64,000 nucleotides of DNA from Heterodontus francisci (lineage: Eukaryota). Position 1 is the stretch's first letter. Every line of letters begins with the position of its first letter. The translations under genes were made by a program, and so were the position numbers. Below the pieces are notes generated by a model. That model saw only the letters and a list, made by a program, of their open reading frames with translations, was not told the DNA's origin and did no database searches. The DNA is taken from contig NC_090404.1 of assembly GCF_036365525.1 (NCBI RefSeq), positions 3,410,001-3,474,000 on the forward strand. The letters are read 5' to 3'. Below are positions 1 to 64,000 of the stretch, in pieces.

Positions 1-34
1 TATCAAACGCCAATAAGTCCAGTGTTAACAGCAT

Positions 35-1500
35 GCCATAGAAATATACGGAGAAGAAGGAGGCCATTCAGCCCATCATGCCTGTACCAGCTCCTTCAAA
101 GAACAATTCAATTGGCCCCCAGCCCGAGTCTTTCAGCGTAATCCTTCATGTTTTTATTTTCCTTTTGAGTATTTAGCCAATTTGAAAGTTATTACTGAAT
201 TTGGTTGCACCAGTCTTTCGGGCAGTTTATTCCCGATCATAACAACTCGCAGTGTAATCCTTTTATCCTCACGTCGCCTCTAGTTCTTTGGTCAATGACA
301 TTCAATCTGCGTTTTCTGATTAACCACCCTCCTGCCCCCAGACACAGTTTCTCCTTTTTTACTCTATCAAAGTCTCCAGGGATTTGAAAACCTCTATCGA
401 ATCTTCCCCTAACCTTCACTGTTCCAAGGAAAAGTAAACCAATTTCTCGAGAGTCTCCACCTAATTGCAGTCTGTTGTTCCTGCTGCCATGCCAATAAAT
501 CTCCTCTGCACTCCCTACAAGACCTTGACATCCTTCGTAAAATGCTCTACTCCAGTAGCAACCAAACCACAGTATTCTAAATGGTTACCAGGACATCTCT
601 GCTTTTGTACTCATTGCCTTCATTTATAAAGCCACGGGTCTAATTTTGTTTCTTAACGGCCTTGTCAAATTGATCTGCCACTTTCAAAGACACGAGTATG
701 TAAAATCTGCCCTGTTTACATTGTACGTTTTAGTTTTAGTGCCTCTCTTCCTTTTTCTGACCAAAATGGATCACTTGACATTTCCCTGCATTTAATTTCA
801 TCTGCCAACTGTCAGCCTATTCCAAAAAACCGCCTACATCTTTCTACAATCTGTTACAATCCTCCTCACTGTGTATTGCATTAAAGAGATTTGCGTCATC
901 TGCAAACGTTGATTTTATTTTATTCTCGAGTCCAAGTCATAAATATATATAAACAAAAAATGCTGTGGTCCTAACACCGACCACTGGGGACACCACTACG
1001 CCATTCCTTCCGGTCTGAAAGACAACTGTTTACCACGACACTCCTTTCCGCCCCTTACCAACATTGCATTGGGACAGCAACTGTCCCATAAATCACATGG
1101 GTGATAATTTTCCAGTAAATTATTGATGCGGTACTTTTTGAAACACCATTTGAAGGTCTATACACAACAGCAAACGCAATACCCTCATCCAACCTCTTAG
1201 TTACTGCGTCAAAGAACTCAATCATGTTAGTCGAATACGATTTTCCTAAAACACCATGGTGACTTTTAATTATTATTAACCCATCTGTGTTCTGGTGGGA
1301 TTTAATTTCCCCCCGGATTCATGGCACTAAAACCTTCCCGATACCGACCTAGGCTGACTCACCGATAATTTCTGGTTTCACTATTCTCTCCTTTTTTTGC
1401 ACAGGAGTAGATAAGGTTCTCTTCCACCACGACCTTATCTCAAAAGGTAAAATATTGTTCATTAAGCCTCTGAGTTTAAACCCTTAGTACCCTCCACAAC
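35..1500 (-). mobile_element. Degenerate CR1-type LINE (RT C-terminus and 3' region)
   Basis: Minus-strand remnants of CR1 ORF2 motifs (e.g. complement of 'ccccagtggtcggtgttagga', the VPQGSVLG-like region); many stops; boundaries approximate. Confidence 0.6.
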
Positions 1501-2789
1501 CTTGGATGTTTTATGTTTTATTTTGTCGTTTGTTCATTGACGGGATGTCGGCGTCGCTGGTGACGAGAGAACAATTTCCGAACCGGAATTGCTCTTCACG
1601 AGCTCGTGCTATGCCGCCTTTATGGGCCACTGCGGTGAAGGTAATGGCTCAGTGCTCCCAATTAGGAATTTTCAGGATTTTGACCCAGCGACGATGAACT
1701 TATTAATGTATCTTTTCCAATTACGATGTTGTGAGCATTAGAGAGGGAATTGAAGGTAGTGGCTTTCCCAAACGCCTGCTACCATTACTCTTCCCGTCCG
1801 CCCAGCCACGGGAAATAACCTCTCAGTGGCTAACCTGAATCAGAATCTTATATGTTTCAATGAGATCACCTCTCATTCTTCCAAACTTCAGAGAATACAG
1901 GTCCAATTTAATCAGCCCTTCTACTCCTCTATACATGGTGTAGAGGTCACAGTTCATCAAAACATAGGGCTGGATTTTGTGCAGGAGGCAGGGGTTCCCG
2001 CATCGGGCTAAAAAATTGGGGATACCCTTGTATGGGCCTTTTCACCCTCCTCTCCCACAGCGTCCCCCGTGATCCTCAGTTGTTCTAGAGACCAGGAGCT
2101 GCATTTTATGTTGCCTCCGTTGTAATCGCCGTAGCTGTAAACAAAATGGCGGTCTGCAAGCATCGACTTTACTCCGTGGAGCCTCTGTGATATTAAATGC
2201 GGCGATTCATTTACATGGCTAGTGCGGACGGCCGTCCCCCTCCTCCACCACCTTGACGTGACGGGTGGAGAGTACGTCTCGCCGCTGTGCAGGCGCCGAC
2301 GCGATTTTTAAAGGGCTTCAATTACCGTCATTGCACTTTAAAGTTTCAAACGGATAATTCATTAAAATGTACGGAACAATACATACATATTTTCAGCCCC
2401 TCTCCCAACCCCACACCCCCCACCCAATAGCCATCACTCATTCCCCCTCCCCACCCCCCAAAGTTCGTAAACTTTTAGGTTTACCCCTTCCCACCACTGC
2501 CTCCACCAATCCTCTTAGTTTGAACCGGCTTACCCCTCCCACACTGAAATACCTAACTGCTCCCCTCCCCCCCGCTCACCACCAGTGACGCACATCGGAT
2601 CTCCGAAGAGGGAACCAAAGGTATGGGAGTGGGACGGACAGCGGGAGTGGCTAAGTATTTAATTCAAGTATTTTATTAAATTTACATATTAGGGCTCCTG
2701 TCGCCGAGTGATGGGGTGACCACCGCGAGGCCTCGCTGCTGCCAGGACCATTGATCGGGCCTTCCTGGCTCGAAGCGAATATTCTGATA

Positions 2790-3250
2790 ATTTCGTATCC
2801 ATGCCACCGCTGACCCATTGATTCCATGGGCTTTAATTCTGCCAAAAAAAAGTCTTTTATGCGACAGTCTGTCAAAACCTTTTGACAATCCATATATAGA
2901 GTATGAACCGCACTAGCCTCCTCCACCCTCTCAGTTACTTCATCAAAGCGACTAACCAAGTTATTCAAACACTTTTTGCCTTCAGCAAATCCACGCTGAC
3001 TTACACTTACTAACCCATATTTGTCCAAGTGCCAAATAATTCTGTCGCACATTAATGACGCTAAACATTTCCCGACCACTGACTTTACTCTGAATCGCCT
3101 GCAATTTCTGGGTTTATCACTTTCTCCTTTTCTTAGCAATGATGTACCTTTTTTAAATCCTTCAGTCCTCTTGCACTGCACCCGTTTTCCAAGAAGGTGG
3201 AAGTTTGAGTGCAGACCCTCGCAATTTGCATCTTTAATTCCCTGTTCAAA
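2790..3250 (-). mobile_element. CR1 LINE reverse transcriptase fragment
   Basis: ORF 2651..3181 reads SVVGK...SQRGFAEGKKCLNNL...LYMDCQK, typical of CR1 RT. Confidence 0.75.
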
Positions 3251-3329
3251 CTAGAATTTCTTATTTGTTATTTATAGAACCAAGTGTGGGCGCTGGATTT
3301 TTCCCCAGTGGTGATGAACAAGCCCCCAA

Positions 3330-4350
3330 TATATTTCCAGATCAGGATGGTGTGGAATTTAAACACGATGTTGAAGATAATGGCTCTCCCATATACTTGC
3401 TGGTTTTGTCATTCGAGGTGGTCAACACAGCGGGTTTGGAAATTCTGTCACTGAAACCTTGGCAAGTTGCTCCTGTGCATCCTATCAATGGTACACAATG
3501 CAGCCATGTTAGGCCGATTGTGCAGGGAATGAATGTTTTATGTTGTTGCTTTGTCCTGGGTTGTGTGAAGGCCCTTGAGTGTGGTTGGATCTCCGTTCAT
3601 TCAGACAAATGGAAATTATTCCGCAAGGTATAAGTGAACAGTGTGAGTATTATTCCATCAGATCCCTTACTGCTGTCCAGTAGGTGATGGAAAGACTTCG
3701 GGGAGCCAAGTGTTAAGTCATTCCTCACAGTACTCACAGCCACTGACGTGCTGTCATAACCCCTGTATTTATGTGGTATTTATGTGGTTTTTTCCTGCTT
3801 CTTGTCAATTACGACACCACCACAGACATGTTGATAGTAGTAGATTTGATGATGGGAATGTTGTTGAATGTCAAGGGGAGGCGATTAGACTCCTTTGTTG
3901 AAGATTTTATGACAGACATTTGTACGACTGTTCTTTTCCACTTCTTAGCCCAAGTGCTGATGTCGTCCATGTCTGATTTCATCTGAGTATGGAGTGTTTC
4001 AGTATCTGAGGAATTGTGAATGGAAGTCACCACTTTGCAATCATCAAGAAACATGCTCACTTCTGACCTCACAATGGAGGGAAGGTCATTCATGAAGAAG
4101 CTGAAGATGGTTGGGCCCAGGACACTGCCCTGAGGAACCTCTGCAGCGATGTCCTGGGACTGAGATGATTGTCTCCAACAACCAGAAGCATTTTACTTTG
4201 TGCTCTATATGACTCCAACCAATGGTATGCTTTCAATCCGAACCCCAATGATTTCAATTCTACTGGGGCTGTTTAGCGTCAGATTGTTTCGAATGCTGCC
4301 TTGATGTCAAAATATCACGTAGCATCCCATCTGGACCTGGTACATTTCCA
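3330..4350 (-). mobile_element. Degenerate non-LTR retrotransposon fragment (same family as 61578-63513)
   Basis: ORF 3809..4093 NDLPSIVRSEVSMFLDDC matches the RT of the element at 62-63 kb. Confidence 0.75.
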
Positions 4351-5599
4351 CTTTGAACGCTGCCAACCTTTGAAGTGTCTTCACTTTATCCAATTTAATC
4401 TCATTAAGTTGCTCTACTGCCTCCTACTTGACAGTAACAATAGCAATATCCTCTTTTCTATGAAGATAAATACAAAAGACGCATCTAGAACCTTAGCCAA
4501 GCTCTCCGTCCCCATAAGAATATCACCGTGCTGGTGCCGAAACGGATTTGGTTCCTATATTTTAGATAGACTGCGTCACTTCTCCGATGCCATTTTAATA
4601 TTGTTCTGATGAAGGGATACATCCTAATCCCCTTTGAAAGTTACTATTGAATCTGCTACCACTACACTTTCAGGCAGCGTATGTGAGATCATAACAACTC
4701 ATTGCATGAAACAAAATCTGCATCACTCCTCTTGTTTTACTGGATATTGTATATCACCAAGGAAACACCGATCTATTGCCCAGTCACCTCATTCGTAAGA
4801 TGTTGCCATGTACAACATATAGTGGGAGTTGGGGGTGGTCATACACTCAATCTGACAATGCAGTGCAACATGGATCCATAAATACTGAATAAATAACAAA
4901 TTCAATAGAGAATTGCTCGCAAACAAAATTATACCACATGGGATTGGGGGTAATATATCGGTATGGATTGAAAATTGGTTTCCTGACGGAAAACAGAGAG
5001 TAGGAGAAAAGGGGTTATCTCAGGTTGGGAGGCAGTTACTAGTGGATAAACGCAAGGGTCAGTGCTGGTGATACAGCTGTTCACAATCTATATAAATGAT
5101 TTGGATGTGGGGACTAAATGTTGTATTTCCAAATGTGCTAATGACGCAAAAATAGGTGGGAATAAGTGGTGAGGAGGATGCAAGGAGGCTTCAAGGGGCC
5201 TTGGGCAGGCTAAGAACATGGCAGGAGGAATATAATGTGAACAAGTATGAAGTGATCCACTTTGGTAAAATTCAGAAAATCTCTTTTACTGAGAGAGAGA
5301 TAGAGAGAGAAATGAGAATGTGGAATTCTCTATTTAAGGAGTTAGGTAAATATACGAGGCAGAAAGGGACAGAAGAATAAGTCAATTAGGAGAGATGATA
5401 TATATAAAGCAGGTGGATTTTCATGTGAAGTATAAATTTGGGAATAGACTATTTTGGCAGAACAGCCGCTCTCTGTGCTGTAACTATGTAACTAGACGAA
5501 ATTTGTATATTAACTTATTTTGCTTTAATCTTCCTATTAACAGAATCCCGCTCCGACCTCGTATTAATGCAATCAGTTTTGGTTATCACAAAGACTGAC

Positions 5600-5881
5600 T
5601 GGTTCCATCAACTATCATGGGAAATGTCTGGGGATGGCATAGATGGCCATATTATGTACTGGTATCTACAGTTCCCAGGGAAAAGTCTGTGTGGGTAGTC
5701 AGATGTTACGACTCCTCTAATACCAGTTATGTATGTTGACTTGGAAACCGATTCTCTGCTTCAACCGCCAGCTCTACTTTCGCTTTAGGAATGAGCAGCA
5801 TTGTGCCAGAGGATGCCGCCGAGTATTACTGTGCAGCCAGACCACAGTCGGAGCAACCCAGGCTGAGCTGGTGAAGAAACG
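5600..5881 (+). pseudogene. Ig heavy-chain-like V pseudogene, IgW-VH-like (V1), with degenerate 23-RSS
   Basis: Two frames read EMSGDGIDGHIMYWYLQFPGKSL / WVVRCYDSSNTSYVC*LGNRFSASTASSTFALGMSSIVPEDAAEYYCAAR (frameshift and stop). Heptamer CACAGTC 5843-5849, 23-bp spacer, weak nonamer GAAGAAACG 5873-5881. The IgW resemblance (short FR3 RFSAST.SST) is from memory of shark VH families. Confidence 0.8.
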
Positions 5882-6399
5882 CAGACACGAGGAGATGAAG
5901 AAAAAAGACAGCAGAAAACACCGACCAATTTCACTTATTTAACCATCAGATCCTGCAGAAAAATCTGGCGACCCCTCTTTCCAACAAAGACATCATTAAC
6001 CCCGGCAAGGTCACAGAAAAATAAAACACCCTTCAAACAATTTCAAGAAATAACTGCCAGAACGTACTTACAATCTGTAACAAAATTAGCACGCGTGCTC
6101 CAGGTGCTCATGGTTTCCTAAATCATTCCAATAGCCGTCGCATCATCCAAAACCCATAACCATTAAACAATTCCAAAAAAACATCAATTTCACAGTTGTC
6201 GATTGTAAGGTCTCGTTTATGTGGGGTTAGAACTATAGCGATTTCGCACCAGTTCAAATGTCTTGAACTCGCACAGAATACTAGAACAAGCATATTATAT
6301 AATTTCTCGTTAATGTTCAATTACCTTTTGTGTACTTAAGTCCTTCTAATTCCCTATAAATAATGTGGGGATCACATTTCATAAAATCATCCAAGTATA

Positions 6400-6866
6400 C
6401 CTGGGATGGAACATTTAAGCTATGAAGAGAGGTTGTATAGGCTTGGGTTGTTTTCGCTGGAGCAGAGAAGACTGAGGGGTGACATGATCGAGGTGTACAA
6501 GATTATTAGAGGCATAGACAGGGTGGATAGGGAGCAGCTGTTCCCCTTAGTTGGAGGGTCAGTAACGAGGGGTCACAAGTTTAAGGTGAGGGGCAGGAGG
6601 TTTAAGGGGGTTTTGAGGAAGAACATTTTTACCCAGGGGGTGGTGACGGTCTGGAATGCCCTGCCTGGGAGGGTGGTAGAGGCGGGTTGCCTCACATTCT
6701 TTAAAAAGTACTTGGATGAGCACTTGGCACGTCATAACATTCAAGGCTATGGGCCAAGTGCTGGCAAATGGGATTAGGTAGAGAGGTCAGGTGTCTTTAA
6801 TGAATCGGTGCAGACTCGATGGGCCGAAGGGCCTCTTCTGCACTGTATTATTCTGTGATTCTGTGA
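6400..6866 (+). mobile_element. CR1 LINE 3' end, little decayed
   Basis: ORF 6406..6777 LSYEERL..LGLFSLEQRRLRGDMIEVYKI; (ATTCTGTG)n tail at about 6850-6866. Confidence 0.9.
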
Positions 6867-7139
6867 TACAACACAAAGGTCTATTCTTCTGTTGATGTCT
6901 GCGCCAGCTGTTTGGTAGGGTCAGTCAATGAATCCCACTCTCCTGCCTCTTCCCCGTAGCCCTGCAACTCCCTTTTCCCTTCAACTATTTTTCCAGTCCT
7001 CCGTTGAATGTTACTGTTGAATCTGTTTCTCGGACTCTTGCAGGAAGTTATGATCCGGATGTGCTGTCTGAATGGATGATGGAAACAACTTCAAAGAGTC
7101 GGGCAACAAGTTGTGACCAATGGCCGCCTTCAGTGCTGT

Positions 7140-7456
7140 ATGATTACATGATTTACATACAATCCTATAAACAACATTAATATTTAATACTAAATAATAT
7201 TTTGCACTTTACGTATTCCTATTACTGAAATCATAAGCAGTACAGATCAATTTGACAACTTCACGAGCCATTTTAATCGCACTGTTTGCGTTCATGTGGA
7301 TGCCGTCATGTGGTTGCTCTTGACGTCGGTTCCATGCAACCAATAATTTGTATTTTCAAACCCGACTCCTCTGCCGGGTACAGAAATCCCCGCGACTGAG
7401 GATCGGGATGCAACAATCCGCCAATTATTTTACTCACTGAGTGACTGGAGGAACGG
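7140..7456 (+). promoter_or_regulatory. V2 promoter block, paralogous to the V3 and V4 promoters
   Basis: Shares CCAAT, GACTGAG, ACAATC and CTCA(G/C)TGAGTGACTGGAG motifs in the same order as 11780-12123 and 15320-15640. Confidence 0.7.
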
Positions 7457-7459
7457 GAG

Positions 7460-7706
7460 CTCTTGACGTCAAGGCAGTATATGACCGAGTATGGCGTCAA
7501 CAAGCCTCAGCAAAACTGGAGTCAATGGGAATCAGGAGGAAAAGGAAGATGGTTGTTGCTGTTGGAGATCAATCATTTCAGCTCCAGGACATCACTACTG
7601 GAGTTCCTCAGTGTAGTGGCCTAGGCCTAACCATCTTCAGCTGCTTCATCAATAATCTTCCGTCAATCGTAAGATCAGACGTGGAGATGTTTGCTGATGA
7701 TTGCAA
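7460..7706 (+). mobile_element. LINE RT fragment replacing the leader and 5' half of V2
   Basis: ORF 7441..7731 LDVKAVYDRVW...GVPQCSGLG...MFADDC sits between the V promoter and V FR3. Confidence 0.85.
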
Positions 7707-7718
7707 ACTTCGAAAGGG

Positions 7719-7876
7719 TGCAGTCAAGTAGTTAGAAATCGAGTTATTGCTTTCAAAGACCTTTCAAACAATATCTTCACTTTGGTTATTAGGAGTTTTA
7801 CAGTGGAAGACAGCGCTACTTATTATTGTGCATGGATCACAGTGACACGGATCAGACCCAGATCTGCACAAAAAAA
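7719..7876 (+). pseudogene. TAILV-like (Ig-VH-like) V pseudogene V2, 3' half with intact 23-RSS
   Basis: SQVVRNRVIAFKDLSNNIFTLVIRSFTVEDSATYYCAW; CACAGTG 7838-7844, 23 bp, ACAAAAAAA 7868-7876. Confidence 0.9.
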
Positions 7877-7944
7877 CGAACAAAGGGAAATGCAATTTCC
7901 CTCATCATGGAACATCAATAAATCCACCGTTGGCGGCAGTTCAC

Positions 7945-9290
7945 AGAATCATACCGAACGTAAGGAGGCCATTCAGCCCAGCATACCTGACCAGCACCTT
8001 CAAAGAACGATTAATTAGTCTCACTCCCCAACTCTTACCCACTAACCTTGAATTTTGTTTTTCCTTTGAGTATTTATCCAATTCCCTTTTGAAAGTTATT
8101 ATTGAATTTGGTTCCACAGCCTTTCAGGCAGTTTATTCCAAGTTACAACAATTCGCTGCTTATTCGTTCTTATCTTCATGTCGTCTCTGGCTCTTTTCCT
8201 AATTATATTAAATCTGCATTCTCTTGTTAACCACCCTCTGCGACCAGACTCAGTTTTTCCTTATTTGCTCTACCAATCCCTCCAAGATTTTGCAAGCCTC
8301 AAGTCAATCTGAGTAGAGCAGCTCCAGTTTCTCAAGTCTCCCCATAACTGGAGTCTTTCATACACGCTACCAACCCAGTAAATCTCTTCCGCACCCTCTT
8401 TAAGATCTTGACATCCTCCCTAAAGTCCTGTGCCCAGATATGAACAGAATACCCCAATTGGGGCATAACCAGAGTTCTCCACAAGGCTGCCAGAACTACC
8501 CTCCTTCTGTACTCTTTACCTTTATTGATAAAGCCATGGATACAGTTCGACGGCTTAATGACCTACTCAACTTGTACTGCTACTTTCAAAGACTTCTGTA
8601 CGAATACATTGTTACATCACCACTGTTAAATATCGACCATTTAGCTTATATTGCCTCTGTTCACTTCTCCTACCAAAATGAATCACTTCACTGCATTGTC
8701 TTTCAACTGCCAAGTGTCGCTCTATGTCGTCCTGAAATCTGTTAATATTTACCTCACTGTTTTATCACATTTCCCCGTTTGGTATCATCTGCAAACTGTG
8801 AAATTTTGCCTGTAAACACAAGTGCAGATGAAATATCATGTTCCCAACGCCGATCACTGGGGAAACATCATTACATTCTTCCTTCCTGGCTGTAAAACAA
8901 CCAGCCACCACCACTCGGCCACTACTACCCCTAGGCTGATTTCGTATCGACGCAGCCACTACCCCATAAATCTCATGGGCTTCAGTTTGGCTCACAAGTC
9001 TATTTTATGGCAATTTCTCAACCGCCACTTGAAAATCCTTTTGCACAACACGCACTGCACCATCCTCATCCAGCATCTCAGTTACTTCACTAAAATGTTC
9101 AATCAATTCATTGAAATACATTTTGCCAATAACCGATCCCAGTTGACTTTCATGTAGTAAACCATATTTCTCTAGGTGTTAAATAATTCTGTCGCCCGTT
9201 AATAACTCTAAAAGTTTCCCCACAACTGACGTTTAGGCTGACTTGCCTATAATTTCCTGCTTTATCGCTCTCCACTTTTTGAGCAAGTTT
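7945..9290 (-). mobile_element. Degenerate CR1 LINE
   Basis: Minus-strand CR1 3' and RT remnants (ORF 8765..8995 HEIYGVVAASIRN...RVVVAGCF). Confidence 0.65.
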
Positions 9291-9299
9291 GTACCATTC

Positions 9300-10180
9300 A
9301 GCGTTGTGTGGAGCTTAAAGAGGAACTTGTTGATGGCGGTGTTCCTACACACCTGCTATTCCTGTCGTTCTAGGTGGTGGATGCTGCTGGATTGGGAGAT
9401 GTTTTCGATAACTCCTTGGCGAGTTGCTGCGGTGCATCTTGTGGGTGATGAGCTCTGCAGCCAGATCGCGCCGATGATGGAGGGAGCAAACGATTAAGAT
9501 TGTGGATGGACTGCTGATCAAATGGTCGGCTTTGTTCTGGATGGTGTCAAAATTCTTGAGCGTTCTTGGAACTGCATTAATTCAGGCAAATTGAAATTAT
9601 TTCTCCATGTCTAAGGCAAGAGTGTGAATGTTATTCTATCAGACTCCTGCCTTCTGCCTATAGGAAAGGCTTTGGTCGATCCACACAGTAAATACAGCCT
9701 GTGACCTGCTCTTAACGCCACAGCATTTATGTGATATTTATGTGGCTGGTCCACTTTCTTTCCAGCGGCTATCCCAATCCAGAGATATTGATGGTTGGAG
9801 ATTTTGCAATGGTAATATCTGTGAATGGAAAGCAGGGATAGGGGTCGAGGGGGGTGGGGGGCGGTATCGCTTGTGGTTAGATTCTGAGGGGTTGTGAATA
9901 GAACTGATCACTATGCAATCATCAGCGAACATCCCCACTTCTGGCCTTTCAATGGAGGGAAATCATTACTGAAGCAGATGAAGATGATTGGAACTAGAAC
10001 ATTGCCCGGTGCGATGGTCTGGGCTGCGATGATTGGCCTCAAAAAACCACAATAATGCTCCATTGTGCTAGTTTTAATCAGCCAGTAGTAACTATTCACT
10101 CTGATCTCCATTGACGTCAATTTTACTAGGGCTGTTTGATGTCTGACTCTCTGGGATACTATCTTGATATCAAAATGTCA
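9300..10180 (-). mobile_element. Degenerate LINE fragment (family of 61578-63513)
   Basis: ORF 9738..9938 MGMFADDC; similar to 61.6-62.6 kb. Confidence 0.7.
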
Positions 10181-11078
10181 GGATACATCCCGACCGGTCG
10201 TCTGGCGCTTCTATTTTGTGCGCTGCAACCCTTTAAATGTATCCCTTTATCTATTCTAATCCCACTAAGCTGCTCTACTGCCTCCTTCTTGACTTTGAAA
10301 ATAGCAGCATCCTCTTCTTTTGTGAAGCTAAATGCAAAATACTCAATTAGTATCTAAGCCATGCTCTCTGTCTCCACAAGAATATCACTGTTTTGGTCCC
10401 TAATCCGTTTTGGTTCCTACGTTTTAGATACACTGGGATCAATGGCCGATTCCTCATTTTAAGTTCATAAAACATTGCGGTGAATCGTAGAGGCTTGTGC
10501 TTTTTTTACTCGATATAATAGTCCGAACGAACGACTCCATTTTCTTTTGTCCCACATACAATGAGCTGACTGGCCGACTTCTCTTCCTCTGTTCCAAGAT
10601 ATCCCGAGGAGCATCTCTGAATAGCCTTCATGGAGTCAAAGAATGGTACAGCACTGAAAGAGGCCTTTCGGGCTACTGTACCTTTGGCTGTTCTGAAATA
10701 AGCGATTCAACTCATCTTCCCACCTACTCTTTCCACCCATCCCTGTAAATGTTCGCGTTTCATGTATACAATCAACTCGCCTTTGATAATAATTGCTGAA
10801 TCTACTTCCTCCAGCCTTTCAGACAGTGCATTCCAGAACAGAACAACTTGATGTGTAACAAATCAGGTTCCTCATACCACCTCTCATTCTTTTGCAGATG
10901 GCGTAGATATATGTCATACAGCTACCAGCCCTTCCACAAATGGAAATGTCTGTCCTTATTTTCTCTATTAAAACCAATCATGATGGTGAACATTTCTGTC
11001 AAATATTCCGTTTATCCTTTCTGCGATAAGGCGAACCATCTCAGCCTCTCCAGTCTCTCCACATAACTGAAGAAATAT

Positions 11079-11560
11079 GAGTATTGCTGAAAATAGCGTC
11101 ATTATATCAAAGCTTTTCGTCTTGCACTCACCAGGACATCCGAATGTCAATGTAAGGGAAACAACATATTTATACTGTATGAGAAGAGATTGCAGACTGG
11201 TTGGCAAGTGGATTCTGATTGGTAGAAGCATTGCAATGGAGGACGCACCAGTGTCTGGTGCCTGGCACTTAACTGTCAAGCTTTGTTTGAAATTTAAACC
11301 AGGCAATTTGGCTTTGATTGGTCAAGGCATTGCCCTGAGGAATGAACCTGCGTCGGGCTTTCACGTATTTTGTTCAACTTAAGCAGGAACAGTCTTTTCA
11401 CTCTCTTCTCTAGAGAAGCACTTGTTCTCATACAGTCTGAATTTATTGTTTCTCTTACATTCGTATTCTTTCAGATTGTCCTGATGAGTGCAAGACGAAA
11501 AGCTTCAACAAAATGTCCCTATTTTCAGCAGTACTCAAGTTCTGTACTACCAAACGACTA
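11079..11560. mobile_element. Inverted-repeat element carrying minimal hammerhead ribozyme motifs (Penelope-like derivative)
   Basis: About 60-bp imperfect inverted repeats 11079-11138 / 11477-11536; the right arm contains TTGTC-CTGATGA-GTGCAAGAC-GAAA-AGCT-TC; a related arm occurs at 61500-61577. Confidence 0.65.
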
Positions 11561-11779
11561 TTTTAAGGAATATGCTTTTACACAGCTGTGATCTGGACTG
11601 CATTGCATGAATAGGTGTTGTCTGCAGATCCAATAGTAAATTTAAAAGAGAATTGGATATACAGTTCAAACGGGATCATCTAGGGCTCTGTGGAAAGAGC
11701 GGGGAGTGGGACTAAAGGGATAGATCTTTTAAAGAGTGGGCGCAGCAGGTTCGTCCGAATGTGTTGCGTGATTCTATAA

Positions 11780-12123
11780 TTCTATCTTCCTAAATCATTC
11801 CGAGAAACAACAGGAACATTAAATGCTAAATAAATGTTGTGCTCAACACAATGTTGCACACTAAATCATAAGGAGTTGTATTCAATTCGCCTACTTTAAC
11901 AATGTGAAACTCTAAACGCCCAATTTGCGTTTATATGGATTCGGCTAAGTGTTTGCAGTCGACGTAGATTGAAAGTAACCAATAGTTTGTGTCTTCAGAC
12001 CCGCGCCCTCTGTTGGTTGCATCAGCCCCATGACTGAGAATCAGGATTCAACAATCAGACAACCGCTTTGCTCAGTGAGTGACTGGAGGAGCCGCTGCAT
12101 AATTTAGCCAAGAGTCAAGAAGC
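11780..12123 (+). promoter_or_regulatory. V3 promoter block with candidate CTCF site (12003-12016, minus strand)
   Basis: Conserved among V2, V3 and V4; reverse complement CCAACAGAGGGCGC resembles CTCF core CCASYAGRKGGCRS. Confidence 0.65.
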
Positions 12124-12629
12124 ATGATGTCACCAATATCTCTCTGTTATCTTTGGGTTTCCTATCCAATGTGTCGCTCGAATTGTCTCCATTTGTTCCA
12201 ATATTTATGTTGCGCTGTTAATCACTCCCCGAGGTGTTACAGAGTCGGGCGTCACTGCACCATATATATATTTTAAATTTTCTACGTGTCCAGTCGGATG
12301 TGGTTTTGACTCAACCAAAGGCAGAGACGCGGCGTCCCGGACAATCCCTGTTATTGACCTGTAAAACCAACGGGTATGATCTCAGCAACTCCCGGATCTT
12401 CTGGTACCAACAAGGTCTCGGGAAGAGCCTGGAATGGCTCGTTTCCTGCTATTATGAAGTCTACAATCAGTACAGTCAAGAGGTCCGAAATCTAATTGTT
12501 GCTTTCAAAGACCTTTTAAACAATATCTCCGCTTTCCAGATCAGTACATTGACAATAGAAGACTGCACTACGTATTATTGCCTTTCAGGGCACAGTGAGA
12601 CGGATCAGGCCCAGATCTGCACAAAAACC
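12124..12629 (+). pseudogene. TAILV-like (Ig-VH-like) V3: open V exon and perfect 23-RSS, but broken leader and splice sites
   Basis: V exon VQS-DVVLTQPKAETRRPGQSLLLTCKTNGYDLS...WYQQGLGKSLEWLV...EDCTTYYC. RSS CACAGTG 12591-12597, 23 bp, ACAAAAACC 12621-12629. Leader exon is 45 nt (46 in V4), donor reads AT, and the acceptor before 12286 lacks AG (TCTAC|GTGTCCAG). Confidence 0.9.
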
Positions 12630-13396
12630 GAACAGGAGGAAATGCAGCAGTCTCCGCCATCATCAAATACCAATAAATCCACCGGGGGCAGCAGTTCACA
12701 GAATCATAGAATTATACAGAGTAGAAGGAGGCCATTTGGACCATCATATCTCTACCGGCTCCTTCAAAGAACGCTTCAATTCGTCCCACTGCCCGAGTGC
12801 TTCTGCACAAGCCTGCAAATGTTTGCTTTTCGAGTACCCTTTCAACTCCCCTTTGAAAATTATCCTTAATCTGCTTCCATCACCCTTTTAGACATAGATT
12901 CCAGATCATAACAACTTGCTGCATAAACATATATCCTCATCTCCCTTCCTGTTCTTTTTTAAATGATAAATACTAGCAAGAAGACCGAGATTCATTACCT
13001 AATTGTCGGATGTTGCTTTATGTATAACATATGGCAGTGGTTTTGTCACCAAGCCGACAATGTGATTATAATAACAACTTGCATTTATATATCTAGCGTC
13101 TTTTAGCGGAGTATAACGTCCCAATGAACATTATAAAATGACATAGACAGAGATTAGAGTTGTTGACTGAAAAGCTTGGTCCAACAGGTAGGTTTAAAGC
13201 TACATTTTAAAGGAGGAGAGAGAAGAAGAAAGGTGGAGCAATTTAGGAATGGAATTCCCGGGGACGGGGTCCCGAAGACTCGCCTGCAACGCAGCGGGGA
13301 AGAAAGTAGGGGATGCACAAGAGGCCACAGTTGAAGGGAGACCGTTTTTGGAGGGTTCTAGACTCAAAGGAGGTTACAGAGAGAAGCAGCAGCGAC

Positions 13397-14455
13397 TGTT
13401 ACGACCAAAGTGGGAGGGAGTGCACTGTTAATTCAGTCCCACTTCTCCATTGGTCACAAAATAATCTTTAAAGTTTTCCTAGTTGTTGAAACAGTCAATC
13501 AGATACATTATTTTTCCCCAGAATAGAACATACTAACACAGTTTCTTTACTGAACAGCAAAATTAACAGTTTATTATCAAACAAGTCTTAACTAGTAATG
13601 AAGTAAAAAAAATCCTATGGTTCAAATTTCTTTTAATAACTCCAACATTAAATTTTAATAAGTTCCATTTTCTGCGTTGACCAATTTTAAAAGTCTCTTT
13701 TTACCTTAGCTCCTTCACACAGTCACACACACACACACACATATATATAAAACAGTTAATGGAAAGAATGATAAGATGATTTTTCGATCAGCGCTCTATT
13801 ACAGACATAAACGAAGCACCTGGGTAGATCACTTCCCAATGCTGAAAAATAGCAGATGGGACACGTTGCACCAAACTGGAACACATGAACACACGCAGAC
13901 AGAATCTTTAGAATCTTCAAGAATTAGCTCTTTTCAGGTGGCGTTGTAAAGTAATTTAGCATGCCTTCTTGAAGTGCAGAAACAAGGCAAATTCACAGTG
14001 AACTTCGCAGAGTCTTTTGGGGAATTGCGAGAAAACAAGCTGGGTTGTCGTCTTTGCTTCTTCCTTGAAATTCTCTCCTTCTCTGTCCTTTGTTGACATT
14101 TCAGCAGAATTTGACTTTAAAAAAATTCAGGAAGAATCTGGTCTCTTCCTCTAGAAGATAAAACACACACACTGACTGACAATCAGAAAAGTTGTCAGTG
14201 TTTTCTGCCCACCCAGATGTTCTGTGCCTGCTACAGGACTTGTCCAATCAAAGAAGTACATGTCACTTTTCTGCCCCAGTTGCCAGGGCTTCTGCTCGAA
14301 GTCTAACCCGAGCAATGTGACTAACAGCAACACTGTTGACAATCCCTCTCCCTCACTGTCCCCAAGATTTTTAAAAAATGATCCAACATTTATTTAGCTT
14401 AACTATAAATTCCTTTAAAACAATTTTTTTTAACGAAACAGTCACTCTCATAACA
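13397..14455. mobile_element. Solo LTR (Gypsy-type) with 4-bp TSD CGAC
   Basis: Ends TGTTAC...ATAACA; CGAC at 13393-13396 and 14456-14459; related fragment at about 37815-38045. Confidence 0.85.
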
Positions 14456-15319
14456 CGACGCCGTGGAGGTTACTTTCTGAATCACAGTCCAGACATCACA
14501 TCATAAACAGGACTGAAATCACATCACACAAACATAGCCAACGCCGGTTCCCCGTGCGGTGGATGCAGCTAAAACGCTTGCAACACGATAACGCAGCTTT
14601 TGCACATAGATTCATTGTCAGGCGGTCATGCGGCATCTCCAGGCTCTGCTCAGTGCTAAAAGAGCCCAGGTTTGCGCAGCCTAGGACCCCTGGCCCAGGA
14701 ATGTGACACTTGGCGAAGGTGAGATCAGGCCTCTTCAACAGGAACTGCGGCGCCCGTGATTGATCTTTTGCACTTTGGAAGTGTAATCGATGGTGTAATG
14801 CAGGAAACAGGCAAACCGCTTCGATCCCACAAAGAGTAATGACGGAATGACTCTTTTCCTGATGTTCAGCGTAGGGATAAATATTGGAAAAGATACTGGA
14901 TGTTTGTTCTTCCTCGAAAAAGATGATGTGGGATCTTTACCGTCTATCTGAGAGGGCAGAAGTGGCCTCGGGTTAACAGTTTATTCATAAAACGGTATCT
15001 CCTCCAATCCGGCACCTCCTTCGTACGGCCCCAGAAATGTCTATCGAATATCCTTTTCATATGTTCTGCTCTCAGGAGTACAGCTCCAGCTTCTCCAGTC
15101 TCTCCAAATAACTGGAGACTTCGTTACACAGCAGTGTTCTGGAAGACACAGCCTGACTGGGTGGTGGAAGCAGATTCAATAGTAACTTTCAAAAGGGATT
15201 TGATGCATAGTTGAAACGCGGAAAAAGGAAGGGCTCTGTGGAAGAGCAGGGCAGTTGAACTAATCGGATAGCTCTTTTAAAGGGTCGGCACAGTAGTTTG
15301 GTCCGAATGTGCAGCATGA

Positions 15320-15640
15320 TCTTATGATATTATCTTAATAACAATTTCCCAGAAACAACGCCAATATTGAATGCTAAATAACATTTGCACGCAGTACAGT
15401 GTTATTAACGGAATCATAGGGAGTAGTGTTTGATTCGCCATCTTTACCAATGCGCCATCGTAATCGCGCTTTGTGTTGATGTGGTTGTAGCAGCCAATAA
15501 TTTTTTTCTTCAAACCCTCCACCTCTGCCGATTTCACTAAACCCCCGTGACTGAGGGTTTGGATCCAACAATCCACCAATCGCTTTGCTCAGTGAGTGAC
15601 TGGAGAAATGGCTGCATCATTCAGCCAAGCGCCAAGAAGC
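15320..15640 (+). promoter_or_regulatory. V4 promoter block
   Basis: Paralogous to the V2 and V3 upstream regions (CCAAT; GCTTTGCTCAGTGAGTGACTGGAG). Confidence 0.7.
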
Positions 15641-16150
15641 ATGATGTCCGTCATATCTCTCGGTTTGTTGCATGGTTTTCCATCCAGTGCGAAGCTCGGA
15701 TTGTTCCCAGTTGTTGCATTGCTTCTGTTTCGCTGGTTTTCCCTCCCAGATGTTTGCCAGAACCAGGGGTCACTTTAGCATATTTAATACTTCTTTACTT
15801 GCATAGATGTTCAGTCGGGTGTGATGTTGACTCGACTAGGAGCAGAGACGCGGGGATCCGGACAGCCCCTGAGACTGACTTGTAAAACCAAAGGATTCAA
15901 CCTTGAGAGCCAGCAGATATACTGGTACAGAGAAGGTCCCGGGAAGGATCTGGATTGGCTCGTTCGGTATTACAGCGAAAACGGCAAGCAGCACAATCAA
16001 AAGGTGAAAGATCGAGTTACTGCTTGCAAGGAAGTTTCAAACAATGTCGTCGTTGCAGATATCAGGACACTAGCAATGGTAGACAGTGCTATTTATTATT
16101 GTACACGGGTCCAAATTGAGATGGATGAGATCCAGACTGGTATAAAAACA
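15641..16150 (+). pseudogene. TAILV-like (Ig-VH-like) V4: intact leader and V ORF, defective RSS heptamer
   Basis: Leader exon 15641-15686 (46 nt, MMSVISLGLLHGFPS, GT donor). V exon from 15807 after CATAG: VQSGVMLTRLGAETRGSGQPLRLTCKTKGFNLES..WYREGPGKDLDWLVRYYSEN...DSAIYYCTR. Heptamer CAAATTG 16112-16118 (no CAC), 23 bp, ATAAAAACA 16142-16150. Confidence 0.88.
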
Positions 16151-16454
16151 AAAATGCAGAAGTTTCCGCCATCATCAAACACTCATATCCATTGTTATCA
16201 ACAGTTGGTTTAATCATAGAAATATAGAGCAGAGAAGGAGTCCATTCGGCCGCTCACACCATTACTGGCTTGTTCAAAGCGCTACTGAATTATTTTCAGT
16301 TCTGTATGCTTTCCCCATCGCCCTACATATCGTTCTTTTTTTAACTAACTGTCCAACTCTCCTCGAAATTTCTGATTGAATCTAGCTCCGCCAGCCTTTC
16401 AGGCAGTGTATTCCAGATTATTAAAGTTCGCTGCGTGATCTTTCTTATCCTCAG

Positions 16455-16825
16455 GTCACGTCTGACTCGTCCCAATTTCCTGAAATCCGTGTTGCCTGGT
16501 TACCGTTCCCTTTCTCACATTGCTGCATTCACCTTTCCCCTCCCTCCCAGAACAGCTTGATGCCACCACCACATATATGTTCCTCTCCCTCTCCCTTCCA
16601 ACACGCTGAAGGCACCGTTCCTGCTGTGACACGCTGTTCCACTCCTCAATCATCCTCCACACACTCTCCACTTCCACGGCACCTCCCATTCAAGCACAGG
16701 AGATGCAGCACCTGCCGGTTGATCTCTCCTCCCTGCTCACTGTCCCAAGCCCGAAACATTCCATCCAGGTGAAACAGTGATTTACTTGTACCTCCTTCAA
16801 TTTAGTACAGTGTATTAGTTGCTCA
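16455..16825 (+). mobile_element. Penelope-like element fragment (GIY-YIG endonuclease region)
   Basis: Degenerate ...QVKQ*FTCTSFNLVQCISCS at about 16767-16825, resembling the start of PLE GIY-YIG domains. Confidence 0.55.
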
Positions 16826-17857
16826 CTATAGGCCTTCAGGTAAATAAATAGTCGGCCGACAAATTTATGAGGTTGCGCGCGTGCAATTCAGTAGCTATAT
16901 TTAAGATCATCCATTCCCCTCGACTCGGCATAAGTGTAATGATGTACGATATCAAACACTTCCTAAAATCTCAGTGGCGTCAATGTGGTGACTCATCAAT
17001 CTTCTCTTTTCGAGAGAAAATAGCCCCAGTTTCTTCAGTGTTTCCTGATGTTTGTATCTTCAAAAATCTGGCATCAACAATAGGACGGAATGTAGGACCA
17101 TGACACGATTGCTGAATTACTCCCGTGCAACCTAACAAACTTATAGACCGGCAACTTATCCACCTGAACATGAAGTAGATCATGACTCGCCGTGTACAAT
17201 GATACGCCACGTATACTTGTTGCTTCCATCCTTCTGCCTTTGGCAATTTTCAGCAATCTCTCGTCTCAGAAATACCTTTTTGCCGTACTTCGTTGCTTTC
17301 ACTCTGAAACAGTAATTTTGCTGTACATCGTCTATTGCTTAAACAAGTACGTAGCAATTCCAAGTGGATATTTATTGCATGTTTAATAAATGTTTATTAT
17401 GCACAGGGATTCATCAACAACTTTAGCATAGCGCCCTATTAGAAAGGGATTCCATCCGAATTTAGAGGTTGGGTTTCAATTGTCGACAGGATAAGATCAC
17501 AGATCCAATATTTGAAAGAGTTTGGTCGAAGAGCTCATTCTGGTGACTGCAGAACAGTTTCAGCAGTTTCCCGGCCAGACGTGAATGCAGCTGATTTCTT
17601 TTTCTGACTAACTGTGCTTCCTTTGCAATGGAGGTGTGATTATCTCAACACGCACCAAAATGTACTGGTGCGCACAATTAGTCAGAATCAACGAATAAGA
17701 CATCATAGAGCTGGACATCAGAAAGAGACAGGGTCTACCTGTTTTTACGCATGCAATTGTGAGGAATCAATTGCAGAATGTCACTATACAAAGCAGGATT
17801 GCACCTATGTAGGCTGTTCTCGGACCGAGTCATCACCCGCAGAGTGGCTGCACATTT

Positions 17858-19312
17858 TTAGAACATTACAGCGCAGTACAGGCCCTTCGGCCCTCGATGT
17901 TGCGCCGACCTGTGAAACCATCTGACCTACACTATTCCATTTTCATCCATATGTCTATCCAATGACCACTTAAATGCCCTTAAAGTTGGCGAGTCTACTA
18001 CTGTTGCAGGCAGGGCGTTCCACGCCCCTACTACTCTCTGAGTAAAGAAACTACCTCTAACATCTGTCCTATATCTATCACCCCTCAACTTAAAGCTATG
18101 TCCCCTCGTGTTTGCCATCACCATCCGAGGAAAAAGACTCTCACTATCCACCCTATCTAACCCTCTGATTATCTTATATGTCTCTATTAAGTCACCTCTC
18201 CTCCTCCTTCTCTCCAACGAAAACAACCTCAAGTCCCTCAGCCTTTCCTCATAAGACCTTCCCTCCATACCAGGCAACATCCTAGTAAATCTCCTCTGCA
18301 CCCTTTCCAAAGCTTCCACATCCTTCCTACAATGCAGTGACCAGAACTGCATGCAATACGCCAGGTGCGGCCTCACCAGAGTTTTGTACAGCTGCAGCAT
18401 GACCTCGTGGCTCCGAAACTCGATCCCCCTACTAATAAAAGCTAACACACCATATGCCTTCTTAACAACCCTATTAACCTGGGTAGCAACTTTCAGGGAT
18501 TTATGTACCTGGACACCAAGATCTCTCTGTTCATCTGCACTACCAAGAATCTTCCCATTAGCCCAGTACTCTGCATTCCTGTTACTCCTTCCAAAGTGAA
18601 TCACCTCACACTTTTCCGCATTAAACTCCATTTGCCATCTCTCAGCCCAGCTCTGCAGCCTATCTATGTCCCTCTGTACCCTACAACATCCTTCGGCACT
18701 ATCCACAACTCCACCGACCTTCGTGCCATCCGCAAATTTACTAACCCACCCTTCTGCACCCTCATCCAGGTCATTTATAAAAATGACAAACAGCAGTGGC
18801 CCCAAAACAGATCCTTGCGGTACACCACTAGTAACTAAACTCCAGGATGAACATTTGCCATCAACCACCACCCTCTGTCTTCTTTCAGCTAGCCAATTTC
18901 TGATCCAAAGCTCTAAATCACCTTCAACCCCATACTTCCGTATTTTCTGCAATAGCCTACCGTGGGGAACCTTATCAAACGCCTTACTGAAACCAATATA
19001 CACCACATCCACTGCTTTACCCTCATCCACTTGTTTGGTCACCTTCTCGAAAAACTCAATAAGGTTTGTGAGGCACGACCTACCCGTCACAAAACCGTGC
19101 TGACTATCGCTAATGAACTTATTCTTTTCAAGATGATTATAAATCCTGTCTCTTATAACCTTTTCCAACATTTTACCCACAATCGAAGTAAGGCTCACAG
19201 GTCTATAATTACCAGGGCTGTCTCTACTCCCCTTCTTGAACAAGGGGACAACATTTGCTATCCTCCAGTCTTCCGGCACTATTCCTGTCGACAATGACGA
19301 CATAAAGATCAT
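17858..19312 (-). mobile_element. Young, 5'-truncated CR1 LINE with an open 461-aa RT C-terminal ORF
   Basis: ORF 17927..19312 with NYRPVSLTS, QHGF, VPQGSVLGP and FADGTK (second catalytic Asp changed to Gly). Confidence 0.95.
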
Positions 19313-19507
19313 TCAATGATGACTTAATTTATTTTTTAAATTTATTTTTGAATTCTATTTGTGGGTAGCTTAAGGAGTCTCGGCTAAGGGTAGCGGTGAA
19401 TCAGCTGTAACCCCTGTTCCGGGATCTTGTCCGTTGACTCATTCTTCCAAAGGTCACGTGTGTGAAAGGCAGGCTGCTCAGAAAGCAATCCTTTTGCTTG
19501 TCCATAC

Positions 19508-21313
19508 TGTCACGATCCTGTGTTTTTTTTCTCCTCGGAAATATTGCGGTGGGCCTTTAAGGCTCTAAAAGATCAATACTTCTTTTGGCAGCAAGCTCCG
19601 AAATTAGTGAGCAAAAGTACATTCTGGTTGCCACGTAATAACCATACAGGGACAGAGACATTCAACATACCATTTTTGACTTTGAAACTGGTTTTGCGGA
19701 GATCTTCTCCTATTCCAGCAGTAATTGCCATCAAAGCAATGGACTCTGGGAAGTGAGCAGCCATATCCATGATACTAAGTATGTATTGATGTCCTGCTTT
19801 CGTTTTTGACTACTAATGCCATGCTAAATGGTCTTCCATCATGGGAACTAGTGGTGCCGGTTTTATGGTAGGTTGTGGTATTCCCACTATTTGCCAGGTA
19901 TAGCATGTCCTACAAAATTATCTTACATTCTTTGGAAGAACTGGCCAGTAATAATGTTGGCTTATGCATGATTTGGTCTTATGAATTCCTATACGTCCAG
20001 CAAAGGAATGTCGTGTGCTAACCTTAATAATCCTTGGCGATATTTAGGTGGTACCACTATCAGTTCAACAACCATCCAGTCTTCGTGTGCACGTCAATGG
20101 GGCGGTCTCCATTTCCTCCTCAAAACCCGTTTGCCATATTATAGCATTCTGGAAGTCCTTTAACCTTAGCTTCTGTCAGAACCATCTGTGCTATTTGGTA
20201 TATCTCTGGACCAGCTTGCTGTGCTGCAATGATAGACGATCTGTTAAACATTTCATTTAGATTATAGAAATCCCCAAATAAGTTTTCCAATACTTGACTA
20301 TCTGTTTGTGGTGTTCCTTTTACCTTCGACAATGGATCCTGTTTAGCCATTGCTCGGGTGACTACACATGCAGGACATATTCCCAGAACTTGTTCCTGTA
20401 ATTGCTCTGTTTCCTTAATTTCACTTGTTTCCTCTGTAATTATAGGAGAAACTGATACTTTTGATCCAGCTAAATCATTTCCTAGGAGTAGTTCACTTCC
20501 CTCTACTGGCAAACTGTGGACAACTCCTACAATTACTATCCCAGTTACTCACTAGGTGTACTTTATATAAAGGAACAGATATATACTCCCCCGCCCCCCC
20601 CCCCCCCCCCTTCCCAATTCCATTAACTAAATCTTTAGCGTTCAATGCGCTCTCTGGTGGAAATATTCTATATTTCCCCAGCAAAAGTGCTTGAGTTGCT
20701 CCTGTTTATCTGAGTACAATGATAGGTTTTCCTGCCTCACTTAAAAGATACAGAGTTGTTCTCCCCTTTGACAGAAATCATTATAACTTTCAGGTATTTT
20801 ATTCTTAACTTCTATGCTCCTTTTTATTTTAGTATCTGGTTTACAACTGTTGTTAAAGCTAAAGCTTGATCTGCTATAAACTCAGTTAGAGGTTTTTTCC
20901 TCTGCACAAGCTTTCCATACCCCAACAAGTCCTCTGGCTTTCCCTCACAATTTCTAACACTGTGAACGAAAATGGCCCGTAATGTTGCAATGATAACACT
21001 TCGGCTTGCAAACATCACTTCCAACCTCAGCACCTTCCCTTCTGACACGAGGTCGTGATCCTGGGGCATTCCCAGCTGTTCCTTCTTGTTCCCTACTACT
21101 TGCCTTCCTTTCTTTCTCCCACTTTCTATCTTGCTCGAGTTTATGGGGGTGATGGACAAAATAATTAGACTTATTCACAAGCTCAAAATCATCAGCAATT
21201 TCCGTTACTTGCCTAGCTTTCAAACTTTCAGGACTTCTCACGACTGAAGGAATGGAGTTTTTAAACTCCTCTAAGAGAATCAAATCCAAATGGTTTCATG
21301 TGTGGCATCCATC
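19508..21313 (-). mobile_element. Decayed Gmr1-like Gypsy LTR retrotransposon (SCAN-like gag, CCHC knuckle, protease, integrase)
   Basis: LILLEEFKNSIP...EIADDFELV and CYHCNITGHFRSQC (20954..21289); protease end PVEGSELLLGNDLAG (20120..20512); integrase remnants 19600-20050. Confidence 0.8.
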
Positions 21314-21379
21314 TATAATGCCCGTATCCAACGGTCAAAATTCACTTGCTGCACCCTCTCAAATTCTACATATGTTGGC

Positions 21380-21605
21380 TGAGGGATAATTGTTGGGCAG
21401 GACCGGGAGACCTCTTCAGCTCCTCCTCCAATAGCGTCATGGGATATTGCCCGCACATATGAGGGGGCAGATGATTTAGCGTACCATGTGAATGACAGCA
21501 AAAGATCTTGGACAAAGTAGAACTTCCTCAGAGCTGCGACGCGGAGTGTTGGAGTGGGACTCGAACCCACAATATGTTGTCTTAGAGGCGAGAGTACGAC
21601 CCACT
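21380..21605 (-). repeat. tRNA-derived SINE
   Basis: B-box-like GGTTCGAGTCCC on the minus strand; homologous to 52995-53210. Confidence 0.65.
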
Positions 21606-24600
21606 CAGGAACAGGAAAGAAGTGCAAAAACACTCCATTTCTGAGACTGGAGATTGCTAGAAAACAAAACTGCCAAAAGTACAGTAATTAGAGCAGCAAT
21701 GTAGCTCTCTTGTATTATTGTACAAGGCATGATCAAGTTTACGTCCAACTGAAGTAGGATAAGAAGCCGGTGCATAATTTTATCAGGCCACTTGGGAGTA
21801 ATTCAGCTCTTATATCCTGGTCATACATTCCGTTCTAATGTTTTTGTTCTCACTATCAATTCCTTTCTACAAGGACGATGCCACAGCTATGAGGGTGTAC
21901 ATATCAGGAAACAGTGAACAGGCTGGCTCATTTCTCTGGAAAGAGAAGACTGAGAGGTGAACAGATAGAGGTATTTTTGATCATCAAAGGCTTTGATAGG
22001 GTAGACGTAGAGATGATGGTGAGGAAGAGCAAAACTAGGGATACCAATAGAGTCAGCAAGAAAGTCAATGAGGAATTCAAGTGAAACTTATCTGCACAAA
22101 GAATGTAAGAATGTGGAATTTCCTATCGCAAATCTTAGTCACAGACAATAGCATGGATGCATTTCAGGGGAAGCTAGTTAAACAGAGGAGGAAGAAAAGT
22201 GAGGAAGGATATGCAGATTTTGAAAAATTCTGTCATGGGATATTGGCGTCGCTGGCAAGCCCAGCATTTGTTGCCCATCCTTCGATGTCCTTGAGAACTG
22301 AGTGACTTTCTAGGCCAGTTAAGAGTGGGCCAAATTGCTGTGGGTCCGGAGTCTTTGTCGGCCAGACCAGGGAAGGATGGCAGATTCCCTTCCCTAAAAT
22401 GAACCAGATGGGTTTTTAAGACAATCGTCAATGTTGTCATGGTCACCATTACTGAGACTAGGTTCCAATTCTAAATTTATTAATTGAATTTAAATTCCAC
22501 CAGCTGCCATGTGGGATTTGAACCAGTGTCACCAGAACATTAGCATGGGCATCTGGAATGCTAGTCCAGTGACATTATCCAGTATGCCACTCTTTCCCCT
22601 CGGAACAGCTAATGAGGTGTGGGCGGAGGCTTGTGCGGAGAACATAAGAAACAGAAACATCATTCGGCCATTCGGCCCTTCGAGCTTGATCCGCAATTCA
22701 ATACGATCATGGCTGATCATCTATCTTAACTCCACCTTCCTGCACTATCCCAAAGTCTCTGAATTCCGGGAGTACCCACACATCCAACCATCTATGTATT
22801 GAATATACTCAACGACTGAGTAACCACAGCCCTCTGGAGTAGATAAATGAGATAATTGTGGAGACAACCCCCTGAGTGAAGAAAGTTCTCCTCCTCTCAG
22901 TGTTAAATGTCCGGCCTCTTATTCTGATACCATGAGCTCTAGTCTGAGCCTCTCCAGCAAAGGGCATCATCCAGTCTGTCAAGCCCTTTAAGTAGTGTAT
23001 ATGCTTCAATTAGGCATGGGCCAGTCGACTGGTCTGTTTCTGTTCCGTACACTCTGTTTAATTATGTAACAAAGACATTCCGCTCGCTGTGTTTGTGCTG
23101 GTTCTTTATCAAAGTATGGTGTCAAGAATTGAACACAATAACCAATGATTTGTAAAGCTTGAGCACCACTACCTTGTTTTTTAATATTCATTGGCCATAT
23201 TCATAAAGCCGAGTGTCACATGCATTTTCTTAACTGCCTTATCATTTTGCCCTGCCGGTATCAAAGATTTTCGGACATGCTCCCTCAGGTCTTTCTGCTG
23301 TCACATCCCCCTCAACGTCAGACCATTTAGATCACACTCCCTCTCCATGTTGCTTTTTACAATGTGCTGCTAGTTGAATTTGAAGCCTGCAGAAAAAAAA
23401 ACAGACATCCTACAATTCATATCTGCAGGGCACCTGGGGAACCCATACTTCCGGTTTTTCCATCCAGTACTTGAACCCGGCTCCCTCGCTGCCTCCGCGT
23501 AACTCTCGGGGCCATGAAGTCTGTGCAGAATTTTGCAGTATAGGGTACGTTGGCACTGACATGAAAACCAGCATTACCCAGAGTAATCTTTCAGTTGTAT
23601 TTTGACAATGTTTGCAATAACGAACGCTTTCTTGAACAGGGTATGTAACACAAGTCATCTTAGCTGTCTAAATCTACTGGAAAGGGAGGACCTATTTCTG
23701 TTCGTAGAGCGGTCAATCACCAGGGCCCATGGATCTCAAGTAATTGATGGAAGGATTAGAGGGGAGTTGAGGAATACATTCTTTCACCCAGAGAGTTGTG
23801 TGATTTTGGAACCCACTGCCTGAAAGGGTGGTAGCGGCAGAAACCATTATTTCATTTAAAAAATGGAATGCATTTGATCTGCCGTATCCTGGAGGACTAC
23901 GGACCGAGAGCTGGAAGGTGGGATTAAGCTGGACAGCTCTTTCTCGGCCTGCCCAAACATTGTGGGCCGAATGTCATCCTCCCACGTCGTAAACGTTTTT
24001 ATGTTTCTATGTTTCTTCACATTTATCCACACTAAACATTTCACCAGGGCGACTCTCTCGGTCTCCTGAAGGCTTATACATCTGCATGACAAAGTCGCCG
24101 TGATTTGCATCATCCACAAACTTTGAATTTGTATTCCCTATACTCATATCTTCGTCATGTACATTTATAAAAAATTGTCCCTGCACACTTCTTTCCAGTC
24201 AAAAAAAACATACGTTCACCGCAACTCAAGTGAACATGAATTTATGTGGTACTTTATCAAATACCTTCTGAATGTTCATAGACACAGCGTCTACTGTATG
24301 ACCTGCATCGGCCCTCTATGTTACGTCTTCAAACTGTATCATAATATAGATAGGGAGTTAACTACAGAGAAATAAACAGAGACTATGGGTTAACCAGGGG
24401 TCGAGATGCCAAATAGTGGGAAATTATGTTCCAGAAGGATAGGTACTGACGCGGCTGATGCTCACAATTTCGACGTGATGTGTACTCGGGCGGCAGAAAT
24501 GTAACTTTTAAATTGTAAGTCCAAATTAGAGGAATACAGAAAATACTGAGGAACATCCTGAGAAAATAGAAGACGTTGTTAATATACTTGCAGAAGAGAC

Positions 24601-24773
24601 ATGCAATTGGAAAAATATTAAAGCTAAGTTTGAGGTGTTAGATTTTGTTCGGCTGAATAGGCGACCACGTACCACGTGGATAGTAAGAGTCTCAACGACG
24701 TAGAGGAGCAAAGAAATCGAAGGATACAGATTCACAAATCAGACAAAGTAGTGACGCAGGTTTATAAGGCCAT

Positions 24774-27700
24774 TGTTACGACCAGGTGAGAAAGAGGTCC
24801 AGCGGGTCCCTTTCAGTCTTTGCCTGGTTTAATTGTAATAGGGTTTGATTTTATTAACACGGTGTTTTAGCTCCCCTTCAGTGAATCCTTGTTCACTGCT
24901 TTCCAATTGTAAGGCAAAGAAATCAATCCAACAGGTTTTCTTAGATTTAAACACGAAAGGTGGAAGTTTATTAACCTTAAACTTTAATCCAGTTAACGAC
25001 AATGAATACTCGACACGACCACATTAGCATGCATAGCGATAAATACGCACGCAGGTAGAGACAGAAAAAGCAGAAAGAATAAACGGGAAAAGTCTGAGGC
25101 AACAGAATCATAGAATCATAGAAAGTTTAAGGCACCAAAAGAGGCCAATTGGCCCAACGTGTCTGTGCCGACCGAAATTTTAATCCCACCTTTCAGGATT
25201 TGGTCCATAGCCCTGCAGCTTACAGCACTTAAAGTGCATATCCAAACTCCTTTTGAATGAGTTGAGGGTCTCTGCCACAACTATCCTTTCAGGCAGTGTG
25301 TTGCAAACCATCACCACTTCTGGGTGGAAAAGGTTTTCCTCATCTCCCCTCTAATTTTTCTGCCAATTTCTTTAAATCTATGTTCCCTTGTCACTGACAT
25401 CTCTGTCACGGTGAACAGACCCTTCACCTCCTCTCTCTCCAGGCCCCTCAAAATTTTGCACATTTCAAGCAGATCTCCCCTCAGCCTTGTCTGTTCCAAG
25501 AAGAACAAACCGAGCGTATCCAATCTTTCCTCATAGCTGCATTTTTCCAGTCCTGGCAACATCCTTGTAAATCTCCTCTGTACCCACTCTGGTGCAATTA
25601 CATCCTTTCCGTAATGAGGTGAACAGTACTGCACACAGTACTCAGGTTGTGGCCTAACTAATGAGTTATACAGCTCCACCACAGTCTCCCTGCTCTTGTA
25701 TTCTATACCTCGGCTAATAAAGGAAAGTATTCCATATGCCTTCTTAACCATCTTATCGACCTGTCCTGCTAACTTCAGGGATCAATGAACATTCATTCCA
25801 AGGTCCCTTACTTCCTCTACAAGTCTCAGTATTTTCCTATGAATCGTGTATTCTTTTGCCTTTTTTGACTTCCCCAAATGCATCACCGTCCACTTCGCCA
25901 AGTTGAATTCCATTTGCCAGTTTTCTGTACATCTGACCAAGCCATCAATATCTTCCTCCAGCCTACAGCTATCCTCCTCGCCATCTACCTCATGACCAAT
26001 AATTATGTCGTCCTCAAACTTCTTCATCATGCCTCCTACATTTACGTTCAAATTGTCAATATGCCCCACAAAAATCTGGGGACCCAGTACTGAGCCCTGT
26101 GGAACGCCACTGGAAACAACCCTCCAGTCGCTAAAACAGCCAGCAACAATTACTCTTTGTTTCATGCCATTGAGCCAAATTTGTATCTACCTTGCCCTGG
26201 ACCCCATGGGATTTTTTAAAATTTAATGTATTTTTTTAGTCTGCCATGTGGGACCTTGTCAAAAGCCTTACTAAATTCCATGTAGATCACATCAACATCA
26301 ACTGCACTACCCTCATCTATCTTCCTTGTTACTTCTTCGAAAAAGTCAATCAAATTGGTCAAACAAGATCTCCTCTCAACAAATCCATGCTTACTATCAT
26401 TGATTAACCTGTGTCTTTCTAAGTGACATTTAATCTTGTTTCTCAGAATAGATTCCAATAATTTGCCCACTATTGAGATTCGACTGACTATTCGGCCCAT
26501 CCATGCCTCCGTTTTTAAACAGAGGTACAACATGAGCAATTCTCCAATCCTCTGGCATCACACCTGTATTCAGCGAAGACTGGAAAATGATGGTCAGACC
26601 CTCTGCTATTTCCTCTCTTGCTTCCTTTAACAGCCTAGGATACATTTCATCTGGCCCTCGTGATTTATGAACTTTCAAGGATGCGAATCCCATTCATACT
26701 TCCTCTCTCCCTATATTTATCACATCCTATACTTCACAGTCGTCCTCCTTAACTACAATATCTGCATCATCCCCCTCGTTTGTGAAGACAGACAGAAAGT
26801 ATTCATTGAGAACCATACCAATATCGTTCTCTCCAATACATTGGTTAAATTTTTGATCTTTTATGGGCCCTACTCTCTCCTTAGTTATCCTCGTACTCTT
26901 AATGTATTGATAAAAACATTTTTGGGTTCACCTTGATTTTGCTTGCCAATATTCTTTCATGCCCTCTCTTTGCTTTCTTAAATTCCTTTTTGATTTCGCC
27001 CCTCCACTTTCTATACTTCTCTCGCATTCTGTAGTATTGATTTCTCGGTGTCTGACATAAGCATTCCCTTTCTGCCTTATATTACCCTGTAGGCTCCTTG
27101 ACATCCATGGGTTGGTAGATTCGGCAGCCTCACCTTTTTCTTTGGGGAAATGTTTACACTGAACCCCTTGAATCTCCCCTTTGAATGCCTCCCACTGTTC
27201 TGACACTGATTTACCTTCAAGTGGCTGTTTCCAGTCCACTTTCGCTAAATCACTCCTCAGTTTTGTAAAATTGTCCTTGCCCCAATTGAAAGTCTAACTC
27301 CTATTCTATCTTTGTCCTTTTCCATAATTATGTTAAAACTGACTGAATTATGATCACTACAACCAAAATGTTCTCCCACTGCCATTGCTTCCACCTGCCC
27401 ATCTTCATTTCCTAAAACTAATCTAAAATTGCGCTCTCTCTGGTTGAACGTGCTACGTGCTGGGCAAAACAATTTTCCAGCATGCACCTCAAGAATTCTT
27501 CTCCCTCAATTCCTTTCACACTAAAACTATCCCAGTTAATGCTGGGGTAGTTAAAAATCCCCTACTATTACTGCCCTATTGTTCTTGAACTTCTCAGAGA
27601 TTTGCTTACATATCTGCAGTTCTATCTCCCTCTGACTGTTTGGGTGTCTATAGTACAATCTCAGCAGTGTGCTTGCCTCTTTTTGGTTCCTTAGCTCAAT

Positions 27701-30700
27701 CCATATGACCTCATTTGATGAGCCTTCCAACGTATCATCCCTCCTCACTGCTGTAATAGTTTCCTTGCCCAAAATTGCCACTCCCCCTCCTTTCCTATCC
27801 CCTTCCCTATCGTGTCTGAAAACGCTGTAACCAGGAACGTTGAGGTGCCATTTCTGTCCCTCCTTAAGCCATGTTTCTGTAATAGCTATGATATTATACT
27901 GCCACGTGTCTGTCTGTGTCCTCAGCTAATCTGCTGCCTTATCTGTACTCCTTGCATTGAAATAAATACCCTTGAGCACTGCCAAACACTTTTATTTAAA
28001 AATTTTCTAACCCTCATTTCATCGGACTTCCAGACTCATCCATTAACTTTCTGCCTTCCATTTTCTTTTCTGATTTTGTCCCAGCTGAGTCTACCTTCAG
28101 GTTCCCATCCCCCTGACAAACTATATAACCCCTCCCCCACAGCACTAGCAAAACGTCCCACATGGAACTCAGTCCTGGCTCTGTGTAGGTGCAAACCATC
28201 CAGCCTGTACCTGTCCCATCTGCCCCAGAGTCGGTCCCAATGTCCCAGGAATTTGACGCTGTGTGTTTACAGTCCTTTGAGTTCAATATGGAGTATTTGG
28301 TTGCCGGTAAGTCTTGCTGTTCGTTGGGGCACATTTACGCTTTAATGTGTTTCGATGTTGGACTCTTCTCTCTTGAGGTTTAAGTGACTTCAGTGGGTCT
28401 GGAGGTTTGTAAGAAAGTGTGAGAGAGCCAGCCAGGAGAGAAACTCTCTTTTTCCAGGTTCATTTGCAATCTGCAGTCTGTCTTCACACTGTCCTGTGTC
28501 TAGTTAAAAAAAAAAGCCTGGGCCAGCCAGTTAGTCATGTGACCAGCTGGTTTAACCACTCCTGCGTTTGTGGATTTTCCATCTTAGCAGACACTGGAAT
28601 GCAATCTTTCTTACACCTTCAATGTCTGGTGATCATAATCCATTTGGGTTAATTGGACCAGGGAGTAGTTGCTTTGTCTCTCCAAGAAATGTCTTTTAGT
28701 ATTTAAATGCCCTCCAGCCAACTGTCTGGTAATGACTTTAATCAAGTCATTTCTTCACCCCAGTAACAGTTTAAAATTAATGTACATATGACGAAATTGA
28801 TATGCTTCATTCTTGGCACATGTGACGAAATTGATATGCTTCATTCTTGGCACATGAGACCTCCACACCCAGCAGAATGAAACGCATTTTTTTTAACAAG
28901 AGCATTTCATTAAAAGGGACTAGAGAGAAGATAAGTACAGGAAAACACCCATGCATCTCTCTCATTCATTCAGATATCCTAACATTTGTTGCAGACTGTC
29001 TTTTCTTGGTAGCAGTGCTACGATAAGCTGCCCTTTTTGGCATCCCAATAAATATGTGGTTTATGGGAAAGTTTTTCAGTTTGCATATTTCTATGACTGC
29101 CTAGGGTGTCTTTGTTCTTGTTGAGGTCTGCAGGTGGAGGGTTCGATTTAACTAGACCAAGGTTGGAGTTCTGCTCATGGGCGGAGGCAGTGGGCGATTC
29201 CACTCTGATCTCTCTTTCAGTGCTTTGATTAGTCATGCAAGGGCTTTTCACGTTAGGAGATGGTTGGTTCAACATTTTCATGACTGTGGGGGAGGATTCT
29301 TTGCTAAACTTGCCTGTATCCTCTGGGACACACCTGCTTGCTGGGATTTGCCCAGATTCTACTGCACTCCCCTGCGACACTTCGACTAGATGAGGCATCA
29401 TCCTCACGGTTTCTCTACCATCTTGAGGACTTTCTTTGTCTCTGCAGGTTCCTGGAAATGTTGTTAGCAACTCTGGTAGGTTGCTTCTAGTGTCTGCATT
29501 TACATAGGAGGATGTGGCATCGAATTGTTCAAAATTTTGCAGCTGGCTGACCAGACAGTAGGGTTTTACATCCAGGATTCCTCCTGGACTTCCGTTAGCC
29601 TGCAATCTTTGTCCCTTTTTCTCCTTTCCTTTCTATCCTTTAGCCAGCCTTGTGCCTGCCTGTCTCCTTTTGTTCTCGGCAGGGGTCCCTTACGGTTCAT
29701 TAGCCCTCTGCTGGAGGATCCTCCAAACACCGATACAGGACGTAGTGGTGCAAATTTCACTGGAGGTTGGGGTCTCACCTCGACCTGGCATATGTGGCAA
29801 CTCCTACAGTACTCCACCACATCTTTGTGGAGTTTAGGCCAGTCAAGCTGCTGTCTTATGCGGGTTTTGGTTCTTTGTATACGGACATGTACAGCCATTT
29901 TTTATATATTTTTTATTTTTTATATTTCTGTCTAGTACATCTGTGGCACCACTAACTGGTAAATCACTATCTACTCCTTGCTTTCAGGTCTGTGAGGAGA
30001 ACTCCACTTACTCATCAGTACCTCATTCCTTAATTTAAAAGTAGCAATCAGGGACTCTCTCTGCTTCAATTTCAGACAGGGCAGCCTGTGCTAACTCTCT
30101 GAATACTGGGTCAGCTTGCTGAGCCTCAGCTAGGGAAAATCCATTTAACTCATTCCCTGGGTCTTCTAACTTTCCAAAGAAAGCCTTGGACAGACAGACC
30201 TCATGGTCATCTGCCTGCAGTGCTAATTCAGTCAACTCTCGGGGACCTGGTTTGATCATGGCCTGATTTATTACACATTCAGGAAAACTGCAGGGGACCG
30301 TCTCCTGCCACTACCATGTCTCTCTGACCTTATGCGGTCTCTCTTTCACCACTGAGGAAGCTACCACCTTCGTCCCTGCCAGATCATTACCTTGGAGCGG
30401 GTCAACTCTATCAACAGGCAAACTAGGGACAATCCCTACGGTCAACGATCCCAAAACTAGGTCGCACTCCAAGTGCACCCGGTGTAAAGGTACAGGCAGA
30501 CACTCCCCTCCAATACCATTCACCACAATTCTGGTGTTTACTGGACTCTCTAGGGGGAAAGTTCAGGCCTTTTCCCAGTAAAAGGGATCTAGTGGCCCCT
30601 GTGTCCCTGAGAATTATAATGGGCGTGATGGCCCCACCCTTGGGGTATGGAGTTACTCTCCCTTCAGACACAAATCCCTGATAATCTTCAGGAGTCGTAA

Positions 30701-31877
30701 TAAATTTTCCTGCACTTGCAGCCATAAGCTTCCTGGTCTCACTGTTACTGCAGTTAAAGCCACAGCTTGCTGTGCTGTGCTTTCCATTAGGGCCCCTTCT
30801 CCGTCACTGAGTGGGAGTGCCCTGATTAACCCTACAGGTTTTCCATTTACTTTCCAGAAATCAGCTCTTGGATGCCCTGCTTTATTACAATGGAAGCATA
30901 CAGGTCTCCGGGGGTCACTCCTACTTACAGCATCTTCCTTCTTCACTGGAGGACAGCCCCCTGCGTCCCCTGCTTTTCTTTCCCTCCCAGGACTGCTTGG
31001 GCTTCTAGCACCTTTCCACCCTTTGTCCTATTCGGATTTGTGGGTGTCATTAGGAAAGGTTTCACTATGTTTTAGCTTCCCCTCAGTGAATCCTTATGCA
31101 CTGCTTTCCAATTGTAGGGCAAAGAAATGAATCCAACATTTTCCTTAGATTTGACCAAGAAAGGTGGAAATTTATCAACCTTAAACTCTAATCTGGTTAA
31201 TGACTATGAATACACGATGCAACCACACTCGCATGCATATGCGATAAACACACACACAGATAGAGATGGAAGAAGTAAAAAGAATAAAGGGGAGAGTTTG
31301 AGGCAATAGATGGGTGTATTTACAGTCCTTTGAGTTCATTGTCGAGTCTTTGGTGGCTGGTAAGTCTTGCAGTTCATTGGGGCCCATTCACACATTAACT
31401 TGTTGCAGTGTCAGAGTCTTTTCTCCCTTGAGGTTTAAGCAACTGCAATGGGTCCGGAGGTTTGTGAGAAAGCGAGAGGGAGCCAGCCAGGAGAGAGGTT
31501 CTCTTGTTCCAGGTTCAGTTGCAATCTGCAGTCTGTCTTCAAACTGTCCTGTGTCCAGTTGAAAAAAAAAGCCTGTGCCAGCCAGTTAGTTATGTTACCA
31601 GCTGGTTTAACCACTCCTGCTTTTGTGAATTCTCCATCTTAGCAGACAGTGGAATGCGAGCTTTCTTACACATTCATGTCTGGTGATCAAAATCCATTTG
31701 GGTAATAGGACCAGGGAGTAGTTGCTTTGCCTCTACAAGTACCGTCTCTTAGTACAGTCAGATGTCTGATGATCTCTTTAAACAAGTCATTTCTTCACTC
31801 CAGCAACAGTTTAACGTTAGTGTTCATATGATGAAATTAATATGCCTCATTCTTGGCAGGTGGGTGTTTTCATGACA
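24774..31877 (-). mobile_element. Gmr1-like Gypsy LTR retrotransposon, internally deleted, 4-bp TSD CCAT
   Basis: TGTTAC...ATGACA ends; CCAT at 24770-24773 and 31878-31881. LTR copies at 24774-25104 plus 28258-28858, and about 31063-31877. Knuckle CFHCNKAGH, protease ILRDTGAT, integrase Zn-finger WPKLHKDVVEYCRSCHICQ directly after the protease. Confidence 0.9.
25105..28257 (-). mobile_element. CR1 LINE nested inside the left LTR
   Basis: (AGAATCAT)n tail at 25105; RT fragments 25311-26693; APE endonuclease 27551..27781 (WIELRN...YYRHPNS...IVGDF); LTR sequence resumes at about 28258. Confidence 0.9.
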
Positions 31878-33337
31878 CCATAAAAAAGCCAAACCAAATG
31901 AACTGAGGTTCATTTCTACTGGGGTAGCACTGAAAAGCAGAGACGTAATGTTCAACTTGTTTCGAATCTTGATTAAACCACATTTGGGAGTACTGCAGAT
32001 ATATCTGTTCTTCTTATAAAATGATATAGAAGGCCTGGAGAAAAGGCAAAACAGATTCCCACAAATGATACCAGAGCAGAAATAATATACTTATCAGAGA
32101 AGGTTGAGAGCTGGACTGATGAAGGTCAATAAAATTATGGAATGGTTTGATTGGGTACATGTAGAGATCTTGTTTCCACTTCTGAGGGATCCTGAGGGAG
32201 TCCGAAACTATATCCAATATAGATTTCAATAGAAACTTATTTTTCCAGAGATTAGTTAGCATGTGGCACTCACTACCACAAGAAATAGTTTAAGCAAATA
32301 CAGATGCATTTAAGCTGAAGCTTGATAACTCTATGAGGCAGAAAGGAATACAAATTACGTTGATTGGTTAGATGTAACGGGTTCAGAAGACTCCTGTGGA
32401 ACATAAACACCAGCATGGATCAGTTGGCACATTTTATGGAATGCTGTGTACAATGTACAATATTTAATTGAGCTTGTTAAGCTGTAATTGCCATGGTAGA
32501 GGCTCTCAACAGCACCTCAACTGGGGGTTGGGTGTAAGTCCAGTGTGGCAAGTTTACATAGAAAGATTCCGTTGAAACATGGCAATGGGAATTTATAATG
32601 GAAATGTGGACTGGAAGTAGCACAAAGTGCATTTAGATCTTATAGATCCTTAATGTATTAATATGTGTGTTGCACTTTCGCGTGTGAAAGCAAAAACTTT
32701 TATATCAGTTTATCACCTCATATTTAATCAGGAACTTCAAGAACCTGGTAACTACGATGTTTACATTGTAACTTCTCCTGCTGTGAAAACCATCATCCAT
32801 GTCTATGTTACCTCTGGACTCGACACAGCTCAATTTCTCTCCTGGCCGGCCTCCCACCTTACACACTCTGCATATCTTAATTCGCACCTAATCTGGTTCA
32901 CCCAGCATCTCTGAGATCGCTGATTGGCTCCAGGAAAGCCTGGATTTTATGATTCTCATCCTTGTAGGCAAATCCCTCTCTTCCCTCATTATGTAACCTG
33001 CTCCAGCCTGCAAACTTCTGTCCCTCCAATAGTCTCCTCTTGTGTGTCCACCACTTCATTTCTCAGAGTATTGACTGCGCCCTGTGCTCTGGAATTCCCG
33101 ACATGAATCTCTTCCCTCTGTCTCCCTCTGTTCCTGTCAGACGTTCCTTAAAACATACCAATCTTTCCATGCTTCCGGTCACCTGTCTTAATATCTCCTC
33201 GGTGTTTGTTCGATGACGCTTATGTGAAGTCCAATGGAACGTTTGAGACGTGAAAGTGAAACAGGTTATTGTTGCATCTTTCAGTGAGGTTCTGCTGCAG
33301 CTACGTCATATGACCCGGTTGGCAGCAGCGAGTGAAC

Positions 33338-33409
33338 AGTTTTTGTGCTGATTTGTATCACTGTGGTACGCACAGTCGTTAAATCTCCTTTAGCGCCCGC
33401 ACAATAACC
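33338..33409 (+). CDS. TRDD: TCR delta D segment (coding GTACG 33366-33370) with 5' 12-RSS and 3' 23-RSS
   Basis: AGTTTTTGT-12bp-CACTGTG-[GTACG]-CACAGTC-23bp-ACAATAACC. Confidence 0.93.
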
Positions 33410-33686
33410 TCCCAGCTACACAGAACAGTGGAAGGGCTCTCTCAACACCCCCGTGATAGTAACAACGCTTACCACACACTCCCCGAATCCTTACCGCTTT
33501 ACATTCTATTAATTTTGCAGTGTTTTCTCTCCTGAAGATGCATTGCTGTGTTCATTCTTTGGATCGCCGGATCCTAAAGTCATGTCCAGTTTATTCACTG
33601 GTCTTGTACGTCTGGAAAAAGGGGATGGGTAACTTGGAGATGTGGAAGAGACGTCAATGGATCTTGTTGTAGGATTAAACGGTGTG

Positions 33687-33749
33687 TAACATCTGGTGCA
33701 ACTGACAAGCTCACGTTTGGAAATGGAACCAGGCTGATTGTTGAACCCA
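33687..33749 (+). CDS. TRDJ: J delta 1 (TSGATDKLTFGNGTRLIVEP)
   Basis: GGATCTTGT-12-CGGTGTG; FGxG motif; GTAAGT donor; resembles mammalian TRDJ1 TDKLIFGKGT. Confidence 0.92.
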
Positions 33750-35454
33750 GTAAGTACCTAATCCTTGATATCGCCTCTCATTTGTTTCTCAGATTGCTAT
33801 TTGAAGTCGCGCAGTTATTTTGTTTTTACTTAGTAGTATGGGCTGGGTGGGAAGCTGACATTTGCAATCGGAAGCCAGGTGGGTTGAGCAACCGAGTAAA
33901 TAAAATTGTGTCTTCTGTTTCTCAATTCAGGACTGTTCAGCAGATAATGCAAAGTGAGTTTTTAAAAAAAATTTAAACTGGTAACTAGTTTTCAGCACCA
34001 AAACACAAGTGTGTGCGAGCAGGGAATATTTCTCTGACCCGGGTGTGTTACTACGAGTACAAGTAAAGAACAATTCTCAAGAGATTTAGAAGAGTTCCTT
34101 GCTCAATCCAACCCCTTTGAGTCTTTAAGTTACAATCTGACAGTTACAGCCGCCCTGAAACACTTGGCTTTATTCTCCAAGGCTTTGCAATACTGAAAGC
34201 TTGAAAATATTCTGCCCTCGTCTCTTCTTCATTCTAGACTTGCTGGTGGAACCGGTTCGAGCAAACTGTGGTTGTTCCCTAAAAGTCCTCTGAATGCTAT
34301 GAGCCGACGCTCACCAAATCAGTTATCTGGGGAACTTTCCTTTTAGGCTGATGATGGTACTCAAAATTTCGCCATAAATAACCTGCCAGAGATAAACCTT
34401 CATGAAGGTGTTAAGAATGTCGCTACCTATAGAATACCAGGATGATGCAGCCAAGAAAAAGGCCGTTTGCCCATCGTGCGGCTCTTTGAAAGACTTATCC
34501 AATTAGTTCATTTCTTATAGCCCTTCAAGTATTTATCCAATTCCCTTTTGAAAGCTGTTATTAAAGTTGTGACCATTGCATTCCAGAGTGAAATCAATAG
34601 ATGTTTTACAAACAACGTGCAAATGTACAGTTTACAAGTGTTGTAAGTTTTCTGAGCTAATGCACCGTTTAATGGATCAGGTTCATGAATGTTTGAAGTT
34701 TAAAGGTCACCTACATGCAAACACCAGTAAGAGTGCGAAGAGGGTGTTTGGAATTGGGGCCCAGTTGATGGCAGATACCACTAAGAACATGAGATATAGG
34801 AGCAGGAGTGGGCCCTGCGGCCGTTCCAGCCTGCTCCACCATTTAATATGATCATGGCTGATCGTCTACCTCAAATCCACTGTCCCGTCCATTCCACATA
34901 ACCTTGATTCCCTTAGCGTCCAAAAAGTCCATTCATTACCATTCTGAATATACACAACGACAGCATCCACAGCCCTCTGGGGTGTAAATTTCAAAGGCAG
35001 AGACGCCTCTAAATGAAGAAATGCCTCCTTATTCTGTCCAAAATGGCCGACCACTAATCCTGAGGCTATGACCAGAATATTAAAGTGACATTCTGAGATG
35101 CAAACGAATCCATTGTGTTTTGGTGCGTGTTATGAGCCTGAAATGGGAGGCCATGGCTTTGCTGCATATTCCAAGGGGAGGCAAAATCATGACAAGGGCA
35201 ATCCAGGCAACCTTATACCAGTATTTTATAAATGACAGTTTTGAGTTACACTTACAGGGGTGATGGCGATGTAGACACCCTTTGGTTCTATTGCTAATGA
35301 TATTAAAAGTGCAGTATTTTGGGAAGCATCTGAATATTTCATTCGGAGGCGAATAAGGGAAAGCTCACTATCAGTGTGGTTCTGATTTATGATGGGGCGA
35401 AATTACTTAAGAATAAGTGATCTTGGCGAAGATTGTAGGAATTTACAATTAACC

Positions 35455-35518
35455 CTTGACCTAAGCAAACTTCAGAAGATAATCATCGGCGGTGGACCTT
35501 GGTTAACTGCTGAGACGA
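35455..35518 (+). pseudogene. Degenerate J (QKIIIGGGPWLTAET)
   Basis: IGGG in place of FGxG, phase-1 GT donor at 35519, no recognisable RSS. Confidence 0.45.
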
Positions 35519-35605
35519 GTGATTATAACCATTTTAGGTTTAACGGCATGTAACCTCCGTGCCTGTGTATTAGAAAGAGTTTAGACATGGAAATTTATCA
35601 CGGTG

Positions 35606-35666
35606 TATAATAATATTTATAGCAAGTTAATATTCGGTAGTGGAACCGAAGTGACCGTGGAGCCCA
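35606..35666 (+). CDS. TRDJ: J delta (YNNIYSKLIFGSGTEVTVEP)
   Basis: Heptamer CACGGTG 35599-35605, weak nonamer; GTGAGT donor. Confidence 0.9.
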
Positions 35667-36762
35667 GTGAGTATAAACTATTGGTGGCTATTTGAGCAGA
35701 TTCATTTTGTGTGCAGAAGTTGCTGGACTTGAAAAGCGGGGGGTCAGTTGTTAATTGGCGTCCAGAAAAGTGAACCTAAGAAATTCTACAGTGAGGAAGA
35801 AGCGTGCCTTCTTCATTTGCACATGAAGAGGTCCTCACAAGACTAAATATCTCAAATGTACTAATAGTAATCAAGTGACTCTTGATAGCAAAATGCTTCA
35901 AAGGAAATTGATCATTTTAAAAGATATTTTCCCACTGCGCAGCCAATCGGAATAAGGTCGTGTTGATTGAAGCCAACGCACCTCCCTATGCCACTAAAAA
36001 CGCCATTCAAGAGTGGAGCCTACAGGTTTTCTGTCTTTGCTCCTCTTCAAAGTTCATATCTTCTCTTTGTCAAACTATTGCCCCGCATCCACATATCTTG
36101 TGTGGTTGAAAATATTTGAAACATAAAATTATATAAAGTCTACAGCACCGAAGAAGACCATTCATTCCACTAGATATATCTTGGTCTTTATACTTCACAT
36201 GAGCCTGCTCCCATCTACTTTATCGCACTCTATCAATATATCCTTCGATTGCTTTCTTTCTCCTTTATACAATTAGCTATCCCTTAAAGCTAACAATTCT
36301 ATTCGCCTTAACTACTCCCTGTGGTAGCGAGTTCCACATTCTCCTCGCTCCCTGGATAAAGATGTCTCGCCCGAATTCCCTATTGGATTTATTCGTGCCC
36401 ATCTTATATTTTCGTCCTTATTTTTGGATTCCCCAACAAGTGGAAACGTCTTCTCCACGGTTACCCTATGAATCCCCTTCCCAATTAAAAAGAAACGGCT
36501 TTTAGTTCAACACTCAGCCTTCTCCTGTCTGGAGAACAGAGTCCCAAGCTTGCTTAATCTTTCCCATTAGTCATAATCTCAGTTCTGATATCATCCTTGT
36601 AAATCTTTTTTTCACCTTCTCCAGTGCCTCTGTATTTTTGAAAACATGGAGACTAGATAATATTGTGTGGCGACCAATATGGGTAGTTATCGGTTTTACA
36701 GAATTCCGGTTGGCAAATTCTATGTGTCATAACGGGTTTCTACACAAAGATTCAGCACTGTG

Positions 36763-36823
36763 TTCAGTAACATAAGGAATAAGCTTACCTTCGGTAAAGG
36801 GGCGAAACTTGTAGTGGAAGCAA
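36763..36823 (+). CDS. TRDJ: J delta (FSNIRNKLTFGKGAKLVVEA)
   Basis: GGTTTCTAC-12-CACTGTG; GTGAGT donor. Confidence 0.92.
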
Positions 36824-37129
36824 GTGAGTATATAGTGTTTTAACCTGCACATGAGTGCTTTTAAGTCAAAGTATCCTGTTGATTATAGAGCCAAAGAATC
36901 TTCAGGAATAGGAGTACCATTCAATCCATTGTGCTTGTGTTAGCAGTTTCAAAGAGTTGTCCAATTGGTTCGATTTCCCACTGTTCGTTCCCCATAGCCC
37001 AGCAAATATTACATTTTCAAGAACATAATCCAATTTCGTTTTGAAAGCTGAATGGGTTTCCACCGCCCTCTCGGGCCGTGATTTCCATTACGTAACCACC
37101 CACTGCATTAAAAAAAAACATCCTCAAAT

Positions 37130-37262
37130 AAAAGCAAAATACTGCGGATACTGCAAATCTGAAATAAAAACTGAAAGTGCTTGAACTGCTCAGCAGGTCT
37201 GGCAGCATCTGTGGAGAGGGAAACAGACTTAACGTTTCATGCCTGTGACCTTTCAGGAGACC
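37130..37262 (-). repeat. Short interspersed repeat typical of sharks (Penelope-associated)
   Basis: AAATACTGCGGAT...CTCAGCAGGTCTGGCAGCATCTGTGGAGAG; recognised from memory. Confidence 0.5.
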
Positions 37263-38299
37263 AGAGCTAAAAAAAAAAAACAATCCTAATACCCCTTCTG
37301 GTTCTCATGACAATTACCTTCGAAAATGTAACTTTAACAGAGTAAACGGGTTGAAAGTTTTAGGTTTCCAGAAGCAAAACAAACGGATCAAAGGGGAATA
37401 CACTTGCCGAGTACTTCAGTGCAGAATTTTGAGCTGCTTGCTCATAGATAGCCGAAATTTGCTCAGGAACGAATTGAAAGCCTCTCAATATTGTTGCCAT
37501 ATTGTAGAAACTACTGCCTCTCGTTTTAATACATTAAAGACGTGCCTTCATCATTTGATGGGCTGAGCCATACTCGGTGTTCTATGAAGTGCAGTGGCGG
37601 ATATATCTGTGAGATGTCTATGTTCTGGGAGGTATCTCTCGCTCCAGCTGATATTGTGCAGGATATTGGGCGAACACCATTAAAACAATATGCAGAAATG
37701 TGAATAGAGCTATAGCAGAACCCAGTAAACAAAATGTAAGGAAATTGTCTCATGCACCCCTAGCCTCCCCACAGCGGCACCCCCTCCCCCACTTCTTGCA
37801 GCTGGCGTTGCCCCCAAGGCGGAAGGAGTGCACTGTTTATTCTAGTTCCACTTCTCCACAGGTCACAACTTATATTTACATTTTTCCCACTTACCGATAC
37901 AGTCAATCATAGACTCTATTTTTATCCCAGAATAAAACGCACCAACCAGATTGCTTTAATATACAACAACATTATCAGTTTATTTGAAACCAAGTCCTAA
38001 ACAGTAAAGAAACAAAGCATAAACACACAGATCGAAATATAAAAATGTCTGAACTTCGCCATTTGCTTGAGTAAATAGGAGCCTTGTGTATGCAGTACTG
38101 AATAATCATTTGGGGATAGATAAAGCAGGGATGCATAATTTCAGTTGCAAAATATTTATACAGGATAGGATTCAGTTTAATGTGAACATCGCATAGAACA
38201 CTGCCCACGATTTAATAAAAAACTATAGATTTTTTGAGTATTAGCTGGAATCTGTATCAGCTTCAGTGAAAGTTTTCTGTCTGGGTAATTGTTATAGTG

Positions 38300-38347
38300 C
38301 CAGTTTTGATGACAAACTCACATTCGGCAGAGGCAGCCAAGTGTGGC
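38300..38347 (+). pseudogene. TRDJ: J delta type A1, 3'-shortened (SFDDKLTFGRGSQVW)
   Basis: GTTTTCTGT-12-TATAGTG; lacks 3 codons of the G strand but keeps a phase-1 GTAAGT donor. Confidence 0.8.
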
Positions 38348-39401
38348 GTAAGTACGAGCTGCGTGTTCTTTTCTGTTTCTTGATGTAGCTTCATGTTGAA
38401 CGGTGGCTGGATGATGTGGGCAGAGAGGTGAGATAGTACATGACATAAAAATGAAGCTATTACACAGCTAAAATAACATTGAAGAAGATAGCTATCCAGC
38501 AGTAGACATAAATTGAAACTCTAGGCTGCACTAATATCGTATTGGTCTGAATTGTAGAATTCTGCTTCATTATCAGGATAAGAAAGTCACATTAAAAAAA
38601 GTTAGCCTAATGGTGACCATGAAACAATATCGATTGTTGTAAAACCCCATTTGGTTCACTAATGGCCTTTAGGGAAGGAAATCTGCCGTCCTTACCTGGT
38701 CGGGCCTATATGTTACACCGGGCCCACAGCAATGTGGTTGTCTCTTTAAAAAATGCCCTCTGAAATGGCCTGGCAAGCCATTCAGTGCAAGGATGGGCAA
38801 TACATGCTGGCCTAGCCAGCGATGCCCACATCCCACGAACGAAGAAAAAAAATAGAAAATGAATCCAGATAAATGTTGATTCGAATAAATGGAACTTCAT
38901 CTTTCGTTCTCAGCAGATCACTTTGTTTTAAACCCCTAATGAAGGACAATAATGGATTTGTTTGACATCAAATCTCATGGCAGAAAATTGATAAGCAGTC
39001 ACTCCAGTGCTCTCCCCACATCCACCGAGCTTACACACACACACCAAAAGCTCTGATATACCGAAGATAACAATTATCAAAATCATGTTGATGTGAAAAA
39101 AGTCCCCCGGGAGTTGGTTTCGGATGGAATTTAATGCGAAATTAACAGAAGAGAACGAAATAGGAACTACTGTCAATTTCTTATCCATTTCTTGTGCTTT
39201 TAAAATACTGCAAAGCCAAGGGAATTAAGTTTAGTGGGGCAGGGGAAACGGTTCTATTTGTTTCTGGAGATAACCTGAGCTGGCACTGGAAACAACTGGA
39301 ATGTCAAAGTATACTTAAAACTCAAAGGAAGACAAAAACAACCCCATTGTATTACTGTTCACGTGTTTGGGCCTATTTTCGTATCAGCTGGTAAAACTGT
39401 G

Positions 39402-39461
39402 CTGACTACAGAACAAGCAAGCTTATCTTTGGCAGTGGCACGAAACTCACTGTGTTACCCA
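39402..39461 (+). CDS. TRDJ: J delta type B1 (DYRTSKLIFGSGTKLTVLP)
   Basis: TATTTTCGT-12-AACTGTG; GTAAGT donor. Confidence 0.9.
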
Positions 39462-39843
39462 GTAAGTCTTCTAATGTCGATAATTTGCATTTGGTTATTG
39501 TAAAAAAAATAACGGGAATGTCCGATAATTCTATATCTGCAAGACAGCTTGGTAATAAAACCTTGTGGGGGAGGGAGAATAAAATGTCCCCTGGCAACTT
39601 ACAGTCCGAAATTCTGCACAGCCATTGTCTCTTACAACACAGAAGGAGACCATACGGTAGACAGGCAGTGACGTTTAACTTCAGGGGAAAAACATTTACT
39701 CATCATAGGATTTAGTTTCATGTGACCTTTGTACATAGTTTTCTCCCAGAATTACTGAATATTGCAGCTTCTTTATTGTACATGGGTGGAATCAGAATGC
39801 GTTGCTTCAGTGGAAGATTTCTGTCTGGGCAATGGTTAATGTG

Positions 39844-39909
39844 CCAATTACTATGCTGGTACAGAGAAAGTCACATTCGGTAGCGGCACCCCAGTGACAG
39901 TTATGCCAA
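39844..39909 (+). CDS. TRDJ: J delta type A2 (NYYAGTEKVTFGSGTPVTVMP), weak donor
   Basis: GATTTCTGT-12-TAATGTG; donor GTCGTT. Confidence 0.82.
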
Positions 39910-39961
39910 GTCGTTGCGAGTCCTTTCCTCCTAGTTGATATAGTTTTCTGCTGACTGCTGT

Positions 39962-41060
39962 CTGAACACAAGAACACAAGAATTAGAAGCAAGAGTAGGC
40001 TATTCGGCCCCTCGAGCCTGCTCCACTTTCCTTTTTGTCCGCACCCCGCCACCGGACCCCACCCCCCACACCCCACAATAACCCTTGGCTCCCTTGTCGA
40101 TCAAAATTATATCTTATACAGCCTTTAATATATTCAATGATCCAGCATCTACTATTTCCACAGACTAACAACCCTCTAAGAGAGAAGAAAATCTCTTCAT
40201 CTCAGTCTTAAATGGGAGAACTCTAATTTCTTAAACTTTGTCCCCAAGGTCTGGATAGCCTAACAAGGAGAAATATCCTCTCAGCATTCACTCTAAGTCC
40301 CCCCAGGATCTTATATGTTTCAATAAGATCATCTCTCATTCATCTAAACTCCAATGGGTACCGGCCCAACCTGCTCAACCTTTTCTCATAAGAGAACCCC
40401 TTCATCTCAGAAATCAGTTGAGTGAACCTTCTCTGAACTTTCTTAAGTAAGGAGACCGAAAACTGCGCACAGTACTCCAGATGTGGTCTCCTAAGGCCCT
40501 GTACAGCTATAGCAACACTTCCCTACTTTTATACTAGATTCCCCTTGCATTAAACGCCATCATTTCATTTTTCCTTCCCAATCATTTGCTGCACCTTCAC
40601 ATTAACGTTTTGTAATTCATGTAGCCAGATCATCTGTACTGTGGAGTTCCACGATTTCTTTCTGTTTAAATAATATCATACTTTTCTGTTCTTCCTGCCA
40701 AAGTGGACAAGTTCACATTTCCCCCCATTATATTCTATCTGCCAATTCTTTCCCAACTCACTTAACCTACCTGAATCTCTTTGTAGACTCTTTATGTTCT
40801 CTTGACAACTTACTTTCCATTGTATCTTTGCACTATCAGCAAATTTAGCTACTATACATTCGGCCCCTTGATTCAAGTCATATAGATAGTCGAAGCCCCA
40901 TCACTGATCCCTGTGGCACTCTACTCGTTGCAGCTTGCCAACCCGAAAATTGGCCATCTATCCTTACTCTCTGCTTCCTGTTAGAGAACGAATCCTCTAT
41001 CCAAGCAATTTGATACCCCCTACACCAGGAGCTCTTATTTTGTGTAGTAATCTTTGTCTG
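39962..41060 (-). mobile_element. CR1 LINE fragment inserted into J repeat unit 2
   Basis: (AAGAACAC)n tail at about 39962; ORF 40676..40876 AKFADSAKI...WQIEYN; J-unit sequence resumes at about 41060. Confidence 0.8.
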
Positions 41061-41826
41061 GAGAATGTGGGCAGAGAGTGAAGGCAGTGCACCGAAAAAA
41101 AAGCTTTAACAAAATGGCCATCGAGCTCAGCTCACACATTACTGAGATGTGCAGTGTCCAGGAATTGAAGGTCCAGTCATCAGTCATATGATATTGCACT
41201 GAAATGCAGAATTGTGTATTATTACCTAGATGGGAAGATGCCACTTAGAAAGTTGACTCAAATAACCATTGATTTCAGTAAATGAAAATTTGTATTCCGT
41301 TTCTAAGTCGTTGCTTTGTTTGTTTCAAACTGCTAACGCAGCATAATGACATACATGCTTCAAACCAAGCCTCAAGGCAGAAAATGTATAATGTAACACC
41401 ACCCGAACACAGACCCACAAACACATACGCACACACACAAACACACACACACATATATACACACACAAAAGGAAACTATGATATATTGAACATACTGATA
41501 TCAAAATCAAGATGATGTCAAGCAATGCCCCCAGGAACTGGTTCCTGATTATTATTAATGGAAACTTGTCAGGAATGAAGGAAAGGTGAATTGCTGTTAA
41601 TTTCTTGTTCATTCCTTGTTCTTTTTAACTATTTGCTGAGCAAAGCGAATTTGGGTTTAATGGTGGAAGGGGAAACAGTTACATTTGTTTCTGGGGGTAA
41701 CATGACCTGGCAATAGAAGAAACTAGAATCTCAAAATGTGATAAAACTCAAAGCAAGACAAAAACAACCCCATACATTGACGCTCATGTGGTTGGACCTA
41801 TTCTTGTAGCGTCTGGTACCACTGTG

Positions 41827-41874
41827 ATAGCAAGCTCATCTTTGGCAGTGGAACCAAACTCATTGTGGAACCCA
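41827..41874 (+). CDS. TRDJ: J delta type B2 (SKLIFGSGTKLIVEP)
   Basis: TATTCTTGT-12-CACTGTG; GTAAGT donor. Confidence 0.92.
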
Positions 41875-42220
41875 GTAAGTCTTTTAATGGCTTCAAACTG
41901 AATCTGGCTATTGTAAAAATAACTGAAATGCCTTATCCCAATATTTCTGAAAAACACTTTTGCAACATAAATTTGAGGGGCAGAGAGGTAACATGACCAC
42001 TGACAAACTAGCATCAGAAATTCTACCCATTCATAGAGTCTTTCAGCTTCGAAGCAGGTCGTGAGGTGAAAAACAAAAATCATTGGATTTAGGCTAGTGT
42101 GATCTTTGTGTATAGAGCTGACCCCAAATTAATGAATATTACAGCTTCTTGCCGTATATTCGCTGGAATCTGAATGAGCTGCTCCAGTGGAAGGTTTCTG
42201 TTTGAGTAATTGTTACTGTG

Positions 42221-42286
42221 CCAATTATTATGACAGCACTCTAAAACTTACATTCGGCAGCGGCACCCGAGTGACAGTTGTGCCAA
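42221..42286 (+). CDS. TRDJ: J delta type A3 (NYYDSTLKLTFGSGTRVTVVP)
   Basis: GGTTTCTGT-12-TACTGTG; GTAAGT donor. Confidence 0.92.
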
Positions 42287-43039
42287 GTAAGTACAAGCTG
42301 AGTTTCCTTTCCTCCGAGTTGATATAGTTTTCTACTGAATAGTTTCTTGCGAATATGCCCTGAGAGCAAAGGTGGTATGTGAAATAAAAGTGAATACCAA
42401 TAACATGAGCTTTAAGGAGATCGCTCTCCAGATCAGCTCAGTCCTCAATTAGACGTGCCATGTCCAGGAGTTCAAACTCTCGGCCTCAGTAATAGGATAT
42501 TGGTCTAAAATGCAGAATGTTGTATTCTTTACTGGGATAGGAAACTCCGATATGGAAAGTCAGTACATATAAACCTGAATTCGAGTAAATGGGACTTCAT
42601 CGTTCAGTCTCAACTCAGCGCTTTGTTTGTTTAAAACTGCAACGCATAACTACAAAGTGCATATCGGAAATCAGATCTATAGGCATATTGACAACAGGAT
42701 CAAGCTGATGTCAAACAATTTCCACAGGAGTTAGTTTCGTATTGTTACTAATTGAAAACTTTCAGGATGGAAGGAAAGGTGAACCACTGTTAATTTCTTG
42801 GTCATTTCTTGTGCTTTTAAATAGCGCAATGCAATCGGAATTATGTCTAACGAGGGAGGGCAAACAGTTATATTTGTTTTAATCATCTAGATGTAACCGC
42901 CATCTAGAGGTAACGGACCAGGTAATGGACGCTTGAAAATTCTCAAACGATACTCAATCTCAAAGCAATACAAAAACAACCCCTTACTTTACTATCCATG
43001 TGGGTTAGCCCTACTTTTGAAGCATCTGGCACCGCTCTG

Positions 43040-43078
43040 CTGGCTTTGGCCGTGGAAGCAAAATCATTGTAGAACCAA
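43040..43078 (+). pseudogene. TRDJ: J delta type B3 pseudogene (FGRGSKIIVEP)
   Basis: Heptamer CGCTCTG (no terminal GTG); splice donor lost. Confidence 0.8.
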
Positions 43079-43540
43079 AAATATATTTTAATGCCTTCAA
43101 TTTGGATCTGGCTGTAGTAGCAAAGTATCTGAAATGTATTGGACTAATATATCTTTTGTAGTAGCAGAGCCTTACTTTCTAGCATGGACTCGATGGGCCG
43201 AATGTCCTCCTTCTGTGCCGTAATGACTATATGACTCTGGAAACTTCTGGCAAGGGAAGGGAATAAAGTGACCACTGACAATTTGGGAGAAGGCATTCTG
43301 CACATTCCGAGAACCTTACAAAACAGGAGAAGGAAATTCGGCCCTTCTTTCCTATTTTAGGGACAGATAAAGCAGTAGTTTTTAACTACAGGTGAAACAT
43401 ATTCACATATCACAGGGTTTAGTTTTGTATATGGCGCTCCCTCCGAAATAATGAACATTAGAGCTTCTTTGTCGTGTATTAGCCAGAATCTGAATGGGCT
43501 TTTCCAGTGGAAGGTTTCTGTCTGGGAAATTGTTAATGCG

Positions 43541-43607
43541 TGATTTATTTATGATGATACTGACAAACTCACGTTTGGCAGCGGCACGCAAGTGACAGTT
43601 GTGCCAA
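43541..43607 (+). CDS. TRDJ: J delta type A4 (IYDDTDKLTFGSGTQVTVVP), heptamer altered
   Basis: GGTTTCTGT-12-TAATGCG; GTAAGT donor. Confidence 0.82.
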
Positions 43608-44749
43608 GTAAGTACGAGCTGAGTTTCATTTCCATCTACTTAATGCCTTTTTCTGCTGAATGCTGCCTGGAGAATGTGGGCAGAGAGCCATGGTAGTATG
43701 TGAAATCGAAGTTAAGCCATTACACCGATAAGAAGAGCTTTAATAAGATAGCTCTCCACCTCAGCACGCCCCTGAATTAGACGTGCATTGTCTGGGAGTA
43801 GAAACACTAGGCCTCAGTGATATGATACTGACCTGTAATGCAGAATTAGGTATTATTAGTATAGGAAAATCCCATTTAGAAAGTGGAACCAAATAAGCAT
43901 GGATTCGAGTAAATGGAAACTCATCTTTCATTCTCAACATATCGCTTTGTTTGTTTTAAACCGCGAATGCAGAACGACAATGTACATATTTGAAATCAGG
44001 TCACAATGTAGAAAATATGTACGTAGCCCCCCGAAGACACACCGATAGCCACTAAAGAAATGATGATATAGCGAACAACGATGATATTGCTGTTAACAAT
44101 ATCATGTCCAGGAGTTGTAGCTCTGGGACTCAGTAATATGGCATTGGACTGTAATGCAGAATTGTGCATTATTTCCGAAATCGGAACCTTCCATTTGGAA
44201 AGTGGACCGAAATAAGGGTCGTTTTGAGCGCATGAGACTTCATCTTTCATTCCCAATGCATTCCTTTGTTTCAACCTGCTAATGCATAACTATAACGTAC
44301 ATATGTGAAATCAGGTCTCAAGGTAGAAACTTGATAAGTGGCAAACCCCTCCTTCCCCAGCCCCACACTCAAAGGGATTTATAGACACAAAGAAGATATG
44401 ACATATTGAACATTCTGATTATCAAAATCATGTTGATAGCAAGCATTCCCCGGGAGCTGGCTTTGGATGGAAGTTCATTGAAAAATGTCAGGGAGGAAGG
44501 AAAAGTGAACTGCTGTCAATTTCTTGACCATTCTTTGTGCTTCTAAAATAGTGCAAAGCAAAGGGAATTGCGGTTAGTGTGGGAAGGGAAACAGGATATT
44601 TTTCTTGAGGCAACCTGTCTGGGCTCTGGAGGCAAGTAGGTTCACAAAATTGACCAGAAACTCAAAGTAAAACAACAAAAACAAAAACGCAACTTGCAAT
44701 ACTGTCCATGTGGGTTGGACCTATTTTTGTAGCATCTGCTACCACGGTG

Positions 44750-44809
44750 CTGGCTACGGAACTTGGAACCTTATCTTTGGCAGCGGGACCAAACTCACTG
44801 TGCAACCCA
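44750..44809 (+). CDS. TRDJ: J delta type B4 (GYGTWNLIFGSGTKLTVQP)
   Basis: TATTTTTGT-12-CACGGTG; GTAAGT donor. Confidence 0.92.
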
Positions 44810-45158
44810 GTAAGTCTTCAAAATTTGGATCTGGTTAGAGTGAAAAAACTAATATTTTCAATTCTAATATAGCTGAAAACCACTTTTTCAGTACACATTG
44901 ATGGGCATGGGAAAATTAAATGGCCACTGACAACTTAGGGTTCGAGATTCTGGATAATGATAGATTCATTCAATTCAGAAGGAGGCCATTCGGGCCATCG
45001 TTCCTGTTTTGGGGCAGATAAGGCAGTGAATTTTAACTTCAGGTGAAAAACATATGCACATCATAAGATTTAGTTTAGTGTGACGTTTGTACATAGAGAA
45101 ACACCACACCCCCGCCCCCCGCCCCCTCCTCCCACTCCCCGCCCCCCACTTCCCGGTG

Positions 45159-45224
45159 CAGTTATTGTTAGGAATTCGGACAAACTCACATTCGGCAGCG
45201 GCACCCGAGTGACTGTTGTGCAAA
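45159..45224 (+). pseudogene. TRDJ: J delta type A5 (VIVRNSDKLTFGSGTRVTVVQ), RSS replaced by a C-rich tract
   Basis: Only CCCGGTG remains 5' of the J; spacer and nonamer replaced by 45103-45151; donor GTAAAT. Confidence 0.8.
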
Positions 45225-45849
45225 GTAAATGCGAGCTGAGTTTTCTTTCCTCCTATTTGATGTAGTTTTCGGCTGAGTGGCAGACTGTGAGCAGACAGCC
45301 AATGTAACATGAAACAAAAATGAAGACATTACATCGATAAGATGAGATTTAATAAGATACCTATCCAGCTCAGCTCATCCCTGTAACTATCGACCTTAGT
45401 AATAAAGTATTGGAATGAAAGGCAGAACTGTGTATGATTATTGGGATAAGTGACTCCCATTTTGAAGTTGACTGGAATAAACGTTTAGTTGAGTAAACAG
45501 AACCTCAACTTCCATTCTCGAACAGACTAATATCAAAAGTATGGTCATCTCAAACAACACTCCGGGAGTTGTTTTGGGGTAGATGTTAACGGGAAACTGT
45601 CAGGAATGAAGGGACGGTCAAATGCTGTCAATTTCTTGACTATTTCTTGTGCTATGAAAATAGTGCGAAGCAAAGAGAATTGAGTTTAATGGGGGAGGGG
45701 AAACAGTTACATTTGTTTCTGGAGGTAACCTGAACTGGCAATGAAAGCAACTATAATCTTAAAGTATGCGCAAAACTCAAAGCAAGACAAAAGCAAACGC
45801 TTACATTACTGTGCATGTGCATTAGACCTATTTTTGCAGCAACACTTTG

Positions 45850-45900
45850 CTGACTACAGATCTGTCTTTGGTAGTGCGGTCAAACTCATCTTGGAACCCA
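45850..45900 (+). pseudogene. TRDJ: J delta type B5 pseudogene (DYRSVFGSAVKLILEP)
   Basis: Spacer cut to about 5 bp, heptamer CACTTTG, FGSA instead of FGxG, donor lost. Confidence 0.8.
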
Positions 45901-46930
45901 AAAAGTCTTCTAATGTCTTTAATTGGGATCTGTTCTAGTAAAATAATAACTGAGACATTCGATTCTAATCTTTGTGCAAAGATCTTTGTAGTATAATCTA
46001 TTGAGTGGGGAATAAAATGGCTACTGACAACTGAGGTCAGAAATACTGTATTTTCACAGAATGTAACAAAACAGAAAAACGTCATTTGCCCCAATTTGCC
46101 TGTGTGGACCTTGTGAAAGAGCTAACCAATTAGTCCCACTCCTAACCACCAACCACCCCCCCAAACCCACCCAACCCCCACCAGACCCTTCCCCACCCAC
46201 CACCCCGCCCCCACCCCCCCCCCCCCCCCCGGCTCTTCAATGAGTTCAATAATTTTGTTTTACTAATTTAATAGTTGTCGCGTTTCTAATCTTCAGGTAT
46301 CTCTTCGTCCTTCTCAATTGAAATAAGTAGAAAATATGGTATCAACATTGCCGATTTAAAAAATATATATGAAGAAAAAAATAGACCCGGGACAAGATTT
46401 TGCATATTCTGTAAGGAATCATTACCTTAATACTAATAATAATACTCAAGTCATTTTTTTTAAAAAAGGCGATAACATACGCTGGTTTAGCGACAATATT
46501 TATCTTAGAACCCTGCAGCACAGGAGGAGGCCATTCGGCTCATTGCGTCCGTACTGGCTCTCTGAAAGAACTGCCATTTAGTCCCTCTCCCTTTTTCCTT
46601 TTCCCCAAAAGCTTAGCATTTTGTTTGGCGTTATAAATATATTATATCTATATCATCTTTGAGGGTTGTTCTTGAATCTGTATCCACCACCCTCTCAAGC
46701 AGTGCAATCTAGATTAGAAAAACTCGGTGAGTTGAATGAAATTTCCTCATCTCCCGTACCCTGTTTTTTTTGCCAATTATATTAAACCCATGTGTATGCT
46801 GTGGTTGCCAACCCACCTGTCAGTGGAAACAGCTTTTCTCTATCTGCTTTATCATGTGTTTGAAAGAATAGGTCTAACAATGTCAGCAAGTTGCAGGAAG
46901 TCAATTTTTGTTCAGAGAAATGTTAATGTG

Positions 46931-46999
46931 TTAGGTATGGTGACTGGACTAAACGCAATCTCATATTTGGAGCTGGGACTAAATTAATTGTAGAACCAA
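46931..46999 (+). CDS. TRDJ: J delta (RYGDWTKRNLIFGAGTKLIVEP)
   Basis: AATTTTTGT-12-TAATGTG; GTAAGT donor. Confidence 0.9.
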
Positions 47000-47736
47000 G
47001 TAAGTAAAAATCTACTGGATACTCATCATAATGTTAAATTTGTCACTGGGAATGAAATAAAGACATTATCACCCTTTTACACACAGAGTGTGGTGGGGGT
47101 CTGGAGCTCACTGCCTGAAAGGGTAGTTGAAGCAGAAACCCTCGACTCATTCAAAAGGAGTCTAGACTTGCACCTCAAGTGCAATAATCTGCAGGGCTAC
47201 GGACCACCTGCTGGAAGGTGGGATTAAAATAGGTGGATCGTTTTTCGGCCGGCACAGACACAATGGGCCATGTGGCCTCTTTATGTGTCTTAAACGTTCT
47301 GTGATTCTATCACCAGTTCATTAACGCAGAGGGCTCTGAGCTCAACCAGAACAAGAAACGGGAGCACGAAAAAATTCATTTGGAAAAGGCCAGCAGCAGT
47401 GCGATAGTCAAATGACAGTTCTTCACTGCTGTCAAATTCAATGATTCTATGGTTCTATTGCTGCCTGGCGTGAGTTGTTTTTAGCAGTTTAGACCGGGGT
47501 TTGGCGAGAAGGAATAGTCATGAAGTTATTTGACCATTTGATCATAATCAAAGCCGCTTTAACATACTGCTGGATTGCCCAAAATTCGTCCGTTTGCTGC
47601 TATACCCTTTCAGGTGGCTTTAAAATAAATCGGCTGAACTGTCAGGAAATCAGTGTGTTAAAAGAAAGTTCTTAAAGTGGGCGAAAGGCGCTTCATTGAA
47701 GGGAATTACGAATTTGTCAGAAGGCCAGACACTGTG

Positions 47737-47798
47737 TACCTCTAGTTATAGGGCGCCGTTGACGTTCGGAGCTGGGACAGATCTCACAGTGCAACCAA
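47737..47798 (+). CDS. TRDJ: J delta, most C-proximal (TSSYRAPLTFGAGTDLTVQP)
   Basis: CGAATTTGT-12-CACTGTG; GTAAGT donor. Confidence 0.92.
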
Positions 47799-48789
47799 GT
47801 AAGTAAGAAAAAGACACAAAAAGAAGATTCGGGAGCAATCGCAGGCAAAATGAGCAACAGTATCAAGATTCTACTGCTCAGGCCAATAGATTAGAGAGAT
47901 GGAAATGCTAAATGTGCCTCGCTGTAAATGAGGCGGGGGCTGGGCCGGCGAGTAAGCTTTCCTGTGCGAGGTGAAAGCCAGAAAATTCGACTCCTTGACC
48001 GCTGAGTCTTTCTTTATATTCCTTATCACGCATCACCCTATTCGCAGCTAAAATATATGCGGGAGTATTTATCGTTTCCATAAAGATACTGAACCAAATG
48101 CAATTGGCAGTTTGGATCCGTCCGTATATCCGTGAGGGCAGGGTAATCGGTGGTGGGTTTAGTTTCGGAAAAGTCCTTCCAGATGGTGTTTGCCGAATCA
48201 TTACTCCAGGGTTAATGTTGGCGATGTGACATTATTGCACAGAGCCACCATATTTGAACCTTTCGATGTGTGCGCAGTCAATTTCGGGATACAATGGTGT
48301 AGTGGTAATGTCACTGCACTAGTAATCCAAAACCCTGGCTATTGCGCCACGGCAAATGGTGAAATTTGAATCCAATTACAAAAAAGTCTGGAATTGAAAA
48401 CTAGTCTAATGGTGACCGATTGTTGTGAAAACCTATCTGGTCCATTAAATCTGCCATCCTTGTCTGCTCTGCATTTGACTCCAGACCCACAGCAATGTGA
48501 TTGAATCTTAAAATGCCTACTGAAATGCCCTAGCGAGCAATTAGGGATGGGCAATAAATACTGGCCTAGTCAGAAAGGCCCAGATCACATAAAAATGAAT
48601 AGAAAACGGTGCAGGACAGACAGAAATTCGAAAATGTGCACACATAGGCCCTTATCTTAATATGTTGGCAGTGGATGCAGATGCCCTCATGTTCGACGAC
48701 AGACTCGCAAGCAGCGTCAGATAGTGATATATCTCATAGACATTAATTGCAACAACAAAAAGTACTATGGATCCACAAAGAAAAGCGCT

Positions 48790-49470
48790 GATAGAATCAA
48801 CGAGTCACTACTGCTCAGAACGAAGCCATTACAGCCATCGAGTCCATGCCGGCTCCTGTAGAGCTGTCTAGTCAATCCCATTCCCCCCACCCTACGCATG
48901 TAACTCTGCAAGTTTATTTCCCTCAAATGGCCATCAAGTTTCCTTTAGAAATCAATGATTGTCTCCCCTTCCACCACTCTCGTGGACAGCGAGTTCCATA
49001 ACATTATCATGCTTTGCATAATAAGGTTCTTTCGCACATCCCCTCTGCATCTCTTGCTCAGAACCTTAAATCTATTCCCTCTAGTCCTTGTACCACCAGC
49101 TAATGGGAACAGTTTCCTTTACCTACCTTATCCCAACTTGTCCTAATCTTTTTCACCTTTAACACGTTTCCCCTCAATCTCCTTTGCTCCATAGAGAACA
49201 ACTTCAGCATCTCCAGCCTGACCTTGTAGCTAAATTCCCGCTTCCCAGGAACCATTCTTGTAAATCTCCCCTGCACCTTCTCAAGGACCCTCGCATCCTT
49301 CTGAAAGTGTGGTGATAAGAAATAGACGCAATTCTCTAGTTGTGGGCTAACCAGAGCTTTATAACGGTTCAGCATAACTTCCCTGCTTTTGTACTCAATA
49401 TTTCTATTTATGAAGCTCAATATTCCATATGCTTTTCTACCTACTCTCTCACTATGCTCTGGCACCATCA
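48790..49470 (-). mobile_element. CR1 LINE 3' fragment
   Basis: ORF 49100..49483 KAYGILSFINRNIEYKS...RRLRGN. Confidence 0.8.
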
Positions 49471-50183
49471 GAGATCTGAGCACGTGATTACCGACATCCG
49501 TACATTTAGAAATTATGGGGTGGATTTTTCTCGCAAAAGTCTAGCTTACACAATCAAAAATGACACCTAAGGACAGCAATTGTTTGATCACAAAAGTTAT
49601 GGTCCTTTATGGAATTAAAACAGTAATCCATATCCGTTGGGAAAAGGGGACGACAAATATTTAGGAATTGTAATTAAAGTCAACAAATGAAGAACAATGT
49701 TTGCCGCTTTATTCAAGGATTTGAGCAAACATTTTACAAGAAGTCATTAATTTCAAATTGCCACATTGTAACCATTCTTTACGCATCGAGTTTTTGGATT
49801 ATGGGAGGCCTTTGAACCGGCAATGATTGAGAGTTTTTAATGATGGAAGGATTTGATAGGGGAGATAGAGGGAAACTATTTCCTCTGGTGGGGAAGTCCA
49901 GAACAAGGAGGCATAACCTTACAATTAGAGCGATGCTGAGCAGGGTTGATATCGGGAAGCACCTCTTCACGCAAAGGGTAATGGAAATCTGGAACCCTCT
50001 GCTCTATAACTAACACTGAAAAGATATCCATTAGAATAATGATACTCGGGTGTAGTGAGCAAATGCGGGTGGATGGAATTATGAGACAGATCAGCCATGT
50101 TCTAATTGAATGCAGGAACATACTAGAGGGGTTCACTTTGAAGGAGTCTGATTATTTTCCCTTTTTTATTCTTGTATTTTCAG

Positions 50184-50477
50184 AGAAAAAAGATGCTAAA
50201 GAACCAACGTTGTCAATCTTTTACCCACCCGTGTTATCAAATCCAGTCGTAGGCACTAGCGACACGGCAGCAGTATGTCTGACCTCGGACTTCGTGCCCA
50301 AAGAGATCGAACTCTTCCTGAGTGTGGGCGCTGACCCAAAGATAAATGTCACAAGATCCAGTGTCTTATTAAACAACGGGTACTACTGGAGTTCAGGGTT
50401 CCTCTCTATCCCGCCGGACCAGAAATCAGGACAGATCACGTGTGAGGCAAAACACAATGGTCAAAATATTTCTGCTG
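50184..50477 (+). CDS. TRDC: TCR delta constant region exon 1 (Ig C1-type domain)
   Basis: Acceptor TTTTCAG; KKDAKEPTLSIFYPP...AAVCLTSDFVPKEI...GYYWSSG...ITCEAKHNGQNISA; GTGAGT donor; no C-strand Trp, as in TRDC. Confidence 0.93.
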
Positions 50478-51066
50478 GTGAGTGATAAGGTTTTATGGAA
50501 GAAAAATCTTGCATTTAGACAGCAGCTTTTGAAAACCAAAGAACTTCCCGTGTCTCTTACCTCACAATGGAGTACCTTCTGAAAATTAGTCACTGTTTTA
50601 ATTCGGGGAAATGACAGTGCCATTTAGCGCTCAGCCATGTTCCACAACCAGTAATGTGACACAGATCATCTGTTTCGGTGACTGACTAAATATTGGCCAG
50701 GGCATCGTAGAACTGCCTACCTTCAGAATTGTGCAATGGGGTCATTTATGCCCACCTGAGAGGGTATATGGGGCCTCCATTTGACGATTCATTTGAAAAA
50801 TGGCACCTCTGTCACTGCATTGATGTACCACGCTGGTTTATGGGCTTAGATCCCTGAAGTGGTGTCGAACTCACAACCTTTGAACTCAGAGGTCAGTGTC
50901 AGTCACCGCTAATAGCCGACCAATAAACCAATACTACATTTTGATTATGACTTCCTCCATTACTGCTCGTAACGACAACGATAAAAATAACAAAAGTCGT
51001 AGAAATAACCTCAATAACCGCAAGAAAGTAACTTACTGAATTAATAATAAAAATAATTGTTTGCAG

Positions 51067-51138
51067 GTACAGGAAAATTGATTGATTGTGGAAAACGTTC
51101 AAGTGATTCCCTCGGAAGACTAAAGGACATCGAAAACG
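51067..51138 (+). CDS. TRDC: TCR delta constant exon 2 (connecting peptide with interchain Cys)
   Basis: TTGCAG acceptor; 72 nt, phase 1-1; GTGKLIDCGKRSSDSLGRLKDIEN; GTCAGT donor. Confidence 0.8.
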
Positions 51139-51544
51139 GTCAGTCCTTTACACACAAAATGATTCGGTAAAAGACTGGCAAACAGACAGATATTTACTTT
51201 ATTCTTTCACGGGATGCGAGCATCGCTGGCTGGACCAGCATTTATTGCCCATCCCTAATTGCGCTTGAGAAGGTGGTGGTGAGCTGCCTTCTTGAACAAC
51301 TGCAATCCATGTGGGGTAGATACACCCACAGTGCTATTAGGAAGGGAGTTCCAGGATTTTGAGCCAGCGACAGTGAAGGAACGGCAATATAGTTTCAAGT
51401 CGGAATGGTGTGTGACTTGGAGGGGAACTTGCAGGTTGTGGTGTTCCCATGCATCTGCTGCCATTGCCCTTTTAGGTAGTAGAGGTTGCGGGTTTGACAG
51501 GTGTTGTCGAAGGAGCGTTGGTCAATCTTGTAGAAAGTAAGCGG

Positions 51545-51785
51545 ATAGACAGAAAAGCAGACCAAGAAATTGACAAATTGATAAGATAGATAGATTGACA
51601 GACTCGAACAGATAGATAGTGAGATACATACATATAGAGTGGTAGAGAGTTTGATTGCTAAATAGAGAAACAGACAGAATTGATTAATACAGATATAGAG
51701 ACAGATGGATAGAGAGACAGACATACAGAGAGATTGATTGATAGACAAAGAGAGAGAGAATTATATAGATAAGAGAGAGAAAGCG
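51545..51785. repeat. Degenerate (AGAT/AGAC/AG)n simple repeat
   Basis: Visible purine-rich tetranucleotide tract in Cdelta intron 2. Confidence 0.8.
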
Positions 51786-51840
51786 AGATATGCTGGACCC
51801 AGCCAACTAAATCAAGGATTTGATTTGATATTTATTACAG

Positions 51841-51951
51841 ATCTACCGAAGGTGAATTTTTTGTCTTTGACGGTGATGGGATTGAGAGTTCTCTTCTTTA
51901 AAAGCATTGCCTTCAATGTCATGATGACCGCCAGGGTGTTGCTCTTTTAAG
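51841..51951 (+). CDS. TRDC: TCR delta constant exon 3 (transmembrane and cytoplasmic)
   Basis: DLPKVNFLSLTVMGLRVLFFKSIAFNVMMTARVLLF*; TM Arg/Lys pair of alpha/delta chains; KVNxxSLTVxGLR is delta-like; stop 51948-51950 followed by a GTAAGC donor. Confidence 0.93.
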
Positions 51952-52994
51952 GTAAGCTCGATCACCCAAATGTGTAAATAGAGACAGAAGATGTGATGGG
52001 CAATATTGTTAGCAGTAAACATGGCTAGTAATACAACAAACCTCTCGATTTGCATTCCTATAACTGGTGGGTACCTGCCTTACCACTGTTAAGCCAAACG
52101 CCACTAGATAGTCTTATAATACTTGGATGTAATAACTAACTTTGATGAGCCGCAAATCGGGTGTAGGGTATCAGTCTCCCTTAATACAGCCTGGTCCATT
52201 TTCCTATCTATTCTACAATAATGATCAGCCTTTCCCCTGCGCCCATTTTGCATCCCGTCCAAGATGAATGTTAACACCTTTGTCTTCTGAAACCTGTCCA
52301 GATATGGACCATTACTATCGTCTTGCTGTAGTTCAAGGAACAGAGCCTAAGCATTCTGAAGTCTCTTATCAATAAATCTGTTCATGTCTTTTTTCAGTCT
52401 ATTTATTTTCTATTGCACCTCCTAATTGCCTGTATACACATTTTAGAATAAGATAGGAGCAAAAAACAATGCTTCATTTGAGGCCCAACCAGCACTTTGC
52501 ATAAATTCGTCGTTGGCAACTTGGTTTGATGATAGCATCTTTTCTTTTTACCATATCCTTATGCTTCAATTTCTCCATGGCATCGCTCCTCCCTATCTCT
52601 ATAACTTCCTCCAGCTCTCCTACCTCTACGAAATCCGTGTTCCTCCAACTCAAACCTCCCACTCCTAGTCTTGTCACTGCAACATTGGTGGCCTATGTTT
52701 TAAGGTCTGGACTTTCCTCCGTAAACCTATTCACCTCCCTACCTATGCGACACAGTGCCAAATGTTGACAATTACGCTCTTGTAAAGCCCCTTGGGATGT
52801 CAGAAGCTCTATATAACTGCTGTTTATTAACGGTGTAGCTGTCTTTCTGTCACTACCCTACTTTTAAAGATCTGCCTATCTCTAGTCTCTAGACTTCTCG
52901 ATTATTCTAAAATTCGAGTAATGTTGCCATTTACGGTACTTCCTCTCCCAAATATGTTCAAACTCACATAGGTCCACTTTGGGGTTACTTTGCC

Positions 52995-53210
52995 AACCGG
53001 GGCTCAGTTGGTAGCATTGTCGTATCTGACTCTGAAGGTTGTGAGTTCAAGTCCCACTCCAGAGACTTAAGCGTAAAACTCTTGGATGAAACATCAGTGC
53101 AGTACTAAGGCGTGCTGCACTGACAAAGGTGCCAACTTTCCTATGACACGTTAAACCGAGGCCCTTTTGCTATTTCAGTTGTATGCAAAAAGATTCCACG
53201 GCCATTATTT
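52995..53210 (+). repeat. tRNA-derived SINE
   Basis: A box GGCTCAGTTGGTAG and B box GTTCAAGTCCC followed by a non-tRNA body. Confidence 0.7.
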
Positions 53211-54049
53211 CTAGTTTTTTAAATTAATTTTCATTTTTTAAAATGTATTCATGGAATGTGGGCATCGCTGACCAGGTACTCTGGGTAATGTTTAATCTGA
53301 AATATCTGGTCATTTGTGGGAGCTTGCTATATGAAAACTGGCAAATTGGCCGCGTTTCCTTCATTACATCAGTGACTAAATATTTCATTTGCAATGTACT
53401 AATATTGAGAAAGACACCAAATAACTGCACGTCTTTCTTTTTATTTTCTATATTATTCTAAAGTGCTATCGTAACCCGCACCAAGTCCTGTTCACCCATT
53501 ACCCCTGTTCTCGCTGACCTACATTGGTTCCTGGTTGAGCAATGCCTCTATTTTAAAATTATCATCCTTCTTTTCAAATCCCTGATGGTTTTGCCCCTCC
53601 CTATCTCTGCAACCTCCTCACTCTACAAGTTTCTGGGATATCTTCGCTCTTCAAATTATGACTTCTTGCGCATTCATGATTTTAATCACTCCACCATTGG
53701 TGTCTTGCTTTCAGCTGCAGAAGCACAAAGCTCTGGAATTCTCTCCTTAACCCTCTCTGCTTCTCTTTCTCTCTGTCCTGCTTTAAGATGCTCGCATCCT
53801 TGCTCATCTGCCCTCATATCTCCCTGGCTCGGTGTCAAATTGTGTTTGATAACACTCCTGTTTTACTACATCAAATGTGCTATATAAATGCAAGTTGCTT
53901 TTGTTACATTACTCATTTCTAACCTTTACCGATTTCTGAGGACAAGTTACGAGAACAGGTTGCAGAACATGGTTTGTAGTCCCTTCATCTGAGATGATTG
54001 ATGACTGAGGCATTCGAGATGTGAAAAACAATCGATAGGGGTAGATACA

Positions 54050-54960
54050 CAAAAGGTTCACATGCAGGTACATCAAGTAATTAGGAAGGCAAATGGAATG
54101 CTGGCCTTTATTGCAAGGGGGATGGTGTAGGGAAGTGTTGCATTGGTGAGACCGCACCTAGAGTACTGTGCAGTTTTGGTCTCCTTACTTAAGGAGGGAT
54201 ATACTTTCATTGGAGGCAGTCCAGAGCTTTCTGGGATGATGGGTTTGTCTTGTGAGGAAAGGTTGAGCATGTTGGCCCTATACTCGTTGGAGTTTAGAAG
54301 AAAGAGAGGTGATCTTCTTGAAACATATAAGAGTCTGAGGCGGCTTGACAGGGTAGATGCTTAGAGGATGTTTCCCCTCGTGGGGCACACTTTCAAACTA
54401 AGGGGTCTCCCATTTAAGACAGAGATGAGGAGGAATTTCCTCTCTCAGATGTTGGTTAATCTTTGGAATTCTCTTCCCCAGAGATAAATGGAGGAAGGGC
54501 CATTGAATATATTCAAAACTGTGGTAAACATATTTTTGGTCGAAAAGTGAGTCAAAGGTTATGGGGGCCGGGCAGGAAAGTGGAATTGAGGCCATAATCA
54601 GATCACCCATGATCTTGTTGAATGGCGGAGCAGGCTCGAGGGGATCAATGGCCTACTCCTGCTTCTATTTCTTGTTATCTTGTGCAGATAAACTATTTCC
54701 TCTGTTCAGGAAATTTAGGAGGGAAACCATTAATCCTTTTTCACAACAAGGCTCGTACAAATCTGGAGCAATCGTCCCTAAAAATTGCCGGGGGGAATTG
54801 GTGGCTTACGAGATTGAGGTAGGTAGATTTAAATCAGGAAAGAGTTCTAAAGGATATTGAAGCTAAGTCGGGAAAATAAAGTTCAGGTACAGATCTCATT
54901 GAATGGTGAAGCAGTCTCAAGGGGCTGAATCGCCAATCCTGTTGCTGAGGATCGTATGTT
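54050..54960 (+). mobile_element. CR1 LINE 3' fragments
   Basis: ORF 54143..54364 VRPHLEYC...RRKRGDLLETYK. Confidence 0.8.
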
Positions 54961-55248
54961 TTGTGCTGACCCTTACGTCTATGGTAGGCAATTCCCATGT
55001 CCTCTATATTTCCAGAATGCAACCTAAAGCAAATGAACTGATCCATTAAAATATGGATAAAAGAACAGAGGACAATGTTTCGATTGCGTTAAATGTTGAA
55101 GAATCTGCACTGCACTTTTTTAAGCTAGAGAGTTGGAGGCGGAAAATCATTTGCTCCTAAAGGTTGAATGAAAATTAAACGTGCCCTTCCCTCTCCCGCT
55201 GTTCAGTGTCACGTCTTGCTAATGCTATTGGTGTTTTCATTCAAACAG

Positions 55249-55480
55249 GAATTTTCTGCGATGAGATGCATTCAAGGGTGAACACAGGCACTTCGAGACC
55301 AATGAATCAGCTTTACTTAATTCAACATAGCTTGTTTTAAATAGCTAATTTTCCACTGTTGAGCATCCTCCTTTAGGTAATATTCCTCTCGCTTCTGTGA
55401 TTATATTGATTTTATTGTCATAGTTTTGGATAAGTCCTACAGCATATGATATGCAAATAAATCAGTGATGCGCGTGAGCA
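55249..55480 (+). other. TRDC: Putative Cdelta 3'-UTR exon 4 with polyadenylation signal
   Basis: Acceptor TTTTCATTCAAACAG ending at 55248, non-repetitive sequence, AATAAA 55456-55461; the donor after the TM-exon stop implies a downstream UTR exon. Confidence 0.55.
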
Positions 55481-56949
55481 ACAGATTTCTGTGTGTATAG
55501 GTCATAATTGTGTTTTGATGCTTGAATTAGTCAAAGGCACTTTTCCAAATATAGAATTTTAGATGCAAATACATACATAATTTCGAATTTTGCCTGTCTT
55601 CCTTATGATGATAAAATCTTACTGCACAGAAGAAGGCCATTCCGCCCATTGTAGCTGTGCTAACTGTTTCAAGCAGCTATCCAACTAGTCCAAATCCCAT
55701 TGCTCGGTCCGATTTTTTTCTCGAAGATATTTGAAATATTGTTTCTTTTTTAATTTTTATATCATTTAAGAGCTTCGGATGCATTCATTTGACTAACATC
55801 TGATTGGATTTGAATCAAAATATTTAACTGAAGAGTTCCATCTCAATTGAGACTAGGAAAGTTAGATTGAAAGTATCCCAGAGCCATGTTTTTATTTGCG
55901 TTTTAATGCGGGTTTTTACCAGTTGGGAGTGATTCGGAGTGGGAGGTTTTCTCTGGTTACCTTTCATTATCTCTGTGAGTCAATGGATTGATCTGGTTCT
56001 TTAATCACATTTTTGTGAGTGAATATATCTGGCAATACTATGTTCCTTGATTTTTTTTACATTTTTTTAAGACTCTATGACTCTATAACTCTATGTACTG
56101 ACTAAATATCAATAAACTTAGTAACTTTAATGACGCGTGGCTTCAGTCTCTTTGTTTCCACTTTAACACAATGGGAATAAATGTGTGAACTTCAGTCAGC
56201 ATACAGCATGTAAAATTTTACAGCACAGAAGGGGGCCATTCGGCCCATCGTGCTTGTGTCGGCTCTTTAAATGAATTAGCCTCACTTTCTGACTCTTTCC
56301 CCACATCCCTACAAACTATCCCTTTTCCATCATACATCCAGTTCGCTTTTCGAAGTTGCTCCTAAATTTGCTTCCAGTCTTTCCGTCAGACAGTGCATTC
56401 CAGGTCCTCACAAATCGCTGCCAGAAATAAATTCTCCTCATTTCCCCTCTGCTCTTTTGCCAATTTCCTTTAATTTGGATGCACTTTGGTAACCGATCCT
56501 GCGACCAAAAGAAACAATTTCTCCTTGTCCATTCTAGCAAAACACTCAGAATTTGGAACGCCTTTAGCAAATCTCCCCTTAGCCTCCTCTACTCTAAGTG
56601 CCCAATCCCAGCTTCTCCAGTCTGCAGGAATAACTGAAGTCTGTCATCCCTGCTACCATTCTAGTAAATCTCCTCTTCACCCTCTAATGCCTTCACTCCC
56701 TTCCAGAAATGTGCTGCCCAGAATTGGACATAATATCCCGGCTGAGGCCTAACTACTGAATTATAAAAGTTTAGCATTACTTCCTGAACATCTGGAGTGC
56801 ATTATCACTTCTATTTGAATTCTAAGAGGAATATTTGGGCCCTCCAATCTAAAATTACTGAACGGCACAAGAGCCTGCGACGCTGGGTCAGCCTTCAAGT
56901 TGATGCTCTAATTTTTCCATCAGGTTGCTATTTTTTAAAAAATCAACCA

Positions 56950-57205
56950 GCAGCTGGAGGGTTAATTGAGTTTCGGCTGCGCGTTTCGACAGCAACTGTT
57001 GAGATAGAATGATACACGAGTTGCCCCTTGATTGGAGGAACTAGAGTCCCGTTGACAAGGCAACCAACGGCAGACGGAAATGGGTTGAAGTTGCGGTTTC
57101 AATGAACACGCTCTCAGAATATCAGTTTGCACAAACCGAGAAATGTGGTTTAATTGTCTGGGCCTGGAAACGACAGCAGCGAGATGGCAGTTAGGCGTGG
57201 AAGTG
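56950..57205. promoter_or_regulatory. Candidate T-lineage enhancer or promoter (Myb/Runx/GATA/Ets/E-box cluster)
   Basis: Myb YAACKG at 56993, 57049(-), 57065, 57188(-); Runx TGYGGT at 57092, 57144; AGATAG 57002; CAGCTG 56951; GGAAGT 57199. Confidence 0.4.
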
Positions 57206-57774
57206 GGGGACTGCGGGTGGGGGTGGACGGGTGGTGGCGGATGTTACAATGAGCAAGGATGAAAAACAAATATTAGCAACATTAACCAGTGACTTTCCGA
57301 GCCACAAAAACTACAGCACATTACTTTTTTCTGAAGCATAGATTTTATCTGTTCTTTAGACACCAACTAATCAAGAATCAAATGGTTATGTTGCATTCCT
57401 GTGAGTGCACCTGTCGTCACGGATCATCAACGAATCATACAGTGGAGACGGCGGCCATTCGGCCTATTTTTCCTCTACATGCCCTTTCAAAGGGTTAAAC
57501 ACCTGTTCCCTCGCCTTTGTCTTTCCCCAGAGAGCTGCAGATGATACCGTTCCAATTATCTATGCAATTCTCTTTTGAAAGTTACTGTTGAACATGCTCT
57601 TCTTTCAAGGAGTGCATGCCAGAACCTAACAACTTGATACACTAAAATAAAATAAAGTTTCTCCTCATTTCCCCCTTGGCTTTTTATGCCACTTTTAAAT
57701 GTGTCCCTCTGGTTGCTCACCATCTTGTTTGTCCTTATTTACTCTCTTAAATGTCATCATAATGCTGAACAACT

Positions 57775-58818
57775 CTGTGCAGCTGCATCAAGCTGTGCGT
57801 AGGCCCTGAGTATGCAGACAACAAGTATCACTACGTGCTGAGGTTCTATCTGTCCCTGGTGTTGTGAAGAATTGGTCTGGCCATGTTGCCGCAGAATGCT
57901 TCATCCAGTTGGACCGTGACGTACCACCTGACCCTCATGGAAAAGTTTGTGCAGAAAAACACCTTTTACCATAACTCCATCAAGCACCGGTCCACATGGA
58001 ATGTCCTCGAGGCCCTGCGAGGAAAGGAGATGGTGGATCCTGTCGGATGGTTCCCCGAGCAGACTGTCAAAGTCCTTTGGCAGAATGCCTCATCACCAGA
58101 ACTTTCAAACACTTACCAAGACGTCGCCTGACAGGTGGTGAGAAGGGCTCTCCCTATCAGATCTCTCATGCACACCCCGAGTCTCACTCCCGCTGCACGT
58201 TGTCTTCGGGGTGTCTGCAATGCGGAAGTGACCATTGCCCATCTCCTTCTGGAATGTGCCTTTGCAAAGCACGTCTGTCGAGGGATGCAGTGGTTTTTGT
58301 CGAGGTTCATCTCGAGCAGCTGCATGGCAAACAATTCTGTGCTCCATGGTCTGTTCCCAGGAATGCACACTGAAAGAAACTTCAACTGTTGCTGGAGGGA
58401 CAACAACTTGGCAAAATACACTCTTTGGTCTGCTCGAAACATGCTGGTCAACCAGTGCTAAGAGTTGTCCACCACCGAGTGTTTCAGACTGGCACATTGC
58501 GAGGTCCAGGACTACGTGCTGAGGGACGCACTAAAACTTGGGGCAGCCGCCACAAAGGTTCAATGGGGAAAGGCCACTGTTTAAGGTCCTTCCACTATAT
58601 TATACCGAGGGGAAAGAAACTATGTTAAACCCCTTGGGCTATATGATTCTCATGAAATGTATGTGGTAAATATCACGTGTAATTGCAATTGTATTGAGTG
58701 CCAGAGGCTGCGTGCAAAGAACTTGACGCAAATTGCACTTTCGATAAAGAACAATTTGAAGTTTTATGGAATGTGCTTATGGACATTTTATGAATAAAGT
58801 ATATTATTAGAAAAAAAA
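57775..58818 (+). mobile_element. Tx1/L1-type LINE 3' end
   Basis: ORF 58135..58461 VRRALPIRS...CLRGVCNAEVTIAHLLLECAFAK (C-terminal Cys/His motif); AATAAA and A-rich end at about 58793-58818. Confidence 0.8.
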
Positions 58819-59069
58819 ATCTTTCAACATCTCCACTTAGCGTTTTCAGCTCTAAGGAGAATGATCCCAGCTTCTCTAAATCCATTAAGTTAACGGCTTG
58901 AGAAACATTCAATTTCAATATATGAATGCATTTGTACAGTACGCATTGGATCAACTAGTTTATATACATTGCAAAAGATGTCATCCACCTTAAAAATTTA
59001 ATTGTGAAATTTCAACTACCACGATCCTGATTTCTGGAATTCCGCCCTTAAACAGCTCTTCGTCTTTCA

Positions 59070-61499
59070 TCGAATCATCGAAAAATGGAATCACGGAGTG
59101 TCTGCAGAACAGGAGGCCATTCGTCACGTCGTGGTTGTGCTGGCTTTCTGCAAAATCAACTCATCAAGTACCACACCCCGGCCTTTCCCCCGTAGCCCTG
59201 CAGTTGTTTTCTCATCAGATAATTGTTCAAATCTGTTTTGAAGGCTTGGATTGAACATGCCTCCCCTACACCTGCAGACAGAGCATTCCATATCCGAACC
59301 ACTCACTGCATTAAAAAAAAATCTTTTCTTCATATCGTCACTGCTTCTTTTGCCAATCACCTTAAAGCGGTGACCTCTAGTTTTGGATCCTTCGGCCAAT
59401 GGGAACAGTTTCTCTCTATCTGCTCTGCCCAGACCCCTCATAATTTTGAACACTTTTATCATAATCTGTTATTGATCTTCCCTTCTCCAAGGAGGACAGC
59501 CCCAGCTTCTCCAACCTATCCAGAGATTTGAAGTTCCTCATCCCTCGGAACATTCTGGTGAATCTTTTCTACGCCTTAACATCGTTCCGAAGGTGTAGCG
59601 CCCATAATTGGACAAAATTCTCCAGTTGAGGCTGTACCAGTTGTGCAGGTACATCATAAATTGCTTGTTCTTGTAATCTATACTCCTATTTATAAATCCC
59701 GGAATCTCGTATGCATCATTAACTGCTTTCTCATTCTGTCCTGCAACCTTTAACGATATGTACACATTTACACCCAGGTCCTCCTGCTTCTGCACCCTCT
59801 TCAGAATTGTACCCTTTAATTTATATTGCCTCTCCTCATTCTTCCAACTAAAATGAAGCACTTCACACTTCTGTGCATTAAATTTCATCTGCCACTTACC
59901 CAGCCATTCCACCAGACTGTTTATGTCCTCTTGAGGTTTATCACTGTCTCCCCTAACAGTTCATAATACTGCCAAGGTTTTTTGTCACCTCAAGTTTTCA
60001 AATTGTGCCCTGTACCCCCAAGCCTATGTCATTCATACATACCAAGAAACGCAGGTTTCGTCATACCGAGGCCTAGGGAAGCCCACTATATACCTCCGCC
60101 AGTCTGAAAACAGCCGCTCACCACTACTTTCTCCTTTTTGTCACCATCCATGCTGCCACTGTTCATTTTATTCCATGGCCTGTAACATTGCTGATAAAGT
60201 TGTTATGTGGCACTTTATCAAATAACACATCAACAGCGATACCTTCATGAATTTTCTTCCTTACCGCAACAAAAAACTCAAGCAATTTAGTAAAACACGG
60301 TTTGTCCTTAACAAATCCGTTATGGCTTTCTTTAATTAATCCACATTTAACCAAATGGCAGTTTTCTTTCCCCGAATTATCATTTCCCACCACGGAGTTA
60401 AACTGACTGGCCTGTAGTTGCAAGGCTTGTCCTTACATCCTTTTCTGAACAAGGATATAACACTTGCAATTCTCCAGTCATCTAACACAAACCTGTATCT
60501 AAGGAGGATTGGAAGATTATCGCCAGTGCCTCTGCAATTTCCACCTTTACTTCTCTCAGTATCTTTGGACGCATCCCATTCAGTCCTAGTGATGTATCAA
60601 CTTTGAGTACAGTCAGCCTATCTAGTACCTCATGTTTATCAATTTTTAGTCCATCTAGGTTCTCATGAACTCCTCTAACAACCTGATTTAGGCAGCATCT
60701 TTTCCCTTATTAAAGATAGATGCAAAATACTCATTTAATACATCAGCCATGACCCCTGACTCCATGCAGAAATCGCCTTTAAGGTCCCTAATCGGTCCCC
60801 ACTCATGATTTGCTACCCTTTTGCTATTTATATGCCTATAGAATGCTTTTGGACTCCCTTTAATGTTAGCTCCTAGTCTCCTCTCATACCCTCTCTTTGT
60901 TTCTCTTATTTGCTTTTTCACTTTCCCTTTGAGCTTTTTTTATTCAGCCTGTTCTCAGTTGTATTATCCATCCGACATCTGTCATATTCACCCTTTTTCT
61001 TCTTCGTCTTACTGTCTATCCCGTTGGTCATCCAGGGAGCGCTGAGTCTGATTGCCTTACCTTTCTCCACATTGGGAATATACCTTGACTATATCCAAGC
61101 TATCTCCCCTTTAATGGCAGTTTATTGTAAAGTTACAGTTTTGTCTGCCAATTATTGATTCCAGTTTTTTTTTTTGGGACAGATACTTTCTCACTCCATT
61201 GAAGTTGGTCCTTCCACCAATTTACTCTGGATTGTTCCTTGTCCTTTTTCGTCGCTAAACTAAACCTTAAGATGCGATGTTCACGGTCCCCTAAATGTTG
61301 CCGTGCTGACACTTTGTCCCACCTCATTACCTAGAACCAGATCCAGCAGTGCCTGCTTCCTCGTTGGACTGGAAGCATACTGATGTCGAAAATATTCCTG
61401 AACACATTCTAGAAACTCTTTCCTCTCTCAGCCCTTTACACTATCACTATCCCATTCTATATTAGGAAACTTAAAGTCACCATTTTAGCCACTCTATAA
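59070..61499 (-). mobile_element. Long degenerate CR1 LINE (RT and part of endonuclease)
   Basis: ORFs 59124-61327 with CR1 motifs (WQMKFNAQKCEVLHF, FDKVPH, ADVLNEYFASIF). Confidence 0.85.
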
Positions 61500-61577
61500 T
61501 TAGTCATTTAGTAGTACAGATCTTGAGTAGTGTTGAAAATAGAGACATGTCGAAGCTTTTGGCTTGCACTCATCAGG

Positions 61578-63513
61578 AAGGGAGTTCCAGGATTTTGGCG
61601 CAGCGACGGTTAAGGAACGGCGATATAGTTCCAAGTCAGGATGGTGTGTGACTTGGAGGGGAACTTGCAGGTGGTGGTGTTCCCATGTATTTGGTGCCCT
61701 TGTCATTCTAGTTGGTAGAGGTCGTGGGTTTGGAAGGTGCTGCCTATGGAGCCTTGGTGCGTTGCTGCAGTGCATCTTGTACACACTGCTGCCACTGTGC
61801 GTCAGTCGTGGAGGGAGTGAATGTTTGTGGATGGGTTGCCAATCAAGCGGGCTGCTTTGTCCTGGATGATGTCAAGCTTCTTGAGTGTTGTTGGAGCTGC
61901 ACCCATCCAGGCAAGTGGAGAGTATTCCATCATACTCCTGACTTGTGCCTTGTAGATGGTGGACAGGCTTTGGGGAGTCAGGAGATGAGTGACTCGCCTC
62001 AGGATTCCTAGCCTCTGATCTGCTCTTGTATTCACGGTATTTATATGGCTACTCTAGTTCAGTTTCTGGTCAATGGTAACCCCTAGGATGTTGATAGTGT
62101 GGGATTCACCAATGGTAATGCTGTTGAATGTCAAGGGGGGATGGTTAGATTCTCTCCTTTTGGAGATTTTCATTGCCTGGCACTTGTGTGGCGCGAATGT
62201 TACTTGCCACTTATCAGCCCAAGCCTGGATATTGTCCAGGCCTTGCTGCATTTCTGCACGGACTGCTTCAGTATGTGAGGAGTCACGAATGGTGCTGAAC
62301 ATTGTGCAATCATCCGCTAACATCCCCACTCTGACCTTATGATTGAAGGAAGGTCATTGATGAAGCAGCTGAAGATGGTTGGGCCTAGGACACTACCCTG
62401 AGGAACTCCTGCAGTGATGTCCTGGAGCTCAGATGATTGACCTCCAACAACCACAACCATCTTCCTTTGTGCTCGGTATGACTCCAGCCAGTGGAGGGTT
62501 TTCCCCCTGATTCCCATTGACCTCAGTTTTGCTCGGGCTCCTTGATGCCATACTCGATCAAATGCTGCCTTGATGTCAAGGGTAGTCACTCTCACCTCAC
62601 CTCTTGAGTTCAGCTCTTTTGTCCACGTTTGAACCAAGGCTGTAATGAGGTCAGGAGCTGAGTGGCCCTGGCGGAACCCAAACTGATCGTCACTGGGCAG
62701 GTTATTGCTAAGCAAGTGCTGCTTGATGGCACTGTTGCTGACACCTTCCATCACTTTACTGATAAGAGAGAGTAGGCTGATGGGGCGGTAATTGGCCGGA
62801 TTGGATTTGTCCTGCTTTTTGTGTACAGGACATATCTGGGCAAATTTCCACATTGCAGAGTAGATGCCAGTGTTGTAGTTGTACTGGAACAGCTTGTCTA
62901 GGGGCACGGCAAGTTCTGGAGCACAGGTCTTCATTAGTGTTGCCGGAATATTGACAGGGCCCATAGCTTTTTCAGTATCCAGTGCCTTCAGTCATTTCTT
63001 GATATCACGTGGAGTGAATCGAATTGGCTGAGGTCTGGCATCTGTGATGCTGGGGACTTCAGGAGGAGGCCGAGATGGATCATCAACTCGGCCCTTCAGG
63101 CTGAAGATTGTTGCAAATGCTTCAGTCTTATCTTTCGCACTGATGTGCTGGGCTCCTCCATCATTGAGGATGGGGATATTTGTGGAGCCACCTCCTCCAG
63201 TTAATTGTTTAATTGTTCACCACCATTCATGACTGGATGTGGCAGGGCTGCAGAGCTTAGATCTGATCCGTTGATTATGGGATCGCTTAGCTCTGTCTAT
63301 CGCATGCTGCTTACGTCCTGTGTTGCAGCTTCACCAGGTTGACACCTTATTTTGAGGTATGCCTGGTGCTGCTCCTGGCATGCCCTCCTGCACTCTTAAT
63401 TGAACCAGGGTTGGTCTCCTGGCTTGATGGCAATGGTAGAGTGGGGAATATACTGGGCCATGAGGTTACAGATTGTGGTTGAGTACAATTCTGCTGCTGC
63501 TGATGGCCCACAG
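61578..63513 (-). mobile_element. Non-LTR retrotransposon (CR1/Jockey-group RT), moderately young
   Basis: ORF 62317..62964 NYRPISLLS...QFGFRQGHS...LDIKAAFDRVWH...GVPQGSVLGP; MLADDC in 62054..62329. Confidence 0.9.
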
Positions 63514-63739
63514 AGCATTCGGAATATCATCCTTTCAGAAAATGGCATTTCTCTGATTTGCTATCCCTTCACTTTTCATAAATTCAGCGTATTTTTCAAC
63601 ACAGAATTTAGTCATTGTCTCAGCAATCTCGCTTTCTTTCATTAAAATTTACGGCACAGAGAAAAGGCCACTCAATCGAGTTTGTGCACTACCTATGCTC
63701 CACAGGATTCTCGTTGAGCAATTTCTTGTTTCTTATTGC

Positions 63740-64000
63740 ATTATACCAAGCCTCTCTTTATATCCCACGAGAGCCTATCTCATTTATTACAGCACTGGAT
63801 TGTGTCTCTGTTTATTTTACACTAGACCATGTCTCAGCTATTATTGCATTCAGTATGCCTCTATCTGCATTACACTTTGCTATTACTGCTCCTGACCATG
63901 CCTTTGTTTATATTGCATTCATTGCTGTGTTTGGTTTTGCTGCTATAGACCATGTCTTATGTTTAGATTACACTCGGCCATGTCTCAGTCATTGCTGCTG
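63740..64000. repeat. Degenerate minisatellite (ACACTAGACCATGTCTC-like units)
   Basis: Recurring (G)ACCATGTCT / TTACAC motifs; runs off the window edge. Confidence 0.45.

Follow-up and report, generated by a model that had tools for sequence, protein, structure and literature searches.

Antibody-type V segments lying next to a TCR delta D-J-C unit raise the question whether such a locus provides delta chains with antibody-type V domains and, if so, from which gene segments these chains would be built. Deiss et al. 2019 are said to have described TAILV or Ig-TCRdelta V segments ahead of D-J-Cdelta in elasmobranchs. Here, a stretch of 64 kb from Heterodontus francisci, termed the window, was analyzed. 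A preliminary description had placed V segments upstream of a 12/23 D, 12-RSS Js and a Cdelta gene and had noted the absence of any conventional TCR V from the 64 kb. Both statements hold, and the layout comprises four Vs, 13 J-like segments and a C gene with three coding exons. We assign a probability of roughly three in four to the following reading. The window represents the duplicated half of an inverted duplication in the shark TCR alpha/delta locus. It carries a second V-D-J-Cdelta unit with four damaged Vs and a constant gene that is intact, spliced in likely-RNA data and likely to encode a second delta chain. The inverted duplicate with its second Cdelta is a feature absent from the preliminary description.

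V segments

V-like segments were located at about 5.5, 7.7, 12.3 and 15.8 kb on the plus strand, and none of the four is intact with respect to leader, splice sites, frame and RSS. V1 (5544..5881) is an IgH-like pseudogene of a second, divergent lineage. Its first Cys is replaced by Trp, a frameshift occurs near 5689, a TGA codon at 5737, and the nonamer of its 23-RSS (5843-5881) is degenerate. No leader was found in the 900 bp upstream. An intact paralogue of V1 is present on the minus strand (G000:C34:3376856-3377137). V2 (7704..7876) is a 3' fragment with a good 23-RSS (7838-7876), the 5' part being replaced by LINE-like sequence. V3 (12124..12629) shows an open V frame and a perfect 23-RSS (12591-12629). 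Read against its paralogues, it has a 1-nt leader deletion causing a frameshift and has lost the donor GT and the acceptor AG. V3 is thus likely a pseudogene, which, judged by its RSS, RAG could still cut. In V4 (15641..16150) leader, splice sites and frame are intact, but the heptamer at 16112 reads CAAATTG. Because this heptamer is without the invariant CAC, V4 is predicted to be unable to rearrange. The earlier statement that every V has a 23-RSS was not confirmed, nor was the usability that it implies.

V3 and V4 share 43-51% identity with IgH-cluster Vs of the same genome versus 18-30% with its TCR Vs. In the phylogenetic tree the V2-V4 lineage forms a 9-row clade (99/99) apart from IgM and IgW VH, and V3 and V4 fall into a 99/99 clade that also holds Vs linked to TCRdelta in gene models of catshark and basking shark. 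V3, V4 and five Vs outside the window cluster with a catshark V taken from a V-J-Cdelta model. The V1 lineage appears as a single long branch, with 44% identity to Vs that we take to be IgM-type and 40-42% to Vs presumed to be IgW-type. When the intact V paralogue was compared with the PDB, the best 60 matches listed were all antibody constructs. A search for near homologues with the intact V gave no candidate. The homologue searches returned no named TAILV sequence, and both V lineages are candidates for TAILV in the strict sense. Clustering with TCR Vs, named beforehand as evidence against an antibody-type identity, was not seen with the non-gamma TCR Vs compared. Judged by identity and tree position, the Vs of the window are IgH-like, not TCR-like. 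The quoted motifs (DVVLTQP, LTCKT and KD.SNNIF) are missing from V1, whose lineage differs from that of V2-V4.

Six intact IgH-like Vs were found outside the window at distances of 0.4-41 kb. Five of them belong to a mirror unit described below. The sole intact V on the same strand (G000:C34:3409469-3409971) lies about 370 bp before the window, the other five of the six same-strand Vs being broken. The preliminary description regarded V1-V4 as the germline source of Ig/TCR chimeric receptors. This is very improbable. The segments are IgH-like and correctly oriented, and V2 and V3 retain good 23-RSS, but each of the four carries a disabling lesion, even though another haplotype might have intact alleles. 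The damage to all four speaks against their being the germline source of such receptors. From their sequences, the intact V copies just outside the window are the likely material from which antibody-type receptors would be built.

D and J segments

D delta 2 (33338..33409, plus strand) consists of a 5-bp coding core (33366-33370) flanked by a 12-RSS on one side and a 23-RSS on the other. The J cluster extends on the plus strand from approximately 33649 to 47798 and contains 13 J-like segments with 12-RSS. Nine or ten of these look usable, keeping RSS and splice donors; three are clearly defective (43045, 43574, 45191), and the nonamer of another (35633) is weak. The pattern of TCR delta, namely 23-RSS Vs, a 12/23-flanked D and 12-RSS Js, is therefore present. 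Over the window, three plus-strand 23-RSS and seven minus-strand 12-RSS were detected, and none of the opposite polarities. In 100 mononucleotide shuffles the means were 0.11 and 0.12 and the maxima 1 and 2, so the real polarity lies far above chance. Two further signals were rejected: one, an apparent 22/24-spaced RSS at 47785, falls within the last J and its splice donor; the other, a 12-RSS at 61799, sits in a repeat that no J follows.

The Cdelta2 gene

A TCR delta C gene consists of an Ig exon, a connecting peptide exon bearing a Cys, a transmembrane exon with Arg and Lys, and an untranslated fourth exon. The C gene of the window, Cdelta2, fits this plan on the plus strand. Exon 1 (50184..50477) encodes an intact C1-set Ig domain, exon 2 (51067..51138) the connecting peptide with its Cys, and exon 3 (51841..51951) the transmembrane segment and a short tail with Arg and Lys, followed by a stop codon. 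A fourth exon, likely 3' untranslated, would start at 55249..55300; it is deduced from an RNA loose end of 15 bases that fits the mirror copy as well. Cdelta2 has kept its reading frame and every splice site, as well as the two Ig cysteines, the Cys of the hinge and the transmembrane Arg and Lys.

The Cdelta2 protein shares 56% identity with the Cdelta that precedes Jalpha, 24% with the animal's own Calpha and 40-59% with the models of four other sharks. Best matches of the Cdelta profile include ray and skate proteins named 'T cell receptor delta constant' (E 1.7e-15 and 2e-10). Searched against the PDB, the C domain matched nothing but Ig constant domains, which did not separate delta from alpha. 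A better match to alpha, which had been named as a sign against the delta assignment, was not seen in the comparison with delta and alpha. By its sequence, the C region of the window is delta, not alpha.

An inverted pair of delta units

Two Cdelta matches exist in the 6-Gb genome (2 of the 15 candidates scored). They lie on opposite strands, 157 kb apart. The second one, Cdelta1, belongs to the original (mirror) V-D-J-Cdelta unit on the minus strand, 15-110 kb upstream, which continues into about 100 Jalpha and Calpha. This unit contains a 16-bp D, in contrast to the 5 bp of the window unit, 19 J-like segments and Cdelta1, followed by 101 J motifs and the Calpha Ig exon. The alignment of the two units is collinear from the V region to past the C gene, and the partner of V4 is a mirror pseudogene with 85% identity. 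Non-coding identity amounts to 81-94% over seven aligned blocks and the first C intron; for introns the gapped alignments may inflate the value. The orientation of the two units rests on the genome assembly. Within 300 kb beyond the window no plus-strand J motif was found except one germline-joined JH, and no Jalpha lies behind Cdelta2.

That the second unit is an assembly artefact, an uncollapsed haplotype or a misjoin, is the least probable of the readings considered. The genome is large, and another shark, with multiple near-identical Cdelta models on separate scaffolds, shows that artefacts of this kind can occur. Against this, the copies are 6-19% apart in non-coding DNA and 44% apart in Ig-domain protein. 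They also carry different insertions, including a 7-kb gap at window 24.8-31.9 kb, and the same four sequencing runs contain both the exons of Cdelta2 and the base that Cdelta1 has at 51906.

Divergence of the two constant genes

Nucleotide identity between Cdelta1 and Cdelta2 is 79% in exon 1 and 69% in exon 2. The Ig exon has diverged more at its non-synonymous sites (56 of 220) than the neighbouring introns have (266 of 1702; Fisher p=0.0005). With a dS of 0.25, the dN/dS ratio of 1.24 is not different from 1 (p=0.62), so relaxed constraint may also apply to the Ig exon. None of the five inner branches of the Cdelta tree was supported, and the tree therefore gives neither a date nor a sister relationship.

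The transmembrane exon is 98% identical in the two copies (2 of 111 bases differ). It shows no synonymous change at 23 sites (p 0.004-0.02), which might reflect gene conversion.

Transcript evidence

A V-free stretch was compared with four runs from one sample of one study, whose RNA nature is a guess and not on record. Runs of a second organism shared a small part of the sequence words (0.05-0.10) and do not enter the results. In all four likely-RNA runs both coding introns of Cdelta2 were bridged at GT..AG. Among the contigs listed, those of three runs matched exons 1-2 with no other letters, and in two runs the first base of contigs coincides with the exon-1 boundary 50184. The joints listed, a set from which 31 are missing, include neither a V-D-J nor a J-C joint, which speaks neither for nor against such joins. 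The unrearranged D-J1 flank was covered by contigs in two of the four runs (33250-33731 and 33413-33731).

The latter contigs would suit a decaying duplicate, transcribed and spliced mostly into sterile germline RNA and giving a receptor only rarely. The short D, the three defective Js, the broken state of five of the six same-strand Vs and the dN/dS ratio point in the same direction. We nevertheless consider decay unlikely. Frame, splice sites and key residues of Cdelta2 persisted through about 15-20% non-coding divergence, while the neighbouring Vs gained lesions, and nine to ten Js kept RSS and donors. Moreover, contig starts at 50184 are expected if several upstream partners splice in. On the preferred reading, a second delta unit likely encoding its own chain, Cdelta2 would likely use IgH-like Vs.

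Proposed rearrangement and V usage

RAG would join 23-RSS Vs to the 12/23 D and the 12-RSS Js. For the only intact V on the same strand this join would be deletional, and for the mirror unit's five intact IgH-like Vs it would be inversional. Minus-strand Valpha/delta and NAR-TCR Vs past Cdelta2 may likewise join by inversion. The resulting chain is predicted to pair with TCRgamma and CD3 via the nearly unchanged transmembrane segment, its extracellular part being much diverged.

Such a unit might be specialised for antibody-like Vs, both in-locus IgH-like and trans-rearranged IgM/IgW VH, while Cdelta1 serves the conventional and NAR-TCR repertoire. Every V up to 45 kb upstream of either D is IgH-like, Cdelta2 faces away from the deletional direction of the conventional V array, and its extracellular exons diverged faster than the introns. 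A frog precedent also exists in an inverted VHdelta-D-J-Cdelta cluster (PMC3457774). On the other hand, Cdelta1 and not Cdelta2 is the gene toward which five of the six intact IgH-like Vs are oriented, and the 12/23 rule would permit inversional joining of the conventional minus-strand Vs located 53-55 kb past Cdelta2. This division of labor is a tentative proposal with the odds against it.

Relation to known loci

The arrangement, suggested earlier to be possibly undescribed, is already listed for catshark and stingray. The catshark order is TAILV, IgWV-TCRD, then TCRA (Flajnik et al. 2025, PMC12227049, Table S1), and the stingray order six Ig-TCRd V, delta constant, then TCRa C (PMC12227049, Table S1). 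The concept of IgH-like Vs with D-J-Cdelta is thus known. All three species have IgH-like Vs within their TCR alpha/delta locus, immediately upstream of D-J-Cdelta. As in TAILV-type loci, the interval from the Vs to D delta contains no D, JH or CH in H. francisci, and Jalpha-Calpha is linked. The catshark and stingray sheets show one delta constant each on a single strand, whereas in H. francisci a head-to-head duplication of the whole block has given a second intact Cdelta, and the Vs in the window are damaged. The NAR-TCR/TCRmu cassette, a V-D-J spliced onto a supporting V, was not found, there being no J among the window's Vs; pairs of NAR-TCR type are located 190-230 kb past Cdelta2.

Xenopus tropicalis possesses an inverted VHdelta-Ddelta-Jdelta-Cdelta cluster and zebra finch a second Cdelta (model in PMC3457774). 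Like the frog cluster, the shark unit is a second, inverted D-J-Cdelta inside the alpha/delta locus with VH-like Vs; in the shark, the duplication took in the IgH-like Vs and both units carry them. Because the introns still align (81-94% non-coding identity, dS 0.25), we infer that the shark duplication is separate from and younger than the tetrapod event. By the same sequence comparison it would be far younger than the shark-tetrapod split, frog-like in its working and not a member of the tetrapod duplication. TRD haplotype 2 of Pleurodeles waltl likewise has two TRDC-J-V clusters in opposite orientation, but the newt locus is without VHdelta and D and is detached from TRA (PMC12698447). The galliform second TCRdelta locus and mammalian TCRmu share an extra delta-derived constant gene with antibody-like Vs (PMC3457774). 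Those were translocated out of the alpha/delta locus, and TCRmu has two V domains, whereas the shark unit remains in the locus with a single V-D-J set. Searches of the open literature yielded no second inverted Cdelta unit with VH-like Vs in a shark, Deiss 2019 and Ott 2021 lying outside that coverage.

As a speculation that we hold rather doubtful, the shark lineage may have independently built a frog-type arrangement: a second, inverted, expressed delta isotype with a positively selected extracellular domain, serving mainly antibody-type Vs. This would parallel the step proposed toward the avian second delta locus and mammalian TCRmu.

New here is the second delta constant gene arising from a head-to-head duplication; antibody-type V domains on shark delta chains were already known. 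It raises the question whether the two delta isotypes draw on different shares of the antibody-type, NAR-TCR and conventional Vs. With a difference at 21% of Ig-exon bases, the two constants can be told apart by 5'RACE, which could address both this question and the use of inversional joining. Delta repertoire studies using one C primer set would show half the picture in H. francisci. If Cdelta2 yields receptors, cartilaginous fish show a recurrence of the duplication plus inversion of D-J-Cdelta that has been proposed for tetrapods (PMC3457774).

A Second, Inverted TCRdelta Unit

Judged by its sequence, the C gene of the window is a TCRdelta constant gene. This gene, Cdelta2, was 56% identical to a paralogue flanked by the mirror Jdelta cluster on one side and 101 Jalpha motifs on the other, and 24% identical to the Calpha exon behind those motifs; the comparison covered delta and alpha constants. 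A profile of both Cdelta copies retrieved named ray and skate delta constants. The three Cdelta2 exons (window 50184-50477, 51067-51138 and 51841-51951) are in frame with intact splice sites. The unit contains a single D of 5 bp (window 33366-33370) and 13 J-like segments, 9-10 of which look usable. At up to three mismatches the window holds three 23-RSS, all plus-strand, seven 12-RSS, all minus-strand, and none of the reverse polarities, versus about 0.1 RSS expected from shuffled sequence. Shark gene models were the closest database proteins.

The genome (6.0 Gb) contains two Cdelta matches, on opposite strands and 157 kb apart. The analysis covered the window together with its 300-kb flanks on both sides, and 20 V loci at a distance. 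Self-comparison revealed a collinear mirror that takes in the V region and continues 5 kb beyond the C gene. The minus-strand unit, with five intact IgH-like Vs among nine V-like matches, a D of 16 bp, 19 J-like segments and Cdelta1, followed by Jalpha and Calpha, is the standard locus. Its Calpha lies at about G000:C34:3184600 (minus) on the contig carrying the TCR alpha/delta locus, with the Jalpha array ahead (G000:C34:3190236-3271853, minus); many of the Jalpha motifs sit in 3-5 kb cassettes that are repeated in tandem. In the plus-strand unit, that of the window, one of six Vs is intact (G000:C34:3409469-3409971; its end falls 29 bases ahead of the window), and no Jalpha was found behind Cdelta2 within 300 kb past the window. 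The segment positions of the preliminary description were borne out. It had missed the inverted second unit.

Between the two units, non-coding blocks show 81-94% identity, and the Ig-exon dS is 0.25. These differences are too large for haplotypes. The duplication probably postdates the shark-tetrapod split, as the copies are far more alike than an older origin would allow. One non-coding block (window 56493-57306) is 93.5% identical to its mirror copy, higher than other blocks, and may be a regulatory element on the 3' side or a tract that underwent conversion. The V4-to-D interval carries retroelement remnants (window 17930-19312, 20100-21700 and 24800-31900), which we take to be LINE-type reverse transcriptase remnants, one with an open stretch of 461 aa, and two broken pieces resembling LTR retrotransposons. 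The mirror unit lacks the 7-kb block at 24.8-31.9 kb.

V Segments

All four Vs in the window are damaged. V1 lacks a leader and its first cysteine, is interrupted by a frameshift and a stop, and carries a poor nonamer; V2 consists of a 3' fragment. In V3 the V frame is open and the RSS perfect; its leader is frameshifted and both splice sites are gone. The V4 heptamer lacks the invariant CAC. Heptamer CAC and splice GT/AG are indispensable. The four segments, proposed earlier as antibody-type Vs for a TCRdelta D-J-C unit, are judged to be pseudogenes. Decay of the Cdelta2 unit as a whole would extend this picture to a constant gene that is itself intact and spliced, and we consider it improbable.

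The window Vs form two lineages. A tree of 38 rows was built; it left out broken copies, this shark's NAR-type Vs and, among the 20 distant loci, four where no matching V turned up. In it V3 and V4 grouped with five paralogues that are intact and lie just beyond the window (support 97/96). Support of 99/99 united this group with V domains from two gene models, a catshark V-J-Cdelta model and one from basking shark, within the IgH V part of the tree and separate from TCR Vs. The V2 fragment was placed in the same lineage by nucleotide identity. IgH-cluster Vs match V3 and V4 at 43-51% identity, TCR Vs at 18-30%. The intact paralogue of V1 is a lone long branch, 40-44% identical to both IgH types; in the rest of the genome it is matched best by IgH-type Vs of the same contig. 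The IgM and IgW labels of the comparison Vs are presumptive. By sequence, the window Vs are best filed as TCRdelta-associated IgH-like Vs, a label that does not extend to strict TAILV membership.

Three times a V1-type segment precedes a V3-type one by 1.5-2.1 kb (G000:C34:3377137/3375589, minus; G000:C34:3408130/3409636, plus; window 5544/7704). These pairs possibly correspond to the catshark pair, in which a 'TAILV' lies 1.8 kb ahead of an 'IgWVTCRD' (PMC12227049, Table S1). Dozens of IgH-type V exons flank the TCR alpha/delta core on both sides (G000:C34, about 1.4-13.8 Mb; 68 matches among 150 scored), like descriptions for other elasmobranchs.

Divergence and Probable Expression of the Constant Genes

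Cdelta1 and Cdelta2 are 79% identical in the Ig exon (exon 1), 69% in the connecting peptide (exon 2), 98% in the TM exon and 82-86% in the adjacent introns. Non-synonymous differences in the Ig exon (56/220) exceed those in introns (266/1702; p=0.0005), and its dN/dS, 1.24, does not differ significantly from 1 (p=0.62). This is consistent with a retained CD3-docking segment and a diversifying or relaxed outer domain, selection being unproven. None of 23 synonymous sites differs between the TM exons, whose flanks differ by 13-20%; gene conversion is a possible explanation.

Expression was followed as contigs from four runs of one sample and one study, which are probably RNA. Both Cdelta2 coding introns were bridged at GT..AG in all four runs. 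Among the exon 1-2 contigs listed, those of three runs contained no other letters; a single variant at 50413 was recorded in one further run and in one of these three. Because Cdelta1 is so dissimilar there, the exon 1-2 contigs represent Cdelta2. An apparent variant at 51906, present in 4/4 runs, is the Cdelta1 base, and therefore both Cdelta genes are represented. The stretch compared held no V and the joints displayed included no V-D-J or J-C, hence they are uninformative on V usage. Two runs also had contigs across the D-J1 flank in its unrearranged state, as expected of germline transcription or of DNA carry-over.

Possible Joining Routes

Beyond Cdelta2 lie presumptive conventional Valpha/delta, a germline-joined IgH VDJ and NAR-TCR-type pairs, assigned by likeness to gene models. 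The germline-joined IgH V-D-J (L042; G000:C34:3593527-3593900, plus) has an open frame and lies 130 kb beyond Cdelta2, within the TCR V array. In two of the NAR-TCR-type pairs, the supporting Vdelta-like segment (L048, G000:C34:3653341-3653467; L051, 3678346-3678535; both minus) is followed by 3-4 tandem 23-RSS with a 63-bp period.

Anatomy, RSS polarity, the intact, spliced Cdelta2 and the V1-V4 lesions were observed directly; under the 12/23 rule, the sole intact plus-strand V would reach D2/J2 by deletion, and the five intact mirror Vs could do so by inversion, as could those conventional and NAR-TCR Vs past Cdelta2 that lie on the minus strand. Trans-rearrangement of IgM/IgW Vs from same-contig clusters may be a further source. 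If these distal minus-strand Vs joined Ddelta1 or Jalpha by deletion, the window unit would be excised in its entirety. We put the probability of a working second delta chain at roughly 75%. Given such a chain, specialisation of Cdelta2 for antibody-type Vs seems unlikely.

Comparison with Known Systems

That IgH-like Vs feed TCRdelta, as the preliminary description held, is already known. According to PMC5931798, shark delta employs IgM V, IgW V and NAR-TCR. The accessible parts of PMC3964593, PMC12529555 and PMC5278385 do not mention a second shark Cdelta, and no description was found in the open literature, most of it surveyed superficially and with two key shark papers outside the survey. 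In Mustelus asterias five Cdelta-bearing models (three as sequences, two as 90% cluster members) come from scaffolds of five different lengths. They may be either real copies or uncollapsed haplotypes and count against uniqueness. A second Cdelta is described for frog and zebra finch (PMC3457774), an inverted VHdelta-D-J-Cdelta cluster for frog (PMC3457774) and two opposed TRDC-J-V clusters for newt (PMC12698447). The addition made here is an inverted, intact and spliced second TCRdelta unit, which is likely an independent parallel to the inverted arrangement of the frog.
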